Assembly (NCBI GenBank): GCA_963701125.1
Contig: OY969568.1
Location: forward strand, 2,895,504-2,959,503
DNA from: an uncultured Actinomycetes bacterium
GTDB taxonomy: Bacteria > Actinomycetota > Thermoleophilia > Gaiellales > JAICJC01
DNA: 64,000 nucleotides
Reading direction: 5' to 3'
In this document: positions 1 to 64,000 of the stretch, in pieces
How positions within the stretch are numbered: the stretch's first letter is position 1
Layout of the letters: the number at the start of each line of letters is the position of its first letter
Made by a program: the position numbers and the translations under genes
Notes under the pieces: generated by a model
Told to the model about the DNA's origin: nothing
Seen by the model: only the letters and a program-made list of their open reading frames with translations
Database searches by the model: none

Positions 1-34
1 GAAGGGCAGGTTCGAGGTCTACCGGGTCGGGCCG

Positions 35-304
35 ATGACGCTCGGCCGGGCGACATACGAGCCCGGCTGGCGCTGGACCGAGCACGTCGGCGCGCGATCC
101 GGCCAGACGTCCTGCCAGGTCGAGCACGTTGGCCTCGTGCTGAGCGGCGCCGCGATGGCGAAGATGGACGACGGCACCGAGCGGATCATGCGCGCAGGCG
201 AGTTTTTCTATGTCCCGCCTGGCCACGACAGCTGGGTCGTCGGCGACGAGCCGTACGTGTCGCTGCACATCATGGGCAGCGAGGGCTACGCCGCGAACGA
301 GTAG
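35..304 (+). CDS. cupin-domain protein
   Basis: 89-aa ORF with small beta-barrel cupin-like motifs (VEHVGLVLSG ... FFYVPPGHDSWVVG). Coding-type codon bias. Confidence 0.55.
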   Translation: MTLGRATYEPGWRWTEHVGARSGQTSCQVEHVGLVLSGAAMAKMDDGTERIMRAGEFFYVPPGHDSWVVGDEPYVSLHIMGSEGYAANE

Positions 305-321
305 GCGGGTCGCCGGGCGGG

Positions 322-452
322 GCGACGCCAAGTGGCACATGCTGTGCGCGCCAAGTGGCGCCTCCTGAACTCGCAATTGGCAGTCGCGGCGTACGCCAAG
401 TGGCACGGCCGGAACCCGCGATTTGGCACGTGCCGTTCGCGCCAAGTGGCGC
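322..452. repeat. array of TGGCA-containing repeats: 4x CGCCAAGTGGC(A/G)C plus 2x (A/T)TTGGCA
   Basis: Read directly. CGCCAAGTGGCAC at ~326 and ~394, CGCCAAGTGGCGC at ~349 and ~441, AATTGGCAG at ~376, ATTTGGCACGTGCC at ~421 (contains the 10-bp palindrome GGCACGTGCC). Lies between two convergent gene ends. Confidence 0.7.
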
Positions 453-492
453 GCGCCGCCGAAACCCCCGCCGGGCCCAGGACGTCTGAGCG

Positions 493-1026
493 TCAGCTCC
501 CCGAGTAATACGGGTTGCGCACATCGTCGCGGCGCTCGACGAGGGAGCGGGCGGCGTCCGGATCGCGGCCGGTCACGGCCATGCCGACCGCCTTGCGGCT
601 CGCGACGCGCGCGGCGGCGCGGACGGCGGTTTCGTCGGTCGCGCCGGTGTCGATCCAGACGGCGACGAAGACGATGGTGTCGTCGGTCGGCTCGAGCAGG
701 CCGTCGGCGACCGCGTCGAGCACGCCCTGGCCGATGCCGAGCTGCGTCGCTCCGTACGTGATCTTGCCGTGGCGGTCGCCCGCGATCGTGGCCTTGTTCA
801 TCATCACGGTCGGGGGCCAGACCGGCTCGTAGTGATCCTTGTCGGGGCCGACGCAGACGAGGATCGGGCTGTGGCCCTGGCGTGGCGTCGTGAACGCCGT
901 CATCAGGGCGGCAGCCGTGTGGCTGCCGCGGCGGGCGAGCACGACATTCACGTGGCATCCGTCCGGATCCGTGCCCGACCAACCCTCACCGATCGCCCCG
1001 TCGATGCTGCGCTCGCGCTCGCTCAT
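493..1026 (-). CDS. fae: formaldehyde-activating enzyme (Fae) family protein
   Basis: 177 aa. The N-terminal IGEGW..G....HVNVVLA.RGS pattern and overall length and layout recall Fae/Fae-Hps family proteins. Recognised from memory, not searched. Confidence 0.65.
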   Translation of the reverse strand: MSERERSIDGAIGEGWSGTDPDGCHVNVVLARRGSHTAAALMTAFTTPRQGHSPILVCVGPDKDHYEPVWPPTVMMNKATIAGDRHGKITYGATQLGIGQGVLDAVADGLLEPTDDTIVFVAVWIDTGATDETAVRAAARVASRKAVGMAVTGRDPDAARSLVERRDDVRNPYYSGS

Positions 1027-1141
1027 CCACTCGCTCCTTTGGCCGTGTGGTCATCGCCGCGGCGGGGATCGTCAGGCCGCAGACACGCTGGTAGGCTAGA
1101 GCGAGAAGGCGGAAAACGGGGCCACGGGGAGGTGGGACTCC

Positions 1142-2305
1142 ATGGGCGTGACCCAGCGACGCGCGATCGTCTGCGTGCTGGTTTCGGCTGCACTTGCGGT
1201 GCTCGTCGGTGGCGCGACGGACGGCGGGACGGCGGTTGCCGCCGCACCGGGGACGATGGTGGCCTGGGGCAGCGATGCCGACGGCCAGCTCGGAAACGGC
1301 GCCGGCGGCGGTCACCTCAAGCCGGGCGCCGTCTCCGGCCTGACGGGTGTGACCCAGATGGACGGAGGGCGCGAGCATGTCGTCGTGCTCAAGTCGACGG
1401 GCACCGTGTGGGCATGGGGGCTGAACAACGACGGCCAGGTGGGCGACGGCACGAAGGTCAACCGCACGGCGCCGGTACAGGTCAAGGGCCTCACCGGTGT
1501 GAAGGACGTTGCCACCGGCCACTACTCGAGCATGGCGCTCAAGAGCACGGGCACCGTCTGGATGTGGGGCCTCAACAACTTCGGCCAGCTCGGCAACGGC
1601 ACGAACACGTCGAGCGATGTGCCCGTGCAGGTGAAGGGGCTCACGAACGTGGTCGCGATCGCGGGCGCGCGCGACCACTCGCTGGCCGTGAGGTCGAACG
1701 GGACGGTGTGGGCGTGGGGCGACAATGAGTTCGGCAACCTCGGCAACGGCACGACCACGTCGAGCAACGTGCCGGTGCAGGTGAAGGGGCTCACCAACGT
1801 CGTGTTCGTGGCCGGCGGCCGCGACCACAGCATCGCGGTCGAGAAGAACGGCTCGGTGTGGACGTGGGGCTGGAACGCCTACGGCCAGATCGGCGACGGC
1901 ACGAAGACGAACCGCACGGTGCCTGTGCGCGTCCCCGGCGTGAACAGGGTGATCATGGCGGCGGCGGGCGCGAACCACAGCCTGGCGCTGACGTCCAACG
2001 GCGTGATCTGGGCCTGGGGCCAGAACACCTTCGGCCAGCTCGGCGACGGCACCGGCGTCAGCCGGGTGAGCCCCGTGCGGGTGGTCGGCGTGACGAACGT
2101 CGTCTCGATCGGCGCCGGCCGGCTGCATTCGCTTGCGATCGAGTCCAACGGCTCGGTGTGGACGTGGGGTGACAACGACCTGGGCCAGCTCGGCGACGGC
2201 ACCACCGCGAACCGCTTGCAGCCCGTCCACATCGCGGGCGTCACGGGCGCCGAGGAGGTCGCCGGCGGCCGCGACTACAGCGTCGCGCTCGTCGCCTCGC
2301 CGTGA
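1142..2305 (+). CDS. secreted RCC1-repeat (beta-propeller) protein
   Basis: 387 aa. N-terminal signal-like hydrophobic segment followed by about 7 tandem repeats of V(W/M)(A/T)WG.N..GQLG(N/D)GT, the RCC1 signature. Confidence 0.85.
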   Translation: MGVTQRRAIVCVLVSAALAVLVGGATDGGTAVAAAPGTMVAWGSDADGQLGNGAGGGHLKPGAVSGLTGVTQMDGGREHVVVLKSTGTVWAWGLNNDGQVGDGTKVNRTAPVQVKGLTGVKDVATGHYSSMALKSTGTVWMWGLNNFGQLGNGTNTSSDVPVQVKGLTNVVAIAGARDHSLAVRSNGTVWAWGDNEFGNLGNGTTTSSNVPVQVKGLTNVVFVAGGRDHSIAVEKNGSVWTWGWNAYGQIGDGTKTNRTVPVRVPGVNRVIMAAAGANHSLALTSNGVIWAWGQNTFGQLGDGTGVSRVSPVRVVGVTNVVSIGAGRLHSLAIESNGSVWTWGDNDLGQLGDGTTANRLQPVHIAGVTGAEEVAGGRDYSVALVASP

Positions 2306-2311
2306 CCCGGC

Positions 2312-3094
2312 TCAGGCGTCCCGCGTGACGGTGCGCCAGCAGCCTGCGAGCAGCGGCACGACGACCCAGCCCGCAAGCACCAGGATGGCGGCGGCGAGCG
2401 AGACATGCAGGGCCTGGGCGGCATCCCCACCGCCGCCGCCCGCGCCCGTGAAGGGCTGCACCCGTGTCGTCGCTGCCGAGAGCAGGAGCTCGCGCAGGAC
2501 GCCGAGCTGCGAGATGTTCAGGACGAGGGGCGTGACCGCGAGCTGCCAGCCGAGCAGGACGCCGATCGAGATGCCACGCGATCCGATCAGCGATGCGACC
2601 CCCAGCGACGCGATGGCGGCGATCGCCGTGACCATCAGCACCCACAGCCCGTCCTTGACGATCGCCGTCGCACCGGGCGTCGGCAGGTTGCCGGCGAACG
2701 CGAAGTCGAACGCGACGGCGACGGCATAGGCGACGAGCACGAGCGGCACCCAGAAGAGCAGCGTGCCGGGCACGCGCGCGGCAAAGAGCGCGACCCGCGA
2801 ACGGCCCGTGACGATCAGGTCGCGCATCACCCCGGAGCTCAGGTCGCTCGTCCCGACGGTGCTGCCGAGGATCGCTGCGGCCACCGACCCGACGAAGCTG
2901 ATCACGAGCAGGCCGTGGCGCAGGTTGTCGGCGCCGCCGGCCGGCCCGTTGTTCGCGGAGTCGTTCAGGTGGAAGCCCTGGCCGATCAGGTACAGGGCAG
3001 CCACCGCGCCGCTCGTCATCAGCACCATCCAGATGAAGAGGGCACGGTTCTTGCGCAGCCGCAGCAGCTCGGCGGTGACCATGCGCATGCTCAC
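2312..3094 (-). CDS. ABC-2 type transporter permease
   Basis: 260 aa, about 6 hydrophobic spans. Overlaps the upstream ATPase gene by 4 nt (translational coupling). Confidence 0.7.
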   Translation of the reverse strand: MSMRMVTAELLRLRKNRALFIWMVLMTSGAVAALYLIGQGFHLNDSANNGPAGGADNLRHGLLVISFVGSVAAAILGSTVGTSDLSSGVMRDLIVTGRSRVALFAARVPGTLLFWVPLVLVAYAVAVAFDFAFAGNLPTPGATAIVKDGLWVLMVTAIAAIASLGVASLIGSRGISIGVLLGWQLAVTPLVLNISQLGVLRELLLSAATTRVQPFTGAGGGGGDAAQALHVSLAAAILVLAGWVVVPLLAGCWRTVTRDA

Positions 3095-4041
3095 GCCGGC
3101 GCTCCCAGCCGCGACGTGACTTCGAGGAAGCGGGCCTCGAGGGACACCCGGGCAGGCTCGAGCCGGTGCACGGCGATGCCCGCCTCGACCAGCCGCCGGT
3201 TGATGTCGGCGATGGCGGCATCGGCGGTGTCGGCCAGCACCACCCGCAGGTCGCCGTCCTCATCCACGGTTTCGGCGACGGCGGGGTGGTCGCGCAGCAT
3301 CCGGGCGGCGGCGGCCACATCGTCGCACCCGATCGTCATCGTCGGCCGGCCGCCCGCGGCCATCTCGGCCACGGTGCCCTGCATGAGGATCCGGCCCTGG
3401 TCGACGATCGCGACCATGTCGCAGATCTTCTCCACCTCATCGAGCAGGTGCGACGAGAGGAAGACGGTGCGGCCCTCGTGGACCATCTCGCGCACGAACG
3501 TGCGGAACTCGGTGATGCCGGCCGGGTCGAGGCCGTTCGTCGGCTCGTCCAGGATCAGCAGCTCGGGCTCGGCGAGCAGGCACCGGGCGATCCCGAGCCG
3601 CTGGCGCATGCCCATCGAGTAGGACTTGACGCGATCGTCGGCGCGCTCGGTCATGCCGACCCGCTCGAGCGCGCCGGGAATGCGGGCGTCGGCGTCGGGC
3701 TCGCGACAGGCGGCGGCGATGCGCAGGTTCTCGCGCCCGGTGAGGTGGCGGTGAAACCGCGGCTCCTCGACGACCGCGCCGACGCGGGCGAGCGCCTCGG
3801 CGCGGCGGGCCGGGACGGGCAGGCCGAGCAGATGCATCTCGCCGGCTGACGCGTGCGTGAGCCCGAGCAGCGTGCGGATCAGGGTCGTCTTACCGGCGCC
3901 GTTTGGCCCCAGAAAGCCGAACGCGACCCCGCGTGGCACCAGGAGGTCGGCCTCGGCGAGTGCGGCCCGGTCGCCGAACCGCTTGGTGAGGCCGGCCGTC
4001 TCGATCGCGGGCGAGGTGGGACTCGTATCCGTTGCTGCCAT
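3091..4041 (-). CDS. ABC transporter ATP-binding protein (DrrA/ABC-2 type)
   Basis: Walker A GPNGAGKTT, signature YSMGMRQRLG, Walker B LLILDEPTNGLD, H-loop SSHLL. Confidence 0.9.
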   Translation of the reverse strand: MAATDTSPTSPAIETAGLTKRFGDRAALAEADLLVPRGVAFGFLGPNGAGKTTLIRTLLGLTHASAGEMHLLGLPVPARRAEALARVGAVVEEPRFHRHLTGRENLRIAAACREPDADARIPGALERVGMTERADDRVKSYSMGMRQRLGIARCLLAEPELLILDEPTNGLDPAGITEFRTFVREMVHEGRTVFLSSHLLDEVEKICDMVAIVDQGRILMQGTVAEMAAGGRPTMTIGCDDVAAAARMLRDHPAVAETVDEDGDLRVVLADTADAAIADINRRLVEAGIAVHRLEPARVSLEARFLEVTSRLGAPA

Positions 4042-4196
4042 CCGACCCAGCGTAGCCCCGTCCGGACAGTTTGGTCGCGGCGGGCGAAATCGGACTCCAA
4101 TCTGGGCCGCTCACACCCGATCCACAGCCGCCGCCCGTCGCGTATGCAGACCGCTCTCGTAGCGTGGTGGACGACCCCGAGATATGGAGGTGATCG

Positions 4197-4454
4197 ATGA
4201 GAAGTCAGAGACTCCGCCACCCGCGCCGCCTCGCCGCCATCGTGGCGGTGCTGGCCGCGATCGGCATCGGCGGAGCCGGCGTCGCGACCGCGGCGACCGG
4301 ATCAAGCGCCCCCGCGCGGGCAGCCCACACCCGCGTGGCGGCCGTGCCGGTCGCGAGCACGACGAGCACGCCTCGCAAGGCGGCCCCGAAGGCGCGAAGC
4401 GGAGCCCACCCGCATTCGTGCCCTCACACGGGCACCGCCCCCGCGCCGTCGTGA
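4197..4454 (+). CDS. small secreted protein (hypothetical)
   Basis: 85 aa. GGAGG about 7 nt upstream of the ATG, signal-peptide-like N-terminus, HPHSCPH motif. No family recognised. Confidence 0.35.
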   Translation: MRSQRLRHPRRLAAIVAVLAAIGIGGAGVATAATGSSAPARAAHTRVAAVPVASTTSTPRKAAPKARSGAHPHSCPHTGTAPAPS

Positions 4455-4505
4455 GCGAACGGGTGGACGGCCCGGCACGTCCCTGCCGGGCCGCCCACCC
4501 CGCCG

Positions 4506-5666
4506 CTACCGCACGTAGGTCGGCACCGTGAGCGTCGCCGTGGCCGGCGTGACGGTCTCGGCACCGGTGTCGAAGAGGACCCGAAGCGGCGAGCCTGCGG
4601 CCGTGAGCGTGCCCTGGTAGCGCGTGATCGTGTAGTGGTAGGTGTGCCGCTCCCACGTGCAGGAGTGCCCCGGCGAGACGTGCGCCGCGCCGGTCGAGCG
4701 GAACACGCTGCTGCCGCTCATGAACATCGTCCCGACGGTGCGAACCGCGACGCGGACGCCGCCACCGGCCATGCGCACCCGGCGGCCGATGTCGGTACCC
4801 GGGCCGACGCCGAGAGCGGCGTGGTCGATGCCGTCGGGGCCGAACGGGTTGGACTGGGTGACGCCGATCTGCGTCAGCCGCGCGCCGCCGAAGCCGCGCT
4901 GGTCGATCCAGTACGAGGTCAGCCCCGCGTGCTGGATCGTCGTGCCGGCGCACTGGGGCCGGAAGATCGGCGCCGCGTCGCCGGCGAAGGTCGTGCAGCC
5001 CGGGTCGTGGATCATGGTGGCGGTCGTGGGTGCGGTCGTGATGTCGCCGAAGAAGGGCGTCGTCCCGGTCACGACCCTGAACGTCGCCGCCGAAAGCGTG
5101 CCGCTCGCGATCTGGAAGGTGCCGCGCCCGCCGCCGAGCAGGGTGCACGGCGTCTGCTCGACAGGGCCGGTGGCGTGAAAGCGCATGTCGATGGAGGTTG
5201 GGCTGATCGTCGATCCCGTTCGCAGCGTCGCCGCGGTGAGGCCGGCGTTCGCGGTCAGGTGCACTCCGGTGAGCGGCGCGTAGCCGTACAGGTGGTCCTG
5301 CTCGCCGGTGATGATCCCGTCGCCCGCGGCCACACGGTCGAGCTCCACGTCGAGCTGCGGCGGCTGGTCGAACGCCGCGGGCGCCGTCTGTGCGCTCACG
5401 TCCATCTGGTATGTCACGCCGTTCACAGTCACGTCGACCGGGTCGGCGAAGAGCGACATCGACGCCAGGCTCGGGGCGGCGGTGCCGGGCAGGAGCGCGG
5501 CCATGCGGTGAAGCAGGCCGGCCTTCGGGGCAAGCGATGCCAGCAGGCGCGGGCTGAACTCGACCCGGCGGGATGGGTGGGTCGCCGCGGTTGCCGGGGC
5601 GCCTGTTGCGGCGAGCGCCGCGCCGGCGATCGCGACCGCCGCTGCGAACCGCCTGTAGCTCGTCAT
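4506..5666 (-). CDS. secreted hypothetical protein
   Basis: Internal ATG (MTSYRRFAAAVAIAGAALAATGAPATA) with GGAGG upstream. Signal peptide followed by a Thr/Gly-rich beta-type sequence. No family recognised. Confidence 0.55.
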   Translation of the reverse strand: MTSYRRFAAAVAIAGAALAATGAPATAATHPSRRVEFSPRLLASLAPKAGLLHRMAALLPGTAAPSLASMSLFADPVDVTVNGVTYQMDVSAQTAPAAFDQPPQLDVELDRVAAGDGIITGEQDHLYGYAPLTGVHLTANAGLTAATLRTGSTISPTSIDMRFHATGPVEQTPCTLLGGGRGTFQIASGTLSAATFRVVTGTTPFFGDITTAPTTATMIHDPGCTTFAGDAAPIFRPQCAGTTIQHAGLTSYWIDQRGFGGARLTQIGVTQSNPFGPDGIDHAALGVGPGTDIGRRVRMAGGGVRVAVRTVGTMFMSGSSVFRSTGAAHVSPGHSCTWERHTYHYTITRYQGTLTAAGSPLRVLFDTGAETVTPATATLTVPTYVR

Positions 5667-5737
5667 TTGCACGTCCGCCTCCTTCGCCTGTTGCCCCAAA
5701 TGTACGGGCAAATGACAAACGTGCAAAACCGGGTAGA

Positions 5738-6979
5738 TCAATCAGACGTGAACACCGTGACGGGCTCGGGATCGAGGTCGTCGAAGCGGTCGATGCGGCG
5801 CAGCTGCGGGAACCTCCACGCCCACACCACCGCGACGCCGATCGAGGCGGCGCCGCCGAGCACGACCGCCGGGACGGCGCCGATGAGCGCCGCCGCCGCG
5901 CCCGACTCGAACGCGCCCAGCTCGTTCGATGCGCCGATGAACACCCGCTCGACCGCGCTGACGCGGCCGCGCAGCGCCGGGGGCGTGAGCAGAGGCGAGA
6001 GCGTGCTCCGCACGACCATGCTGACCATGTCGGCGCCGGCGAGCGCGGCCAGTGCGAGCAGCGAGAGCACGAAGTTGCGCGACAGCCCGAACACGATCGT
6101 GAACGCACCGAACAGGGCGACGACGGTGAAGAGCGTCTCCCCGACGCGCCTGCGCAGCGGACGGGCCGAGATGAACGCGCCCACCACCACGGCGCCCACG
6201 CCCGGGGCGGCGCGCAGGATGCCGTTACCCGCGGCGCCGACATGCAGGATGTCGCGTGCGAACACGGGCAGGAGCGCCGTCGCTCCGCCGAAGAGCACGG
6301 CCATCAGGTCGAGCGAGATCGCGCCGAGCAGCGGAGGGCTGCGGAAGATCAGCCGCACTCCTTCGAGCACGTCGGAGAGCCGCGGCTCGTGCTCGCCCTG
6401 ATGGGCGATGCCGATCCGCCGCGGCACCAACGGCAGGAGCGCCGCGGCGGCGGCCGCGAAGGCGGCGGCGAACAGGTAGGGCGCGGGCGCCCCGAGGGCC
6501 TGCGTGAGCCCGCCCAGAGCCGGGCCCGCCACCATCGCGGCCTGCCCCGCCGAGGTCACCATCGCGAACGTCTGGGCCAGGTCGGCCGCGTCGATCCCGG
6601 CCGCAAGCAGCGGGCCGAGGGTCGGGCCGACGAACGCGTTCCCGACGCCCCAGCCGAAGGCGAGCAGGTAGAGGGGCCAGACCGCGGTGTCGCCCGCCGC
6701 CGCATCGAGCGCGAGCGCGACCGCGATCACGGCGCCCGTGACCAGGCCGGCGGCGGCCACCGTGCGGCGGTCGTGGCGGTCGATGACGTGGCCGGCGGGG
6801 AGTGCGAGCAGCGCGGCCGGCACGAACTCGGCCAGACCCAGGAGCCCGAGGACGAGCGGGTCGTGCCGGCGCGCGTAGGCCTGCCATCCAAGCGCGGTCG
6901 CCGTTGAGCCGAGCGCGAGGCTCGTGAGCACCTCGACGAGCACCATCACGGTGACCATGCGGCTCTCCTGCCGGAACAT
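5738..6979 (-). CDS. MFS transporter
   Basis: C-terminal ~413 aa of the 913-aa track ORF. About 12 hydrophobic spans and MFS-like loop motifs. The start is taken at MFRQESRMVTV; 6958 is an alternative. The upstream part of the track ORF is antisense to the kinase gene and spurious. Confidence 0.8.
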   Translation of the reverse strand: MFRQESRMVTVMVLVEVLTSLALGSTATALGWQAYARRHDPLVLGLLGLAEFVPAALLALPAGHVIDRHDRRTVAAAGLVTGAVIAVALALDAAAGDTAVWPLYLLAFGWGVGNAFVGPTLGPLLAAGIDAADLAQTFAMVTSAGQAAMVAGPALGGLTQALGAPAPYLFAAAFAAAAAALLPLVPRRIGIAHQGEHEPRLSDVLEGVRLIFRSPPLLGAISLDLMAVLFGGATALLPVFARDILHVGAAGNGILRAAPGVGAVVVGAFISARPLRRRVGETLFTVVALFGAFTIVFGLSRNFVLSLLALAALAGADMVSMVVRSTLSPLLTPPALRGRVSAVERVFIGASNELGAFESGAAAALIGAVPAVVLGGAASIGVAVVWAWRFPQLRRIDRFDDLDPEPVTVFTSD

Positions 6980-7117
6980 CGCTCCGCACTCTAGGGTGGC
7001 CGGCCGCGGCGGCCGGCTGGCGGTTGCCCGGGCGGCTGGAAATACCCCCCAGGAGGCGGAGACAGCTACGCAGATTCGGGGAGGGGCCGCGTCCGTCGCC
7101 CGCTCTAGCATCCGGGC

Positions 7118-8377
7118 ATGGTGCCGGGCACGCCGACCGAAGACGCGACCGCAGCGGCCGACCCGGTTGTGACGGTGCGGCGGGTGGCGGCGCCGGCCGG
7201 CGATCGCGGCTCCTCGGCGGCCCGGCCGATTCGTCTGCTCCTGATCGAGGCCGACGAGGTCGCCGCGCGGCAGCTGCAGCGCCAGATCGCCGAGTTCGAC
7301 GCGGCGTTCGAGGTCAGCACCGCCGGTCGCCTTGACGCCGGCGTCGCGCACATCGCCTCGACCGCGACCGATGCCGTGCTCGTCGACCTGAGCCTGCCCG
7401 ACAGCGAGGGCCTGCAGACACTCGAGACGCTGCTCGCGGCCGTGTCGGACCTCCCGGTCGTGGTGCTCGCCGGGCGTGACGACGCCGCGCTCGGTCTGCG
7501 TGCGCTGGGCGCCGGTGCGAGCGACTACCTGCTCAAGGGCAGCACGAGCGGCGATCTGGTCGCGCGGGCCGCGCAGTACGCGATCGAGCGGTCGCGCCTG
7601 CTCGTCGCCGAACGCGAGAGCCGCCGCGACGCCGAGGCCGCGCGCGACACCGCACTGCGTGCCCAGCGGGCGCTCGAGACGAGCGAGAAGCGCCGTCGTG
7701 CGCTGCTCGGCTCGATGCTGCGGGCCGAGGAGGCCGAGCGCCAGCGGATCGCGGTCGAGCTGCACGACGACACGATCCAGGTGATGGTGGCCGCGCTCGT
7801 GGGCATGGACGCCTGCCAGGCGACGATCGACCGCGACGATCCGGGCGGCGCCCTCGAGAGCATGGCCCGGGCGCGCGCGACGCTGGCCGAGGCCGTCGAC
7901 CGCGTCCGCAGGATGAGCTTCGAGCTGCGGCCGCCGCTGCTCGATGCGCAGGGCCTCGGGCCGGCGGTCGCCGACCTCGTCGACGAGGTGGCCGCCGAGT
8001 GCGGCCTCGAGACGCAGGTCGAGGTGTCGGTGCGCCGGTACGCGCCCGAGATCGAGATCCTGACCTACCGCACCGTTCGCGAGCTGGTCGCAAACGTGCG
8101 CAAGCATGCCCGTGCGGAGCGCGTGGATCTGCGCCTGCACGAGCACGGTGCGGCGCTCGTGTGCGTGCTCGCCGACGACGGCGTCGGGTTCGACGCGGCC
8201 CGGTTCGAGCAGCCGACCGGCAGGCGCGGCATGCGCCTGCACCTCGGCCTCGATGCGACCATCGAGCGTGTCCGGATCGCCGGCGGCGCCTTCGCGATCG
8301 ACTCGCGCGCCGGCGGCGGCACGTCGGTGCGCTTCACGGTGCCCATCCACCGGCAGGGAGACGTGCGGCCCGGCTAG
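7118..8377 (+). CDS. hybrid receiver-histidine kinase (REC + HisKA_3 + HATPase_c)
   Basis: Receiver motifs (RLLLIEADE ... VLVDLSLPD ... DYLLKG). Coiled linker. HisKA_3 H-box (ERQRIAVELHDDTIQ). ATPase N/G boxes (NVRKHA ... DDGVGF ... GGTSVRFTVP). The exact start is uncertain. Confidence 0.8.
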   Translation: MVPGTPTEDATAAADPVVTVRRVAAPAGDRGSSAARPIRLLLIEADEVAARQLQRQIAEFDAAFEVSTAGRLDAGVAHIASTATDAVLVDLSLPDSEGLQTLETLLAAVSDLPVVVLAGRDDAALGLRALGAGASDYLLKGSTSGDLVARAAQYAIERSRLLVAERESRRDAEAARDTALRAQRALETSEKRRRALLGSMLRAEEAERQRIAVELHDDTIQVMVAALVGMDACQATIDRDDPGGALESMARARATLAEAVDRVRRMSFELRPPLLDAQGLGPAVADLVDEVAAECGLETQVEVSVRRYAPEIEILTYRTVRELVANVRKHARAERVDLRLHEHGAALVCVLADDGVGFDAARFEQPTGRRGMRLHLGLDATIERVRIAGGAFAIDSRAGGGTSVRFTVPIHRQGDVRPG

Positions 8378-8493
8378 CCTGGAGGATTGTTGGAGCCACG
8401 TTGGGGCCGGGTTGCACGGCGCGCACGCGTCTTTACCCTGGGTGTAGCCCGAGGCAGGGCGCGAAGCCGTCGTACTCATGTGGGAGGGGCCAA

Positions 8494-9651
8494 ATGCGGA
8501 GATCGTCTGCGTGCGTCATCCTGTGCGCGACCGCGGCAATGCTGGCGGGGCCGGCAACCGCGCTGGCAGCGCCGGCGGCAGGGCCGTCGAGCGCGCCGCT
8601 CGCGACCTGGCAGGCGCAGGGACGGGTGAGCGCGCTCGAGATCTCAAACGGCGTCGTCTACATCGGCGGGTCGTTCACCTCGCTCTTCTCGCACGGCACG
8701 CGCAAGACGGTCACGCGCAACCACCTGGCCGCGATCAGCGAGAGCACCGGCGCGCCGCTGGCGTGGAACCCGAACGTGAACGGCTCGGTCCACTCGATCC
8801 GCGTGATCGGAAACCGCGTCTACGTCGGCGGCAGCTTCACGTCGATCGGCGGCCATGGCGTGCACAATCTGGCGGCGATCGGCCGGAGCAGCGGCAGGGT
8901 CGTGACGACGTTCCACGGCGGCGCCAACGGTGAGGTCGACGCGCTGGCCGCATCCGGCTCGGAGCTGTATCTCGGCGGCACGTTCTCGCGCGTCGACGGC
9001 TTCGCGCATCGCAACCTCGGCGCGGTCGGCCTCACGCGCGGCCGGCTCGCAACAGGCTGGCGCGCGAACGCGAGCGGCTCGGTGCACGTGCTCCTCTACG
9101 ACGCCGCGGCCGGGCGCGTCTACGTCGGCGGGCACTTCGGAAACGTCGACGGCCTGTCGCGGCCGTTCCTGGCCGCGGTCGGATCGAAGAAGGGCGCGGC
9201 CTTCAAATGGAAGAGCACGCCGCTCGGCCAGGTGTGGGCGCTCGCGCTGAGCCCGCAGGGGCCGCTCTACGCTGCGGTCGGCGGCCACCAGGGCGGGCAG
9301 CTCGACTCCTACGAGCCGCTCACCGGCGGCCTGCGCTGGCACCGGTTCGCCGACGGCGACGTGCAGGCGGTCGCGATCGCCGGCAGCGAGATCCTGGCGG
9401 GCGGCCACTTCCTGAACGTGTGCTCGACGAACGTGGGCGGCGGCAGCCCGTGGGTGTGCACCGTGCCAATGCAGCGCGACCGCTTCTTCGCCACCGACCA
9501 GAACGGCAACGTCCAGTCCTGGGACCCGGGCGGGAACAGCCTCTATGGCGTGTGGGCGCTGCGCGCCGACGCCACGCACGTGGTGGCCGGCGGCGACTTC
9601 ACGATCGTCGACTCCGCGCACCAGGCGCGGTACGCCGAGTTCCTGCGTTAG
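8494..9651 (+). CDS. secreted beta-propeller repeat protein
   Basis: Start at MRRSSACVILCATAAMLAGPATALA (signal peptide). Repeated (V/L)Y(V/L)GG.F(T/G).(I/V).G....NLAA(I/V) units. Confidence 0.6.
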   Translation: MRRSSACVILCATAAMLAGPATALAAPAAGPSSAPLATWQAQGRVSALEISNGVVYIGGSFTSLFSHGTRKTVTRNHLAAISESTGAPLAWNPNVNGSVHSIRVIGNRVYVGGSFTSIGGHGVHNLAAIGRSSGRVVTTFHGGANGEVDALAASGSELYLGGTFSRVDGFAHRNLGAVGLTRGRLATGWRANASGSVHVLLYDAAAGRVYVGGHFGNVDGLSRPFLAAVGSKKGAAFKWKSTPLGQVWALALSPQGPLYAAVGGHQGGQLDSYEPLTGGLRWHRFADGDVQAVAIAGSEILAGGHFLNVCSTNVGGGSPWVCTVPMQRDRFFATDQNGNVQSWDPGGNSLYGVWALRADATHVVAGGDFTIVDSAHQARYAEFLR

Positions 9652-9681
9652 CAGTGCAACCGGGGTGACTCCGAGCGGAGT

Positions 9682-9718
9682 GGGGACTGTCCCCAGGGGA
9701 CAGTCCCCGATTCTCTCC
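9682..9718. repeat. palindromic element GGGGACTGTCCCC-A-GGGGACAGTCCCC-GATTCTCTCC (copy 1); probable bidirectional terminator
   Basis: Perfect 13-bp inverted repeat with a 1-nt spacer, read directly. Sits between convergent gene ends (9651 and 9720). Related copies at 22939 and 26572. Confidence 0.75.
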
Positions 9719-9719
9719 G

Positions 9720-10634
9720 TCAGTCGTCGAGCACGACCTCTTCGAGCAGCCGCTCGAAGTCCGGGCCGTCGAACTCGGCCACGGCGCGGTCGTACTTCTC
9801 CATGCCCCACTCCCAGAAGTCGAATTCGATGTCCGAGACGCCGTCCTGGATCGATGCCCAGAGCGTCCACCCGTACTTCGACATGAGTCCCCACAGGCGC
9901 GCCCGCGCGATGCGGCTGCGGCGCCTGCGGCCGTAGTAGTGGGTCACGAGCTCGTCGAGCTGGCCGAGCGAGAGGTTGGACTCGCTCCAGACGTTTCCGA
10001 GCTCGAAGCAGGCATCGTTCATGCCGGAGTACTCGTAGTCGATCAGCCGGAACTCGCCCGCGCCGGTGTCGATGAAGTTCTCGGCCAGGAGGTCGTTGTT
10101 GCACGGCACCGTGCCCTCGTCACGCACGGCCATCGCCGTCTCCATCCGCCGCACCTGCGGCTCGAAGTCGGCGTAGCGGGCGGGCAGGCGGAAGCCGCGC
10201 TCTTGCACGAGCTCGAGGTACCGGCGCTGGATCGCGAACATGTTGAAGTCGTCGCGAAACGGGGCGGCGCCGTGCAGGCGGCGGCAGGCTCCCGCCACCA
10301 TGTCGAGCGTGTCGCCCCGGCGCAGGTCGGCGGACGTCTGGGTCGTCCCCTCGATGAACTCGAGCACGAGCAGCGAGCGATCGGGCAGGTAGTCGACCAC
10401 GCGGGCGCCGACGCCCGCATCCGCGGCCGAGACGCTGTTTCGGTACTCGTTCTCGCGGTCGATCGCGAGCATCCCGGCGTCCTTGGCCGAGACCCGCATC
10501 ACGAACGCGCCCTCGGCGGTCACGACCTTGTAGTTCGTGTTCGTGAGCCCGCCGGCGAGCTCGGTCACGGTGCGCTCGCCGCGCAGCGCCGGGACGAGGT
10601 CGAGCAGCTCTCCGACGGCCGGGTCTTCCGCCAC
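9720..10634 (-). CDS. choline/ethanolamine kinase family phosphotransferase (APH fold)
   Basis: 304 aa. GGLTNTNYKV nucleotide loop, Brenner-type motif PCNNDLLAENFI, choline-kinase motif LIDYEYSGMNDACFELGN. Confidence 0.8.
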   Translation of the reverse strand: MAEDPAVGELLDLVPALRGERTVTELAGGLTNTNYKVVTAEGAFVMRVSAKDAGMLAIDRENEYRNSVSAADAGVGARVVDYLPDRSLLVLEFIEGTTQTSADLRRGDTLDMVAGACRRLHGAAPFRDDFNMFAIQRRYLELVQERGFRLPARYADFEPQVRRMETAMAVRDEGTVPCNNDLLAENFIDTGAGEFRLIDYEYSGMNDACFELGNVWSESNLSLGQLDELVTHYYGRRRRSRIARARLWGLMSKYGWTLWASIQDGVSDIEFDFWEWGMEKYDRAVAEFDGPDFERLLEEVVLDD

Positions 10635-10672
10635 GCGTCCCTCCTTGAGTCCTCTGCCGGTACGGGCCGCCC

Positions 10673-10678
10673 ACTATA
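10673..10678 (-). promoter_or_regulatory. candidate -10 hexamer TATAGT upstream of the kinase gene
   Basis: TATAGT (minus strand) about 35 nt upstream of AAGGAGG plus the start at 10634. The same hexamer occurs upstream of the 14819 gene. No -35 verified. Confidence 0.25.
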
Positions 10679-10703
10679 GGCCATGGGTCGGCGCCGGCGG
10701 CTC

Positions 10704-10889
10704 TCAGTCCTGGGTGGTGAGGGCGCCGACGGGGCACGTGTCGCAGATGTCCTGCGCGCGCCCCTCCTCCATCGGGTCGATCAGCACCCGGGCGCAGCCG
10801 TCGTGAATCTCGACCGCCTCGGGGTCGAGCCCGACGCACTCGCCGGAGCCGATGCAGATGTCGGTGTCGACGACGATGTGAACGAACAT
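10704..10889 (-). CDS. small ferredoxin (3Fe-4S/4Fe-4S type)
   Basis: 61 aa. C..G.C ... C-P cysteine pattern (DICIGSGECV ... CDTCPVGAL), as in actinobacterial P450/oxygenase-type ferredoxins. Confidence 0.85.
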   Translation of the reverse strand: MFVHIVVDTDICIGSGECVGLDPEAVEIHDGCARVLIDPMEEGRAQDICDTCPVGALTTQD

Positions 10890-10911
10890 TGTGCGCCTCC
10901 TTCTCGTGGGT

Positions 10912-12039
10912 TCAGGCGGCCGCGGCCACCAGCTTGCGGGCCTCGCCGAGCCGCGTCGGCGCGTCCATCAGGAGCACGCAACACGGGTGCGCCTGCTGGT
11001 CACGCCCGACGATGAGGGCGTCCTCCTCGGCCCACTCGACGGCCGCGTCCGCCAGGCCGACCTGCTGGATTCGCAGTGGCCCGATGTCGCTGAAGAAGTA
11101 GGGGTCGCGCACGTACGGCTCTCGCGATCCGGTGATCGCGCCGGCGACGTGCCTGCCGCTCCAGAGCGCATGGTCCCAGTGAGGGATCGCGAGCCGGCCG
11201 AAGCGCGGGTGGGGGAACGACACGCAGTCACCGCATGCCCAGAGGTCGTCGTGTCCGGCGACGCGGAGTGTCTCGTCGGCCTCGAGCGCGAGCGGGGGCG
11301 GCGTCGTCACGGCGAGCTCGGGAGGCAGGCTCGAGCGGACGCCGGCCGCAGCGATGACGACGTCCGCGCGCAGGTCTCCATGGGTGCCCGTACGCACGAG
11401 CCAGCCGCTCGGATCGTGCTCGGCGGACGCGATCCGGCATTCGCCGGCGAACGTGACGCCGAGCGCCGCGAGCGTGGCCTCCGCGGCATCCGACACCACC
11501 GGGAGGAATCGGGCGAGCGGCCGTGCGACCATGTCGAGGAGGGTCACCTGATGGAGTGCGGCGAGGGTCGCGGCTGTCTCGGTGCCGATGAGGCCGGCGC
11601 CGATCACGATCACGCGCTGTCCCGGTCGCCGCAGCCGCTCGACGAGCGCCGCGGCGCCGGCGCCGGTGGTGTTCTCGTCGCACCCATCCAGCCCGGGCAC
11701 CGGCGGCCGGGGGTAGCGCAGCCCGGTCGCCCAGACCAGACGGGGCGCCTCGACCATGACGGGCGCGCCACCGCTTGACGGTGTGATCGTCAGGCGCCGG
11801 GAGGCGAGGTCGAGTCCGGTGACGCGGCCGTCCACATGCGCGATGCCACGCTCGGCCATGACCTCAGCCGTGGCGAGCAGCGGCACGTGGCCGGTCACGA
11901 GCGCCCGCTTGGAAAGGGGCGGGCGGTCGTGGGGCAGGCCCGGTCCGATCATCGTGACCGCCTGACCCGCGCCGGCGAGCTTCGTGGCGCACGCGAATCC
12001 CGAGACGCCGTTTCCGACGATGACAATCGGGGCGGTCAT
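10912..12039 (-). CDS. FAD-dependent ferredoxin reductase (pyridine nucleotide-disulfide oxidoreductase family)
   Basis: Start at MTAPIVIVGNGVSG (GxGxxG). Second Rossmann motif VIVIGAGLIGTE. WACGDC motif. The N-terminal 160 aa of the track ORF are Arg/Ala-rich and spurious. Confidence 0.85.
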   Translation of the reverse strand: MTAPIVIVGNGVSGFACATKLAGAGQAVTMIGPGLPHDRPPLSKRALVTGHVPLLATAEVMAERGIAHVDGRVTGLDLASRRLTITPSSGGAPVMVEAPRLVWATGLRYPRPPVPGLDGCDENTTGAGAAALVERLRRPGQRVIVIGAGLIGTETAATLAALHQVTLLDMVARPLARFLPVVSDAAEATLAALGVTFAGECRIASAEHDPSGWLVRTGTHGDLRADVVIAAAGVRSSLPPELAVTTPPPLALEADETLRVAGHDDLWACGDCVSFPHPRFGRLAIPHWDHALWSGRHVAGAITGSREPYVRDPYFFSDIGPLRIQQVGLADAAVEWAEEDALIVGRDQQAHPCCVLLMDAPTRLGEARKLVAAAA

Positions 12040-12232
12040 GGGGCACTCCGGCGGCGCAGCCAAGCCATGCATCCATTGGAGCGCCGCCGCCCGCGCGGCG
12101 CATCGGTGGATCCGCCGAACTGCGGCTCGGGCGACTCCGTACAAGCCCGAACCGCAGATGCGTGCTCTCGCCGATGCGGCGGCGCCGGCGGCGCGCCATG
12201 ATCGAGGGCGGACGGAATGAAAGGAGTTCGCC

Positions 12233-12454
12233 GTGGCGGTCGCACATCGAGGAAACGCGCCCCCGGCCGAGCCGAGCCGGCGGCAATTGGTCGCGCTCGC
12301 CCTCGCCCTCACCGCAACCGTCCTCACCGGCGGTGCGGCCGTCGCAGGGCTGAACCGGTCGCCGTCGCCCGCTCCGGTCGGGCCGTCGGTGCAGCAGCTG
12401 CAACCCACAACCACCGCGCCGGCGGCGGCGCGGCGGGTCGAGCCAGGAGGCTGA
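12233..12454 (+). CDS. small membrane-anchored protein (hypothetical)
   Basis: 73 aa, one TM-like segment (LVALALALTATVLTGGAAVAGL) followed by a Pro-rich tail. Immediately precedes the next small ORF. Confidence 0.3.
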   Translation: MAVAHRGNAPPAEPSRRQLVALALALTATVLTGGAAVAGLNRSPSPAPVGPSVQQLQPTTTAPAAARRVEPGG

Positions 12455-12455
12455 G

Positions 12456-12662
12456 ATGCGAACCGTCTGGGTAACCGTCCTCTCCGTGTGGGCGCTCTTC
12501 GCCGTGGTGGCGGTGCTCGCATGGACGCGTCAGCAGACCGTCCCCGGATCGGTCAGTCCGCAGGTTGTCGTCGTCAAGGGCAAGAACGGCACCAGCAGCC
12601 TCGTGGTTCAGAACACGGCGCCTCAGGCCACCACGCGCACGTCGCCGGTGGCAGCGGGATGA
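12456..12662 (+). CDS. small membrane-anchored protein (hypothetical; possible flavinylation-module component)
   Basis: 68 aa. N-terminal TM (VWVTVLSVWALFAVVAVLAW). Short extracytoplasmic beta-like tail ending QATTRTSPV. Its stop overlaps the start of the ferric-reductase-like gene (ATGA). Confidence 0.4.
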   Translation: MRTVWVTVLSVWALFAVVAVLAWTRQQTVPGSVSPQVVVVKGKNGTSSLVVQNTAPQATTRTSPVAAG

Positions 12663-13273
12663 TCATCCTCGCGAGCGGCGTCCCGGTCGCATGGCTGGTG
12701 GCGAGGGCAGCGGGACTGGTCGCGTTCGGTCTGCTGACGATCGCGGTCACGTTCGGCCTGCTCCTGAGCACGCGCGTGCTCGGCCCGAAGCGGGGCAAGA
12801 CCCTGCTCGAGTGGCACCGCACGCTCATCTGGGCGGGCCTGGCGATGGTCGCGCTGCACGGTGTGGCCCTTCTCTTCGACCCGACGCTGCACTTCGGGTT
12901 CCTCGCCGTCCTCGTTCCCGGCACCGCCCCGTGGCGTCCGGTGTCCGTCGCGGCCGGCGTCGTGACGGCCTGGCTGATGCTCGTGCTCGCCGCGTCCTTC
13001 AAGGCCCGTCGCCGCATCGGCCAGCGGCGCTGGCGGCAGCTGCATTACGCGAGCTTCGCCGCGTTCTCGCTCGGGCTCTGGCATGCGCTCACGACCGGCA
13101 GCGACCTGGTCGGCACGCGCGGCCTGGTCTTCGCCGCCGTCGTGCTGATGCCGGTGCTCTGGCTCACCTTCCTGCGGATCCTCACGCCGCGGCCGGCGCC
13201 GAAGCCGCAACGGCCGCGTCCACCGATGCCGGCGAAGGACGAGCCGGCGCCCCGGACACCGGTGGCCGTGTGA
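12659..13273 (+). CDS. ferric reductase-like transmembrane (MsrQ/YedZ-like) protein
   Basis: About 204 aa, 5-6 TM, conserved His residues in the TM helices (EWHRTL ... ALHGVA ... LHYASF ... LWHAL). Confidence 0.7.
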   Translation: MIILASGVPVAWLVARAAGLVAFGLLTIAVTFGLLLSTRVLGPKRGKTLLEWHRTLIWAGLAMVALHGVALLFDPTLHFGFLAVLVPGTAPWRPVSVAAGVVTAWLMLVLAASFKARRRIGQRRWRQLHYASFAAFSLGLWHALTTGSDLVGTRGLVFAAVVLMPVLWLTFLRILTPRPAPKPQRPRPPMPAKDEPAPRTPVAV

Positions 13274-14241
13274 TGGCGCACAGGCTTGAGACCCTGCCGT
13301 TCCGCGCGATGGGCACGACCTGCGCGGTCTCGGTGACGGCGAGTCGTGAGGAGCGGCTGCCCGCGCGACGGGCGATCGCCGCAGGGCGCGCGGAGATCGT
13401 CGCCTGCGAGCGGGTGCTGTCGCGCTTTTCTGCTCAGAGCGACCTCTGCCGGCTGAACCGTCTGAGCGGCGAGTGGGTGACCGTCGATGTCCGCCTCCTC
13501 GACGGGCTCGAGGAGGCGGTGCGGGCACGGGAGGCGACAGGCGGGCGGTTCGATCCGACGATCCTCCCGGCGCTTATCGCGGCGGGCTACGACCGCTCCT
13601 TCGAGCAGGTCACTCCGCACGCGCCGCGGGTGGCGCGTGCCTGGCGTGCGGGTGCGTCGATCGAGGTCGACCGCACGCGTCGGCGCGCGCGCATCGAGGC
13701 GGGCGCCGCGGTCGATCTCGGTGGCATCGGCAAGGGGTTCTCGGCCGCGCGCGCCCTCGCGGTGATGCGGACGCGGTGGCCCGGGCTGCCCGGCGCGCTG
13801 GTCGAGATGGGCGGCGACATCGCCGTCTGGGGCGCTGCGCCGGACGGCGGCCGCTGGCGCCTCGGGGTTGCCGACCCGCGCGTGCCGGGCGCAAGCCTCG
13901 GCGTGCTGCGGATCGCCGCCGGCGGCGTCGCCACGTCCGGGCGCGACCTGCGCCGCTTCGGTCTCCGGAATGAGCTTCACCACCTGATCGACCCCAGCAC
14001 GGGGGTGCCGAACAAGAGCGGCCCGCTGGCGGTCACGGTCGTCGCCGATGACGCCGGCGCGGCAGAGGCGCACGCGACGGCACTCGCGGTGACGCCGGCA
14101 CGTGCCGCCCGCGCCTACATCGCCGAGCGGCCCGGGCTGGGGGCGCTGGTCGTCCCCGACGCGGGCGCGCCGATCCTTGCGGGCGGCCTCGAGTTCTCCG
14201 CGTACCGGCCACCGGTGCGCGTCACGCTTCCGACGAGATGA
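13273..14241 (+). CDS. apbE: FAD:protein FMN transferase (ApbE family)
   Basis: 322 aa. ApbE-like motifs (LSRF...S.L.RLN ... FDPT ... VDLGGIGKGF ... GGVATSG ... HHLIDP.TG). Confidence 0.85.
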   Translation: MAHRLETLPFRAMGTTCAVSVTASREERLPARRAIAAGRAEIVACERVLSRFSAQSDLCRLNRLSGEWVTVDVRLLDGLEEAVRAREATGGRFDPTILPALIAAGYDRSFEQVTPHAPRVARAWRAGASIEVDRTRRRARIEAGAAVDLGGIGKGFSAARALAVMRTRWPGLPGALVEMGGDIAVWGAAPDGGRWRLGVADPRVPGASLGVLRIAAGGVATSGRDLRRFGLRNELHHLIDPSTGVPNKSGPLAVTVVADDAGAAEAHATALAVTPARAARAYIAERPGLGALVVPDAGAPILAGGLEFSAYRPPVRVTLPTR

Positions 14242-14750
14242 GGAGGGACATGATGGGCGCGAACGGCAACGATGCAGGAGCAGGAGGACGCCTTCGGCGT
14301 CGCGGCACCGGGGCCGTGGTCGGCGTGACCGCCGTCCTGGCGGTGCTCATCGCCGGCGCCTGCGGTGGGGGAAGCGGCGGCTCCGGCACGGGAAAGGAGA
14401 CGGCCGACGTGTTCGTCAAGCGGATCACAACCGAGTTCTCGCGCGGCCAGTCTGGCCGCCTCTGGGACGACCTCGTTCCCGCTGACCAGGCCATCGTGAC
14501 CCGGGCGCGCTACACGGCCTGCCAGGGCAACGAGGGCTTCATCCTGAAGGGCATCAAGGTGCTCGACACCTACTCCGAGCCCGTCGACCTCGACGGGTCG
14601 TCGGAACACTCCGAGGCGGTGACGCTGCAGGTGACGTCCGACACCGGCGTCACGACCGCGACCATCCACGCCGTCCCGATAGGCGGCACCTGGCACTGGA
14701 TCCTCTCGTCCACGGACCGTGCGGCGTTCGCCGCCGGCAAGTGCCCGTGA
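14238..14750 (+). CDS. lipoprotein (hypothetical)
   Basis: 170 aa. Lipobox LIAGAC followed by a Gly/Ser linker. ATGA overlap with the apbE stop. Confidence 0.6.
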   Translation: MRRDMMGANGNDAGAGGRLRRRGTGAVVGVTAVLAVLIAGACGGGSGGSGTGKETADVFVKRITTEFSRGQSGRLWDDLVPADQAIVTRARYTACQGNEGFILKGIKVLDTYSEPVDLDGSSEHSEAVTLQVTSDTGVTTATIHAVPIGGTWHWILSSTDRAAFAAGKCP

Positions 14751-14768
14751 GCGCCTGGGTGCGGCCAC

Positions 14769-14774
14769 TATAGT
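14769..14774 (+). promoter_or_regulatory. candidate -10 hexamer TATAGT upstream of the dimethylglycine-dehydrogenase-like gene
   Basis: TATAGT 44 nt upstream of the ATG at 14819, with GGAGGAG as RBS. The same hexamer occurs at 10673-10678. Confidence 0.25.
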
Positions 14775-14818
14775 CAGCGCCGCGCAGGTGGTCCATACCA
14801 GTCGGAGGAGCCGGGCGG

Positions 14819-17242
14819 ATGCAGCCGCAGCGGGCGAACGTGGTGGTGATCGGGGGAGGCGTGACCGGGTGCAGCGTCGCCTATCACCTGGCCGCCGCCG
14901 GCGTCCGTGACGTGCTCCTGATCGAGAAGGACGAGCTCACGAGCGGATCGACGTGCCATGCCGCCGGCCTCGTCACCCAGTTCAACCCGTCGCCGGCGAT
15001 GATGGCCTTCCGCCGCTACAGCGTCGAGCTCTACAACCGCCTCGGCGTGTTCGAGCCCATCGGCAGCCTGCGCATCGCGGCGTCCGAGGAGAGCCTCATC
15101 GAGCTGCGCCGTGGCGCGAGCCGGGCGCGCGGGATCGGCCTCGACGTCGAGGTGATCGGCCCTGACGAGGCCGTGGCGCTCATGCCCGCCGCCTCGCGCG
15201 AGGATCTGTACGGCGCGGTCTGGATCGCCGGCGACGGCTGCGTCGATCCGCACACCGCCACCTATGCCCTGGCAAACGCCGCCCGCGACCTCGGCGCCGG
15301 CATCCTCACGCACACCCGCGTGACCGGGATCGAGCTCGGCGCCGGCCGGCGGGTGCGGGCGGTGATGACCGACGCCGGGCCGATCGAGACCGAGCTCGTC
15401 GTGAACGCCTGCGGGATGTGGGCGCCGCAGGTCGCGGCGATGGTGGGCGCCTTCGCGCCCTCCGTCCCGGTCGATCACCAGCACATCGCCCTGCACGCCG
15501 TCCCCGGCCACGAGCTGCCGCGCGAGATGCCCTGCTTCCGCGACACCGACAACCTCGTCTACGGCCGTTCCGAGGCGGGCGGCGTGCTCTTCGGCGGCTA
15601 CGAGCCGAACCCGGTGGCGCGGTGGGTCGACGGCGTCCCGTGGGAGCATGCCGGGCGCACCCTTCCGGCCGACCACGAGCGCTTCGCCCAGCTGATGGAG
15701 GGCGCCGCCCGCCGGTTCCCGTTCCTCGACGATGCCGGCGTGGTCACGCTCGTCTGCCACCCCGACGCGATGACGCCCGACGGCAACCCGCTGCTCGGCC
15801 CGATGCCCGGCGTGCCCGGATTCTGGATGGCGGCGGGGCTCTCGCTGAACGGGTTCGGCGGCGCGGGCGGCATCGGCAAGACCATCGCCGAGTGGGTCAC
15901 GGCCGGCGAGACCGAGTGGGACGTGCACGGCTACCGCGGCTGGCGCTTCGGCTCCGCCTACGCCCACCCGGACGCGCTCGAGGCGGCCGGGCGCGAGACC
16001 TACAAGTACTACTACCGCCTGCGCTACCCGCTCGACACGGCCGAGTGGGGCCGGCCGGGCCGGCTCTCGCCCCTCCACGGGGCGACGCAGGACCTGGGCG
16101 CGGTCTACGGCACGAAGAACGGCTGGGAGCGGCCCGACTACTACCGCCCGGGCCAGCCGTGGCGGCGGGCCGGAGCCGACCAGCGCGCCTACGGCTGGAC
16201 GCGGCCGCCGGAGTTCGAGCGCATCGGCGCCGAGCACACCGCCTTCCGCGAGCGGGTCGGGATCATCGACATGACGTCGTTCGGCAAGATCGACGTCTGT
16301 GGGCCCGACGCGCTCGCGCTGCTCGACCGCGTGTGCGCGAACCGGATCGATCGCCCGCCCGGGAGCGTCGTCTACACGCAGTGGTGCAACGCGCGCGGCG
16401 GGATCGTCGCCGACGTGACGGTGACGCGCCTGGCCGACGAGCACTTCCGGGTCGTCACGGGCGCGGGTGTGGTCGAGTCCGATCTCGGCTGGCTGTGGCT
16501 GCACCGCCGCGACGGCGAGCGCGTGGCCCTGCGCGAGGCGAGCGCCGAGCTCGCGGTGATCGGGATGTGGGGGCCGCGCGCCCGCGACGTGCTCGCCGCG
16601 GTCACCGGCGACGATGTGAGCGCGGCGGCGCTGCCGTTCCGCCGCGCCGCCGAGATCCGTGTGGGCGCCGCGCCCGTGCTCGCCCAGCGGATCACCTACG
16701 TCGGCGAGCTCGGCTACGAGCTCTACGTGGCGCCGCAGTGGGCGGTGCAGGTGTGGGACGCGCTCGTGCGAACGGGTCGCGAGCACGGCATTGAGCCCGG
16801 CGGATACCGGGTGCTCGAGTCGCTGCGGATGGAGAAGGGCTACCGCTACATGGGCACCGACATCTCGGCGGGCGACACCCCCTACGAGGCGGGGCTCGGC
16901 TTCGGCGTCGCCCTCGACAAGGGCGACTTCGTCGGCCGCGATGCCCTGGCCGCGGCCGCCGAGCGCGGAGCACAGCGGGCGCTGCGCACGCTCGTCGTCG
17001 GCGGCGAGGACTCTCTGCCGCTCTACGGCGGCGAGGCGGTGCGCCGAAACGGCGAGACGGCGGGCCGGGTGCGCAGCTGCGCCTACGGCCACACCGTGCG
17101 CCGGAACATCGCCTACGCCTATCTCCCCGCAGGCACCGCCGACGGCGATCCGCTCGAGGTGGAGGTGCTCGGCGCGCCGGTCGCGGCCACGGTCGCAGCC
17201 GACGTGCTCTACGACCCGTCACACGAGCGCGTGCGCGGCTGA
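14819..17242 (+). CDS. dimethylglycine/sarcosine dehydrogenase family protein (FAD DAO domain + GcvT folate-binding domain)
   Basis: 807 aa. N-terminal VVVIGGGVTGCSVAYHLA, DAO domain, C-terminal aminomethyltransferase-like domains (SFGKIDV.GPDA ... LESLRMEKGYR). Confidence 0.9.
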   Translation: MQPQRANVVVIGGGVTGCSVAYHLAAAGVRDVLLIEKDELTSGSTCHAAGLVTQFNPSPAMMAFRRYSVELYNRLGVFEPIGSLRIAASEESLIELRRGASRARGIGLDVEVIGPDEAVALMPAASREDLYGAVWIAGDGCVDPHTATYALANAARDLGAGILTHTRVTGIELGAGRRVRAVMTDAGPIETELVVNACGMWAPQVAAMVGAFAPSVPVDHQHIALHAVPGHELPREMPCFRDTDNLVYGRSEAGGVLFGGYEPNPVARWVDGVPWEHAGRTLPADHERFAQLMEGAARRFPFLDDAGVVTLVCHPDAMTPDGNPLLGPMPGVPGFWMAAGLSLNGFGGAGGIGKTIAEWVTAGETEWDVHGYRGWRFGSAYAHPDALEAAGRETYKYYYRLRYPLDTAEWGRPGRLSPLHGATQDLGAVYGTKNGWERPDYYRPGQPWRRAGADQRAYGWTRPPEFERIGAEHTAFRERVGIIDMTSFGKIDVCGPDALALLDRVCANRIDRPPGSVVYTQWCNARGGIVADVTVTRLADEHFRVVTGAGVVESDLGWLWLHRRDGERVALREASAELAVIGMWGPRARDVLAAVTGDDVSAAALPFRRAAEIRVGAAPVLAQRITYVGELGYELYVAPQWAVQVWDALVRTGREHGIEPGGYRVLESLRMEKGYRYMGTDISAGDTPYEAGLGFGVALDKGDFVGRDALAAAAERGAQRALRTLVVGGEDSLPLYGGEAVRRNGETAGRVRSCAYGHTVRRNIAYAYLPAGTADGDPLEVEVLGAPVAATVAADVLYDPSHERVRG

Positions 17243-17243
17243 C

Positions 17244-17702
17244 CTACGCGGCGACCGCGTCCTCGCGCGCCTCACCCGGCCCCGTTCGGTGCGTCCTCGT
17301 GAGCAGGACGAGCCGGTAGGTGACCCAGACGATCACGATCGCGTTCAGCACGTGCAGCCCTCCCAGCACCGGTGCTGACCCCGCACCGGCGACGCCGAGG
17401 ATGAACTGCAGGATCATGAGACCGAAGAGGCCGCCGCTCAGCTTCGTGGCGGTCGGAGACCAGCGGCCTCCGACCGCCACGAGGGCGATCAGGAGCGCCA
17501 CGAGCACGAGGATCGTGCCCACGATGCCGTGCGGTCCGAAGTTGTTGTCGTTGAACTTCTTGTTGTGAACCGTCTCGAACGCGCCGAGCCCGGCGAGGAA
17601 CAGCTGCAGGACGAGCCCGGCCGCGAAGAGATGCACGAGGCCTGTGTGGATCTTCCGGGTCATGTGTTCGAACGTCTCCTCGTCGTGGGTGGGCGAGGCC
17701 AA
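17244..17702 (-). CDS. integral membrane protein (4 TM, unknown function)
   Basis: 152 aa with four hydrophobic spans. Alternative start at MTRKIH (17663). Confidence 0.5.
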   Translation of the reverse strand: MASPTHDEETFEHMTRKIHTGLVHLFAAGLVLQLFLAGLGAFETVHNKKFNDNNFGPHGIVGTILVLVALLIALVAVGGRWSPTATKLSGGLFGLMILQFILGVAGAGSAPVLGGLHVLNAIVIVWVTYRLVLLTRTHRTGPGEAREDAVAA

Positions 17703-17713
17703 GTCTCGCGCAT

Positions 17714-19213
17714 GTGCGTCCAGGAAACGTTACGGTCCTGCCGGTGAGCCCCGGCCCCGTGATCCTCGCAGTCGATCAGGGCAGCTCGAGCACGCGCTGC
17801 ATCGCCTACGACGTGCGCCTCGAGCCGGTGGCCTCGGCGGTGCGGCGGGTCGAGACATCCCGTCCCGGCCCCGGCATGGTCGAGCACGACCCCGAGGCGC
17901 TGCTCGCGGGCGCGCTCGAGGCGATCGCCGAGGCCCGCGTGGCGGCGGATGCCGAGGTGGCCGGCGTGGGCATCGCGAATCAGACCGAGACGTTCGTGCT
18001 GTGGGAGCGCGACGGCGGCGCGGCGGTGACGCCGCTTGTGAGCTGGCAGGACCAGCGCGCCGAGGAGCTGTGCCGCGCGCTCGCCGGCCGGCCGGGGGCC
18101 CAGCGCGTCGCGGCGGTCACGGGCCTTCCCCTCGACCCCACATTCTCGGCGCCGAAGCTCGCGTGGCTCTTCGGCCGCGACCCGGCGCTGCTCGCCCGCG
18201 CGGAGTCCGGCGAGCTGGCCTTCGGCGACGTCGCCTGCTGGCTTGCCTGGCACCTCTCGGGCGGCGGCGGGCACGTCAGCGAGCCGTCGAACGCCTGCCG
18301 GAGCCTCGTCCTGGACGTCGAGACGATGCGGTGGGACGCCGGCCTGCTCGACCTCTTCGGCGTGCCGGCGGCGCTCCTGCCCCTCGTCCGCGACTCGGAC
18401 GCCTCGGGCCTGCGCACGTCGGCGGCCACCGTTGGGTTCGACGCGCCGATCGCGGCGATGCTCGGCGACCAGCCCGCGGCGCTCTACGGCCAGGGCTGCA
18501 CGCGGCCGCGGATGGCGGCGCTGACCCTCGGCACCGGTGCGTTCGTGTGGCTGAACGCGGGCGCCGAGCGGCCCGATCCGCCCGAGGGCGTACTCGCCAC
18601 CGTCGCCTGGCAGACCGCCCGCGAGGGTCGCACCTATGCGCTCGAGGCGTTCGGCGCGAATGCCGGAAACGCATTGGGGGTTCTGCGCGCGAGCGGCATC
18701 GTCGCCGCCGGCTGGAGCTCGCGCGCGCCCGACTGGAACCGGCCGCACCCGGTCGTCGTCCCGGCGCCGGCCGGCCTCGGCACGCCTCACTGGCACGGAG
18801 CCGACCGCGTCACCGTGGTGAACGCGAGCAGCGCGACGACCGCCGACGACCTGGCCGCCGCGTGGCTCGCCGGTGTCGCCCACCAGATCGCCGATGCGCT
18901 CGAGGCGCAGGCGGCCTCGGGCGGCATCGACGCCCTGCGGGTCGGCGGCGGCCTGGCGGCCGACCGCGTCCTCCTGCAGGCGGTCGCCGACCTCTCGGGG
19001 CTCGTGCTCGAGGTCGCCCGCGATCTCGAGGCGACGGCCCGCGGCATCGCCGCGCTTGCGGCCGCCTCCGCCGGCGTCCTCGATCCCGGCGCCTCGGGGC
19101 ACGCGGTGGCGCACACGGTCGAGCCAAAGCTCGACGCCGCCGGCCGCGCCCGCGAGCGGGCGGCGTGGCGCGACGCCCTCGAGGTGCACGTGCGGCCGCA
19201 GGCACCCGGGTGA
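17714..19213 (+). CDS. glpK: glycerol kinase-like FGGY carbohydrate kinase
   Basis: ILAVDQGSSSTR ... GMVEHDPEAL N-terminal FGGY signature, about 490 aa. Alternative GTG start at 17744. GTGA overlap with glpD. Confidence 0.8.
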   Translation: MRPGNVTVLPVSPGPVILAVDQGSSSTRCIAYDVRLEPVASAVRRVETSRPGPGMVEHDPEALLAGALEAIAEARVAADAEVAGVGIANQTETFVLWERDGGAAVTPLVSWQDQRAEELCRALAGRPGAQRVAAVTGLPLDPTFSAPKLAWLFGRDPALLARAESGELAFGDVACWLAWHLSGGGGHVSEPSNACRSLVLDVETMRWDAGLLDLFGVPAALLPLVRDSDASGLRTSAATVGFDAPIAAMLGDQPAALYGQGCTRPRMAALTLGTGAFVWLNAGAERPDPPEGVLATVAWQTAREGRTYALEAFGANAGNALGVLRASGIVAAGWSSRAPDWNRPHPVVVPAPAGLGTPHWHGADRVTVVNASSATTADDLAAAWLAGVAHQIADALEAQAASGGIDALRVGGGLAADRVLLQAVADLSGLVLEVARDLEATARGIAALAAASAGVLDPGASGHAVAHTVEPKLDAAGRARERAAWRDALEVHVRPQAPG

Positions 19214-20819
19214 GCAGCGGTGTGCTCGGCCCGTCCGCGCGGGCGGAGGCGCTTCGGCGGATGCGCGGCGAGCGGTTCGACCTGCTCGTCGTGGGCGGCG
19301 GGATCACCGGTGTCGGCATCGCCCTGGACGCGGCCACCCGCGGCCTGCGGGTCGCGCTCGTCGAGGCGAACGACATCGCCTCGGGCACGTCCAGCCGCTC
19401 GAGCAAGCTGATCCACGGCGGCCTGCGCTATCTGGAGATGCTCGACTTCGGCCTCGTGCGCGAGGCGCTGCGCGAGCGGCGGCTGCTGCTCACCCGCCTG
19501 GCGCCGCATCTGGTGCGGCCCGTCCCGTTCCTGTTTCCGCTGCGCCACCGCGGCTGGGAGCGGCCGTACATGGGCGCCGGGCTGCTGCTCTACGACAGCA
19601 TGGGCGGCGCCCGCCACCTGCCTCGCGCGCGGCACCTGTCCAAGGCCGCGGCGCTGCGATCGGCGCCGGCGCTTCGACCGGACTCGCTCGTCGGCGCTGT
19701 GCGGTTCCACGACGCCCAGGAGGACGATGCCCGCTTCGCCGTCTACGTGGCGCGGACGGCCGCCGCCCACGGCGCTTCGATCGCCACCCGGGCCACGCTC
19801 ACCGCGTTCGTGCGCGACGAGGGCGGGCGCATCGCCGGCGCGGAGGTTCGCTGCGGCGAGGAGACGATCGCGGTGCGTGCCCGCCACACCGTGGCCGCCG
19901 TCGGCGTCGCCACCGACCGCGTGCTTGGGCTTGCGACCGGGCACGCCCACCACGAGCTGCGCCCGTCGAAGGGCATCCACCTGCTCGTCCCCAGGGACTG
20001 CATCCCGATGCGCACGGGCCTCTTCATGCGCACCGAGAAGAGCATCTTCCACGCGATCCCGTGGGGCGAGGATCACTGGCTGCTGGGCGACACCGACACC
20101 GAGTGGGACGGCGAGCCCGATGCCCCCGTGGCCAACCGCGCCGACATCGAGTACGTGCTCGGCAAGGTGAACAGCGTCCTTCGCAGCCCGGTGCGCGCCG
20201 ATCGGGTCTGCGGCGTCTATCGCCGGCCTGCGCCCGCTCGTCGCGGCCGCGGGCGCGGCCGCGACCACGCGGCTCTCGCGCGAGCACCGGCTGTTCGCAC
20301 CCGCGCCCGGCCTGACCGCGATCGCCGGCGGCAAGTACACCACCTACCGTGTGATGGCCCGCGATGCCGTCGACGCCGCCGCGCGCGACCTCGGCGGCGC
20401 GGTGCCCCCGTCGCGCACGCAGGACGTGCCGCTGCTCGGCGCCGGCGGCGACGGCGCCGAGGCGGAGCTCGCGGCGCTCGCCGCGGCGGAGCCCGAGCTC
20501 GCCCGCCCGCTCGCCGGCGCCGGACATCACGCCGCCGCCCGGGTCGTGCACGCGTGCACGCACGAGGGGGCGCTCGACCTCGACGACGTCCTCTCACGCC
20601 GCCTGCGCGTCTCGATCGAGGTGCCCGACCGCGGCCGCGCCGCCGCCGCCGCGGCCGCGCCGCTCGTCGCCCCGGTGCTCGGCTGGTCGGACGGTGCGCG
20701 CGGCCGACGAGGTCGCGCGCTACGTGCGTCTGCGCGATGCCGAGGCCGCGGCCGAGGCGGCTCCCGATGACACCACCGCGCGGGAGCGGTACCGTGCCGT
20801 GCTCGAAGGGAGCGCGTGA
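19210..20819 (+). pseudogene. glpD: glycerol-3-phosphate dehydrogenase GlpD, frame-disrupted (2 apparent +1 shifts near 20221 and 20692)
   Basis: FDLLVVGGGITGVGIALDAATRG ... SSRSSKLIHGGLRYLE in one frame. Continuation AGLRPLV...GGKYTTYRVMARDAVD in frame +1. C-terminus VRAADEVARYVRLRD...EGSA* in the next frame. Confidence 0.85.
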
Positions 20820-20895
20820 CGGCGAGCCTCGCAATCGACGGATTCGACCACCCGACCGTGCCGGTCGGCGCGTCGACCCGCGCCGGAGCGGCGGC

Positions 20896-21087
20896 GTGAG
20901 GCGGTTCTTCGCCTACATCCAGGCCAACCCGCTGGCCGTCTCGGCACCGTGCTTCCTGATCGTGATCGTGAACCTGACCCAGGGCGTGCGCAGCTGGTTC
21001 GGGCTCACGTTCGTGACGGTGTGGTTCGTGGGATCGCTCGCGTTCCACATCCGCCGCCGGCGCCGCGGCGGCCCCTGGTTCGTGTGA
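20896..21087 (+). CDS. small membrane protein (hypothetical)
   Basis: 63 aa from a GTG. Two hydrophobic spans (LAVSAPCFLIVIVNL, GLTFVTVWFVGSLAF). Weak evidence. Confidence 0.3.
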   Translation: MRRFFAYIQANPLAVSAPCFLIVIVNLTQGVRSWFGLTFVTVWFVGSLAFHIRRRRRGGPWFV

Positions 21088-21153
21088 TCAGCAGTCACCG
21101 ATCCGACACCGCTTCGTGACACGATCGCAACGGCCGGCTCCTATGCTGGTCTC

Positions 21154-21723
21154 ATGGATATCCCCACCAGGAGGCGGTCAATGTACGCGTTGCGAGGTCG
21201 ACGGGCCACGAGGCTCGCGGTGGTGCTTGTGGCGGTGGCCGGAGTCGGCGCCGCGGGAGCGGCGGCCGCACACGCGTCCGCGGCATCGGCGGCGAGCACG
21301 CCGCGCTGCCGGCTCAAGCAGTTGTCGCTCGCGGCCCCGAAGATGAACGGCGCCGCCGGCACCATCCGGCTGCGCTTCGTCTTCACCAACACCGGCGGCT
21401 CGACGTGCAAGCTCTTCGGTTTCCCCGGGATGCAGATGCTGAACAAGAACCACAACCCGATCCCGACGCACGTGCACCGAGGCACGGGCCACAACGTCCC
21501 GCCGGAGCCCGAGGCCGACGTCGTCATGACCCCCGGCCAGCATGGCTCCTTCTACGCCGGCTACTCCGACGTCCCCAACGGGAACGCGACGTGCCGGACA
21601 TCGGCGTTCGTCGAGGTGACGCCGCCGAACGACTTCAACCACTTCACTCAGAAGCTCGCGATCACGACGTGCGGCGGCAACATCACCGTCTCGCCCGTCG
21701 TGCACGGAAGGCTGCCGGTCTAG
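21154..21723 (+). CDS. secreted protein, DUF4232-like
   Basis: 189 aa. Signal peptide, then a C..(L)SL....NGAAGT....F.F.N.G...C.L.G.PG pattern typical of DUF4232-type proteins. From memory. Confidence 0.55.
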   Translation: MDIPTRRRSMYALRGRRATRLAVVLVAVAGVGAAGAAAAHASAASAASTPRCRLKQLSLAAPKMNGAAGTIRLRFVFTNTGGSTCKLFGFPGMQMLNKNHNPIPTHVHRGTGHNVPPEPEADVVMTPGQHGSFYAGYSDVPNGNATCRTSAFVEVTPPNDFNHFTQKLAITTCGGNITVSPVVHGRLPV

Positions 21724-21726
21724 AGG

Positions 21727-22912
21727 CTACGCCCGCGCGCCTGGCCCATAGGCCAGGCGCAGCAGGCGGCCCTGGGCGAAGCGCTCGGCGCGCAGGGGCG
21801 GACGTCGATCGGCGGCTGCCGGTCCGGTGACCTCGGCCGCAACCACCTCGCCGACGGCGGGCGAGAGCTTGAAGCCGTGCCCGCTCCAGCCGACGGCCAG
21901 GTAGAGGCCCTCGATCCCGGGGCACGGGCCGATGATCGGGTTCCAGTCGGGCGTGACGTCGTAGGGGCCGGCGAAGGCGCGTTCGATCGCGAAGTCGGCC
22001 AGGCGCGGGTAGCGCTCGCCGACCGAGCGGCGCGGACGACATCGGCGTAGCCCGGCGACGCGGCATGGTCGCAGTCGTCGGCGCGCGTCGAGCGGATCCT
22101 GGCCCCGCGTAGGCGACCGCGCAGAAGCGGCGGCCGCGGTCGGGGCGCACGACCACGTTCGAGACGGCGTCCGAGCAGACCGCCGAGGGCAGCGGCCCGC
22201 CGGGCTCGCGGCGGGCGACGAGCACCTGGAGCCGGCGCAGCTCGATCGGCTGCTCGGCGCCGAGCGGCTCGCAGCAGGTCGTTCGCCCACGCGCCGAGTC
22301 GCGAGCACGACCGGCCGGCCGCCGTGAACCGCGGTCGGTCTCGACGCCGGTGACCCGCCCGTCCTCGACCCGCAGCCCGCGACACCGTGCAGCCGAGCCT
22401 GTGCGCCAGGCCGCGCGACGGCGGCGGCGGCGAACCAGCCCAGGCACATCTTCTGCGCGTCGGCGAACCCGCCCTCGGGCTCGTACGCCGCGCCCGCGAC
22501 TCCGTCGAGCGACAGCTCCGGCTCGACCTCGCCGATCTCGCCCGGCGCCGAGGAAGCGCGTCTGCAGGCCGAGCTCCTGCAGCACGTGCGACGTTGTCGC
22601 GGCAGGCGGCCTCGAGCCGCTCGGGCACGGTCAGCAGGTAGCCGCAGCGGACGTAGCCGGCGTCGGCCACGCCGACCTCGTCCTCCCAGTTTGCGATCGT
22701 GCGCGTGCCCTCCATCGCCAGCCGTGCCGTGACGGCGTTGGAGTAGTGGCGCCGCACCATCGAGAACGAGCGGCCGGAGTCGACCGTCGCCCGGCGCGCT
22801 CGCGGTCGAACAGCGCCACGCCGCGCCTGGCCGTCGCGGTCAGAGGGCGTGGGCGGTGGCAAGGCCGGTGATACCGGCGCCGACGATTGCCGATGTCGGC
22901 GGCGCCGCTCAC
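21727..22912 (-). pseudogene. FAD-dependent oxidoreductase (DAO / sarcosine-oxidase-beta-like), heavily frame-disrupted (~14 shifts)
   Basis: Pieces across all three minus frames join into one protein: VSGAADI|AIVGAGITGLATAHAL|...GVALFDRERAG|...GRSFSMVRRHYSN...ACRDNV|LQELGLQTRFLG|GEIGEVEPEL...KMCLGWFAAAA|...|GLRVEDGRVTGVETDRG|...|PLGAEQPIEL...|...YPRLADFAIERAFAGPYDVTPDWNPIIG...WSGHGFKLSPAVGE. Confidence 0.75.
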
Positions 22913-22938
22913 GCGGCAACGCTACACCCTGCCCGCTC

Positions 22939-22968
22939 GGCCTGTCCCCGAGGGACAGCCCCGATTCT
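22939..22968. repeat. palindromic element copy 2 (CCTGTCCCCGAGGGACAGCCCCGATTCT)
   Basis: The TGTCCC-CGA-GGGACA inverted repeat plus the CCCCGATTCT tail matches the right half of copy 1 (9696-9716). Lies in the divergent region between the oxidoreductase and the BMC operon. Confidence 0.6.
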
Positions 22969-23007
22969 GGACCTCGACCCGGACCATTGTCCAAATAGTT
23001 GCGTTTT

Positions 23008-23032
23008 GGTCTGGTATTCGGTACGGTCTGAC
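23008..23032 (+). promoter_or_regulatory. candidate operator region: direct GGTCTG repeats / GGTCTGAC box in the AT-richer BMC control region
   Basis: TTTTGGTCTGGTATTCGGTACGGTCTGACAC read directly, 10 nt upstream of the ATG at 23042. GTCTGAC recurs at 32998-33004 and 35401-35407. The GGTCT half-site is reminiscent of HutC-type (DasR-like) boxes. Confidence 0.3.
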
Positions 23033-23041
23033 ACGACGCCC

Positions 23042-24337
23042 ATGTACGACTACGGCTTCTTCTCCTACGAGTCGAAGGACGACTTCCTCGACCGGTCGCG
23101 GGAGTTCTGGAACCCCGACAAGACCGACTTCTGGCAGGACGCCGGCGTCGACCTCGTCATCGATCGCCGCGAGGGCTACTTCTTCTGGGACATGGCCGGC
23201 CGCCGCCTGATCGACCTGCACCTGAACGGCGGCACCTACAACCTCGGCCACCGCAATCCCGAGCTGATCGCGACGATTGAGCAGGCGATGCAGCGCTTCG
23301 ACATCGGCAACCACCACTTCCCGGCGCTCGCGCGCACCGCGCTGGCCGAGGCGCTCGTGAAGACCTGCCCGCCCGAACATGCGCCGCGTCGATCTACGGC
23401 GCGGGCGGCGGCGAGGCGACCGACATCGCGATCAAGACCGCCCGCCACACCCGCCAGCGGCGCAAGATCGTCTCGATCCTGAAGGGCTACCACGGCCACA
23501 CCGGCCTCGCGGTCGCGTCCGGCGACGACCGCTTCTCGAAGCTCTTCCTGTCCGATCGTCCCGACGAGTTCGTCCAGGTGCCGTTCAACGACCTCGACGC
23601 GATGGAGGCGGCGCTGCGCGACGGCGACGTCGCGGCGGTGCTGCTCGAGACGATCCCGGCCACCTACGGCTTCCCGCTGCCGCTGCCCGGCTACCTGCAG
23701 GGCGTGAAGCGGCTCTGCGAGCGCTATCGGCGCCCTCTACATCGCCGACGAGGTGCAGACCGGCCTGATGCGCACGGGCGAGATGTGGGGCATCACCAAG
23801 GCCGGCGTCGAGCCCGACATCATGGTCATCGGCAAGGGCATCACCGGCGGCATGTACCCGATCTCGTGCGTCGTCGTGTCGGAGGAGTGCTCGGCCTGGC
23901 TCAAGGAGGACGGCTTCGGCCACATCTCGACCGGCGGCGGCGCCGAGCTCGGCTGCATCGTCGCGCTCAAGGTGCTCGAGATCTGCGGCAGGCCCGAGGT
24001 GCGCTCGATGGTGCACTACATCTCCGACCGCTTCGGGCGCGGGCTGCGCGCGATCCAGGAGCTCTACCCGGACTGGTTCGTCGGCATCCGCCAGGACGGC
24101 GTCGTCATGGGCCTCGAGTTCGACCATCCGCAGGGCGCGAAGGTCGTCATGAAGCACCTGTACGAGAACGGCGTGTGGGCGATCTTCTCGACGCTCGACC
24201 CGCGCGTGCTCCAGTTCAAGCCGGGCATCCTGCTCGGCCCCGAGCTCGTCGACGAGGTGCTCGACCGCACCGAGGTCTCGATCGGCCAGGCGCTGCACGA
24301 GCTGCGCGGCGACCGCCCCGCGGTGGGGGCGCGATGA
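23042..24337 (+). pseudogene. class-III aminotransferase-fold enzyme (RMM-type amino-alcohol-phosphate phospholyase candidate), frame-disrupted (~3 shifts: ~23375, ~23391, ~23728)
   Basis: MYDYGFFSYESKDDFLDRSREFW...HLNGGTYNLGHRNPE...|NMRRV|IYGAGGGEATDIAIKTAR...YHGHTG...LLETIPATYGFPLP..YL..V..LCERY|GALYIADEVQTGLMRTGEMWG...VIGKGITGG. GKG is the PLP-lysine region. Confidence 0.85.
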
Positions 24338-25844
24338 GCGCCGCGGCGCCCGAGCCGGCCGGCGTCCCGCGCGCGCGGATGATGCTCCAGCGCGCCCACT
24401 GGGCGGCGACGGCGTTCGCCGGCTACGACCACGAGCGCACGCATCGGATCGTCGATCGCCGTCGCCGAGGAGGCATACCAAAACGCCCAAAGGTATGCCG
24501 AGTGGGCGGTGCGCGAGACCGGCATGGGCATCGTCGACCACAAGCGGCGCAAGAACGAGGCCTGCTCGAAGGGCCTGCTCGAGTGGTACGGCGGCGGCGA
24601 CTACGTGAGCGCGCGTATCGATCCGGAGGCGCGCATCGTCGAGCTGCCGCGGCCCGCCGGCGTCGTGCTCGCCCTGACGCCTTCGACGAACCCGATCGCG
24701 ACCGTCTACTTCAAGGTGCTGCTGGCGCTGATGACCCGAAACGCGGTCGTCGTCAGCCCGCATCCGCTCGCCCGCGAGGTGTCGCGCCGACGCCGCTCAC
24801 CTGCTCGCCCGGGCGGCCGTCGAGGCCGGCGCGCCCGACGGCTGCGTGCAGGTGGTCGAGGAGCCGACGATCCCGCTGATCGAGGCGCTGATGAGCGACC
24901 CGACCACCGACGTCATCCTCGCCACCGGCGGCGTCGCGGTCGTGCGCGCCGCCTACCGCTCGGGCAACCCGGCGATCGGCGTCGGGCCCGGCAACGTGCC
25001 CTGCCTCGTCGACCACACCGCCGACCTGGCCGCCGCCGCGGAGCGGCTGATGGACTCGAAGAGCTTCGACAACTCGATCCTGTGCACGAACGAGTCGTGC
25101 GTCATCGTCGAGGAGCGCTGCGCCGACGCGTTCGAGCGCGAGCTCGGCCGCCACGGCGGCCATGTGCTCTCGCCGGACGACGTACCGACGGTGCGCGAGA
25201 AGCTCTACCCCGACGGACGGCTGCGGATCGAGCTGATCGGCAAGGACGGCCGGCGCTCGCCGCCGAAGCCGGGATCCGGGTTCCGCCGAAGACGCGCGTG
25301 CTCGTGGCGCCGTTCGCGCTCGTCGTGCCCGAGGAGCCGCTGGCGCGCGAGAAGATGTTCCCGCTGCTCGGGCTCGTGCGCGTGCCCGACGCGCGCCGCG
25401 GCATCGACGCCGCCTGCGCCATGCTGCGGATCGGCGGCGCCGGGTCACTCGGCCGTGATCCACTCCCGCGATCCGCGCACGATCATGGCCTACGGGGCCG
25501 CCGTGAAGGTGCTGCGGGTGGCGGTGAACGTCGGCGGGAGCACCGGCTCGGCCGGCATCGACACGAACCTCGCCCCGACGATGACGATCGGCACCGGGTT
25601 CTACGGCCGCTCGTCGCTGGGCGAGAACCTGGAGCCGCGCCACCTGATCAACCTGACCCGGGTGGCGTACACGAACGACCCGTCCGAGCCGTTCGGCGAC
25701 TTCACCGGCCTCGAGCCGTGGAGCCGCCGCGCCGAGCCGCCGAGCCCGTCGCGGCGCGGCGCCCTGTCCGCCGACGCCGCGGACGCGCGCGACGAGATCC
25801 GCCGGATCGTGCTCGAGGAGCTGCGGGAGCTGGTGAAGCGCTGA
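24334..25844 (+). pseudogene. CoA-acylating aldehyde dehydrogenase (EutE/PduP-like) with C-terminal encapsulation-peptide-like helix, frame-disrupted (~4 shifts: ~24457, ~24785, ~25248, ~25445)
   Basis: AVRETGMGIVDHKRRKNE ... LALTPSTNPIATVYFKVL ... ILATGG..VV.AAY.SG.PAIGVGPGN ... SFDNSILCTNES (catalytic Cys region) ... GGSTGSAGIDTNLAPTMTIGTG. Tail: PPSPSRRG linker followed by [21 protein letters not shown]. Confidence 0.85.
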
Positions 25845-26452
25845 TGGCAGAGCTCCGGTCATTCATCTTCATCGACCAGCTGCAGCCGCAGACCATGTGC
25901 TACCTGGGCACCTGGATCCGCGGCCGGCTGCCGCGCACGAACATGGCCGCGCAGATCATCGAGATCGCGCCCGGCCTCGACATCGAGCCGCTGACCGACG
26001 TGGCGCTCAAGTCGACCGAGGTGCAGGCCGGCATCCTGGTCGTCGAGCGCCAGTTCGGCTACCTCGAGATCCACTCGCGCTCGACCGCCGAGGTGCACGC
26101 GGCGAGCGCCGCCGTGCTGGCCGCGCTCGGCGCCACGGCCGAGGACGCCACCCGGCCGCAGATCCTGGCGTCGGAGATGATCACCCGAACCTCGACCACC
26201 AGCACGCGTTCCTGATCAACCGCAACAAGCTCGGGTCGATGGCGCTGCCCGGCGAGTCGCTCTTCGTGCTCGAGATGCAGCCGGCGTCCTACGCGATCCT
26301 GGCGACGAACGAGGCCGAGAAGGCCGCCAACATCAAGGTGGTCGACTACCGCATGATCGGCGCCACCGGCCGCGTCTACCTGACCGGCATGGAGGCCGAC
26401 GTGCGCACCGCCGGCGACGCCGCGGTCGGCGGCGCTGGGAGGGGCGGTATGA
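25844..26452 (+). pseudogene. tandem BMC-domain shell protein (BMC-T-like) paralogue 1, frame-disrupted (~2 shifts: ~26187, ~26425)
   Basis: Two BMC-like halves: [40 protein letters not shown] and [47 protein letters not shown] junction with the ALDH gene. Restoring the frame gives a TGA overlapping the next ATG. Paralogue of 27678-28336. Confidence 0.7.
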
Positions 26453-27097
26453 GCACGCCCGACGACGCCGAGCTGCTGCGCAGCGTCACCCGCGAGGTGC
26501 TGGCCGACCTGCTGCCGGAGCTCCTGTCCGAGGCGCTGACTGCCAACGTCAATGGCCACAATGCTGCGAATGGGGACAGTCCCCATCCGGGGGCTGTCCC
26601 CGCTTCTCTGCCGCCGTCGACGCCAGGTGCCATCCCCCAGGTGCCGGGGCCGCCGATCGCCGCCGTGCACCGGCCGTCGGGCTGGCGTCCGCCGGCCGAG
26701 TCGGACACGACGACGACGCCGCCCCCCGCGGCCGCGGCGGCCTCCTGCGGCCCCGGATGCGACGGTCGAGCGGGTCGACCTGCGCAGCGACGCCGACCTC
26801 GACGCCTTCGTGCGCTCGCTGGTGCGGCGGCTCGAGAACCCGCGCGACCGCATGGCGATCCGCTCGGGCAAGCTGCGCTTCCGGCTTGCGTGCGACCGCC
26901 GCGGGTACGACCGGCCGCGCCGTCTTCGGCGCCCGTCATGCGGGTCGAGCAGCGGCGCCGTCACCGAGCGCACCGTGCGCGATGCGGCCGCCTCGGGCGC
27001 GCGGCTCGTGCTGGCCCGGCGGGCGGTGCTGACGCCGATGGCGCGCGATCGCGCGCGCAGCCTGGGAGTCGAGATCGAGAAGGAGCGGCCATGCTGA
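26449..27097 (+). pseudogene. BMC-associated protein of unknown function with N-terminal encapsulation-peptide-like helix, frame-disrupted (~4 +1 shifts)
   Basis: [30 protein letters not shown] (amphipathic), then a ~60-aa Pro/Ala/Thr linker, then [44 protein letters not shown]|...|VMRVEQ|[44 protein letters not shown]. Confidence 0.5.
26572..26609. repeat. palindromic element copy 3 (GGGGACAGTCCCC-ATCC-GGGGGCTGTCCCC-GCTTCTCT), in-frame inside the linker of the 26449 gene
   Basis: Read directly. The arms are 12/13 complementary. Translated as [12 protein letters not shown] within the Pro-rich linker. Confidence 0.7.
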
Positions 27098-27384
27098 GAG
27101 CGACCGTCACCGGCGCCGTCTGGGCGACCAAGCGCGATCGAGAACATCCCCGGCGGCGCCTTCCTCGAGGTCGAGGTGGACGGCGGCGGCGGGCGTGTCG
27201 TCGCCTTCGACGTGCTCGGCAGCGGCATCGGCGAGCGCGTGCTGGTTGCAACCGGCTCGGTCGCAAGCGGCTGGTTCGGCGACGTGCACCCCCCATCGAC
27301 GCTCTGATCATCGGATCCATCGACGAGCCCGCCGCGGCCGCACCGGCCCCGGCGCAAGCGCCTCCGCCGCACGGCGGGGCATGA
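27091..27384 (+). pseudogene. BMC-P pentamer/vertex protein (EutN/CcmL family), internal segment out of frame (compensating +1 near 27136 and -1 near 27290)
   Basis: [15 protein letters not shown]|[51 protein letters not shown]|[12 protein letters not shown]. The first and last parts are in the frame of track ORF 25897..27384, the middle is in frame +1. Confidence 0.8.
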
Positions 27385-27399
27385 ACCAAGGAGAGACGC

Positions 27400-27677
<278 letters not shown>

Positions 27678-27678
<1 letters not shown>

Positions 27679-28336
27679 TGCCCGACACGTCGACCGATAT
27701 CGCGGTGCAGCTGCGGGTGTACCTGCCGATCCCGAGCCTGGGCCGGCAGTTCGCCGCGTACCTGGGCACGCCCACGCGTGCCCGCGGCTACCCGCCGATC
27801 GAGGGCGACCACGCGCTGATCGTCGAGGTGGCGCCGGCGCTCGCGATCGAGCGCGTCACCGACCTCGCGCTGCGATCGGTGCCCGAGATCGAGCCGGGCA
27901 TCCTCTACGTCGAGCGCCAGTTCGGCGTGCTCGAGGTGCACCACCGCGACAAGGCGCTGGTCGACCGGGCCGGCGCGGCGATCCTCGAGGGCATCGGCGC
28001 GAAGCCCGCGGACGCCGCTGCGGCCACGTATCCTCTACGCCGACGTGATCGAGGACATCACCGACCAGCACGCCGTGATCATCAACCGCAACCGCGAGGC
28101 GTCGATGGTGCTGCCGGGCGAGACGCTGCTCGTCTACGAGGTGGTGCCGGCGCTGCTTCGCCGCCGTCGCGGCGAACGCCGCCGAGCGGGCGGCGCCCGA
28201 CGCCACGCTCGTCGACGGTCGTCGATGATCGGCGCGGCGGGGCGGATCTACATGAGCGGCGCCGACCGAGAGCGTCGTGCGGGCCCGCGACGAGATCACC
28301 GAGGTGCTCGCGTCGGTGGAGGGCCGTGAGCACTGA
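27678..28336 (+). pseudogene. tandem BMC-domain shell protein (BMC-T-like) paralogue 2, frame-disrupted (~4 shifts)
   Basis: LIVEVAPALAIERVTDLALRSVPEIEPGILYVERQFGVLEVH|LRPRILYADVIEDITDQHAVIINRNREASMVLPGETLLVYEVVPALL|AAVAANAAERAAPDATLVD..|MIGAAGRIYMSGAD|ESVVRARDEITEVLASVEGREH*. TAGTG junction with the BMC-H gene. Confidence 0.7.
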
Positions 28337-29318
28337 TCAGGCGGGCGATCGACCGCCTGGCCGCCGCGGCGCTCCGAAGCTACGCGCTCGACCCCGGCCG
28401 CCGGCGTTCGCCTGATCAACGTGTCCGAGAACTGGACGTACCGCGTCGAGGAGCCCGGGTGGGCGCGCGTTCGCGCTGCGGGTGCACCGCCCGACCTACC
28501 ACACCGCCGCCGAGATCGCGTCCGAGCTCGACTGGATCGACGCGCTGCGCGAGGACGGCGTCGTCGAGACGGCGATTGCCGTCGAAGGCACCGCCGGCTC
28601 GCGGGTGTGCCAGGTCGCGCACCGACGAGCTGGGCGAGCGAAACGTCGTGCTCTTCGACTGGCTCGACGGCGACATGCCCGACGCCGATGCCCACGACCT
28701 GATGCCCGGATTCCGCACGCTCGGCGCCGTGTCGGCGCGCATGCACGGACACGCCCGCGCATGGACACCGCCGCCGGGCTTCGCGCGCTTCCGCTGGGAC
28801 TACGCGACGACGCTCGGCGCTGAGGGCCACTGGGGCCGGTGGCAGGACGGCCTGGGCATGGGCGCCGCGGAGCTCGACGCTGCTCGGACGCCTCGACGAC
28901 ACGCTGCGGCGGCGCCTCGAGGCCTACGGCCAGGGCCGCGAGCGGTTCGGGCTCGTGCATGCCGACATCCGGCTCGCCAACCTGCTCGTCGTCGGGCGAG
29001 CACGTGCGCGTGATCGACTTCGACGACTGCGGCTGGTCGTGGTTCATGTACGACTTCGCGACGACCGTGTCGTTCATCGAGGACCACCCCGACGTGCCGC
29101 GGCTGAAGGCGGCCTGGGTGGACGGCTACCGGTCGGTGGCGGAGCTCGATCCCGCCGACGAGGCCGAGCTCGACTCGTTCGTGATGCTGCGCCGGCTGCT
29201 GCTCGTCGCCTGGATCGGCTCGCACCACCAGTTCGCGACCGAGGCAGCCGAGCTCGGCGCCGGGTTCACGGAGGGCACGTGCGCGCTGGCCGAGGCGTAC
29301 CTGTCCGAGTACGCCTGA
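28326..29318 (+). pseudogene. aminoglycoside-phosphotransferase-fold kinase (RMM-type amino-alcohol kinase candidate), frame-disrupted (6 consecutive +1 shifts)
   Basis: VSTDQA|IDRLAAAALRSYALD|PAAGVRLINVSENWTYRVEEPG|RAFALRVHRPTYHTAAEIASELDWIDAL...|DELGERNVVLFDWLDG...FRWDY...|[35 protein letters not shown]|[22 protein letters not shown]... HxD...N and IDFDD are kinase catalytic motifs. Confidence 0.8.
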
Positions 29319-29323
29319 GGCGG

Positions 29324-29686
29324 CTACTTGATGTTGACGACGAGCTGCAGGAGGCCGGCGTGGGGCACGTGGATCACCCGCGGAACCGGCTGGATCGACC
29401 GCATGTTCGCCTGCGGGCCGCCGGACGTGATCATCACGCGGTATATCCCCGGTGGGACGTCGAACGCAAAGCGTCCGTTCGGACCGGTGCGCACCGTGGC
29501 CGACTCGTCCGTGCCTTTGAAGCGCAGGTGGACGCCGCCGAGTACAACGCCCCCGCCTGGCAGCGGGCCGCCCAGACGCACGAGTTGTCCGTGCGTTCGG
29601 GAGAGGTGGGGCGCCGATCCGCCGCCGCAGCCGGACACGACGAGCGCGACGAGCAGCGCAGCTGCACGCAACCAATTCACGTCCAT
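29324..29686 (-). CDS. lipoprotein with carboxypeptidase-regulatory-like beta-sandwich
   Basis: 120 aa. Lipobox [24 protein letters not shown] motif, typical of CarboxypepD_reg-like domains. Antisense to the surrounding BMC genes. Confidence 0.6.
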
Positions 29687-29740
29687 TGGACCGTAGAATG
29701 GGCCGCCCGGTTCCCGCCGGCAGCCACGCACGAGGAGGAG

Positions 29741-30526
29741 ATGATGTTCACCCCACTCACCGGTCGCACCGTTCTCGTCACCGGCGGCACCAAGGGCATC
29801 GGCAAGGGCATCGCCGGTGAGTTCGCGGCGGCGGGCTGCAACGTGGCCCTGAACGGCCGCGGCGGGGACGCCGGCGAGGTCGCCGTGCGCGATCTCTCCG
29901 CCCGCGGCGGCAAGGTGTCGTTCGTGAAGGGCGACGTCGCCAGGGCCGAGGACTGCGAGCGGATCGCGGCCGAGGTGGCATCGCGCTACGGCGGCATCGA
30001 CATCGTGTGCGCGAACGCCGGCGTCTTCCCCGACGTGAAGCTCGCCGACATGACCGAGGACGACATCGACTCGATCTTCGCGACGAACGTGAAGGGCACG
30101 ATGCTGACCGTCAAGGCATGCCTGCCCTACCTGGAGGCGTCCGGCCACGGCCGCGTGATCCTGACGAGCTCGATCACCGGGCCCATCACCGGCTTTCCGG
30201 GCTGGTCGCACTACGGCGCGACCAAGGCGGCGCAGCTCGGCTTCCTGCGCACCGCCTGCATCGAGCTCGCTCCGAAGCGGATCACGGTCAACGCGGTGCT
30301 GCCGGGGAACGTCGAGTCCGAGGGCATGGACGAGCTCGGCCCCGAATATCGGGCGTCGATGGAAGCCTCGATCCCGCTCGGCCGGCTCGGCTATCCGTCG
30401 GAGATCGGCGCGGCGGCGGTGTTCCTCGCGACCGACGAGGCGGGGTACATCACCGGCCAGACGATCGTCGTCGACGGCGGCCAGGTGCAGCCGGAGTCGG
30501 TGGCTGCGCTGCAGGCGGCGCAGTAG
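29741..30526 (+). CDS. short-chain dehydrogenase/reductase (candidate aminoacetone / 1-amino-2-propanol dehydrogenase)
   Basis: 261 aa. TGGTKGIG cofactor motif, NAG, catalytic S...YGATK. Intact. Its position matches the SDR of RMM loci. Confidence 0.9.
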
Positions 30527-30540
30527 AGGCGAGCGGCGCC

Positions 30541-31338
30541 GTGACCGAGCCTGTCCCCGGCCTGCCGGCCGCGTTCGCGCCCCTCGGGCCGTCCGCGTCG
30601 GCGCTGCGCGACCGGCTGCTCGCGACGATCGCGGGCGGCGAGCCCGGCCCGGGCGAGCGTCTCGGCGCCGAGCGCGAACTGGCCGCCCGGCTCGGGGTGA
30701 GTCGATCGACACTGCGTTCGGCGCTCGACGCGCTCGAGACGGCAGGCATCGTTCGGCGCGTGCGCGGACGCTCGGGCGGCATCTTCGTCTCGGAGCGGCG
30801 GGTCGAGCGCGACCTGACGAGCCTCACCGGCCTGCCGGCATATCTGCGCCGCCAGGGCTTCCAGTCGGGCGCGCGCGTGCTCTCGACGGCCACGGTGGGG
30901 GCCGACGCCGAGACGGCCGCCGCGCTCGGCGTGCCGGAGGGCTCGCTCGTGCTCGAGGTCGTGCGCGTGCGCCTCGCAGACGAGCAGCCGATCTCGCTCG
31001 AGCGGGCGCGCTTTCCCGCCGACCGCTTCCCCGGCCTGCTCGACCAGTCGCTCGCCGGATCGCTGTATGACCTGCTCGAGAGCGGCTACGGCCTGCGTCC
31101 GAGCGAGGCCGAGGAGCGGGTCGAGGTGGTCGGCGCCACGGCGGCCGAGGCGCGCGTGCTCGAGGTGCGCGCCGGCGACCCGCTGGTCGCGATCGTCCGC
31201 ACGGCGTGGTCGGAGGACGGGCGCGCATTCGAGCGCTCGCACGACCTCTTCCGGGCCGACCGCGTCCGCATCGTCACGCGCGTGCGCACGCGCGACCCCT
31301 CGGCGCTCGGAAACTCGGTCGAGGTGGTCGGGGTCTAG
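30541..31338 (+). CDS. GntR family transcriptional regulator, HutC subfamily (wHTH + UTRA)
   Basis: ERLGAERELAARLGVSRSTLRSALDALETAGIVRRVRGRSGGIFV wHTH. C-terminal UTRA-like region. Intact. Confidence 0.9.
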   Translation: MTEPVPGLPAAFAPLGPSASALRDRLLATIAGGEPGPGERLGAERELAARLGVSRSTLRSALDALETAGIVRRVRGRSGGIFVSERRVERDLTSLTGLPAYLRRQGFQSGARVLSTATVGADAETAAALGVPEGSLVLEVVRVRLADEQPISLERARFPADRFPGLLDQSLAGSLYDLLESGYGLRPSEAEERVEVVGATAAEARVLEVRAGDPLVAIVRTAWSEDGRAFERSHDLFRADRVRIVTRVRTRDPSALGNSVEVVGV

Positions 31339-31340
31339 GT

Positions 31341-31377
31341 GCGTGCATAAAACGGGCCTGGCCCGTTTTATGCACGC
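31341..31377. terminator. bidirectional intrinsic terminator (17-bp perfect stem, CTG loop)
   Basis: GCGTGCATAAAACGGGC-CTG-GCCCGTTTTATGCACGC, read and base-paired by hand, 3 nt after the GntR stop. T-runs follow the GC core on both strands. Confidence 0.8.
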
Positions 31378-31537
31378 GGACGCCTAGTCGGGCCGCGTGC
31401 GCTGCCAGGCGCCGTTCGCCCGCGAGACGCAGCACGAGCCGCCGACGCGGCAGATCGCCCGGTCGAGCGCGCGCAGCAGGCGGATGACGGTCGCCACAGC
31501 CAAACCGTAGCCCAGGTGCCATACTCTCGCGAAGCCG

Positions 31538-32491
31538 ATGGCCGAGCACCTGATCACGCGCGACGCCCCCACCCACCGCCGCTGGGACGTGGACATCGAG
31601 CCGGTGGTGCGCATCCGGTCGGGCGACACGGTCACCGCCGAGACCGACGACTTCGCCGGCGGCCAGGTCACGCGCGACTCGACCGCCGCAGACCTGCCCG
31701 ACCTGGACTTCGGCATGATCTACCCGCTGGCCGGGCCGATCCACGTCGAGGGCGCCGAGCCGGGCGACGCCTGGCGATCGAGTTCCTCGAGTTCGAGCTG
31801 CCGGAGTGGGGGTGGGCATGCATCATCCCGGGGTTCGGCCTGCTGCCCGCCGGGCGAGTTCACCGAGCCGTACATCAAGTTCTTCGACCTGACCGGCGGC
31901 AGCACGATGGCGTTCGCGCCGGGCGTGCGGCTGCCGATCGAGCCGTTCTGCGGCACGACCGGGGTGCCGGGCGCAGGGATGCACGGCGTGCCGATCCCGC
32001 CGCCGCACGCCGGCGGCGGCAACATCGACCTGCGCCATCTCACCAGGGGCACGACGCTCTACCTGCCGGTCGGAGTCCCCGGCGCGCTGGTCTCGCTCGG
32101 CGACGCCCACGCAGCCCAGGGCGACGGCGAGGTGGCGATCTCCGGCGTCGAGTGCGCCATGCGCACGACGATGCGCATCTCGGTCGCGCGGGGCATGCAC
32201 CTGCGCGCCCCCGCGCTTCGGCGGCCTGCCGGCTCGCTCACGCCGCGGGTCGACGGCGGCGGCTGGTTCGCGACGACCGGCGTCGAGCCCGATCTGATGG
32301 AGGCGGCCCGCTCGGCGGTGCGCGCGATGATCGAGCATCTCGTCGCCGAGCGCGGTCTTTCACGTGACGACGCGTACATGTTCTGCTCCCTCGCGGGCGA
32401 TCTGAAGATCACCGAGGTCGTGGATGCGCCAAACTGGATCGTCGGCTGCTTCATGCCCGACGCGGTGTTCACCGACGAGGAGGACGGCTGA
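31538..32491 (+). CDS. acetamidase/formamidase family amidohydrolase; ORF open, but ~28 internal codons appear out of frame (compensating -1 near 31768 and +1 near 31852)
   Basis: 317 aa. FmdA/AmdA-like motifs (GPI.V.GAEPGD ... GGN.D ... LGDAHAAQGDGEV). The segment read as WRSSSSSSSCRSGGGHASSRGSACCPP reads as LAIEFLEFELPEWGWACIIPGFGLLPA in the neighbouring frame. Confidence 0.8.
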   Translation: MAEHLITRDAPTHRRWDVDIEPVVRIRSGDTVTAETDDFAGGQVTRDSTAADLPDLDFGMIYPLAGPIHVEGAEPGDAWRSSSSSSSCRSGGGHASSRGSACCPPGEFTEPYIKFFDLTGGSTMAFAPGVRLPIEPFCGTTGVPGAGMHGVPIPPPHAGGGNIDLRHLTRGTTLYLPVGVPGALVSLGDAHAAQGDGEVAISGVECAMRTTMRISVARGMHLRAPALRRPAGSLTPRVDGGGWFATTGVEPDLMEAARSAVRAMIEHLVAERGLSRDDAYMFCSLAGDLKITEVVDAPNWIVGCFMPDAVFTDEEDG

Positions 32492-32938
32492 TGCACGAGC
32501 TTCAGATGCGCGAGTCCCTTGAGCGGCTGGCAGAGACCGACGGCGGCAGGCGGCTGCTGCAGCTCTCGCTGCGCAGCATCGAGGCCGGCGACCACGACCT
32601 GGTGTCGGGCTGCTGGACGCGCAAGGGCGACGCGGGCTGCCTGTTCCAGCACGCCTACTGGCAGGGCGTCGCCGACGGCGTCTTCGCCGACGACGGCCGC
32701 GCCCGCGACTGGGTGAGCGGCGTCGCCGGGCCGCAGGCCTTCCACCGCGTGATCGACGTGATCGCGGCGTTCGACCGGCTCGCCCGGGCCGAGTATGCGG
32801 TCGGCAAGCGCCGGTTCGGGCCGCCCGAGCTCGATCAGGCAGCGCTGGCGCGAGCACGTCGCGGCGCTGCTGGTCGAGGTGCTCGGCGGCAGCGGCGACC
32901 GCGCGGCGGTCGGCGCGGTGCCTGCGTTGACGGCGTAG
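32491..32938 (+). pseudogene. hypothetical protein, probable +1 shift near 32843
   Basis: TGATG junction with the amidase gene. MHELQMRESLERLAETDGG...AFDRLARAEYAVGKRRFGPPELDQAA, then the plausible continuation WREHVAALLVEVLGGSGDRAAVGAVPALTA* in the next frame. No family recognised. Confidence 0.4.
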
Positions 32939-32996
32939 ATCGCTCCCAGGGCTTGACCTGGCCGCGCCGTAAATGGTACAAACGGCGCGAGCAACC

Positions 32997-33005
32997 TGTC
33001 TGACA
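32997..33005. promoter_or_regulatory. palindrome TGTCTGACA upstream of the permease gene (candidate operator)
   Basis: Perfect 9-nt palindrome. Followed at 33021-33032 by TGTC-CCGA-GACA. A TTGACC ... TGGTACAAA promoter-like pair lies at ~32953-32982. Confidence 0.3.
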
Positions 33006-33051
33006 ACTTCGGGATCCAATCTGTCCCGAGACACCTGAGGGAGGTGGTCGA

Positions 33052-34638
33052 ATGAGCAGTGAAGGCGGCGGCATGCACGAGCATCACGAGGGCATGCTTC
33101 CCGTGGTCGATAGCGTCGATGTCTCGACTCGCACAGACGTGCACAAGCTGCACGGCGGCGCTGTGGGCCTTTGGGGGGTGCTGTTCCTCACGGTCACGGG
33201 GTCCGCCCCGATCTCGGCGATGCTCTTCAACACCCCCATCTCGATGGGATACGGGAACGGCATCGGCACGCCTGCGGGCTTCCTCGTCGCCACGGTCGTT
33301 CTCACGATCTTCTCGGTCGGGTACGTCGCCATGTCACGCAAGGTGACCGCCGCCGGCGGCTTCTACAGCTTCATCAGCCACGGCCTCGGGCGCGAGCTGG
33401 GAATGGCGTCCGGCCTTGCCATGGTGGCCGCATACTCCGTGTTCGAGGTATCGCTGGTCGGCGGCTTCTCGTACTTCGCGACGTTGAAGCTGGCCCAGTA
33501 CGGCTATCACGTGTCCTGGTACTGGCCCGGCCTCTTCATGATCGGGCTGATCTCGGTGCTCGCCTTCTTCGACGTGCACATCTCGGCCCGCGCCCTCGGC
33601 ATCGCGCTGATCGGCGAGATCATCCTGCTGGTGATCTTCGACGCGGTCGTGTTCGGCCATGGCGGCAGCAACATCCAGGCCGGCGCGATCAACCCGATCA
33701 ACGCGTTCAAGGGCCTCGGCGCGAGCGGTCACGGAGGCTCGGCGGTCGCCGCCGGCGCAGCCGGGATCGGCATCTTCTTCGCCTTCTGGTCGTGGGTCGG
33801 CTTCGAGATGGCCCCGAACTACGGCGAGGAGTCGAAGAACCCCAAGAAGATCGTGCCACGGGCCATGTACATCTCCGTGATCGGCCTGGGGATCTTCTAC
33901 ACGATCACCTCTTGGGCGGCGATCTCCGGGTATGCCAGCACCGCCGCGGCGGCGCACATCGCCCAGACCGACGGGGCCGACTTCTTCTTCATTCCCGCCA
34001 GGCAGTTCGGGAACGAGTTCCTGAAGGACGCCCTGAGCTACTTCATCATCACCGGGTCGTTCGCCTGCGGCATGGCGTTCCACAACACGACCGCGCGCTA
34101 CTTCTACTCGCTGGGACGCGAGGGCGTGCTGCCGCGATCGCTGGGGCGGACGCACGAGCGGCACCGCAGCCCGCACATCGCGTCGATCACCCAGTCGGTG
34201 ATCGCCGTCCTGATCGTGGTCGCCTTCGTGGCCTTCGCCCATGTGGCGAAGGGCTCGAACGCCGCCAACGACGTCGCCTACCTGCAGGTGTACGGACTGA
34301 TGGCGGTGATGGGAGTGGTCTCGATCCTGGCGATTCAGGCTCTCGTCTCGATCGCGATCCTGAACTACTTCCGGACGCACCACGCCGCCGACCACCACTG
34401 GTGGACGACGCTCACTGCGCCGATCATCGCTGCGGTGACGCAGCTGTATGTGCTCTACCTGGCGATCGACAACCTCAGCTTCCTCGGTGCCGGCTACTCG
34501 TACGCCAAGTGGCTCGTGTGGGGAGACGTGGTCATCTTCGCCGGCGGCTCGGTCTACGCCTTCTATCTGAAGTCAAGCAACCGGGCCAAGTACGAGACCA
34601 TCGGCCGCATGATCAACGAAGGTCTCGACCACGCCTGA
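33052..34638 (+). CDS. APC-superfamily amino acid/amine permease
   Basis: 528 aa, about 12-13 TM, GSAPIS..., F.SW.GFE motifs. Intact. A permease is a standard RMM-locus component. Confidence 0.9.
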   Translation: MSSEGGGMHEHHEGMLPVVDSVDVSTRTDVHKLHGGAVGLWGVLFLTVTGSAPISAMLFNTPISMGYGNGIGTPAGFLVATVVLTIFSVGYVAMSRKVTAAGGFYSFISHGLGRELGMASGLAMVAAYSVFEVSLVGGFSYFATLKLAQYGYHVSWYWPGLFMIGLISVLAFFDVHISARALGIALIGEIILLVIFDAVVFGHGGSNIQAGAINPINAFKGLGASGHGGSAVAAGAAGIGIFFAFWSWVGFEMAPNYGEESKNPKKIVPRAMYISVIGLGIFYTITSWAAISGYASTAAAAHIAQTDGADFFFIPARQFGNEFLKDALSYFIITGSFACGMAFHNTTARYFYSLGREGVLPRSLGRTHERHRSPHIASITQSVIAVLIVVAFVAFAHVAKGSNAANDVAYLQVYGLMAVMGVVSILAIQALVSIAILNYFRTHHAADHHWWTTLTAPIIAAVTQLYVLYLAIDNLSFLGAGYSYAKWLVWGDVVIFAGGSVYAFYLKSSNRAKYETIGRMINEGLDHA

Positions 34639-34677
34639 GCGGTAACCGCCACGCGGCGGTGGTGCGGGGCCTCGGCC

Positions 34678-35350
34678 CTACGCCACCGCCGCAGCGGCGT
34701 CGAGCGCGCAGCGCAGCTGCTCGTCGAGCGGGGCGCCGGCGACGAGCTTGCCGTCGAGGGCGGCGGTGCCGATCGTGAAGGCCCACACGCCGCGCTCCGC
34801 CAGGGCCTGGATGCGCGCCGGCGAGTCGACCGATCCGGCCGCGATGACCGGGAGCGACGTGGCCGAGACCACGGCCTCGACAAGGGCGTCGACGTCGCCG
34901 TCATAGCGGTAGGCGAGCAGATTGATGCCGTCGACGCCCAGGCTCTCGGCCCGGCGGGCGTCGTCGGCGATCTGCGTCGATCGACCCCCGCAGCAGGCAC
35001 GGGTGGTCGACGATCTGGCCGACGTAGGGGAAGAACTTGATCCCGGTGCCGGCGAGGATCTCCTGCACCGGCTCGATCAGCGTGCCGCCGATCAGGTAGT
35101 CGGGGCCGATCTCGGCGGCGACCCGGGCCGACTGGAGCGTCGCCTCGTGCGTCTCGGACACGACCTCGAGATGGCTGGTGTGGCCGCTTGCGCGGATGTC
35201 GTCCATGAGCGCGGCCAGCTCGTCGCGGGGCAGGCCCACGTCCTTGCAGCCGACGTGGCGCACGCCGCTCTCCGCGATCGACGCGTACACCTCGCGCGCG
35301 TCGGAGAGCGTGTTGTCGTCCCGCGTCAGCATGAAGATGAACTCGATCAC
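34678..35350 (-). pseudogene. TIM-barrel-like protein of unknown function, one +1 shift near 34975
   Basis: GGAGG plus GTG start. VIEFIFMLTRDDNTL...HVGCKDVG...HLEVVSE...FFPYVGQIVDHPCLLRG|STQIADDARRAESLGVDGINLLAYRYDGD...PVIAAGSVDSP..I.AL...GVWAFTIGTA. The alternating beta/alpha pattern is like NanE/ThiE-type barrels. Confidence 0.55.
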
Positions 35351-35363
35351 CACACCCTCCAAA

Positions 35364-35378
35364 AGTTGTAGGACAACT
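35364..35378. promoter_or_regulatory. inverted repeat AGTTGT-AGG-ACAACT (candidate GntR-type operator) in a divergent promoter region
   Basis: Read directly. Followed by the TATGAT -10-like hexamer (35382-35387) and a GGTCTGAC box (35400-35407). Lies between the starts at 35350 (-) and 35429 (+). Confidence 0.35.
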
Positions 35379-35428
35379 CGGTATGATAAAGGCTTCGAAG
35401 GTCTGACGTGCGACGAGGGAGGTCGGCG

Positions 35429-36490
35429 GTGCGAGCAGCGATCTGGGACGGCCCGGGCACGATGTCTCTGGGGTCGGTGCCTGACGCCGTCTGCCCCGAG
35501 GACGGCGCCCTCGTGCGGGTGACGGCGTGCGGGATCTGCGGCACGGACGTGCGCACGTTCTACAACGGCGACCGCCGCATCTCGCCGCCGTGGGTGCTCG
35601 GCCACGAGATCAGCGGCGAGCTGATCGAGATCGGCCCGCGCGCCGCCGACGAGGTGGGCGCGATCGGCCTTACGGCCGGCGACCTCGTCCACTGCATCTC
35701 GACGCTCTGGTGCGGTCGCTGCCGCCTGTGCCGAAGCGGCAACGAGCACCTGTGCGGCAACGGCGAGCCTGATGGGCTTCGACTATCAGGGCGCCTACGC
35801 CGAGCTCGTCGCCATCCCCCAGGTCGCGCTCAAGAACCTGTTTCGCGATCCCCGAGGGGCTCTCCGACGTCCACGCCACCTTCGCCGACCCGCTATCCGA
35901 CGCGATCTGCGGCCACAAGGACATCGCCATCGGCCTCGACGACACCGTCGCGGTGATCGGCGCCGGGCCGGTGGGGACGGCCCACGCGGCCATCGCCCGG
36001 CTCGAAGGCGCCGGCCGCGTGCTCCTGATCGAGACGGCCGCGCCGCGCCTCGAGCTCGCCCACGCGATCCTCGGCGACGACCGCATGGCCTACGTCGACA
36101 CGTCGGACGCCGACGGCATCGCCGCGGTGCGCGCGGCCACCGACGACATCGGCGCCGACGTCGTGATCGTGGCGTGCTCGAGCGACAAGGCCCAGGAGCA
36201 GGCGATGGAGATGGCCGCGCCGCGCGGGCGGGTGCTGTTCTTCGGCGGCCTCCCGAAGGGCACGACCCACATCAACTTCCCGTCGAACGTGCTGCACTAC
36301 CGCGAGGTGCAGGTGCACGGCTCCTACGCCTCGCGCCACCGCGACCAGGTGCACGCGCTCGACATGCTCGCCGCCGACATCGGCGGCATCCGGCGGCGTC
36401 GTCTCGGACGTCGTCGAGCTCGACGACGCGCCGGCGGCCTTCGGCCGGATCCGGGCGGGCGAGGTGCTCAAGGTCGTCGTCACGCCGTAG
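35429..36490 (+). pseudogene. zinc-dependent medium-chain alcohol/polyol dehydrogenase, frame-disrupted (3 +1 shifts: ~35768, ~35845, ~36390)
   Basis: VRAAIWDG...CGICGTDV...GHE.SGE...C..C..C..G..HLC.NGE|LMGFDYQGAYAELV...|...GLSDVHATFADPLS...VAVIGAGPVGTAH...|VVSDVVELDDAPAAFGRIRAGEVLKVVVTP*. Confidence 0.8.
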
Positions 36491-37248
36491 GACGGCGACT
36501 GCCTCGTCCGCCGCTCGCTGCGCCACTCGATCGCCGACGGGCTGCGCGAGCGGGTGGTGGCGGGCGAGTTTCGGCCTGGCGACCGGCTGCCCGGCGAGCC
36601 GGAGCTCGCCCGCAGCCTCGGCGTCTCGCGCAGCTCGCTGCGGGCGGCGATCACACTGCTCGAGGAGGACGGGCTGCGTGCGGCGGCTGCACGGGTCGGG
36701 CACCTACGTCACCGACCGCCCGCTCGCTGCGCAACGACCTCAGCCGCAACTTCGGCGTCTCGTCGATGATCGCCTCGATGGGGCTCGAGCCGGGCACGGT
36801 CGACGAGACCTGCGCCGCCGAGCCCGCGACGGCCGAGGTGGCGGCCGCCCTGGGCGTGCTCGACGGGCGACGCCGACGAGCGCCCTTCGGCGCGTGCGCA
36901 CTGCCGGCGGCCGGCGCGTCGTCGACCAGACCGACTGGTGCCGCGCCGACGTGCTCACCCCGGCGGCGATGGCCGAGGCGGCGGCCGGATCGGTGTACGC
37001 CGCGCTCGCACGAGCGCGGCCTCGCGGTGCACCACGGCGTCGCGACAATCTCGCCGGACATGGCGATGGGCGAGGTGGCGCGGCGCCTGGGCGTCCCCCG
37101 CGGGACGCTGCTGATGACGATGTGGCAGGTGGACTCGACGGCCGACGGCGCCGTGGTGCTCGTCTCGCGCGAGCACCACCTGGCGGACGCATTCGAGATC
37201 ACCGTCTACCGGCGCGGGCCGGGCGACGGGGGGGAGGACGAGCGATGA
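36491..37248 (+). pseudogene. GntR/HutC-type regulator (wHTH + UTRA), frame-disrupted (~5 +1 shifts); start not determined
   Basis: SLRHSIADGLRERVVAGEFRPGDRLPGEPELARSLGVSRSSLRAAITLLEEDGL|VRRLHGSGTYVTDRP|LRNDLSRNFGVSSMIASMGLEPGT...|...|LRRVRTAGGRRVVDQTDWCRADVL...|...GVATISPDMAMGEVARRLGVPRGTLLMTMWQVD. Confidence 0.7.
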
Positions 37249-38760
37249 GCGAGGACATGGTCGTCGGCGTCGACGTCGGCTCGCAGGGGACGTGTGCCCA
37301 GGCGATCGCGGCCGACGGCACCCATGCCGCGACGAGCTACGTGCCGCATACGCTCTCCTACCCCGAGCCGGGATGGGCCGAGCAGGACGCGCATGAGTGG
37401 CTCGGAGCCGTCGCCCAGGCGCTGTCGGAGCTGCGGCGCGAGCTCCCCGGCCGGCCGTTCCGGGCGATCTCGTTCGGCTCGCAGCTCGACGGGCTCGTGC
37501 CCGCCGGTGCCGCCGGTGAGCCGCTCGGCCCGGCGCTCATCTGGATGGACCGCCGGGCCGGCGCGGAGTGCGACGCGGCCGCCGGGCGGATCGATCCGGC
37601 CCGCCTGCGCGAGCTGACGGGCTGCAACCTCGATCCGGGGCACGTCGCCGCGAAGATCGCGTGGCTCGCCGCCCACCGCGCCGGCCAGCACGCCGCCGCC
37701 CGCTGGTTCATGCTGCCCGGCTCCTACGTCGCCTGGCGGGCCTCGGGCGAGGTCGCCGTCGACCCGTCGAATGCCTCGTCGTCGATGCTGCTCGGGGTCG
37801 CAGTCGGGCGACTGGTCGCAGGAGGCGTGCGCCGCCTTCGGGATCGACCCCGCGAAGCTCCCGCCCGTGCGGCCGGCCGACAGCGTGCTCGGCCCGGTGG
37901 CGCCGTGGCTGCGCGATGCCGCCGGCCTCGACCCGGCGACGCTGGTCGTCCTCGGCTGCGGCGACGAGATGGCGGCGACCCTCGGCGCGGGCGTCGTCGA
38001 TCCGGGGGCGGTGTGCGACGTGATGGGCACCGCCGAGCCCGTCTGCGCCGTCGCCCCGGCGCCGGCGCTCGATCCCGACGCGGTCACCGAGCTGCATCCG
38101 CACGCGGTGCCGGGCGGCTGGCTGCTCGAGAACCCGGGCTGGCTCTCGGGCGGCGCCTATCGCTGGTTCCGCGACGAGCTCGGCTCGGTCGAGGCCGCGC
38201 GGGCGGCCGCCACCGGCGCCGACGTCTACGAGCTCCTGAACGACCTGGCTGCCGGTGTGCCCGCGGGCGCCGACGGCATCCTGTGGGTGCCCGCGCTTGC
38301 GGGGGCGATGGCGCCGGAGTGGAACGCCGATGCCCGCGCGGGCTGGTTCGGGCTGACCGCGGCACACGGCCGCGCCCACATGGCCCGCGCGCTGCTCGAG
38401 GGCAACGCCTATGCGCTGCGCGACGTGCTCGAGGCGATGGGCGCGGCGGGCCTCGACGCAACCGAGCTCGTGTGCGTCGCGGGCGGCGCGAAGGGCGACC
38501 TCCTGCGCCAGATCCGCGCCGACGTGACCGGCCTGCCGGTGACGCGGCCCGAAGATGTCGAGACGACCGCCCGTGGTGCGGCGATGCTGGCCGCGTCGGG
38601 CGCCGGCCTGCACCCCGATGCGCGCAGCGCGGCGCTCGCGATGGCCGGCCCGCGGGTCGAGCCCGTGTACCCCGACCCGGAGCGGCGCGCGCTCTACGAC
38701 GGCCTGCACCGCCGCCACCGCGACCTCTACGCGGCGCTTCGTCCACTCTTTACGGCATGA
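37245..38760 (+). pseudogene. FGGY-family carbohydrate kinase (xylulokinase-like), one +1 shift near 37800
   Basis: MVVGVDVGSQGTCAQAI...PGWAEQDAHEW...IWMDRRA...|SGDWSQEACAAFGID...LGCGDEMAATLGAG...GGAKGDLLRQIRADVTG.PV...E.TARGAAMLA. Confidence 0.8.
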
Positions 38761-40046
38761 CCCTCCCCGACAGCAAGATGGACGCGGCGCTTGCGAGCCT
38801 CGCCGGGTTCCCGCTCCTGGACGCCCTCTACGGCCGCCGCTCGCGCCGCTTCCCGATGGGCGGCCACATCCCCGACGGCCCGCTCGCATACCGCTCCGAG
38901 CACGCCCACGTGCCGCTCTCGGAGCTCGAGACGCTCCTCATCCTGACGACGATGTCCGGGACGACGGGCTGGCACTACGGCATCACCCGCCACGCCCGCT
39001 ACGCGCCGCACCTCGCCAACTACAACGGCGCCGCGGCCGGCCGCACGATCCCGTCGGCGGCGGGGTTTCACACCACCGAGCTCTTCTACACCGACGACAG
39101 CGGCCTCTACTACTTCCCCACCCGCGACGCGGGAGCGCTGGTCGACCCCGCCGTCGAGGAGTTGACGCCGGCGCTCATGATCGAGCGTCACCGCGATCGC
39201 ATCGTCAAGCTCTCCGGCGAGCGTCTGTACCTGCCGCGCGAGGAGCCCTATCTCGAGGGCCACAACACGTGGATCGCGAACGAGCCCGGCTCGCTGCTCG
39301 CGATCCCCGTGGCCGACATCGCCCAGCACCACATCGCGAACATCTGCTTCTTCACCCAGAACGGCTTCTGCATCTACGACGACCTGAACACGCGTCCGAT
39401 CCCCGGCATCGAGCGGTTCGAGGGCCTGGTGAACACGTCGGAGCCGGTGCCGCTCTCGTTCGTCGAGCAGTACTCGCTCACCGAGGCCACCGCCGAGCTG
39501 ATGACGTCGAGCTACAACGGCGCGCTGCTGCTGCAGGCGATCGGCCTGGGCGGATGGTCGTATGACGGCATCGAGCACATGGCGCTGCTCGGCGCATCCG
39601 GTGAGCCGGGCGTCCCCGGGCTCGGCTTCCGCTACGACACCGACCCGCGCTGGGGCGTTCCCAACCCGACCGGCCGCACCGACGGCACCTTCCACGCCTT
39701 CTGCCCGCCGCACTATCCGACCATGGCGGACGCGGTCGAGGCCTTCGCGCAGCGCAAGTTCGGGCCGGGCGGCCCCTACCACCCCGACACTCCCGGGGCG
39801 TGGAGCGAGTCGTCTGCGATCCGCGCGTCGGCCGAGCCGTACTCGGACGAGTTCAAGGCGTGTGTGACGCTGCAGTGCGACTACACCCTCGACACGTGGG
39901 GCAAGTTCCCGGGCACGGTGCCGAGCGTGTGGGTGATGAACGTGCTGCAGGCCCAGCACATCGACCTCGACTTCTACGACCGCTTCTTCCGGCCCGGCGC
40001 GGTGCTCGACACGCACCGGCGCCACTTCGAGGTGTGGCACCCGTGA
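38757..40046 (+). CDS. nitroreductase-superfamily (SagB/ThcOx-like) protein of unknown function
   Basis: 429 aa, intact. RRSRRF, L.ELETLL....G, GRTIPSAAGFHTTELFY and LLLQAIGLGGW resemble SagB-type dehydrogenase motifs. Large insertions relative to ordinary nitroreductases. ATGA/GTGA coupled to both neighbours. Confidence 0.55.
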   Translation: MTLPDSKMDAALASLAGFPLLDALYGRRSRRFPMGGHIPDGPLAYRSEHAHVPLSELETLLILTTMSGTTGWHYGITRHARYAPHLANYNGAAAGRTIPSAAGFHTTELFYTDDSGLYYFPTRDAGALVDPAVEELTPALMIERHRDRIVKLSGERLYLPREEPYLEGHNTWIANEPGSLLAIPVADIAQHHIANICFFTQNGFCIYDDLNTRPIPGIERFEGLVNTSEPVPLSFVEQYSLTEATAELMTSSYNGALLLQAIGLGGWSYDGIEHMALLGASGEPGVPGLGFRYDTDPRWGVPNPTGRTDGTFHAFCPPHYPTMADAVEAFAQRKFGPGGPYHPDTPGAWSESSAIRASAEPYSDEFKACVTLQCDYTLDTWGKFPGTVPSVWVMNVLQAQHIDLDFYDRFFRPGAVLDTHRRHFEVWHP

Positions 40047-41158
40047 GCGGCACGCGCATCGCGCGCGTCGAGGTGTACGGGTATGAGCTCACCTACCGCG
40101 GCGAGGAGTACGTGATGTCGGGCGGCCGCTCGATCGCATCGCTCGACTCGACGGTGGTGCGGGTGATCACCGCGGACGGCGTGGACGGCTACGGCGAGAC
40201 GTGCCCGCTCGGAAGCACCTACCTGGCGGCGCACGCCGAGGGCGCGCGGGCGGCGTTGCGCGAGCTCGCGCCGGCGGTGCTCGGCGCCGACGTCGCCGGA
40301 TTCGGCGTCCTTCACGACCGGATGGACGCCGTCCTCACCGGGCACGCCTACGCCAAGAGCGCCATCGACGTGGCGTGCTGGGACGCCGCCGGAAAGGCGC
40401 TCGGCGTCTCGGTCTCGACGCTTCTCGGCGGGCGCCGGCTCGAGTCGTTCCCGCTGTACGTGGCCGTGCCGCTCGGCCCGCCGCAGGCGATGGCCGACCA
40501 CGCTGCCCGGCTACGGGCCGACGGCATCACCCGGTTCCAGCTGAAGGTCGGCGACAGTCCCCGGGTCGATGCCGAGCGGGTGGCCGCGGTGCTCGCGGTG
40601 TGCGGGCCCGACGACGTCGTGATCGCCGACGCCAACGGCCGGTACACGACCCAGGCGGGCGTCGTCGCCGCGCGCCTGCTGGCCGGCTACGACGGCGTCT
40701 ACATCGAGCAGCCGTGCCCGACGGTCGAGGCGTGCAGCTACGTGCGCGAGCACACCGACCTGCCGTTCGTGCTCGACGAGTGCATCCATGACCCGGCCTC
40801 GCTCGTGCACGCCCACGACCTGCGCGCGCTCGAGGCGTTCAACCTGAAGATCTCCAAGGTGGGCGGCCTCACCAGGGCGCGGCAGATGCGCGACTTGGCC
40901 GAGTCGCTCGGGCTCTCGGTCACGGTCGAGGACACGTGGGGCGGCGACCTCGTGACGGCTGCCGTCGCGCACCTGGCGGCGACGACGCGCGAGCAGCATC
41001 TCTTCACCGTGTCCTTCATGAACGACTGGACGAACGAGCACGTCGCCGGCTATGCGCCGCGGTCGAGCGGCGGTCGTGGATCGGCGCCGACCACGCCGGG
41101 GCTCGGGATCGAGGTCGATCGGGCGGCCCTCGGCGCGCAACTTCAGACCTACGCCTAG
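40043..41158 (+). CDS. enolase-superfamily enzyme (mandelate racemase / muconate lactonizing enzyme family)
   Basis: 371 aa. KSAIDVACWD, FQLKVG, metal ligands DANG ... IEQP ... LDE, and NLKISKVGG. Confidence 0.85.
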   Translation: MSGTRIARVEVYGYELTYRGEEYVMSGGRSIASLDSTVVRVITADGVDGYGETCPLGSTYLAAHAEGARAALRELAPAVLGADVAGFGVLHDRMDAVLTGHAYAKSAIDVACWDAAGKALGVSVSTLLGGRRLESFPLYVAVPLGPPQAMADHAARLRADGITRFQLKVGDSPRVDAERVAAVLAVCGPDDVVIADANGRYTTQAGVVAARLLAGYDGVYIEQPCPTVEACSYVREHTDLPFVLDECIHDPASLVHAHDLRALEAFNLKISKVGGLTRARQMRDLAESLGLSVTVEDTWGGDLVTAAVAHLAATTREQHLFTVSFMNDWTNEHVAGYAPRSSGGRGSAPTTPGLGIEVDRAALGAQLQTYA

Positions 41159-41526
41159 CCTGCGGCGGGCGGCGTGGTCGAGTCCGGGCGATAGGTGGCA
41201 ATGTGCGACGCCGTCAGCGGCTCCGCCACGACGCCCGCAAAGGCCACCGACGGGAGGGCGTGGGCGAGCATCGATCGGGCCAGGTCTTCGGCCGCCGCGA
41301 CATCGGCCGCCTGCACGGTGACCGCGGCCTCGACATCGTCGCGCCGGCCGGGCGCGCCTCGTCGTGTGATCGAGAATCCACTGTCCGGCGCGACCTGCTC
41401 GACCCAGCGGTGCGCCGCCACCGCCTCGGATCGGCCCCACGCTGCGTCGGCGCTGTCGCGGATCGCCGAGTCGCGGCCGTTGGCCGTCACCCGCCAGGAT
41501 GGCTCGCCGGACTCTTCAGGAGACAC
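41155..41526 (-). CDS. hypothetical protein
   Basis: ORF downstream of the DapB-like gene with a GTG start candidate. No recognisable motifs. Confidence 0.3.
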   Translation of the reverse strand: MSPEESGEPSWRVTANGRDSAIRDSADAAWGRSEAVAAHRWVEQVAPDSGFSITRRGAPGRRDDVEAAVTVQAADVAAAEDLARSMLAHALPSVAFAGVVAEPLTASHIATYRPDSTTPPAAG

Positions 41527-41546
41527 CCCGCGAGCGTAGCACCGGC

Positions 41547-42359
41547 CTAGATCGGGTCGAAGAGCAGCCGGTCGAGGCCGCGCACGAGCCCGTCGATCTC
41601 GCACACGCGGGCGGCGGCAAGCAGCGAGCCCTGCACGAAGATGCCCGGGTCGCCCTGCTCGTCGTGGCGGATCACGAGCCGTTCCCCCGGCAGGCCGAAC
41701 ACGACCTCGACGGCCGGGCTCGAGCCGGGGAGGCGCAGCGAGTGCACGCGCCCGCCTCCGACCTCCGCGCCGCGCGCTTCCGGGGGGCCGATCGGCTCGG
41801 ACACGGCCGGCGCCGGCGGCGCCGCGCGCTCGCGGGCGAGCAGCTCGGCGAGCTCGCGGGCCGTGCCGCTGGGCGCGTCCGGCTTGCTCGCCGATCCGTA
41901 CTCGACGATCTCCCAGTCGGGCACGTGGCGGGCTGCGAACCGGGCCAGGTGCTGCATCAGGGCCGCCGTCATCGAGAAGTTCCCGGTCGCCGCGCCGACC
42001 CCGGCCGCGCGGGCGGCGGCGTCGATGCGCTCGAAATCGGCGTCGGTGAGGCCGGTCGTGCCGATGACGATCGGGATCGACCGGGTGAGCGCGACGTCGA
42101 CGTGGCTGCGGATGACCGCGGGATGCGTGTAGTCGATCACGACGTCCGGGCGGCGGTCGAGCGCGGCCTCGAGGTCATCCTCGACGCGCACGCCGATGGG
42201 GCGTCCCAGGACGAGCTCGCCGATATCTTGACCGGCCTTGCGGCGGGCGACGGCGGAATGAAGCGTGTATCCGTCGCCCGCGACGATCCCGGCCACGAGC
42301 GCGCGGCCGACGGCGCCCAGGGCGCCGCAAACGCTGATGTTGAGCTCGCCTCCCGCCAT
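41547..42359 (-). CDS. DapB-family (dihydrodipicolinate reductase-like) oxidoreductase
   Basis: 270 aa. GALGAVG Rossmann motif, VVIDYTHP, IGTTG, GNFS, KPDAPSGTA. The usual E-L-H-H segment is replaced by EIVEYGSAS. Confidence 0.7.
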   Translation of the reverse strand: MAGGELNISVCGALGAVGRALVAGIVAGDGYTLHSAVARRKAGQDIGELVLGRPIGVRVEDDLEAALDRRPDVVIDYTHPAVIRSHVDVALTRSIPIVIGTTGLTDADFERIDAAARAAGVGAATGNFSMTAALMQHLARFAARHVPDWEIVEYGSASKPDAPSGTARELAELLARERAAPPAPAVSEPIGPPEARGAEVGGGRVHSLRLPGSSPAVEVVFGLPGERLVIRHDEQGDPGIFVQGSLLAAARVCEIDGLVRGLDRLLFDPI

Positions 42360-42434
42360 GGTGGCGCCATCGTAGGCCGCGCCGTGTGATGCCTGCGCTC
42401 CCGTCTGCGCCGGCGAGGCCGTACACTCGGGGGG

Positions 42435-44306
42435 ATGCTGAGCGTCCCCGCCGACGCGACCGCCCACGTCGCCACACGGCCGGCGATCGTGCGCGTCGCC
42501 TGTCCGCAGGCGCGCCCCGCCGGGGAGTGCGGGTTCGTGCGCGTCCCGCTCGACCGCCGGTTCCCCAAGGGGCGTCAGATCCGGATCTACTTCGAGCGCT
42601 ATTTCCGCAACGAGCGCGCGCGGCCGCCGGTCTCGACCGTGCTCTCGATCGAGGGCGGGCCGGGGTTCTCGACAACGGCCGACCGCGCGGCGCGCATCCA
42701 GCTCTGGCGGCCGATCTCGGCCCGGCGCGACCTCGTGCTCGTCGATCTGCGCGGCACCGGCCGCTCGGGGGCGCTCAACTGTCCCGCCTTCCGCCGTCAC
42801 ATCCTGCCCTACGTCGTACGGGCGGGCCGCTGCGCGGCCCAGATCGGCCCGAAGCGCGACGACTACGACACGTCGCAATCGGTGCAGGACGTGCACGCCG
42901 TCCTCAAGGCGCTCGGCGTGGGCCGGGTCGACCTCTACGGCGACTCGTACGGGTCATACGCCGCCCAGGCCTTCGCGATCCGCTATCCGCACCGGCTGCG
43001 CTCGCTGGTGCTCGACGGCACCTACCAGCTTCCGGGTTCCGACCCTGCGCTGGCCGACATCGCCCAGAGCACGCGCAGCTCGCTTCGGCTCGCGTGCGAG
43101 CGCCGGCCCGGCTGCCCGGCCGGCGGCCACCCGATCGCGCTCATCGCGCGGCTCCTGCGCCGGGTGCGGGCGCATCCGATCTCGGGCGTCGCGCCCGATG
43201 CCGACGGGACGCGGATCCACGTGCAGGCCAATCCCGACACGCTGGCCCAGCTGCTCCAGTCCGGCTTCTACTACCAGGGCGTGTGGCGCGACATCTTCGC
43301 CGCGACGAACTCGGCGTTCGCCGGCGACACCGCGCCGCTCCTGCGGCTGGTCGCCGAGACGCTCACGACCGACGAGCCCAACGGCGATCCGCGCGAGTTC
43401 ACCGAGTCGCTCTACCTCTCGGTGATCTGCCACGACTATCCCGAGCTGTGGCCGGCCGGGACGCCCGTCGCCGACCGCCCTGCGATCGTGCGCTCGGCGC
43501 TGGCCGACTACTCACCGGCCGCGTTCGCGCCGTTCACCGCGAGCGAGTGGACCGGCATCGACTACGAGGGCGCGCTCGCCTGCCTGCGCTGGCCGTCGCC
43601 CGCGTTCTCGGATCCGCCGGTGCCCGCCGACGCGCCGTACCCCGATGTGCCCACGCTGATCCTGAACGGCGACCTCGACAACATCACGCCGCTCGCAGAC
43701 GCCCGGGTCGTCGCGTCGCGGTTCCCGCGAAGCACGCTCGTGGTGATGCAGAACAGCGGCCATGTGACGGCGCTCGAGGATCAGAACAACTGCGCCTCGG
43801 TGATCTACGAGCACTTCGTCCGCGACCTTGCGGCCGGGGACACCTCGTGCGCCTCACGGACACCGGAGGTGCGCGTCGTGCCGGCGTTCCCGCTCCACCT
43901 GTGGGGAGTCGCGCCCGCGCGCGCCGCGCCCGGCGACGGCTCGACGCTGCGCGACCGGCGCATCGCCGCCGCGAGCGCGGCCGCCGTGGCCGACGTCCTG
44001 CAGCGGTGGTGGGCGAACGTGGCCGGAAGCGGCGTCGGCCTGCGCGGAGGCACGTGGTCGTACAGCGGCGGGAACGTCACGACGTTCGTGCTGCGCGGGG
44101 TGGAGTTCGTCCCCGGCGTGCCGGTGACCGGAATGGTGCGCTGGAACTACACGACCGGCCGCGTCCGCGCCGCCGTGGTCGCGCGGGTCGGAAATACGGT
44201 CGAGCGCCTGCACATGGCGTGGTCGCTGCAGGTGCGCGCCGCGCGGGCGCGGATCGACGGCTCGGCCTCGAGCCGGCCGCTTCGCCTGCGCATGCTCGCA
44301 CCCTGA
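42435..44306 (+). CDS. alpha/beta hydrolase (TAP-like tripeptidyl aminopeptidase family)
   Basis: 623 aa. EGGPG oxyanion-type motif, nucleophile elbow GDSYGS, C-terminal TAP-like region (LNGDLD..TP ... GH). Confidence 0.8.
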   Translation: MLSVPADATAHVATRPAIVRVACPQARPAGECGFVRVPLDRRFPKGRQIRIYFERYFRNERARPPVSTVLSIEGGPGFSTTADRAARIQLWRPISARRDLVLVDLRGTGRSGALNCPAFRRHILPYVVRAGRCAAQIGPKRDDYDTSQSVQDVHAVLKALGVGRVDLYGDSYGSYAAQAFAIRYPHRLRSLVLDGTYQLPGSDPALADIAQSTRSSLRLACERRPGCPAGGHPIALIARLLRRVRAHPISGVAPDADGTRIHVQANPDTLAQLLQSGFYYQGVWRDIFAATNSAFAGDTAPLLRLVAETLTTDEPNGDPREFTESLYLSVICHDYPELWPAGTPVADRPAIVRSALADYSPAAFAPFTASEWTGIDYEGALACLRWPSPAFSDPPVPADAPYPDVPTLILNGDLDNITPLADARVVASRFPRSTLVVMQNSGHVTALEDQNNCASVIYEHFVRDLAAGDTSCASRTPEVRVVPAFPLHLWGVAPARAAPGDGSTLRDRRIAAASAAAVADVLQRWWANVAGSGVGLRGGTWSYSGGNVTTFVLRGVEFVPGVPVTGMVRWNYTTGRVRAAVVARVGNTVERLHMAWSLQVRAARARIDGSASSRPLRLRMLAP

Positions 44307-44336
44307 ATAAATCGGGCCTGGCCCGATTTATTCAGG
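44302..44336. terminator. bidirectional intrinsic terminator (16-bp stem, CTG loop) containing both convergent stop codons
   Basis: CCTGAATAAATCGGGC-CTG-GCCCGATTTATTCAGG. The TGA of the hydrolase gene (44304) and the TAA of the minus-strand kinase gene (44328-44330) lie inside the arms. Same core and loop as 31341-31377. Confidence 0.8.
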
Positions 44337-45782
44337 CAGCGGGATCTGGAACTCGAACGTCGTGCCCACTCCGGGGGTCGAGGTGACCCCCAGCGTGCCG
44401 CCGGCCGCGCGCAGACGCTCGCGGGTCGTGTCGAGGCCGATGTGCATCACCCGCCGCGACGGCCGCCCGGCGACGCGGAATCCGCGTCCGTCGTCGGTGA
44501 CGCGCCCGTGCAGCGCGCCCTTGCGCTCGCCGAGCCGGATCACGACGTTCTTGGCGCGCGCGTGCTTGCGGACGTTCAGAAGCGCCTCGCGGACCGTGCG
44601 GTAGACCAGCGTCTCGATCTCGCTGGGATATCGCCGCGACCGCGTCCGCACGCTGACCTCGGCGCCGGTGTCGCGGGCGAGCCCGGCGGCGAGGTTCCGG
44701 ATCGCGGCCGAGAGCCCGGCGGCCTCGAGCAGCTGGGGGCGCAGCTCGAACGTCAGCCGGCGGGTGCGGTCGGTGGCGTCGCCGAGCGCGCTGCGGGCGC
44801 CTGCGATCGCCCTGCGGGCGGCGGCGACATCGTCCTGGCGCAGCAGGCGGTCGCTGCGATCGAGCTCGTAGAGCGCCGCCGTCATCGCCTGGATCGTGTC
44901 GTCGTGGAGCGCGGCGGCGATCCGCGCGCGCTCGGCGTCCTCGGCGCGGATCATGCTCTCGAGCAGCGCCTGGCGGCGGCCCTCGGCGTCGCGCAGCCGC
45001 CGGGACATCTCCCGCTCCTCGGTCACGTCGCGGTAGTTCAGGACGATGCCCCGAACGGCGGGCTCGTCCAGCAGGTTGGTCGCGACGCCCGCCACCGTCC
45101 GCCAGGAGCCGTCGCGGTGGTGCAGCCGGAACTCGCCGGTGAGCTGACCGCCGGGCTGGTCGTGCAGGGCGGCGAGCACGGCCCGCGCCCGGGCCGCGTC
45201 GTCGGGCGGCATGAGGTCGAGGGGCGTGCGGCCCTCGAACCACTCCGGCGGCCGGCCCACGACCTTGCCCATCGTCGGGTTCTGGTAGACGACGACGCCC
45301 TGCTCGTTCACGATCGTCACCGCTTCGCCGGAGTTCTCCACGAGCGCCCGGAACAGGCGGCCGGCTCGCTCGGCGATCTCGTAGGACGTGCGCTCGTCGG
45401 TGACGTCGACGAGGATGCCGTGCACGAGCGGGTCATGGTCGGGTGCGGGGCGGATCAGGAGCGAGCGCTCGTGGATCCATCGCACGCGGCCGTCGGGCAG
45501 CACCACCCGGTACTCGTCGCTCGGCGGCCCGCCGGTGCGCATGAAGCGCTCGCTCTGGGCGACGACCCGGCCGCGGTCCTCCGGGTGGATGCGCTGCGAC
45601 CACACCTCGTAGCCGCTTGCCCATTCGGCCGGGGTGCAGCCGAAGACCGACTCGATCTGGTCGCTCACCCACACCGACGTGCCGTCCAGCCGATCGACGT
45701 AGAACGCCGCGGGCAGCGTCTCGACGAGCGCCGCCCACGGCGGCTCCAGGTCGCCCTGGTCGTCTGCGGGGCCGTCTGCCAC
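44328..45782 (-). CDS. PAS-domain sensor histidine kinase (2x PAS + HisKA_3 + HATPase_c)
   Basis: 484 aa. Two PAS-like modules, H-box ERARIAAALHDDTIQ, ATPase NVRKHA ... DDGRGF ... GVGTTFEFQIP. Confidence 0.85.
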   Translation of the reverse strand: MADGPADDQGDLEPPWAALVETLPAAFYVDRLDGTSVWVSDQIESVFGCTPAEWASGYEVWSQRIHPEDRGRVVAQSERFMRTGGPPSDEYRVVLPDGRVRWIHERSLLIRPAPDHDPLVHGILVDVTDERTSYEIAERAGRLFRALVENSGEAVTIVNEQGVVVYQNPTMGKVVGRPPEWFEGRTPLDLMPPDDAARARAVLAALHDQPGGQLTGEFRLHHRDGSWRTVAGVATNLLDEPAVRGIVLNYRDVTEEREMSRRLRDAEGRRQALLESMIRAEDAERARIAAALHDDTIQAMTAALYELDRSDRLLRQDDVAAARRAIAGARSALGDATDRTRRLTFELRPQLLEAAGLSAAIRNLAAGLARDTGAEVSVRTRSRRYPSEIETLVYRTVREALLNVRKHARAKNVVIRLGERKGALHGRVTDDGRGFRVAGRPSRRVMHIGLDTTRERLRAAGGTLGVTSTPGVGTTFEFQIPLPE

Positions 45783-45873
45783 CAGGCGGACATGTTCTCA
45801 CGCACCGGTTCGGCCCGCAATCACCGTTCCGGTGAGTTTTGCCCGGAATTCGGGTGAATTTACGACCGTGGGC

Positions 45874-47100
45874 TCAGGCGCTGGCGGCGTCGGGCGCGGG
45901 CACGCGCCACATGATCCAGGCGACCGGCGAGACGACGATCGCGGTTGCCCCGACGGCGAGCGCGCCGACGCCGGCCGTCTCGAGCCCGTAGCCGCCGATC
46001 AGCGCCAGCGACGCGCCGAGCAGCGAGGCGACGAGGTCGTTGAATCCGAGCAGCTTGCCGCGCTCGGCGGGACTCGTGCGGTCGGCCATCTGCGCCGTCG
46101 CCGCGACGAACGAGATGTTCCAGCCGATCCCCAGGCCGAAGAGGAGCAGCGCGGTCATCGGCACGCTGCCGAACCACTGCAGGCCGATTGTCGACGCTCC
46201 CATCACCACCAGCCCGGAGGCGAGCGCGGGCGTGCGCCCGACGCGGTCGATCAGCGCGCCGACGACGAGGACGAGCGCGTACATGCCGAGCACGTGGGCG
46301 CCGATGATCGGGAACACCGAGTCCTGCGAGTGGTGGTGCTCCTCGACGACCACGAACCCGGCCAGGTTCATCACCGACACCATCACACCGAAGCTGGCGA
46401 GTCCGGCAAGCATGGCGGGGATCACCCCGGGCCGGCGGATGATCTCGGCGAGCGGCGCCGCGGGTGCCGGGGGCAGGCTGCCGCCGCGGTCGTCGAGCAT
46501 CTGCCCGATCGCCCGCGGGTCGGGTCGCAGGAGCATCACGAGGACGAGCGGCACGAGCGCGATCCCGGCGGCGACGAGCCACGGAACGGTGAGGGCGTGG
46601 GCGTCGAGCCGGCGGTGGGCGAACATCGGGCTGAACACCGCCGGGCCGAGCACGGCGCCGACGACGGCGCCCGAGAGCACGTAGGAGATCCCGCGCGCCC
46701 GCCGCGCGGCGACGTACATGTCGCCCGCGGCCGCGCGGATCAGGAGCGACGTCGCCATGCCCGTTCCGATGAGCACGAAGCCGCCCAGGAGCAGCGGGGT
46801 CGAGCGCATGTGGGTCGCAAGCGCCGTCAGGGCACATCCGGCCGATGCGGCCAGAAAGCCCACTGCCAGCACGGGCCGGCGCCCGAACCGGTCCATCGAC
46901 CGGCCGGCGACGACCGCGGTCAGGCCGGACGACACAAGGAAGACGGCCGGCCCCAGGCCGAGCAGGCCACGCTCGCCGGTCACGAGCACGAACGTGACCG
47001 ACGAGACCGCGGAGGCGAGCTGGAGCACCACCGAATTCACGGCCGTCGTGGCGGCGAGGAGCAGCGTCGAGCGACGGACGGTGCGGTCGAGGTCGTGCAC
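45874..47100 (-). CDS. MFS transporter
   Basis: About 12 TM. GTG start at 47100 chosen to avoid overlap with the divergent gene; the ATG at 47172 is an alternative. Confidence 0.75.
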   Translation of the reverse strand: MHDLDRTVRRSTLLLAATTAVNSVVLQLASAVSSVTFVLVTGERGLLGLGPAVFLVSSGLTAVVAGRSMDRFGRRPVLAVGFLAASAGCALTALATHMRSTPLLLGGFVLIGTGMATSLLIRAAAGDMYVAARRARGISYVLSGAVVGAVLGPAVFSPMFAHRRLDAHALTVPWLVAAGIALVPLVLVMLLRPDPRAIGQMLDDRGGSLPPAPAAPLAEIIRRPGVIPAMLAGLASFGVMVSVMNLAGFVVVEEHHHSQDSVFPIIGAHVLGMYALVLVVGALIDRVGRTPALASGLVVMGASTIGLQWFGSVPMTALLLFGLGIGWNISFVAATAQMADRTSPAERGKLLGFNDLVASLLGASLALIGGYGLETAGVGALAVGATAIVVSPVAWIMWRVPAPDAASA

Positions 47101-47146
47101 CCGCGTAGCCTCGCAGATCGGCTCTGTGCCCCTATGATCGGCTCGA

Positions 47147-48163
47147 GTGCCCTCCTCACCGACTCTCGACATCGATGCCGCCGGCCGGACGGTCACGGTC
47201 TCGAATCCCGACAAGGTCTTCTTCGCCGAGCGCGGCGAGACCAAGCTCGACCTGATCCGCTACTACCTGACGGTCGAGGATCCGGTCATGCGCGCCCTGG
47301 GCGGGCGGCCGGTGCTGATGGAGCGCTATCCGAACGGCGCGGGCGGGCCGTCGTTCTTCCAGAAGCGTGTGCCGGCCAACGCGCCGGAGTGGCTGCAGAC
47401 GACGACGGTGCAGACCCCGAACGGCACGCCGTCGCGGGCGCTCGTCGTGGCGGACGTGGCCCATCTCGCCTGGGCGGTCAACCTGGGCTGTCTCGGCTTC
47501 CACGTCTGGCCCTACCACGCCGACGACGCCGACCATGCGGATGAGCTTCGCATCGACCTCGACCCGTCGCCGGGCGTCACGTTTGCGATGGTGCGCGAGG
47601 CCGCCGCCGAGACCCGCCGGCTGCTCGAGGAGGTCGGCATGGCCGGCGGCCCCAAGACGACCGGACGAAACGGGATCCACGTCTACGTGCGGCTCGAGCC
47701 GCGCTACGACGCGATCGCCGTCCGCGCCGCCGCGGTCGCGGTCGCGCGCGAGCTCGAGCGGCGCCGACCCGACCTCATCACCGCCGCCTGGTGGAAGGAG
47801 GAGCGGGGGACGCGCGTCTTCTGCGATTTCAACCAGAACGCGCCGCACAAGACCGTGATCGGCGCCTGGGTCGTGCGTCCGCGCGTCGGCGCGCAGGTCT
47901 CGACGCCGTTTTGGTGGGACGAGCTCGAGACGATCGAGCCGGATGCGCTCACGATTGCGGTCGTCCCCGGCCGGGTCGCGGCCGCCGGGGATCCGTGGGA
48001 GCCGATGTCGAGCGCCCCGCAGGCGCTCGAGCCGCTGCTCGAGCTGCACGAGCGCGACATGGCGGCGGGGCTGATGGATGCGCCGTGGCCGCCCGTCTAC
48101 CCGAAGATGCCCAACGAGCCCGACCGGGTCGCTCCCAGCCGGGCCCGCAAGACGTCGGGCTAG
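47147..48163 (+). CDS. NHEJ primase-polymerase (stand-alone LigD polymerase domain)
   Basis: 338 aa. [38 protein letters not shown], matching the AEP/LigD PolDom signature. Confidence 0.85.
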
Positions 48164-49881
48164 ACGATGAAGTGGGCGGTGAGCGCCGAGAGCCCCTCGG
48201 CGGTCTTCGCGAGCTCGGCTGCGCTCGATGCGATCTCGTGCGCTGCGGCGGACGTCTGCTCCGTCGAGGCCGTCACCTGCTCGGTGCTGGCCGACGACTG
48301 CTCGGCGGCGGTCGCGATCTCGGAGGCCGCGAGCGAGATGTGCTCGGTCTTCTCGGTGACCGCGCCGATCGACTCGGTGATCTGCCGGAAGAGCTCGGCC
48401 GAGTCGCGCGTGCTGCCCGATGCGGCGTCCATGAGCTCGTTTCGCAGCGCCCCGATCTTCACGACGCCGTCGGTGTCGGCCTGGACGTGTCCGATCAGCT
48501 CGGCGATCCGGGCCGCGGCCGTCTGGGCGTCCTCGGCCAGCTTGCGCACCTCCTCGGCGACGACCGCGAATCCGCGGCCCTGCTCGCCGGCGCGGGCGGC
48601 CTCGATGGCGGCGTTCAGCGCGAGCAGGTTCGTCTGCGAGGCGATGCCCGAGATGGTCTCGACGATCTGACCGATCTCCTGCGAGCGTGTCGAGAGCGCG
48701 CCGATGCGCGACGTGGTCTCGGCAGCCGTCTCGTGAACACGTTCGAATGCCTCGGTGCTCGTCTGCATGGCCGCCATGCCCTCGGCCGCCAGGCCGGCCA
48801 TCTGCTCGGCGGACTCCCGCGTCTCGTCGGCCGCCGCGCGCGCCTCGCTGCTCATCCTGGCCTGGCGCTCGGCGCCGGCGGCAACGTCGGTGACCGCCTG
48901 GGCGATCTCCGAGACAGCCCGGCCGGTCTCCTGTGACGTGGCCGCCATCTCCTGGGACGCTGCGCTCAGCATCGTTGCCGAGCCGGCGATCTGCTCGACG
49001 AGCCGCGCCGTGCTGGAGCGCATCGTCGCGTAGCTCTCGACGCCGCCCCGCAGGCGGACGAGCATCCGGTTGAAGGTGGCCTCGAGCTGGCCGAGCTCGT
49101 CGCGGGAGCGCTCCTCGAGCGGCTCGGTCGAGCTCGCGACGTCGTGTGTCAGATCGCCGGCGGCGACCGCCTCGAGCCCGGCCGCGAGCTCGGTGAGATC
49201 GCGCTCGTCGAGGCTGCGGAGCTTCAAGACGAGCTTCGAGATCGACCCGACCAGGTAGCGCGAGAGCAGGAGCGCGATCGCCACGGCGAGCGCGACCGCG
49301 ACCGCGGCCGATGCGATGGTGATCATCGTCGAGCGGCTATGCGTGGAGTGGAAGCTGCGGGCAGCGACCGCGGCGTCGGCGTTGGCGCCGGTCAGGTACG
49401 CGATGCCGCCGCGCACGAGCTTGACGTAGGCCGCGGACGCGGGGCCGAGCGCCAGGCGGGTGGCGCCGGCGCGGTCGCCGCGCTTCACCGCCGCCCATAC
49501 CCGGGCGTCCGTGCGCATGTAGGCGGCGAAGTCGGCCCGAAGCACCTTTGTGTCGGCGAAGTCCTGCGGATCGACCGAGACGGCCTGCAGGTGCGCCAGC
49601 CGCTGCCGGAACATCTTGGCCGCGTGCAGAAACGCCGGCCGGCTCTTGCCGCGGTCGAGCACGTAGGCCTCCTGCCAGCCGACGAGGTCAGAGGCGCCGT
49701 ACTTGATGTCGTGCCCGGCCTCGGTCTTCGGCGTGGCGACGTTCGTGATGTGGTCGGTGGCCGAGGCCATCTGACCCTGCATGACGACTGCCGCACCCGC
49801 GAACACCACCATGACGGCGACGACGGCCCCGAACCCGGCGAAGAGCTTCGTTCGGAGCGAGAAGTTACGGATCATCGACAT
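48160..49881 (-). CDS. methyl-accepting chemotaxis protein
   Basis: 573 aa. N-terminal TM and 4-helix-bundle sensor, HAMP, conserved signalling hairpin ([38 protein letters not shown]). GGAGG RBS. Confidence 0.9.
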
Positions 49882-50068
49882 CAGGTGCCTCCTGCCGGGG
49901 TGTGGGCGTCATCGGTCGCGCAAGGCAACCGTCTCCAACCGGTAGTCGTCGTGGCGATCCCGTGATCGAGCGCCCGTGGCGCGCGGCGGCGCAGGTTCCG
50001 TAGGAACCCGAAGCCGCCCCTCCCCGAAACGCGGGCGGCCGCTCGCCCGCCCGGGGGATACTCCCGCC

Positions 50069-50614
50069 ATGCCCGATCCGCGGCCCGATCCTCTCCCGTG
50101 GAGCTCCAGCCGTCTGCGCCTCCGCAGGCTGCGCCCCGGCGACCTGGCTGCATTCCAGGCCTACCGGGGCAACCCCGAGGTCGGCCGCTACCAGGGCTGG
50201 GAGCCGACGGCCGACGATCGGGCGCGCGAGTTCCTGGCCGAGATGGCGGTCGCGCCGTTCGGCCTGCCGGGTGAGTGGATCCAGCTCGCGATCGCCGATG
50301 CCGGCACCGATGCGCTGCTCGGCGACATCGGGCTCTTCGTGATGGGCAGCGGCGATGAGGCCGAGTTCGGGATCACCCTCGCGCCGGCCGCTCAGGGCCG
50401 CGGCCTCGCCGAGGAGGCCGCCCGCACGCTCGTCGACGGGCTCCGCATGCACACCGGCGTGCGCCGGCTGGTCGCGATCACCGACACCCGCAACGTCGCG
50501 AGCGCGCGGCTGCTGCGCCGCCTGGGGATGACGCTCGATGCCGAGACCTCGACCGAGTTCCGGGGCGAGCCTTGTCGCGAGTGGCACTTCACGCTCGACC
50601 TCGCACTACCCTGA
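50069..50614 (+). CDS. GNAT family N-acetyltransferase
   Basis: 181 aa from MPDPRP. Q/RGRGLAEEA acetyl-CoA-binding motif. RimJ/RimL-like layout. Confidence 0.75.
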   Translation: MPDPRPDPLPWSSSRLRLRRLRPGDLAAFQAYRGNPEVGRYQGWEPTADDRAREFLAEMAVAPFGLPGEWIQLAIADAGTDALLGDIGLFVMGSGDEAEFGITLAPAAQGRGLAEEAARTLVDGLRMHTGVRRLVAITDTRNVASARLLRRLGMTLDAETSTEFRGEPCREWHFTLDLALP

Positions 50615-50618
50615 CCTC

Positions 50619-52457
50619 GTGCCGCTCGAGCCCCGCCGAGACATCCGCAACATCGCCATCATCGCCCACGTCGATCACGGCAAGACGACGCTGGTCGACG
50701 CGCTGCTGCGCCAGTCGGGCACGTTCGCGGCGCACGAGGAGACCGTCGACCGGGTGATGGACGCCGGTCTCGAGCGCGAGCGCGGCATCACGATCCTGGC
50801 CAAGAACACCGCGGTGCGCGACGGCGGCCTGAAGATCAACATCATCGACACCCCGGGTCACGCCGATTTCGGCGGCGAGGTCGAGCGCGGGCTCTCGATG
50901 GTCGACGGCGTGCTGCTGCTCGTCGACGCGAGCGAGGGGCCGCTGCCGCAGACCCGGTTCGTGCTGCGAAAGGCGCTCGCCGGACGGCTGCCCGTGATCC
51001 TGGTGGTGAACAAGATCGACCGGCCCGACGCGCGCATCGCCGAGGTCGTCGACGAGGTGTATGCGCTGTTCTTCGACGAGGACGCCGACGAGTCGCAGAT
51101 CGACTTCCCGATCGTCTACACGAACGCCCGCCTCGGCACCGCGACGCTCGACCCGGGGCAGCCGGGCACGAGCATCCGGCCGCTGCTCGACCTGATCGCC
51201 ACGCACATGCCGCCTCCCGTCCACGACCCCGCGCACCCGTTCCAGGCCCAGGTCGCGAACCTCGACTCCTCGCCGTATCTGGGCCGGCTGGCGCTCTGCC
51301 GCGTCCGTCACGGCGGCATCGACCGCGGCGCCACCGTCGCCTGGTGCCGGCGCGACGGCACGATCACCCGCACCCGTCTGACCGAGCTGCTCGTCGCCGA
51401 GGGCCTCGAGCGGGTGCCGGCCGAACACGTCGGCCCGGGCGAGATCATCGCCATCGCGGGGCTCGACGAGGTGATGATCGGCGAGACGATCGCCGACCCG
51501 GACGATCCCCAGGTGCTGCCGCTGATCGTCGTCGACGAGCCCAGCCTCGCGGTGACGGTGGCGACGAACACCGGGCCGCTGGCAGGGCGCAGCGGCGCGA
51601 AGCTGACCGCGCGGATGATCAAGGACCGGCTCGACCGCGAGCTGCTCGGGAACGTCAGCCTGCGCGTGCTCGACACCGACCGCCCCGACACCTGGGAGGT
51701 GCACGGGCGCGGCGAGATGCAGTTCGCCATCCTGGCCGAGATGATGCGCCGCGAGGGGTACGAGGTCACGATCGGCAAGCCGCGCGTGGTCACGCGCCGC
51801 GGGCCCGGCGGCATCGAGGAGCCGGTCGAGCGCGTGTCGATCGACGTCCCCGAGGAGTACTCGGGCTTCGTCATCCAGTCGCTCGCGCTGCGCAAGGGGC
51901 GGATGGAGAGCATGACCAACCACGGCACCGGCTGGGTGCGGCTCGAGCATCTCGTGCCCGCTCGCGGGCTGCTCGGCTTCCGGTCGGAGTTCCAGACCGA
52001 GACGCGCGGCACGGGCCAGCTCCACCACGTGTTCGAGGGCTACCAGCCGTGGGCGGGCGAGATCAAGGGCCGGCCCAACGGCTCGCTCATCGCCGATCGC
52101 ACCGGGCAGGCCACCGCCTATTCGATCCAGAACCTGCAGGCCCGCGGCATCCTCTTCGTCGACGCGGGCGAGGACGTCTACGAGGGCATGATCGTCGGCG
52201 AGAACAACCGCAGCGGCGACCTGGACGTGAACATCACCAAGGCCAAGCAGATGACCAACGTGCGCTCGAACGCCGAGGTGCTCGTGCGCCTGAACCCGGC
52301 CCACCGGATGAGCCTCGACCAGGCGATCGAGTACGTCCAGGAGGGCGAGTGCGTCGAGGTCACTCCCGACGAGGTGCGGCTGCGCAAGGCGGTGCTGTCG
52401 GCGTCGGAGCGCTCGAGCCAGAAGTCGAAGGCGGCCCGGGCTATCGCGTCGTCATGA
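50619..52457 (+). CDS. typA: translational GTPase TypA/BipA
   Basis: GTG start. IRNIAIIAHVDHGKTTLVD (G1), DTPGHADFGGEV (G3), NKID (G4). EF-G-like domains with a TypA-specific C-terminus. Confidence 0.92.
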   Translation: MPLEPRRDIRNIAIIAHVDHGKTTLVDALLRQSGTFAAHEETVDRVMDAGLERERGITILAKNTAVRDGGLKINIIDTPGHADFGGEVERGLSMVDGVLLLVDASEGPLPQTRFVLRKALAGRLPVILVVNKIDRPDARIAEVVDEVYALFFDEDADESQIDFPIVYTNARLGTATLDPGQPGTSIRPLLDLIATHMPPPVHDPAHPFQAQVANLDSSPYLGRLALCRVRHGGIDRGATVAWCRRDGTITRTRLTELLVAEGLERVPAEHVGPGEIIAIAGLDEVMIGETIADPDDPQVLPLIVVDEPSLAVTVATNTGPLAGRSGAKLTARMIKDRLDRELLGNVSLRVLDTDRPDTWEVHGRGEMQFAILAEMMRREGYEVTIGKPRVVTRRGPGGIEEPVERVSIDVPEEYSGFVIQSLALRKGRMESMTNHGTGWVRLEHLVPARGLLGFRSEFQTETRGTGQLHHVFEGYQPWAGEIKGRPNGSLIADRTGQATAYSIQNLQARGILFVDAGEDVYEGMIVGENNRSGDLDVNITKAKQMTNVRSNAEVLVRLNPAHRMSLDQAIEYVQEGECVEVTPDEVRLRKAVLSASERSSQKSKAARAIASS

Positions 52458-53943
52458 GCCGGTCGAGTCCGCGCAGGATCGCGTAGCCGACCTTGTCGCG
52501 TCTCTCGTCCCTCGAGTACTCGGCCTGGTACCTGGCGAACGCACGCCGCAGCGCGGCGCCTTTCAGGTGGGCGGTGTTGGGCGGCTTCGGGAAGTAGAAG
52601 GGGTGGTAGAGGGTGACGCTGTTCTCGTCGACGAAGACGCCCCAGTTGCGCCCGAGGAGCTTGACGAACGTCTGGCGAAGCGAGTCGGGAGCGACGTGGT
52701 CGAACGTCATCGAGAAGACCGCTCCGCGCTGCTTGACCGCCGCCGGGTCGCCGGCGTTGCTCGCGGCGCCATCGATCGTGAGGGTCGCGGGTATGGCCCT
52801 GCGGTAGCTCGGCGGGATCTGCGCGAGCGGGATCACAGCCTCGTCCAGCCCGTGCCGGTTCACGGCTTCGACGATCTTGTGGATCCGGGTCGGGATCGAC
52901 CGGTAGCACGGGATGGGATTCACGACACAGTCGATGCCCGGCGGGACGCGCGAGATCCGCGTGCCGTGGACCGCGGCGAGGCCGGTCGTGACCCGGGAGC
53001 GCAGCGCCGCCGGTGCGTGGGCGAGGGATGCAGCGGTGATCACAAGGTTGCCGCGCCAGCCTCCGATCGTTCCGCTGACGCGCGTCCAGTCTCCCGATGC
53101 CGGCGGCGTCTCGTCCGGGTGCGGTTGGCGCAGGAACGCGACGTAGCGCGCGAGCGCTGCGCACGTGGGCAGGGTGTAGCCCTGACGAGCGTACATACAG
53201 GTAACCCGCGCCTCGGTCAGGGCAGCGCCGTCACGGGCGACGACGGCGATCGACCCTTGATGCTCGCGGACGATCGTCTCGTGGTCGCGCGCCGGAATGT
53301 GGTCGACCGTCACCTGGCCCAGACGTCCGAGTGCCGGGAAGGGCGTGCCTGGAGGAGCCGCTCGGAGCAGCCGGACGTTGGGGAGGCGAGCCATCGGCCC
53401 GGTCCTCGCCGAGGGCAGGACGGCGTAGGCGAGCCACGCCCAGCTGCCGACGGGAGCAGGGCAGACATACGGCATGGTGGCGCAACCCTGCAGGTAGAGC
53501 GGGATCGAGATCGGGCCGTGCACCACGATCACGTCCGCGCGGGGCGGATAGCGGCTCGCCGGGCCGCCGAACGTGGCTGCCATCCGCGCCGCCGAGGCCG
53601 CGCCGACGGTGCTCACGGCTCCAGCCGCGCCGTGGGGAAGACTCGAGACGATGTCGATGTCCCGCGCCTCGGCGAGCCCCTTGCGCACGCGGGCGTCCGT
53701 CGCCGCCTTCGGGTTGGCGTGGTGGTCGGTGATGAACTGGAAGACGCCGGTCTCGGCCTGCGCCGCGGCGCCGAGCCCGATCAGCACGGCCGCGGCGAGC
53801 AGGGCGCCTCGCATCGGCACGCCGAACAGCCGCCTGCGACCCCGGCGCGACCGGCGCAGGACGTCTTCCCAGTCCGGAGGCGCCGGCCGCGCCGGGCGTG
53901 CCCGCTCGAGCAGCTCCTTGACCTCGGGGTCGATCTCGATCAC
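52441..53943 (-). CDS. membrane-anchored protein downstream of the ECF sigma factor (putative anti-sigma factor with a large extracytoplasmic domain)
   Basis: GTG start overlapping the sigma-factor stop. Short cytoplasmic N-terminus, one TM (GALLAAAVLIGLGAAA), about 430-aa external domain with no recognised family. Confidence 0.5.
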   Translation of the reverse strand: MIEIDPEVKELLERARPARPAPPDWEDVLRRSRRGRRRLFGVPMRGALLAAAVLIGLGAAAQAETGVFQFITDHHANPKAATDARVRKGLAEARDIDIVSSLPHGAAGAVSTVGAASAARMAATFGGPASRYPPRADVIVVHGPISIPLYLQGCATMPYVCPAPVGSWAWLAYAVLPSARTGPMARLPNVRLLRAAPPGTPFPALGRLGQVTVDHIPARDHETIVREHQGSIAVVARDGAALTEARVTCMYARQGYTLPTCAALARYVAFLRQPHPDETPPASGDWTRVSGTIGGWRGNLVITAASLAHAPAALRSRVTTGLAAVHGTRISRVPPGIDCVVNPIPCYRSIPTRIHKIVEAVNRHGLDEAVIPLAQIPPSYRRAIPATLTIDGAASNAGDPAAVKQRGAVFSMTFDHVAPDSLRQTFVKLLGRNWGVFVDENSVTLYHPFYFPKPPNTAHLKGAALRRAFARYQAEYSRDERRDKVGYAILRGLDRLMTTR

Positions 53944-54461
53944 TCCGTCACCTTCCTCGCCATGCCGCGCCGCAGCGCGGCCAGGGCAGCGTTCAGCGTC
54001 GATCCGACCGTCCCGATCTCGACGTCCAGGATCTCGGCGATCGCGCGGTAGTCGAGATCGGCGTAGTAGCGCAGGAAGAGCACCGTGCGCTGGCGGTCCG
54101 GCAGGGCGTGCAGCAGGTCGACGCCGGCCTCGGCGGCAGGCGCCTGGCCCCGCTCGGGCACGTCGGCGACGGTCGCCGGCCAGGGCTTGCGGGCCGAGCT
54201 TCGCGCCGCGTTCACGACGATCCGCCACACCCAGCCCTCGAGCGTGCCCTCGCCGCGAAACGATGCCCGTGACCTGATGGCCTGTGCGAACCCGTCCTGC
54301 ACGGCGTCGCGGCCATTGTCCGCGTCGCCGCACAGGACGGCGGCGACCGCCACGAACCGGTCGTGCCCCATGCGGTAGAGCGCCTCGATGTCTGCGAGTT
54401 GCGCCCCCGCCGTCGTCACGGCGGAGTCCGTTTCGTGTTCGGTCGCCATGCTCACGTGCAC
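53940..54461 (-). CDS. ECF-type RNA polymerase sigma-70 factor
   Basis: Region 2 (DAVQDGFAQAI ... WVWRIVVNAA) and region 4 (LPDRQRTVLFLRYYADLDYRAIAEILDVEIGTVGSTL). Alternative start at 54449. Confidence 0.85.
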   Translation of the reverse strand: MHVSMATEHETDSAVTTAGAQLADIEALYRMGHDRFVAVAAVLCGDADNGRDAVQDGFAQAIRSRASFRGEGTLEGWVWRIVVNAARSSARKPWPATVADVPERGQAPAAEAGVDLLHALPDRQRTVLFLRYYADLDYRAIAEILDVEIGTVGSTLNAALAALRRGMARKVTE

Positions 54462-54633
54462 CTAAGACGCTTGCACACCCCGGGTTTGTTCATCCGCAGC
54501 GGCGCGACTATGTTTGGGGCGGGCGGCATGCGGGGAAGGGGTGTTGTGCTTCAAGGGCAGCACCGGCGTGCTGAAGCACGCTCTTCGGCGGTGGCGGCGA
54601 TCCGACGTCGCATGAGCTGGGGAGGTTGGGTTC

Positions 54634-56268
54634 GTGACACAGGGTGGAGTTGGGCAGCAGGGCTCGAGATGGGACAGGAGCCGGTGGCTGCCCGCGGGCG
54701 TGCTCGTCGTCCTCGTGATGGTGGCGCTCGGCGTCTTCGTGACCGTCCGGCGGGCCGTGGACGATCAGAACGGGCGGATCCTGCGCGAGCGCACCGGAGA
54801 GATCGGGCTCCTGCTCGACAGCGCTGTCGGCGAGATCCCGGCGACGATGAGCGGCCTCGGCGTCGCCTCGCGGCTCGGCGCGTCTCCCGCCGAGGCGTTC
54901 CTGCACCAGGCGCGCGTCCAGGCCGGTCTGAGCCCGACCCAGACGACCGCACTCATCCGCGACGTCCATGGGCGGCTGACCGTGAGCGCCGTTGCGGGGC
55001 TCCCCACCGTCTCCGCGGGCGATGTGCTCACGGGGGCGAAGGCCGCCGCCGTCCGAAGCGCGCTCGCCGGCGGCGGCTCGGTCGCGACCCGCGTTCTGGG
55101 CCGGGGGCAGACGCGCGTGCTCGGCTTTGCGCTCGGCCCGCCCGTCACCGCGCCGGGCACCGCGATCTATCTGCAGGCGCCGGTCGACCCTTCGCCGACG
55201 GCCCAGCGTCAGGTCACGCAGCAGCGGCCGTTCGACGAGCTCGCCGTCGCCCTGTATGCCACGCCGCAGGCGGATCCGGGGCAGCTCGTGCTCGCCACGA
55301 GCCCGACGCCGCTGCACGGACAGATCGCCCGGCAGGAGATCCAGGTCGGGCGTGGACACTGGCTGCTCGCCGCCGCCGCCCGCGGGCCTCTGGTCGGCAC
55401 GTTCGCAAACGCGGTGCCGTGGGTGATCCTGGGCGTCGGCATCGTCATCGCGCTGCTCTCGAGCGGCGCGCTGCTCGTGTTCCAGCGCCGGCGCGACTAC
55501 GCCCTCGCCCTCGTCGACGTGCGCACGTCCGAGCTCGCCACCTCGATGGCCAACCTCGAGGATGCACAGGCGCGGCTCGTGTTCCAGGAGCGGCTCGCGG
55601 CGATCGGCCAGGTCGCCGCGGCCGTCGGCCACGAGCTGCGAAACCCGCTCGGCGTGCTCACGAACACGCTCTACCTCGTCCGCGCGGGCCTCGACTCCGA
55701 CGAGGAGCAGCGGCTCGGCCGGCACATCGACCGGGCCGAGCGCGAGGTCGGGGCGGCGGTCGTGATCGTCGAGAGCCTGCTCGAGTTCGCCCGCGCCCGC
55801 GAGCCTCTCGACGAGCCCGTCGACCTAGCCGATCTGATCGAGGAGTCGCTGTCGGTCGCGCCGCCGCCGGACGGGGTCGAGGTGGTGCGGATCGGGCTCG
55901 AGCGGTTGCCGGCGGTGCGGGTCGACCATCAGCAGATCCGGCAGGTGCTCCTGAACCTGATCACCAACGGCTACCAGGCGATGAACGACGACGGCGTGGT
56001 GACGATCCAGGCGGGCTCGCGCCCCGACGGGGCGCTCGAGCTGCGCGTCTCGGACACCGGCTGCGGAATGGACGAGGAGACCGCCAATCACGTCTTCGAT
56101 GCCTTCTACACCCGCAAGGCGAAGGGCATCGGCCTCGGCCTGGCCGTCACGAAGCGCATCGTCGAGGCGCACGGCGGCACGATCAGCGCCGAGTCGCAGG
56201 TCGGCGTCGGCACGACCTTCGTCGTCGCCATCCCGCAGGCGCGCGTGACCGAGGGCGTACGGACGTGA
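54634..56268 (+). CDS. membrane sensor histidine kinase (periplasmic sensor + HisKA + HATPase_c)
   Basis: 544 aa. Two TM flank a ~230-aa external domain. H-box AAVGHELRNPL. N box NLITNGYQAM. G boxes DTGCGM and GIGLGLAV. Confidence 0.85.
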   Translation: MTQGGVGQQGSRWDRSRWLPAGVLVVLVMVALGVFVTVRRAVDDQNGRILRERTGEIGLLLDSAVGEIPATMSGLGVASRLGASPAEAFLHQARVQAGLSPTQTTALIRDVHGRLTVSAVAGLPTVSAGDVLTGAKAAAVRSALAGGGSVATRVLGRGQTRVLGFALGPPVTAPGTAIYLQAPVDPSPTAQRQVTQQRPFDELAVALYATPQADPGQLVLATSPTPLHGQIARQEIQVGRGHWLLAAAARGPLVGTFANAVPWVILGVGIVIALLSSGALLVFQRRRDYALALVDVRTSELATSMANLEDAQARLVFQERLAAIGQVAAAVGHELRNPLGVLTNTLYLVRAGLDSDEEQRLGRHIDRAEREVGAAVVIVESLLEFARAREPLDEPVDLADLIEESLSVAPPPDGVEVVRIGLERLPAVRVDHQQIRQVLLNLITNGYQAMNDDGVVTIQAGSRPDGALELRVSDTGCGMDEETANHVFDAFYTRKAKGIGLGLAVTKRIVEAHGGTISAESQVGVGTTFVVAIPQARVTEGVRT

Positions 56269-56630
56269 GCGGGCTCGGCGTGCTCGTGGCCGACGACGAG
56301 CTGGGGATGCGCGAGACGCTGACCGACATCCTGTCGCAGTCCGGGTACGCGGTGCATTCGGCCGCCGACGGAGAGGCGGCGCTCGCGGCGATCCAGCGCG
56401 ATCACTTCGACGTGGTGCTCATGGACATCCGCATGCCGGGGCGCGACGGCGTCTCGGTGCTGCGCGAGGTCGGCGACCCGCCGCCGGCGGTGATCCTGAT
56501 GACCGCGTACGCCAACCAGGCCCAGATGCGCGAGGCGCAGAGCGCGAACGCCTTCGCCATCCTCAACAAGCCCTTCCCCGTGCCCCAACTGCTCGGCCTC
56601 GTCGCCTCGGCCTGCGGAGCGGCGACATGA
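56265..56630 (+). CDS. single-domain response regulator (CheY-like receiver)
   Basis: 121 aa. VLVADDE ... VVLMDIRMPGRDG ... MTAY ... NKPF. GTGA overlap with the kinase gene, ATGA overlap with the next gene. Confidence 0.85.
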   Translation: MSGLGVLVADDELGMRETLTDILSQSGYAVHSAADGEAALAAIQRDHFDVVLMDIRMPGRDGVSVLREVGDPPPAVILMTAYANQAQMREAQSANAFAILNKPFPVPQLLGLVASACGAAT

Positions 56631-58231
56631 GCGGGGTGGTCGACGTGGTCAGGCCGCGCCGGGACGCGGCGGCCGGCCGGGTGCTCGTCGTTGACGACGA
56701 CGATGCGATGCGCGAGACGGCCGTCGAGATCCTCTCGGCCACGGGCCTCCATGCCGAGGGAGCGGCATCGGCCGCCGCCGCCCGCGACCTGCAGTCGGCG
56801 CTCGAGCCGGAGGTCGCGCTGATCGACCAGCGCCTCCCGGACTCGACCGGCGTCGAGCTCGGAAGCGCGTTCAAGCAGCACGACGGCGACATGACGGTGC
56901 TGCTCGTCACCGGGTACGCCAGCCTCGAGAACGCCATCGCGGCCGTCTGGCAGTTCGACGGCTACCTGACGAAGCCGGTGCCACCGGCCGAGCTCCTACG
57001 CGTCGTGCGGTCGGGGCTCGAGCACACCGGCCTGCGACGCGAGAACCGCACCCTGGTCGAGGAGCTGCGGCGGACGAACATGAAGCTCGAGGCGAGCGTC
57101 GCTGAGCGGACGAGCGAGCTGCAGGGCCTCGTCGACCTCGCCGAGGCGTTCGCCGGCGCGACCGATCTGAACGACGTCGTCGCCGCGTGCCTGCGCATCG
57201 CCTCTCAGGTGACCGAGGCACGGTACGCGGGCCTCTACCTGGCCGGTGAGGGCGACGATGGGGCCGGCCTGCGCCTGCGCGGAAGCCTCGGCGACCGCGC
57301 CCTGGGAGGGGAGCTGCGCACGTGGGCCCGCTCGTGCGCGGAGAACGGCGGCGATGTCGTTGCGGCGGAGGACACCGTCTCGCTCGCGGCCGGCGGCCGG
57401 ACGGTCGGCGCGCTCGTGCTCGGCGGCGGCGTGCGGCGCCAGCCGATGTTCCTGACCACGCTCGCGGCGTCGTCGGCCGTCGCGATCCAGAACGCTCAGC
57501 GGCTCGGCCGCGAGCGCGAGACGGTCGAGCGCCTGTCCGAGCTCGCGCGGATGAAGAACACGTTCCTCGCCGCGGTCTCGCACGAGCTGCGCACCCCGCT
57601 TGCGGCGATCCTCGGGCTGGCGGAGCTGCTGGAACGGCGGCTCGGGCGGATCGAGCCCGAGCGGGCGGCCGAGATGCTCGCGCAGATCCTTGACCAGGGC
57701 CAGCGCCTGGGCGGGCTGATCGACGACCTGCTCGACGCGACCCGAGTCGAGTTCGGCGGCCTGCGCGTCGAGAGGGTCGCCGTCGACGTCGCCGAGGTGC
57801 TCGCGCACGTCGAGCGCTCGTTCCGGGCGGCCGGCACGCCGGTCGGCGTGCGCATCGCGCCCGCGCTTCCCGCCGTCTCGGGCGATCGCGCCCGCCTCGA
57901 GCAGGTCGTGAGCAACCTGGTGTCGAACGGGTTCAAGCACTCGCCGCCGGGTGCCCGCGTCGAGATCGATGCCACGGCCGATGCCGGCCGCGTCCGCATC
58001 GCGGTCACCGACTCCGGTACCGGCATCGAGCCCGATGTCCTCGAGCACATCTTCGAGCCGTTCACCCAGGCGGCGGGCGTCACCGCCCGGCGTGACGGCC
58101 TTGGCCTCGGGCTCTACATCGTCCGCGGCCTGGTCGACGCGATGGGAGGCACGATCGAGGCCGCGACCGATCCCGGCCGCGGCAGCCGCTTCACGGTGTG
58201 GCTCGAGGCAGCCGATCGCGCCGAGGCTTAG
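56627..58231 (+). CDS. hybrid receiver-GAF-histidine kinase (REC + GAF-like + HisKA + HATPase_c)
   Basis: 534 aa. VLVVDDDD ... LIDQRLPD ... TKP, coiled coil, GAF-like middle region, H-box VSHELRTPL, SNLVSNGFKHS, DSGTGI, GLGLGLYIV. Confidence 0.85.
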   Translation: MSGVVDVVRPRRDAAAGRVLVVDDDDAMRETAVEILSATGLHAEGAASAAAARDLQSALEPEVALIDQRLPDSTGVELGSAFKQHDGDMTVLLVTGYASLENAIAAVWQFDGYLTKPVPPAELLRVVRSGLEHTGLRRENRTLVEELRRTNMKLEASVAERTSELQGLVDLAEAFAGATDLNDVVAACLRIASQVTEARYAGLYLAGEGDDGAGLRLRGSLGDRALGGELRTWARSCAENGGDVVAAEDTVSLAAGGRTVGALVLGGGVRRQPMFLTTLAASSAVAIQNAQRLGRERETVERLSELARMKNTFLAAVSHELRTPLAAILGLAELLERRLGRIEPERAAEMLAQILDQGQRLGGLIDDLLDATRVEFGGLRVERVAVDVAEVLAHVERSFRAAGTPVGVRIAPALPAVSGDRARLEQVVSNLVSNGFKHSPPGARVEIDATADAGRVRIAVTDSGTGIEPDVLEHIFEPFTQAAGVTARRDGLGLGLYIVRGLVDAMGGTIEAATDPGRGSRFTVWLEAADRAEA

Positions 58232-58971
58232 GCGCGACGCGAGCGGGTGGCCCAGAAGATGGGCACCTGCGCATACTCGGGCTGCCGCTCGGCGAGCAGG
58301 GGCGAGGGGCGAGGCTCGTCGACAGCCTCGATCACGAACCCCGCCCGGATCAGGCCATTCACGTAGGTCGAGACGGGGCGGTGGTGGTTCCCGGCCCGGC
58401 GGACGCCCTGCGGGTTGGCCGAGCGCCAGAACACCTCGTCGAAATAGCGGTTGACGAGCCGGGCGGGGCGACCGTCGGCATCGGCGGCCGTCGTGGCCTC
58501 GGGCGTCAGGAAGCACGGGTGCCCGATGACGAACACGAACCACCCGCCGGGGCGAAGGACACGGTGCACCGCCGCGAACGCGGCGCCGAGGTCGGGGATG
58601 TCCATCAGTGCGAGCTGACAGGTGGCGCCGTCGAAGCTGCCGTCGGCGAGCGTCGCGAGCGTCTGGGCATCGTCCTCGGTATACGTGACGCGGAGCGGAC
58701 GCGATCGCTCATGGACGCGGGCGAGGGTGAGCATGCGCGGCGAGGAGTCGACGCCGGTGACGCTTCCGGCGCCGGCCTGCGCGAGTGCCCGCGCGGCGAG
58801 GCCCTGGCCGCAGGCGACGTCGAGCACGTCCTGACCGGTGAGGTCGCCGGCCAGCCGCAGCGTGCATGCGACGGCGGTCTCATGCGGGCCGCTCCCCGAC
58901 AGAATGAGCTCGTCGTACCACTCGGCGATGTCCGACCACCCAGGCGCCGCGCTAGAAGATCGGCCGTCCAT
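58228..58971 (-). CDS. class I SAM-dependent methyltransferase
   Basis: 247 aa. VLDVACGQG (motif I), acidic loop, LRPGGWFVF (motif post-III). Confidence 0.8.
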   Translation of the reverse strand: MDGRSSSAAPGWSDIAEWYDELILSGSGPHETAVACTLRLAGDLTGQDVLDVACGQGLAARALAQAGAGSVTGVDSSPRMLTLARVHERSRPLRVTYTEDDAQTLATLADGSFDGATCQLALMDIPDLGAAFAAVHRVLRPGGWFVFVIGHPCFLTPEATTAADADGRPARLVNRYFDEVFWRSANPQGVRRAGNHHRPVSTYVNGLIRAGFVIEAVDEPRPSPLLAERQPEYAQVPIFWATRSRRA

Positions 58972-59311
58972 CGTATTCCGGCTTCGGCTTGGCGCCGATA
59001 ACGATGAAGCGCACTCCCTCCGGGCCGCCGATCACCTGGCGGGTCGAGTCGGGCGAGACGAGCAGGTAGTCGCCCTCGCGAAACGCGACCGGCTCGCCGT
59101 CGATGACGAAGGTCGCCGATCCCGAGACGGCGCAGTAGAGCTCCTCGTGGCCGGTCTCGGTCTCGTCGTGCGCCTTGCCCTGGGCGTTCGGAGGCACGCG
59201 CAGCTCGTTCACGCCGAATGCCGTGGTGCCGAGCGCGCGGCGGATCTTCGCGAACACGCCGAAGCTCACCTCGATCGCGGAATCGTCGCCGTGCAGCAGC
59301 TTGTAGGCCAC
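58952..59311 (-). CDS. cupin-domain protein
   Basis: 119 aa. G..H.H...EELY.V..G motif (GKAHDETETGHEELYCAVSG) and a second cupin motif (GDYLLVSP). Confidence 0.65.
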   Translation of the reverse strand: MAYKLLHGDDSAIEVSFGVFAKIRRALGTTAFGVNELRVPPNAQGKAHDETETGHEELYCAVSGSATFVIDGEPVAFREGDYLLVSPDSTRQVIGGPEGVRFIVIGAKPKPEYDGRPIF

Positions 59312-59350
59312 GCCGTCACGATACCCCCGCCGCCGTGCGGACGTCCGGCG

Positions 59351-61114
59351 TCAGTCCTCGCGCAGCCGGAACCGGCCGAGCAGCCCATCGAGCGTCTCCG
59401 CGGTGGTCGCGAGGCCGCGGGCGGCGACCGCGATCTCCTGCGTGGAGGCCGACGTCTCCTCGCTTGCGGCGGAGACCTCCTCGGCCGCGGCCGACGCCAG
59501 CTCGGCGGACCGTGACAGGTCGTCGGTCGTGCGCACGATCTCGGCGATGCGGCCGTTCATCTCCTCGATGCCACTGCCGATCTGCACGAAGGTCTCGCGC
59601 GCCCGCTCGACCACCACGGTGCCCGTCTCGGTGCGCTCGGCACCCTCGGCGACGACGCCGACGGCGTGGCGGGTCTCGGCCTGGATCTCCTGGATCAGGC
59701 CGGCGATCGTCCCGGCGGCGTTGTGCGACTCCTCGGCGAGCTTGCGCACCTCGTCCGCCACGACGGCGAACCCGCGGCCCTGCTCGCCCGCGCGGGCGGC
59801 TTCGATGGCGGCGTTCAATGCGAGCAGGTTCGTCTGAGCGGCGATCCCGGTGATGGTCTCGACGATCTCGCCGATCCGCTCGGAGCGGCTGGCGAGCTGG
59901 CTGATCGCCACGCTGACCTCCTGGGAGGACTCGCGCAGCCCGACCATGGCCTCGCTCGCCTCGCCGGCGGCCTCAACACCCAGCTGGGCCAGGTCGTGCG
60001 CGCTGCTCGCGGAGCGCGCGGTCTCGTCGGCCGAGGTCTTCGTGTCGTCGACCATGTGCACCTGATGGCCCGCGCCCTCCGCCACGTGGGTGACGGCGAT
60101 CGCGATCTCGCCGACGGCGTGGTCGACCTCGCCGGAGGTCGTCGCGACCTGGTGGGACGCGGCCGAGACCGCCGTGGCGGCGTTGCGCACGTCGCCGAGC
60201 AGGCGGGTGAGCTCGGCGCGTGTCTGGTCGTAGGCTTCGACCGAGCCGGCCATCCGCGCCCGGATCCCGTTCACGGCGGCGGCGATCTGGCCGAGCTCGT
60301 CCGGGCTTGTGTCATCGATCGGCTCCGTCACGACCGTCGCGTTGTAGGTGAGGTCGCCGCCCGCAAGACGCTCGAGGCTCGTGTGCAGGTCGGCGGCCTC
60401 GTGCTCCATCAGCGATTGCATCCGCTCGAGCAGGGGCCGCACTCGCGACACGATCGAGCGGATGGTGGTGATGACGACGAGCAGCAGCAGCGGCAACGCG
60501 ATGCCGCTCACGATCAGAACGATCGTCGTGCCGAACGAGGCGCTCGACTCGACCTGCGACTGGCTCTGCATCGCGCTTCTGTCGAGCAGGCTGCGCAGCC
60601 TCCCGAACTCGACCGGAAGGGCATTCGACGGCACCAGGTTGGCGACGGTCACGTCGTACACGGCGCGCTGAACGCGACCCGCCTGGGCGTCGGCGTGAAG
60701 CCGCAGGCTGAAGCCCTGATAGGCCGCCAGGCTGGCGTCGATCTTGCGCAGCTCGGCCGTCTGGGCGCTGCCGTGCACGAGCGGGCGCAGCCGGGCGAGA
60801 TCGGCGGCCGACTCGCGATAGCCGGAGACCGCCTGGCCCCAGGTGGTCTCGGCCAGCTTCTGCTGGGACGGCTCGCGCAGCGCGATCACCGCGGCGTACA
60901 TGTTGTTCTGGTCGTCGTTCGTGATCCACGACTCGAACGCGTGGCTCAGGATCATCGACTGCTTCTGGTCCGACGAGGACTGCCGCACCTTCGTTCCGAT
61001 GCTCGACATGATCACGGTGCTCGTCCCGGCGAGCAGCGCCAGCGCGAGCACGGCGACGGCGCCAAGCGCGATCAGCCGCGTGCGCAGCGTGAGGGAACGA
61101 AACAGGTGAAGCAC
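59351..61114 (-). CDS. methyl-accepting chemotaxis protein (paralogue of 48160-49881)
   Basis: GTG start with GGAGG 6 nt upstream (the track ORF extends to 61204). TM, 4HB-type sensor, HAMP, signalling hairpin [38 protein letters not shown]. Confidence 0.88.
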
Positions 61115-61363
61115 GGCGAACCTCCAGTCGGGAAGCGGAATCTCACCGTGCTGATCGGCGCCCCGGAGCGGCGTTTCAGACGCCGGGGCCGGCCGTCGGC
61201 TCAACCGGTGGCGGGTTGCGGGTTTACCGCAGCGGGCGCAGCCGGCGCGACCACGCGACGCAGGGCATCGAGCGGACGGGGCGCCGGTTCGGGCCCCTGC
61301 GGGTTCCCCGCAGCCGAAGATCGGTGCGCGCCCCTACCCCGATCGGTGCGCGGCGCAGGCGGC

Positions 61364-61702
61364 TCACTCCCGGTAGGGAGCCGAGACGCGCTTGGGCACC
61401 ACCATGCTCCAGGCGTCGATCACGAGGCCGCGCATCTCGGCCTCGCCGATCGCCGCCATCCGCACGACGACCCAGTTCCAGCGCAGCTCTGACTCGCGCG
61501 GCATGAGGAACTTGTCCGGCTCGGTGCCGACGAGCCACGCGCGCTCCTCCTTGGGGAATGCGAACTCCATCAGCTCCGCGTCGCGCGAGAACGCGATGTA
61601 GACGATCCGGCCGACGCGGAACTTCACCCGCCCGCGCACGTGCGCCTCGGTCGTCCGCGGCAGCGGCAGCGCCACCGCCCGGACGTCGTCGATCGTCACC
61701 AC
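61364..61702 (-). CDS. MmcQ/YjbR-family protein
   Basis: 112 aa. The layout (V..LALALP.....H......F.V..K.FA ... P.... YjbR-like) is recognised from memory. Confidence 0.6.
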   Translation of the reverse strand: MVTIDDVRAVALPLPRTTEAHVRGRVKFRVGRIVYIAFSRDAELMEFAFPKEERAWLVGTEPDKFLMPRESELRWNWVVVRMAAIGEAEMRGLVIDAWSMVVPKRVSAPYRE

Positions 61703-61753
61703 TGCGCACTGGATGGTAGGGGCGCGTCCCCCGGTTCTGGTACGCTCGCGGCC

Positions 61754-61773
61754 CTGACTGACTCGTCAGTCAG
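61754..61773. promoter_or_regulatory. inverted repeat CTGACTGAC-TC-GTCAGTCAG (candidate operator) upstream of the GcvT-family gene
   Basis: Perfect 9-bp arms, read directly, 34 nt upstream of the ATG at 61807 (RBS GGAGG). Confidence 0.3.
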
Positions 61774-61806
61774 CCCCCGCATCGCACCCCTCCCGGAGGT
61801 CGAGAG

Positions 61807-62976
61807 ATGGTCACCGTTCCGCAGACGACGAAGCTCTACTTCGGCCCGTGGTACCGGCGCTCGCCCTACTTCGAATCGACCCTCGGCGCCGGCTGCAAGG
61901 CCTACGACATCTACAACAAGATGTACCTGCCGGCCGAGTACGACGACCCCGAGACCGAGTACTGGGCCCTGAACGACGGCGTCACCCTGTGGGACGTCGG
62001 CGTCGAGCGCACCGTGCAGGTGAGCGGCCCCGACGCCGACCGCCTCATCGACATGCTCACCTGCCGCGACCTGACCCGCTGCGCGGTCAAGCAGGGAAAG
62101 TACATGCTCGTGATCGCGCCCAGCGGCGGCATCGTCAACGACCCCGTGCTGCTGCACGTCGACGAGAACACGTGGTGGATGCAGCTTGCAGACAGCGACG
62201 CCGGGCTCTACGCGATGGGCGTCCTGTCCGGCTCGGGCCTCGACGCCGAGGTCAGCTACCCCGACGTCCATCCCGTCCAGGTGCAGGGTCCGCACGCGGC
62301 CGCGACGCTCGAGAAGCTCGTCGGCTCCGCCATCTACGACATCCGCTACTACTGGTGCGACCGCTTCGTGATCGGCGACATCCCGGTCGTGATCAGCCGC
62401 ACCGGCTGGTCGGCCGTGCCGGGCTTCGAGGTGAACCTGCTCGACGGCAGCCGCGGCAGCGCCCTTTGGGATGCGATCATGGCCGCCGGCGAGGAGTGGA
62501 GCATCCGCCCGATCGCGCCGAACGAGGCCCGCCGGGTCGAGGCCGGGATCTTCAACTGGGGCTCCGACATGACGCTGGCCGACACGCCGTTCCACGTCAT
62601 GGGCCTCGAGCGCCTGGTCGAGGAGCAGTCGCAGGACTACATCGGCAAGGCCGCGCTCGAGCGGGTGCGGCGCGAGGGCGTCGACCGCAAGCTGGTCGGG
62701 ATCGAGTTTGACCGCGACGAGCCGTTCTCGGGCATCACGGCCGCCTGGCCGGCGAGCCACGCCGGCGTCCCGGTCGGCCGCGTCACCGACGCCGTGTGGT
62801 CGCCGGGCCTCTCGAAGAACATCGGCTACGTGTGGGTGCCCGTCGCGCTGGCCGAGCCCGGGACGGCGATCGACGTCGACTCCGAGCACGGCCCGGTCAG
62901 CGGGCGCACGGCCGCGATCCCGTTCGTCGACCCGCGCAAGGAGCGCCCGGCCGGCTCGCTGCGCCAGGCGGGCTAG
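61807..62976 (+). CDS. aminomethyltransferase (GcvT) family, folate-dependent demethylase-like protein
   Basis: 389 aa. GcvT-family layout (LWDVG....V.V.GPDA ... RTGWS...GFE ... EARRVEAG ... KLVG). Confidence 0.85.
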   Translation: MVTVPQTTKLYFGPWYRRSPYFESTLGAGCKAYDIYNKMYLPAEYDDPETEYWALNDGVTLWDVGVERTVQVSGPDADRLIDMLTCRDLTRCAVKQGKYMLVIAPSGGIVNDPVLLHVDENTWWMQLADSDAGLYAMGVLSGSGLDAEVSYPDVHPVQVQGPHAAATLEKLVGSAIYDIRYYWCDRFVIGDIPVVISRTGWSAVPGFEVNLLDGSRGSALWDAIMAAGEEWSIRPIAPNEARRVEAGIFNWGSDMTLADTPFHVMGLERLVEEQSQDYIGKAALERVRREGVDRKLVGIEFDRDEPFSGITAAWPASHAGVPVGRVTDAVWSPGLSKNIGYVWVPVALAEPGTAIDVDSEHGPVSGRTAAIPFVDPRKERPAGSLRQAG

Positions 62977-64000
62977 GTGCGCGACCCCCGCTACGACGTC
63001 CTGTTCGAGCCGGTGCCGCTCGGGCCGGTCACCGCCCGCAACCGCTTCTTCCAGGTGCCGCACTGCAACGGCATGGGGCATGCGCATCCGAGCGCCCACG
63101 CCGAGATGCGCGGCGTCAAGGCCGAGGGCGGCTGGGCCGTCGTGTGCACCGAGGAGGTCGAGCTGCACCACTCGACCGACGTGGCCGGGTTCATCGAGGG
63201 GCGGCTGTGGGACGACGCCGACATCCCGATGCACGAGCGGCTGGTGGAGAAGGTGCACGAGCACGGCTCGCTGGCCGGGATCGAGCTCGTCTACAGCGGC
63301 ATGACGGCGGCGAACCTGTACGTGCGCCAGCCGCCGATGGGGCCGTCGCATTTGCCGGTGCAGACGACCGACCCGGTGCAGGCGCGGCGGATGAGCAAGC
63401 GCGACATCGCCGATCTGCGGCGCTGGCACCGGGCGGCGGTCGAGCGGTCGCTGCGGGCCGGGTACGACCTCGTCTACGTGTATGCCGCCCACGGCCTGAC
63501 CACGCTCCAGCACTTCCTCTCGCGCCGCTACAACGACCGCACCGACGAATACGGCGGCAGCATCGAGAACCGGGCCCGCCTGCTGCGCGAAGTGCTCGAG
63601 GACACCGTCGAGCAGGTCGCGGGCCGCGCGGCGGTCGCGTGCCGGATCTGCGTGGACGAGCAGCTCGGCGATCGCGGCATCGACCGCGGCGAGATCGAGG
63701 CGGTGCTCGGCATGGTCGGCGAGCTGCCCGACGTGTGGGACTTCATGGTCGGCGAGTGGGACTTCGACTCGCTCACGTCGCGGTTCGCCGAGGAGGGCGC
63801 GCAGGAGCAGTACGTCCGCGGCCTGAAGGAGCTCACGTCAAAGCCCGTCGTCGGCGTCGGCCGGTTCACGTCGGCCGACACGATGGTGCGGATGGTGCGC
63901 GACGGCGTGCTCGACATGATCGGCGCCGCCCGCCCCTCGATCGCGGATCCCTTCCTGCCCGTGAAGATCGAGGAGGGCCGCTGGGACGACATCCGCGAGT
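62977..64000 (+). CDS. trimethylamine/dimethylamine/histamine dehydrogenase family flavoprotein (OYE-like N-terminal domain), 3' truncated by the window end
   Basis: GTG directly after the upstream TAG. RDPRYDVLFEPVPLGPVTARNRFFQVPHC...VKAEGGWAVV.TE...YVYAAHG...RRYNDRTDEYGGSIENRARL...IGAARPSIADPFLP.KIEEGR.DDIR closely parallels the TMADH N-terminus as I remember it. Confidence 0.85.
   Translation, partial: MRDPRYDVLFEPVPLGPVTARNRFFQVPHCNGMGHAHPSAHAEMRGVKAEGGWAVVCTEEVELHHSTDVAGFIEGRLWDDADIPMHERLVEKVHEHGSLAGIELVYSGMTAANLYVRQPPMGPSHLPVQTTDPVQARRMSKRDIADLRRWHRAAVERSLRAGYDLVYVYAAHGLTTLQHFLSRRYNDRTDEYGGSIENRARLLREVLEDTVEQVAGRAAVACRICVDEQLGDRGIDRGEIEAVLGMVGELPDVWDFMVGEWDFDSLTSRFAEEGAQEQYVRGLKELTSKPVVGVGRFTSADTMVRMVRDGVLDMIGAARPSIADPFLPVKIEEGRWDDIRE

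What the first reader, a model, noticed from the sequence alone, without database searches (positions are those of the whole stretch)
20200..37850. 17.6-kb block with ~54 single-base frame disruptions, ~4:1 biased to +1, bounded by clean flanks
Seen by stitching conserved protein segments across the six-frame track.

Shifts per gene:

| Gene | Shifts |
|---|---|
| DAO oxidoreductase | ~14 |
| APH kinase | 6 |
| GntR no. 2 | ~5 |
| ALDH | 4 |
| unknown BMC protein | 4 |
| BMC-T2 | 4 |
| aminotransferase | 3 |
| ADH | 3 |
| glpD | 2 |
| BMC-T1 | 2 |
| BMC-P | 2 |
| amidase | 2 |
| 32491 ORF | 1 |
| TIM-barrel gene | 1 |
| FGGY kinase | 1 |

- The frame moves forward by one in about 44 cases and back by one in about 10. 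In the kinase, ADH, GntR no. 2, the unknown protein and glpD every shift is +1.
- Many sites are compatible with length changes in G or C runs, for example GCCGGGCGAG where GCCGGCGAG is expected, and a run of 6 C where 7 restores the frame. Exact positions cannot be fixed by eye.
- No gene in 0-20.2 kb or 37.9-64 kb needs a shift.
- Inside the block the permease (1587 nt), SDR plus GntR (1.6 kb), BMC-H, DUF4232-like gene and lipoprotein are intact, so the density is patchy.

Inference: the reconstructed frames keep all catalytic and cofactor motifs and contain no stop codons. That would be unexpected after enough time to accumulate 14 indels in one gene. An insertion-biased consensus or polishing artefact is therefore more likely than true decay. 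If the shifts are real, the organism carries a recently and massively inactivated BMC regulon, which would be remarkable.
Basis: partly seen in the sequence, partly recalled or inferred. Interest (0 to 1): 0.65.

Follow-up and report, generated by a model that had tools for sequence, protein, structure and literature searches.

The report
Assembly indel errors, not gene decay
A 17.6-kb stretch of this deposited genome carries about 57 stray one- or two-base insertions and deletions that break 15 otherwise healthy genes; the evidence points to a consensus error in a long-contig assembly, not to a dying microcompartment gene cluster.

Summary
Frameshift-aware alignment to intact orthologues finds 57 coding frame disruptions between 20220 and 37801: about 47 of +1, 4-5 of +2 and 6 of -1. 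None occurs in the flanks that could be tested.

- After the stray bases are removed, about 4,700 codons hold no stop codon.
- dN/dS against orthologues is 0.14-0.17, the same as between two intact orthologues (0.15).
- Window-private amino-acid changes are no more frequent than in the flank (3.7% against 3.6%).
- The repaired oxidase is exactly 390 aa and keeps 144 of 146 invariant columns.
- The insertion:deletion ratio of 8.5 is the opposite of real bacterial pseudogenes (about 0.76).
- The block begins inside glpD and ends inside a sugar kinase gene, so it is not the BMC regulon.
- A read-derived contig from public run ERR11594399 matches 1,165 nt of the block exactly, except that it lacks the window's extra C at 20692. 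It also carries an open oxidase gene.

69% differ from both neighbouring bases.

The shifts are in the deposited 4.28-Mb contig itself. Underneath lies an ordinary, intact RMM1-type microcompartment locus.

The parts
20220..37801 (.). Error-rich block: 57 coding frame disruptions, of which about 51 add bases and 6 remove a base. All are 1-2 nt.
   Evidence: 3-way DNA alignment, four-reference event calling, frameshift-aware protein alignment, edge checks.
19210..20860 (+). glpD-type glycerol-3-phosphate dehydrogenase (DAO + DAO_C). The first 1 kb is clean, then +1 at 20220 and +1 at 20692. The left edge of the block lies inside this gene.
   Evidence: The extra C at 20692 is absent from Logan contig L084.
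21181..21723 (+). DUF4232 protein, intact.
   Evidence: Pfam. The exact product is also encoded on Logan contig L084.
21730..22902 (-). FAD oxidoreductase (DAO family, sarcosine-oxidase-beta-like) with 18 indels: 14 of +1, 1 of +2 and 3 of -1. The repaired product is 390 aa.
23006..24337 (+). Class-III aminotransferase, the RMM signature enzyme. +1 at 23372, 23392 and 23728.
24334..25844 (+). Aldehyde dehydrogenase. +1 at 24457, 24785 and 25442; -1 at 25250.
25844..26452 (+). BMC-T shell protein no. 1 (CsoS1D_N + BMC). +2 at 26187, +1 at 26428.
26449..27097 (+). Unknown BMC-associated protein with no Pfam match, carrying 4 shifts: +1 at 26891, 26913 and 26953, plus a fourth placed at 26764 (+1) against one orthologue and at 26738 (-2) against another.
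   Evidence: The public record calls a chimeric 381-aa ORF here (P0265).
27091..27336 (+). BMC-P vertex protein (EutN_CcmL). +1 at 27136, -1 at 27289. End coordinate approximate.
27400..27678 (+). BMC-H shell protein, intact.
27678..28336 (+). BMC-T shell protein no. 2. +1 at 28017, 28156 and 28264; +2 at about 28215.
28326..29318 (+). APH-family kinase (amino-alcohol kinase type). Six +1 events at 28344, 28393, 28454, 28617, 28879 and 28991.
29324..29686 (-). Small lipoprotein of 120 aa, intact.
29744..31338 (+). Short-chain dehydrogenase (29744-30526) and GntR/UTRA regulator no. 1 (30541-31338), both intact.
31538..32491 (+). Acetamidase/formamidase-family amidase. A compensating pair (-1 at 31771, +1 at 31846) garbles about 25 codons.
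32491..33003 (+). Unknown ORF (150 aa in the orthologue). +1 at about 32840.
33052..34638 (+). Amino-acid permease, intact. It is 97% nt identical to JGI contig L081.
34684..35376 (-). TIM-barrel-like protein (weak NanE/His_biosynth matches). +1 at about 34974-34978; +2 at 35363 near its start.
35426..36490 (+). Zn-dependent alcohol dehydrogenase. +1 at 35766, about 35846 and about 36393.
36494..37248 (+). GntR/UTRA regulator no. 2. +1 at 36677, 36726 and 37008; +2 at about 36869.
37245..38760 (+). FGGY-family sugar kinase. A single +1 at 37800, then 960 nt clean. The right edge of the block lies inside this gene.

Best explanation
The frame disruptions are consensus errors in a deposited long-contig assembly. 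The source is a 4,277,331-bp contig held by NCBI and ENA, most probably a long-read metagenome-assembled genome. The errors are confined to about 17.6-18 kb. The organism's real sequence here is an intact RMM1-type (amino-alcohol/aminoacetone) microcompartment locus with its neighbouring genes.

Shown:
- The stray bases are private to the window and absent from every relative.
- They are almost all 1-2-nt insertions placed without regard to sequence context, homopolymers, codon phase or gene boundaries.
- Removing them restores full-length, stop-free, normally constrained genes.
- They are present in the public record itself.
- A read-derived contig from a public run lacks the one insertion that it tests against an otherwise identical background.

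Inferred: why one block is affected. Three causes are possible and may combine.
(a) A stretch that escaped the polishing step which cleaned the rest of the contig. The span of 17.6-18.2 kb equals two 9-kb strides of a polisher working in 10-kb chunks with 1-kb overlap. Those chunk sizes are Medaka's defaults as I remember them.
(b) Very low read depth over the length of one or a few long reads.
(c) A pile-up that mixes reads from closely related strains. The worst-hit gene is also the one where a second allele, 5.5% divergent, is documented.
For: 1. Polarity and count. There are 57 coding events, 51 adding bases and 6 removing a base. All are absent from L001, L002, L081, L082 and P0250, whose genes are intact.

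2. No decay signature.
- 0 stop codons in about 4,700 repaired codons.
- dN/dS is 0.144 and 0.170 for window against orthologue, and 0.151 for orthologue against orthologue. Flank values are 0.18.
- There are 70 window-private amino-acid changes in indel-bearing genes, against 69.6 expected from the flank rate.
- The repaired oxidase is 390 aa, like its homologues (nearly all of the best 120, most of them exactly 390 aa). It differs at only 2 of the 146 columns that are invariant in 92 homologues, and both lie beside repaired sites.

3. Spectrum.
- The insertion:deletion ratio is 8.5, against 0.76 in 696 indels of real bacterial pseudogenes (PMC6054270). P = 3e-13.
- Every event is 1-2 nt.
- 69% of insertions differ from both neighbours.
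- There is no motif at the sites.
- 9 of 46 insertions sit unambiguously between codon positions 1 and 2, about what random placement predicts.

4. Geometry. The edges fall inside glpD and inside an FGGY kinase gene. There are no repeats at the edges.

5. Independent sequence.
- Logan contig L083 from run ERR11594399 matches the right flank with 1 mismatch in 1,976 nt and no indel.
- Logan contig L084 from the same run matches 20604-21768 exactly, apart from lacking the extra C at 20692.
- L084 also carries an open oxidase ORF (408 aa, running to the contig end) with none of the window's indels.

6. The shifts are in the deposited record. Its own gene call P0265 is a chimeric 381-aa ORF identical to window 26239-27381.

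7. Precedent.
- Collapsing nearby allelic variants is reported to introduce indel errors and false frameshifts in long-read assemblies (PMC8445201).
- The closest relatives L001 and L002 come from a Nanopore-only project (Flye, one round of Medaka) in which low-coverage contigs are expected (PMC12313526).
Against: - No reads could be mapped, so depth and per-site support are unknown.
- Across the oxidase gene, L084 differs from the window by 68 substitutions. There it represents another allele, so it does not directly contradict the window's indels in that gene. Only the insertion at 20692 is tested on an identical background, and even that could be a private mutation of a minor strain.
- The error spectrum is not the textbook one for Nanopore, where homopolymer deletions and substitutions dominate. 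I could not establish the sequencing technology or pipeline of the source.
- Two clean stretches inside the block (29.3-31.5 kb and 33.0-34.9 kb) rule out a single uniform error rate.
- Five of the six error-free genes inside the block that I looked up were not found in the Logan assembly, so most of the block remains unchecked against independent sequence.
Confidence: 0.9

Rival explanations
1. The frameshifts are real. The sequenced strain has very recently lost about 15 genes, including the microcompartment locus, through a burst of single-base insertions.
For: - The indels are in the deposited record.
- A divergent oxidase allele shows that more than one strain exists, so the intact Logan allele could belong to a different strain.
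- A LigD primase-polymerase gene, which belongs to an insertion-prone end-joining system, lies nearby at 47147-48163.
Against: - 57 indels come with no detectable excess of substitutions, no stop codon and an unchanged dN/dS.
- From my own knowledge, base substitutions outnumber indels several-fold in bacterial mutation spectra. On that basis 57 indels imply hundreds of neutral substitutions and roughly 10-25 nonsense codons.
- Real bacterial pseudogenes show a deletion bias and a wide range of indel sizes, not an 8.5:1 excess of 1-2-nt insertions.
- 18 independent hits in one 1.2-kb gene that is already dead serve no purpose.
- The block edges lie inside unrelated genes.
- The extra C at 20692 is the only difference in 1,165 nt from a read-derived contig.
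Confidence: 0.05
2. The errors are homopolymer-length miscalls in G/C runs, typical of Nanopore, 454 or Ion Torrent consensus. This is the specific form the first reader suggested.
For: A few sites fit. The C-run at 27288 is one example, and the insertions at 22103, 23372, 28392 and 31846 lie in C runs.
Against: - Only 6 of 52 clean insertions lie in runs of 3 or more, and 36 of 52 differ from both neighbours.
- That is at or above the singleton share expected for a randomly chosen base inserted at a random place, which is 47-55%.
- 40% of the inserted bases are A or T, in DNA that is 28% A+T.
- There is no sequence motif at the sites.
Confidence: 0.03
3. Programmed recoding: ribosomal frameshifting or transcriptional slippage restores the frames in vivo.
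For: None beyond the fact that the repaired frames are intact.
Against: - All orthologues encode the same proteins in single frames.
- The sites share no slippery motif.
- Up to 18 shifts occur in one gene.
- Insertions also fall where compensating pairs garble 16-25 codons.
Confidence: 0.005
4. The window was corrupted after download, so the indels are not in the public sequence.
For: The insertions look random in both base and position.
Against: A protein predicted from the public 4,277,331-bp contig (P0265) is the frame-shifted chimeric ORF. It is 100% identical to window 26239-27381 across three of the insertion sites.
Confidence: 0.005

Closest known systems
Gene-fragmenting indel errors in long-read assemblies, including false frameshifts from collapsed alleles (PMC8445201; detection tools such as Kastor, PMC12007338)
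   Same: - Private 1-2-nt indels split ORFs that are intact in every relative.
- The repaired frames are normal.
- Substitutions are not elevated.
- The deposited gene calls are truncated or chimeric.
   Different: - The errors are confined to one sharply bounded block of about 18 kb, in a contig whose tested flanks are clean.
- They are about 90% insertions and avoid homopolymers, which is not the usual Nanopore pattern.
Genuine bacterial pseudogene decay (indel patterns in PMC6054270)
   Same: Several frameshifts per gene across neighbouring genes.
   Different: - No stop codons, no rise in dN/dS and no excess of private substitutions.
- Insertion:deletion ratio of 8.5 instead of about 0.76.
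- All events are 1-2 nt.
- The edges lie inside genes.
RMM1-type bacterial microcompartment locus (Rhodococcus and Mycobacterium microcompartment; Axen et al. 2014, PMC4207490)
   Same: The repaired locus encodes a class-III aminotransferase, an aldehyde dehydrogenase, BMC-H, two BMC-T and BMC-P shell proteins, an APH phosphotransferase, a short-chain dehydrogenase, a GntR regulator, a hydrolase (amidase) and an amino-acid permease. It has no diol dehydratase.
   Different: - The host is a 72% G+C actinobacterium whose relatives are labelled Gaiellales, Solirubrobacteraceae or Actinomycetes MAGs, not Mycobacterium or Rhodococcus.
- The neighbourhood adds a DAO oxidase, a Zn-ADH, a second GntR regulator and an FGGY kinase.

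Membership tests
Assembly or consensus indel artefact | The indels are private to the assembly and absent from all relatives. | tested here: met
   Absent from L001, L002, L081, L082 and P0250.
Assembly or consensus indel artefact | Removing the indels restores full-length, stop-free genes under normal constraint. | tested here: met
   0 stops. dN/dS 0.14-0.17 against 0.15. Private amino-acid changes 70 against 69.6 expected. Oxidase is 390 aa with 144 of 146 invariant columns kept.
Assembly or consensus indel artefact | Independent reads or assemblies of the same population lack the indels. | tested here: inconclusive
   Logan contig L084 lacks the C at 20692 on an otherwise identical 1,165 nt and has an open oxidase gene. 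Its oxidase allele is 5.5% divergent, however, and the rest of the block could not be retrieved.
Assembly or consensus indel artefact | Abnormal read depth, mixed pile-up or a skipped polishing interval over the block. | not testable with these tools
   No reads or assembly logs are available. The block span of 17.6-18.2 kb is only suggestive.
Genuine pseudogenes or genome decay | Neutral substitutions and nonsense codons accompany the frameshifts. | tested here: not met
Genuine pseudogenes or genome decay | Indel spectrum with deletions at least as common as insertions, and a range of sizes. | tested here: not met
   51 insertions against 6 deletions, all 1-2 nt. P = 3e-13 against the pseudogene ratio.
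Homopolymer-type sequencing error | Indels lie in mononucleotide runs. | tested here: not met
   36 of 52 are singletons and 6 of 52 lie in runs of 3 or more.
Programmed frameshifting or slippage | Conserved shift site with a slippery motif, shared by orthologues. | tested here: not met
   Orthologues are in single frames. No motif at the sites.
RMM1 microcompartment locus | [quoted passage not shown] | tested here: met
   PF00936 in the window. CsoS1D_N/BMC and EutN_CcmL in the syntenic orthologues that align to window 25844-28336.
RMM1 microcompartment locus | Class-III aminotransferase as signature enzyme, plus an aldehyde dehydrogenase core. | tested here: met
   Aminotran_3 and Aldedh fragments in the window. 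Full-length alignment to orthologues.
RMM1 microcompartment locus | Ancillary phosphotransferase, short-chain dehydrogenase, GntR regulator, amino-acid permease and hydrolase, with no diol dehydratase (PMC4207490). | tested here: met
   APH, AA_permease and FmdA_AmdA match in the window itself. adh_short and GntR/UTRA are precomputed Pfam hits on the syntenic orthologues L081 and L082, to which window 29698-31338 aligns full-length with no frameshift inside either called gene. No diol dehydratase appears in the window ORFs scanned or in the orthologue gene calls. Definition taken.
RMM1 microcompartment locus | A compartment is formed and amino-alcohol is catabolised. | not testable with these tools
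   Needs experiment.

The most novel reading that the evidence does not exclude
The insertions are real. On this reading an unknown, insertion-prone process wrote about 55 context-free single bases into one 17.6-kb tract of a living actinobacterium. It would have happened so recently that no substitution has followed. Candidates include long-tract error-prone repair synthesis, or end-joining by the LigD polymerase encoded nearby. The result would be the silencing of an RMM microcompartment locus and its neighbours in one strain of a mixed population.
Probability: 0.03. Interest if true: 0.85.

Novelty: not a real feature. Interest (0 to 1): 0.1.

Why it matters
The value is mainly for data quality. 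A public 4.28-Mb contig carries an 18-kb stretch in which 15 genes are falsely broken, and its gene calls there are chimeric or truncated (for example P0265). Any survey of pseudogenes, microcompartment loci or metabolic potential that uses this genome would wrongly score an intact RMM1 locus as lost.

The case also gives a checklist for separating artefact from decay without reads:
- stop codons in the repaired frames;
- dN/dS;
- private substitutions;
- insertion:deletion ratio;
- homopolymer context;
- codon phase;
- position of the block edges relative to genes.

It also shows that localised, insertion-only, context-free error blocks can hide inside otherwise clean long contigs. If the shifts were real after all, they would point to an unknown regional insertion mutagenesis.

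Tried and rejected
1. **Looking for the same strain elsewhere.**
- The genome-contig scan found only relatives at 91% BMC-H amino-acid identity or less.
- Protein searches with the permease and the repaired oxidase found nothing closer than 98% and 93% amino-acid identity.

2. **Exact-product look-ups to pull read-derived (Logan) contigs across the block.**
- Not found: permease, BMC-H, GntR no. 1, SDR, the lipoprotein, the 429-aa flank gene, the 807-aa flank gene and P0265.
- Found: only the DUF4232 gene and the 623-aa flank gene.

3. **A concatenated query of three poorly conserved repaired proteins**, intended to fish out Logan proteins, returned only 3 hits, none useful.

4. **'SNP doubling' hypothesis** (both alleles of a strain polymorphism written side by side). 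It is rejected as the sole cause. 9 of 46 insertions sit unambiguously between codon positions 1 and 2 of conserved codons. In the oxidase gene only about half the insertions, by my hand count and about what chance predicts, lie within 4 nt of a difference from the second allele.

5. **Methylation or sequence-motif hypothesis.** There is no enrichment around the 51 sites.

6. **Repeat-mediated misassembly at the block edges.** There are no repeats, only the 67%-identical BMC-T paralogues inside the block.

7. **A single raw long read as the patch.** This is mildly disfavoured, because no excess of substitutions is seen, but it is not excluded.

8. **Identifying run ERR11594399 or the source contig in the literature.** There are no text hits and no supplementary tables are held.

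9. **The first 3-way MAFFT alignment with globalpair** timed out and was rerun with a faster mode.

Full report
**What the window is.** It is actinobacterial DNA of about 72% G+C. Pfam places fragments of a class-III aminotransferase, an aldehyde dehydrogenase and an APH kinase in 23.7-29.3 kb. [quoted passage not shown] The aminotransferase, dehydrogenase and kinase ORFs each cover only part of their profiles. A GC3 frame plot shows the coding frame hopping repeatedly between 20 and 38 kb.

**References.**
- A scan of species-representative genomes with BMC-H returned two fully syntenic loci, L001 and L002. Both are MAGs labelled Actinomycetes, 80-92% nt identical to the window over 17.3-37.8 kb.
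- A protein search with the permease led to two more syntenic contigs with gene calls. L081 is from a JGI metagenome and L082 from an ENA/NCBI assembly. They reach window position 43.6 kb.
- In all four relatives every gene of the region is a single open frame.

**Checking the observation.**
- Over collinear stretches the window is 56 and 63 nt longer than L002 and L001.
- A 3-way alignment shows 64 frameshifting runs of window-only bases against 12 window-only gaps. This count includes poorly aligned non-coding stretches.
- tblastn shows orthologous proteins matching the window in successive frames.
- I then wrote a frameshift-aware protein-to-DNA dynamic programme.

Frameshift events per gene from that programme:

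| Gene | Events |
|---|---|
| DAO oxidase | 15 to 16 (18 with a compensated +1/-1 pair seen at DNA level) |
| APH kinase | 6 |
| ALDH | 4 |
| Unknown BMC protein | 4 |
| BMC-T2 | 4 |
| GntR no. 2 | 4 |
| Aminotransferase | 3 |
| Zn-ADH | 3 |
| glpD | 2 |
| BMC-T1 | 2 |
| BMC-P | 2 |
| Amidase | 2 |
| 32491 ORF | 1 |
| TIM-barrel-like gene | 1 |
| FGGY kinase | 1 |
| BMC-H, SDR, GntR no. 1, permease | 0 |
| DUF4232 coding sequence | 0 |

- The total is 57: about 47 of +1, 4-5 of +2 and 6 of -1.
- The first event is the T at 20220 and the last is at 37800/37801.
- No event occurs in the orthologue-covered flanks 16.6-20.2 kb and 37.8-42.4 kb, where 12 and 15 would be expected.
- The rest of both flanks is tiled by long ORFs. 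Where a Pfam family matches, the profile is generally covered end to end in one frame.

**Where the block sits.**
- The left edge is 1 kb into a glpD-type gene (DAO + DAO_C) that follows a glycerol kinase gene.
- The right edge is a third of the way into another FGGY kinase gene.
- The block therefore does not coincide with the microcompartment locus or with any operon.
- No repeats mark its edges.

**Nature of the events (unless stated).**
- Of 52 cleanly placed 1-bp insertions, 36 differ from both neighbouring bases, 10 make a run of two and 6 lie in runs of three or four.
- A random base at a random place would be a singleton 47-55% of the time. The insertions therefore do not favour homopolymers and if anything avoid them.
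- The inserted bases are C16, G15, T11 and A10. This fits either a uniform draw or the local composition.
- The flanking positions show no motif.
- Trial deletion of each base around each site shows that 9 of 46 insertions sit unambiguously between codon positions 1 and 2. Most of the rest are ambiguous around position 3. Random placement predicts this pattern.
- The process is therefore context-free, blind to codons and almost purely insertional.

**Is there any sign of decay? No.**
- The repaired frames contain no stop codon.
- Nei-Gojobori dN/dS of the repaired window genes is 0.144 against L081 and 0.170 against L082. L081 against L082 gives 0.151 for the same genes, and the flank genes give 0.18.
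- Amino-acid changes private to the window, at sites where L081 and L082 agree, number 70 in 1,914 sites of the indel-bearing genes. The flank rate predicts 69.6.
- The oxidase, hit 18 times in 1.2 kb, repairs to exactly 390 aa. Nearly all of its best 120 database homologues align over their full length, and most are 390 aa.
- The repaired oxidase departs from 92 homologues at only 2 of 146 invariant columns. Both lie next to repaired sites.
- Real bacterial pseudogenes show 300 insertions to 396 deletions with a wide range of sizes (PMC6054270). 51 of 57 being insertions has P = 3e-13 under that ratio.
- From my own knowledge of bacterial mutation spectra, substitutions outnumber indels several-fold. 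On that basis 57 real indels should be accompanied by hundreds of neutral substitutions and some 10-25 nonsense codons. None is seen.

**Provenance and independent sequence.**
- The permease and a 623-aa flank protein are, residue for residue, products of a 4,277,331-bp contig held by NCBI and ENA.
- A protein of that same contig, P0265, is a 381-aa chimeric ORF. It is 100% identical to window 26239-27381 read straight through three insertion sites. The shifts are therefore in the deposited record and were not introduced later.
- The Logan assembly of public run ERR11594399 contains contig L083, which equals window 42357-44332 with one mismatch and no indel.
- It also contains contig L084, which covers window 20604-22962.
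- Over 20604-21768 L084 is identical to the window except that it lacks the extra C at 20692, one of the two glpD frameshifts.
- From 21769 onward L084 differs by 68 substitutions, enriched at third codon positions (13, 15 and 39 by position; dN/dS 0.27). It has none of the window's indels, and its oxidase ORF is open for 408 aa to the contig end.
- L084 therefore carries a second, intact oxidase allele. It is 93% identical in protein to the repaired window allele and 98% identical to a JGI protein.
- This is direct evidence against the insertion at 20692. For the oxidase gene it is only indirect.
- Other error-free genes of the block were not found in the Logan assembly, so the rest of the block could not be checked this way.

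**Mechanism: what is shown and what is inferred.**
- Shown: a sharply bounded block of about 17.6-18.2 kb with context-free insertions at 2.6 per kb, rising to 15 per kb in the oxidase gene.
- Also shown: two clean stretches at 29.3-31.5 kb and 33.0-34.9 kb, and no measurable excess of substitutions.
- Inferred: the block is a stretch whose consensus was built or polished differently from the rest of the contig.
- Possible cause 1: a polishing gap. Two 9-kb strides of a 10-kb-chunk polisher give 18 kb. Those chunk sizes come from my own memory of Medaka defaults.
- Possible cause 2: depth of only a few long reads.
- Possible cause 3: a pile-up mixing related strains. The densest errors coincide with the one place where a second allele, 5.5% divergent, is documented. 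Collapsing nearby allelic variants is a reported source of false indels (PMC8445201).
- The nearest relatives L001 and L002 are Nanopore-only MAGs made with Flye and one round of Medaka (PMC12313526). A 4.28-Mb unannotated ENA/NCBI contig would fit that project, but I could not confirm this.
- The insertion-dominated, non-homopolymer spectrum is not the classical Nanopore pattern. The platform remains an open point.

**What is really encoded.** With the stray bases removed, 23.0-34.6 kb is an RMM1-type microcompartment locus as defined by Axen et al. (PMC4207490). It contains:
- a class-III aminotransferase;
- an aldehyde dehydrogenase;
- BMC-T, an unknown protein, BMC-P, BMC-H and a second BMC-T;
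- an APH kinase;
- a short-chain dehydrogenase;
- a GntR regulator;
- an amidase;
- an amino-acid permease.

There is no diol dehydratase. A DAO oxidase lies upstream. A TIM-barrel-like gene, a Zn-ADH, a second GntR regulator and an FGGY kinase lie downstream. It is an ordinary member of a known kind, in a Gaiellales/Solirubrobacterales-like host.

**Verdict.** The artefact interpretation is supported with about 0.9 confidence. The homopolymer detail and the 'BMC regulon' framing are not supported. The finding is not a biological feature. Its value is as a data-quality flag and as a worked example of telling artefact from decay without reads.

Noticed in passing
window 33000-34500 (permease gene): The permease is 97% nt identical to JGI contig L081, while the genes on either side are 84-92% identical (dS 0.12 against 0.3-0.4). 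This looks like a recent transfer or recombination of this one gene between lineages. It is also one of the two error-free stretches of the block.
   Followed up: partly
window 20604-22962 against L084 (Logan contig of run ERR11594399): The two sequences are identical for 1,165 nt. From 21769 on, just inside the 3' end of the oxidase gene (its stop codon is at about 21730), they abruptly become 5.5% divergent across the gene (68 substitutions, dN/dS 0.27). This is an allele mosaic that suggests recombination between co-existing or closely related strains.
   Followed up: partly
window 26239-27381: The public record's own gene call (P0265, 381 aa) reads through three insertion sites. It fuses the end of BMC-T1, the unknown protein and out-of-frame Arg/Ala-rich sequence into one false protein that carries a BMC Pfam hit.
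   Followed up: yes
window 21180: An extra A just before the DUF4232 start codon looked like a window-specific insertion against L001 and L002. It is present in the Logan contig too, so it is a genuine lineage difference. Intergenic calls from distant references should not be counted as errors.
   Followed up: yes
window 47147-48163: A LigD primase-polymerase domain gene (non-homologous end joining) lies 9 kb right of the block. There is no evidence linking it to the indels.
   Followed up: no
window 14819-17242, 61807-62976 and 9720-10634: Amine-catabolism genes surround the locus: a DAO-GCV_T fusion (dimethylglycine/sarcosine dehydrogenase type), a second GCV_T protein and a choline/ethanolamine-kinase-like APH protein.
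   Followed up: no
L082 7210-8304 and L002 about 13900-15000, against window 31330-31520: L002 and L082 carry an extra gene of about 1.1 kb between GntR no. 1 and the amidase (Peptidase_M29 in L082). The window, L001 and L081 lack it.
   Followed up: no
window 1199-2305: A bacterial RCC1-repeat (beta-propeller) protein with six repeats. This is an uncommon domain in bacteria.
   Followed up: no
window 25720-25760 (3' end of the ALDH gene): There are three further +1 calls within 32 nt against L081 but not against L082, in an Ala/Pro-rich linker. They may be more errors or a real 3-nt difference. They are not counted in the total.
   Followed up: partly

Follow-up and report, generated by a model that had tools for sequence, protein, structure and literature searches.

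The means by which cargo is attached to the shell are known in carboxysomes; in the Pdu and Eut compartments they were established only between 2022 and 2025. Nothing, to our knowledge, is known about those used in the RMM/AAUM compartment of actinomycetes, mycobacteria among them.

In the 1,2-propanediol (Pdu) compartment, normal association of shell and core, as well as the shape of the compartment, needs PduM (PMC9132943, PMC12108088). PduM is directed to the core by a signal sequence at its N-terminus, and its loss leaves core and shell in part separated (PMC12108088, PMC9132943). When residues 1-37 of PduB are absent, PduM co-localises with cargo rather than with the shell (PMC9132943). 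PduM was stated to lack homologues beyond Pdu (PMC12108088).

In the Eut compartment, the N-terminus of EutQ bridges shell and cargo (PMC12487888). Here, deletion analysis found residues 9-41 (H1/H2) to be needed for shell association; these form the shell-associating part of the protein, not its cargo-binding part (PMC12487888).

The window analysed here, a stretch of 64,000 nucleotides from an uncultured member of the Gaiellales, carries an RMM/AAUM locus. Within this locus lies a gene, called X below, whose product resembles parts of both EutQ and PduM.

Gene X, its neighbours and its family

X is one gene in a series on the + strand, where its coding is backed by GC3 frame plots. The features around it are:

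25791..25841, + strand, ALDH C-terminal encapsulation peptide (EP), 17 residues (translation of ORF 24846..25844)
25844..26452, + strand, BMC-T1, the upstream neighbour, a shell protein of the double-BMC-domain trimer type, frameshifted (found by tblastn with the BMC-T of relative L001, PF27545+PF00936)
26449..27097, + strand, gene X, about 216 amino acids after four +1 frame corrections, stop codon included (three-frame translation and tblastn against intact homologues)
27091..27387, + strand, BMC-P (EutN/CcmL pentamer), the downstream neighbour, frameshifted in the window

A first-pass annotation of this DNA had placed the gene between BMC-T1 and BMC-P, start/stop-coupled to both, and the overlaps bear this out. 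The ATG of X at 26449 overlaps the TGA (26450-26452) that closes the frame-corrected BMC-T1 (ATGA), and X, whose stop codon occupies 27095-27097, shares 7 nt with BMC-P, which starts at 27091. Both overlaps recur in intact relatives.

In the window, X does not form a single open reading frame. Four +1 shifts, near 26745, 26888, 26912 and 26953, carry the reading through frames 1>2>0>1>2, and an extra base near 26424 leaves the tail of BMC-T1 fused in frame with X. A codon-level view of the three frames and DNA alignment to the loci L001 and L002 resolve the shifts in X as single-base insertions, outside long homopolymers. The first-pass annotation was right that the frame needs correcting. It understated the extent, with four shifts in X and the neighbouring genes broken too; intact in the window are SDR, GntR, BMC-H, FmdA and the permease.

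Once corrected, X is 79-89% identical to intact proteins of 200-230 amino acids from Gaiellales MAGs, and, shifts aside, its protein sequence has no in-frame stops or decay. The four insertions are most likely assembly or sequencing errors. Counts of non-3n gaps in blastn alignments are only weakly informative on this point, since intact loci at 88% identity show many paired gaps.

The family of X is large. It holds 990 homologues at E<=1e-3, falling into 693 clusters at 50% identity and spread over 421 GTDB species, all named only "hypothetical" and covered by no Pfam or NCBIfam model. The slot of the gene is identical in 80/80 retrieved loci, every one a BMC locus, and the order in each is aminotransferase, ALDH, BMC-T, X, BMC-P, BMC-H, BMC-T, APH kinase, SDR, GntR. 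An earlier concern, that orthologous loci might lack a gene at this position, finds no example among the 80. A family of 990 homologues with synteny this invariant is more than chance.

The locus itself has the components by which an RMM/AAUM locus is recognised. The window holds a class-III aminotransferase-like enzyme, an ALDH, one BMC-H, one BMC-P and two BMC-T(dp), together with an APH-family kinase, a short-chain dehydrogenase, a GntR regulator and an amino-acid permease, in matching order. All of these components are present in the relatives' loci too, with Pfam assignments. The composition of the window locus agrees with the RMM loci of PMC4207490 and of the supplement to PMC8217296, the main BMC catalogue, whose locus-component table has no X gene. 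A tblastn search of plasmids returned no match. MSMEG_0274, which occupies the position of X in the model organism M. smegmatis, is a candidate member of the family.

Helix, linkers and two small domains

The structure of X was approached through AF2 models of two homologues, P0001 (79% identical) and the compact P0197, which stand in for the window protein. Its parts are:

26461..26544, + strand, N-terminal amphipathic helix, EP-like, 28 residues (AF2 helix at residues 4-32, pLDDT 85-96)
26545..26758, + strand, linker 1, Pro/Ala-rich, predicted disordered (pLDDT 52-69; frameshift 1 near 26745-26758)
26632..26703, + strand, conserved short motif of 24 residues inside linker 1
26759..26887, + strand, domain A, β-α-α-β, 43 residues, conserved in the family (AF2 pLDDT 91-97)
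26888..26931, + strand, linker 2, (G)ATAAGTT..AAPSSA (frameshifts 2 and 3 near 26888-26891 and 26912-26913)
26932..27094, + strand, domain B, β-α-β-α-β, 54 residues (AF2 pLDDT 96-98; frameshift 4 at ~26953)

The N-terminal amphipathic helix, already seen in the first pass, is conserved throughout the family with the consensus LRxLVREVLRExLP, and its predicted confidence above comes from the 79%-identical homologue. Its hydrophobic moment has a median of 0.52, against 0.41 in shuffled controls. An encapsulation peptide is recognised as a terminal amphipathic α-helix of ~18 residues, joined by a flexible linker to the folded part of the protein and restricted to the BMC context. X has such a terminal helix, followed by a flexible linker that is poorly conserved, and all 80 of its retrieved loci are of the BMC kind.

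Two alignments place this helix among known targeting peptides. One, at E 4e-5, is with the C-terminal EP of the ALDH encoded in the same loci, a peptide kept in 11/11 diverse loci examined. The other, in register, is with residues 3-17 of the PduM signal sequence (E 0.0065, a short match of low probability). By sequence, the X helix is likely of the same class as the ALDH C-terminal EP, which would be its partner or its class-mate. The aminotransferase/phospholyase, in the loci checked, has no extension and lacks an EP of its own.

The P/A/T-rich linker that follows had been put at about 60 residues. The linker is there, but it is longer, at ~72 residues (69% P/A/T/G/S), varies in length over the family, and holds a conserved motif. 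This motif, P.[VI]P.PP[VI]A.[VI].RP[SA].W, is single-copy and specific to the Thermoleophilia clade; it occurs in 115/120 close homologues and in 24/150 of the 50%-cluster representatives.

The two folded domains had been described as related segments. They are not an internal duplication: hhalign gives them a probability of 0.07%, and their predicted topologies, β-α-α-β and β-α-β-α-β, differ. With this value and a single-copy linker motif, tandem repeats of the CsoS2/CcmM type were not found in X. The C-terminal motif of the first-pass annotation is confirmed; a C-terminal stretch of 22 residues that holds it is close to invariant in the family. The invariant residues, GAVTE and a TP helix cap, look structural. 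The AF2 models show no packing between the modules of X (pTM 0.38-0.46).

Scans of X and 71 family members against Pfam and NCBIfam brought no family to threshold. Weak matches to IF-2, Phage_lysis, PB1 and E3_binding are scattered over the family and were judged noise or generic α/β similarity; those to E3_binding (PF02817) occur in 4/71 members with a best E of 0.016, all under threshold. Domain A has no match in Pfam, NCBIfam or PDB searches. The sole PDB sequence-profile match of X, Rv1546, has an E of 1.8 and was rejected. Foldseek comparison of the two AF2 models with the PDB gave nothing at E<=1e-3; its best local matches, a piece of IF2/eIF5B domain III (~50 columns, β-α-β-α-β) and Rossmann-like oxidoreductases, were set aside as generic supersecondary likeness.

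In Pfam, NCBIfam, PDB profiles and Foldseek taken together, X has neither a matching enzyme family or fold nor a relative of solved structure. Nor did it turn out to belong to a known cytosolic family without helix and linker, which had been considered at the outset; no family matches, and the helix is conserved. The view of X as a lumen-targeted scaffold or accessory factor that is not an enzyme is upheld by these searches and by the alignment of its conserved helix with the ALDH EP.

Domain B and its probable relatives in EutQ, PduM and TIGR02536

The first-pass annotation had left X a protein of unknown function, and this can be sharpened. Domain B is homologous to EutQ H1/H2 and, it seems, to the C-terminal ends of PduM and of the TIGR02536 proteins. 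This homology extends over ~32-45 residues only, and lies under every curated family threshold.

The strongest library match is to TIGR02536 ("eut_hyp", from ethanolamine-utilisation loci), found at E<=1 in 52/71 members at positions 161-206 of 207. Its best E, 5.7e-6, was obtained among 18,950 models, and its best scores are ~13-20 bits against a cut-off of 152.6 bits. The top three NCBIfam matches of X are all microcompartment proteins.

The match to EutQ was examined with a domain-B profile set against EutQ residues 1-61. Residues 11-52 of domain B align with EutQ 4-47, where the alignment stops (hhalign 91.9%, E 6.8e-7, 36% identity; the EutQ profile holds 5 sequences). With the NF012001 model, the match of full-length X is confined to profile positions 4-46 of 233, and no counterpart of EutQ H3/H4 (62-99), which binds the EPs of cargo, is detected.

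PduM residues 131-162 align with domain B over 32 columns (hhalign 62-79%, E 1.6e-5 to 7.7e-5); the conserved C-terminal segment of PduM compared here is ...LVLxRKCIVTALAREAAxxRNIQLIKQE. X falls short of each PduM cut-off, with 12.1 bits against 27 for PF15953, 14.4 against 50 for TIGR04493 and 12.7 against 179 for NF011957, the last matched at E<=1 by only 4/71 members. Comparison at this level suggests that domain B and the PduM C-terminus share a module, not family membership. The link between PduM and EutQ is transitive, running through X, because the PduM profile compared directly with the EutQ profile gives no significant match.

How far, then, does X resemble these systems as a whole? 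Like PduM (PF15953 / TIGR04493), X is small and non-enzymatic and carries at its N-terminus an amphipathic helix of the signal or encapsulation kind. Both appear to have a C-terminal module of the form ...VLxRxxVxT(A/P)(L/M)ARDxA..(I/V)x(L/I)xK(Q/E)E, which in PduM aligns with domain B. Both genes adjoin a BMC-P gene on its 5' side and are start/stop-coupled to it; pduM was verified to lie directly upstream of pduN, as X lies directly upstream of BMC-P in 80/80 loci. PduM is implicated in shell-core attachment, while the role of X is putative. Further, PduM has an unrelated compact body of ~100 residues where X has a 70-residue, motif-bearing Pro/Ala linker and domain A, and it belongs to Pdu loci rather than to the RMM loci of Actinomycetota.

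In the EutQ N-terminus (1-99), as in X, the module is accompanied by a Pro/Ala-rich flexible spacer and by an amphipathic helical element concerned with EPs. The module is N-terminal in EutQ, however, and C-terminal in X. EutQ carries a cupin/acetate-kinase domain, whereas X has none (PF06249/cupin, 0/71 members), and eutQ is not next to eutN in EUT1 operons. In TIGR02536, which is also uncharacterised, the module is C-terminal as in X, and in comparison with that model only this module matches. The carboxysome linkers CcmN and CsoS2 are alike in concept, using disordered regions and short peptide motifs to tie cargo to shell. They have no sequence similarity to X, CsoS2 being large and highly repetitive and CcmN having a hexapeptide-repeat domain, in contrast to the single-copy modules of X.

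Proposed role and alternatives

We consider it somewhat probable that X serves the RMM/AAUM (aminoacetone / 1-amino-2-propanol) compartment as a structural, non-enzymatic factor of assembly that links shell and cargo. X is read as a shell-cargo linker because of the homology of domain B, together with its own N-terminal signal and its position upstream of the pentamer gene, both as in PduM.

Such a linker might work as follows. The N-terminal helix would be an EP of the ALDH-peptide class, and would put X in the cargo core, by comparison with the experiments on PduM residues 1-23. The disordered Pro/Ala linker would supply reach. Domain B, about 50 residues, would dock at the inner face of the shell, a putative binding proposed by analogy with the deletion analysis of the homologous EutQ H1/H2. 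Domain A and the linker motif could be further binding surfaces, with the phospholyase (the class-III aminotransferase-like signature enzyme, without an EP) as candidate partner. Translational coupling of X to BMC-T and BMC-P may set a low, fixed stoichiometry. The analysis demonstrates the gene, its architecture, its conservation and synteny, and the remote homology; which end of X attaches to which partner, and what domain A does, we infer.

A bolder form of the hypothesis, tentative and on balance doubtful, makes domain B a new pan-metabolosome shell-docking module of ~45 residues, common to four proteins that are unrelated in other respects and come from four types of compartment: it would lie at the N-terminus of EutQ (EUT1), at the C-terminus of PduM (PDU) and of TIGR02536 (EUT2), and in X (RMM/AAUM). 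Here, X would be the sole organiser of the RMM compartment: its EP would join the ALDH-peptide network, domain A or the linker motif would recruit the EP-less phospholyase, and domain B would fasten the core to the shell.

X might instead be an encapsulated accessory cargo whose helix only delivers it to the lumen, with domains A and B serving no structural role (for example, in a chaperone or regulator of the phospholyase or ALDH, or in CoA/NAD+ recycling). An EP-like helix with a linker is typical of cargo, and domain A has no known relatives. RMM loci are without a PTAC and an alcohol dehydrogenase for cofactor recycling (PMC4207490), which leaves a function unfilled. Yet each folded module is short (~45-50 residues) and resembles no enzyme fold, the conserved positions look structural, and what homology can be detected lies with those parts of EutQ, PduM and TIGR02536 that relate to assembly, none of it with catalytic domains. 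This alternative is unlikely.

A little less probable again is a scaffold that joins cargo to cargo. In this case, domain B would be a helix-loop-helix like the peripheral subunit-binding domain (PSBD) and would grip the ALDH or phospholyase oligomer, while the N-terminal helix formed a bundle with the peptide of ALDH; the two would nucleate the core, as CcmM or EutQ H3/H4 does. The motif xTPxARxxAxxLGVxI does resemble the PSBD signature, accompanied by the weak PF02817 matches, but these are few and far under threshold, and the match to EutQ H1/H2 is much stronger. That PduM stays with cargo, not shell, once shell-core coupling is broken would suit such a scaffold, as would a phospholyase lacking its own EP. 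EutQ H1/H2, however, is the shell-associating and not the cargo-binding part, and X has no internal repeats for multivalency.

Least probable is that X and much of the operon are decaying as a pseudogene in the source genome, where the frameshifted window copy might be non-functional whatever the family does elsewhere: at least ~15 shifts in 6.3 kb, the four single-base insertions in X among others in the aminotransferase, ALDH, both BMC-T, BMC-P and APH genes, and the position of those in X outside long homopolymers would fit decay, but unrelated genes outside the operon, one of the DAO family and two hypotheticals, are shifted too, split genes are also found in the closest relatives, which are long-read MAGs, out-of-frame translations of the family (P0150 and P0131) stand in public databases, and but for the shifts the protein is highly conserved in sequence.

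For annotation, a name and a model are due to the X family, which is often mistranslated in error-prone long-read MAGs. If X is the shell-cargo linker proposed here, the packaging of an enzyme without an EP would be explained, and PduM would be suggested to share a docking module with EutQ, the TIGR02536 proteins and the X family. The assembly of the RMM compartment might then be dissected and engineered by way of a single small gene, its peptide and a module of 50 residues.

A conserved gene of the microcompartment operon

The gene considered here, called X (26449-27097, + strand), lies between BMC-T1 and BMC-P in an operon of the RMM/AAUM locus type (PMC4207490; PMC8217296 supplement). Once corrected for frame, X matches 990 proteins (E<=1e-3), of which the top 120 are 198-232 aa long and each cover 100% of the query. 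Searched with a profile, 1.84 billion representatives at 50% identity gave 693 clusters (405 at E<=1e-10), and among GTDB species, each scanned through a single genome, 421 carry the family. The top 80 belong without exception to the Actinomycetota (Gaiellales, Solirubrobacterales, Streptosporangiaceae) and include one isolate, Nocardioides sp. BYT-33-1. Sources that name these proteins at all call them "hypothetical protein."

The surrounding gene order is the same in 80 of 80 loci and in three context look-ups: aminotransferase, ALDH, BMC-T, X, BMC-P, BMC-H, BMC-T, APH kinase, SDR, GntR. Genes are missing from the 80-locus order only at contig ends. X is the least conserved of the operon proteins, with 42-81% identity versus 64-100% for its neighbors in the same loci.

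The catalogue table in the PMC8217296 supplement lists msmeg_0271 and msmeg_0275 as BMC-T, 0272 as BMC-H, 0273 as BMC-P, 0276 as ALDH and 0277 as aminotransferase; msmeg_0274 is not listed. By number, msmeg_0274 sits between msmeg_0273 (BMC-P) and msmeg_0275 (BMC-T), a position from which we infer that it is a member of the X family.

Other genes accompany the operon. A short gene on the minus strand, with a CarboxypepD_reg-like domain (29324-29700; 12832-13185 in L001, a related intact Gaiellales locus) lies between the APH kinase and SDR genes of an otherwise co-directional operon and is kept in the closest relatives. Between GntR and an amino-acid permease (31538-32940; L001 15975-17377) are a formamidase/acetamidase-family (FmdA_AmdA) gene and a 150-aa protein without a Pfam match. 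Both are kept in the related Gaiellales loci and may be ancillary to the pathway.

Reading frames of X in the window

The X interval is a stretch of 72-76% G+C. A GC3 frame plot backs coding on the + strand, with the frame of the signal switching within 26449-27097. Three-frame translation, tblastn with intact homologs, and a codon-level view all give a single gene spread over successive frames, every change being +1.

Segments of X in the window
26449 to about 26745, +, frame 1: N-terminal part, then linker
26759-26887, +, frame 2
26892-26912, +, frame 0: ATAAGTT
26914-26952, +, frame 1
26954-27094, +, frame 2: begins GAVTERTV, then stop

X overlaps both neighbors: its ATG (26449) with the TGA of frame-corrected BMC-T1, and its stop, by 7 nt, with the BMC-P start (27091). 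Both overlaps are the same in intact relatives, where BMC-T1 ends ...AALGGAV* with its TGA across the X start. The raw window has one base too many near 26424; this brings the final ~13 codons of BMC-T1 into the frame of X, so that the BMC-T1 tail and X read as a single ORF (25897..27384). The Pro-Cys-stop end of X (CCATGCTGA, 27086-27097) hardly varies among Gaiellales or among many Solirubrobacterales. Because this end contains the ATG-CTG start of BMC-P, conservation of the terminal Cys may mirror the gene overlap rather than the function of X. Two very long ORFs, of 533 aa (26059-27660, -) and 1147 aa (17644-21087, +), lie antisense to genuine genes or cut across them. They are not genes themselves but artifacts of the scarcity of stop codons, typical of a genome with ~73% G+C, and the GC3 frame plot favors the + strand genes described in this text.

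The proteins of the related intact locus were used to probe 19200-35400, and especially 23042-29315, for frameshifts. In the operon, there are 2 in the aminotransferase gene, at least 2 in ALDH, 2 in BMC-T1, 4 in X, 2 each in BMC-P and BMC-T2, and several in the APH kinase. BMC-H, SDR, GntR, the formamidase-like gene, the permease, and an FGGY kinase are intact. The damage extends beyond the operon to a DAO-family gene and two hypothetical ones.

The most likely cause of the shifts is assembly error, despite their apparently higher density inside the operon than around it. Two of those in X are single inserted bases amid conserved sequence in a DNA alignment with two relatives. The corrected protein is 79% identical (BLASTP) to P0001, an intact relative of 218 aa, and 89% with a refined correction (MAFFT). 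The nearest relatives of the locus (~88% DNA identity) are long-read soil MAGs ("MFD... contig_NNNN," Gaiellales or uncultured Actinomycetes), and some of the closest themselves contain split genes. Mistranslated versions have entered public protein sets through such frameshifted assemblies: cluster P0150 has an out-of-frame middle section between correct ends, and cluster P0131 is a chimera of BMC-H and the C-terminal half of X. The rival explanation, genuine recent decay in this genome, is less likely.

Modules of X and their relatives

Alignments of 28, 71, and 139 members agree with two AlphaFold2 models on the anatomy of the protein. The models are of P0001 (mean pLDDT 80, pTM 0.38) and of the compact, 142-aa P0197 (pLDDT 88, pTM 0.46); the low pTM values mean low confidence in how the modules pack together.

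Modules of the X protein
N-terminal helix: residues 4-32 of P0001, pLDDT 85-96, consensus LRxLVREVLRExLP
Linker 1: disordered, Pro/Ala/Gly, length highly variable
Domain A: about 45 residues, β-α-α-β, pLDDT 91-97
Linker 2: short, variable
Domain B: about 50 residues, β-α-β-α-β, pLDDT 96-98

In the Thermoleophilia clade, Linker 1 holds a conserved single-copy motif, VPxVPAPPVAAV(L/H)RPS(T/G)W (115/120 close homologs, 24/150 representatives), prolonged to ...PGEVIGD in many Solirubrobacterales; PPTS(V/D)P replaces it in another clade. Invariant residues occur in domain B alone: the G and E of GAVTE, and the T-P of the LTP helix cap. The first-pass annotation saw two related segments at the C-terminus, but domains A and B prove unrelated (hhalign probability 0.07%).

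The helix is amphipathic (median hydrophobic moment 0.52, versus 0.41 in shuffled controls). It aligns with the C-terminal encapsulation peptide of the ALDH of the same loci, consensus (L)REEIRRxVxEELRELV (hhalign 70%, E 4e-5), and in register with PduM 3-17 (E 0.0065). That ALDH peptide (25791-25841 in the window, 9340-9396 in L001, and in ten other loci) follows a Pro/Ala spacer in 11/11 diverse loci. The aminotransferase-like signature enzyme, which we take to be a phospholyase, is without an extension at either terminus in all 11.

No Pfam or NCBIfam model matches the family above threshold. Even so, the top matches among 18,950 NCBIfam models are all microcompartment proteins, and all align through domain B: TIGR02536 "eut_hyp" (positions 161-206 of 207, matched by 52/71 members, best E 5.7e-6), EutQ (4-46 of 233), and PduM (~106-153). 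Profile-profile comparison used retrieved sequences of EutQ (E. coli K-12 eutQ) and PduM. Domain B aligned with EutQ 4-47 (probability 91.9%, E 6.8e-7, 42 columns) and with PduM 131-162 (probability 62-79%, E 1.6e-5 to 7.7e-5). The three share the pattern (V/I)T..x(V/I)R.A...G...(L/V)VL.r..(V/I)(L/I)T(P/A).AR..A..lg(V/I).I.kE. Direct comparison of the PduM and EutQ profiles was not significant, although it aligned them in the same register; the X family is thus a bridging intermediate. Among solved structures, none is related to X by sequence, or by fold at E<=1e-3; the closest local likeness is to a generic β-α-β-α-β unit within domain III of IF2/eIF5B.

A proposed linker between shell and cargo

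In Salmonella Eut compartments, the N-terminal 99 residues of EutQ are necessary and sufficient for targeting. EutQ lacking residues 9-41 (H1/H2) stays with the cargo aggregate, off the shells; EutQ lacking residues 62-99 (H3/H4) stays with the shells, and H3/H4 bind the encapsulation peptides of EutC and EutE (PMC12487888). Domain B of X is the counterpart of H1/H2. PduM, stated to have no homologs outside Pdu, begins with a signal sequence (residues 1-23) that is enough to send GFP to the core (PMC12108088). Its gene lies between pduL (4-nt overlap) and pduN (4 nt away), and pduM stands to pduN as X stands to BMC-P.

The simplest reading of all these data is that X links shell to cargo in the RMM/AAUM compartment. 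The gene itself, its architecture, conservation, synteny, and remote homology are shown here; its binding partners and polarity are inferred. The encapsulation-peptide end would sit in the core, the disordered spacer would supply reach, and the EutQ-H1/H2-like domain B would sit on the shell. Domain A and the Linker 1 motif may be extra, lineage-specific binding sites, for which the peptide-less phospholyase would be the obvious candidate client. Less probably, X is an accessory factor that is encapsulated but plays no structural part. It might also be a scaffold holding cargo to cargo, in which domain B would be PSBD-like and bind enzymes; the evidence for this is weak PF02817 matches in 4/71 members.

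Microcompartment linker or assembly proteins with an encapsulation peptide are already a known kind. The X family is unannotated, has its own architecture, and falls outside PduM, EutQ, and TIGR02536 by their membership tests. The idea of a module shared across these families is unifying, useful, and testable, but no great surprise.
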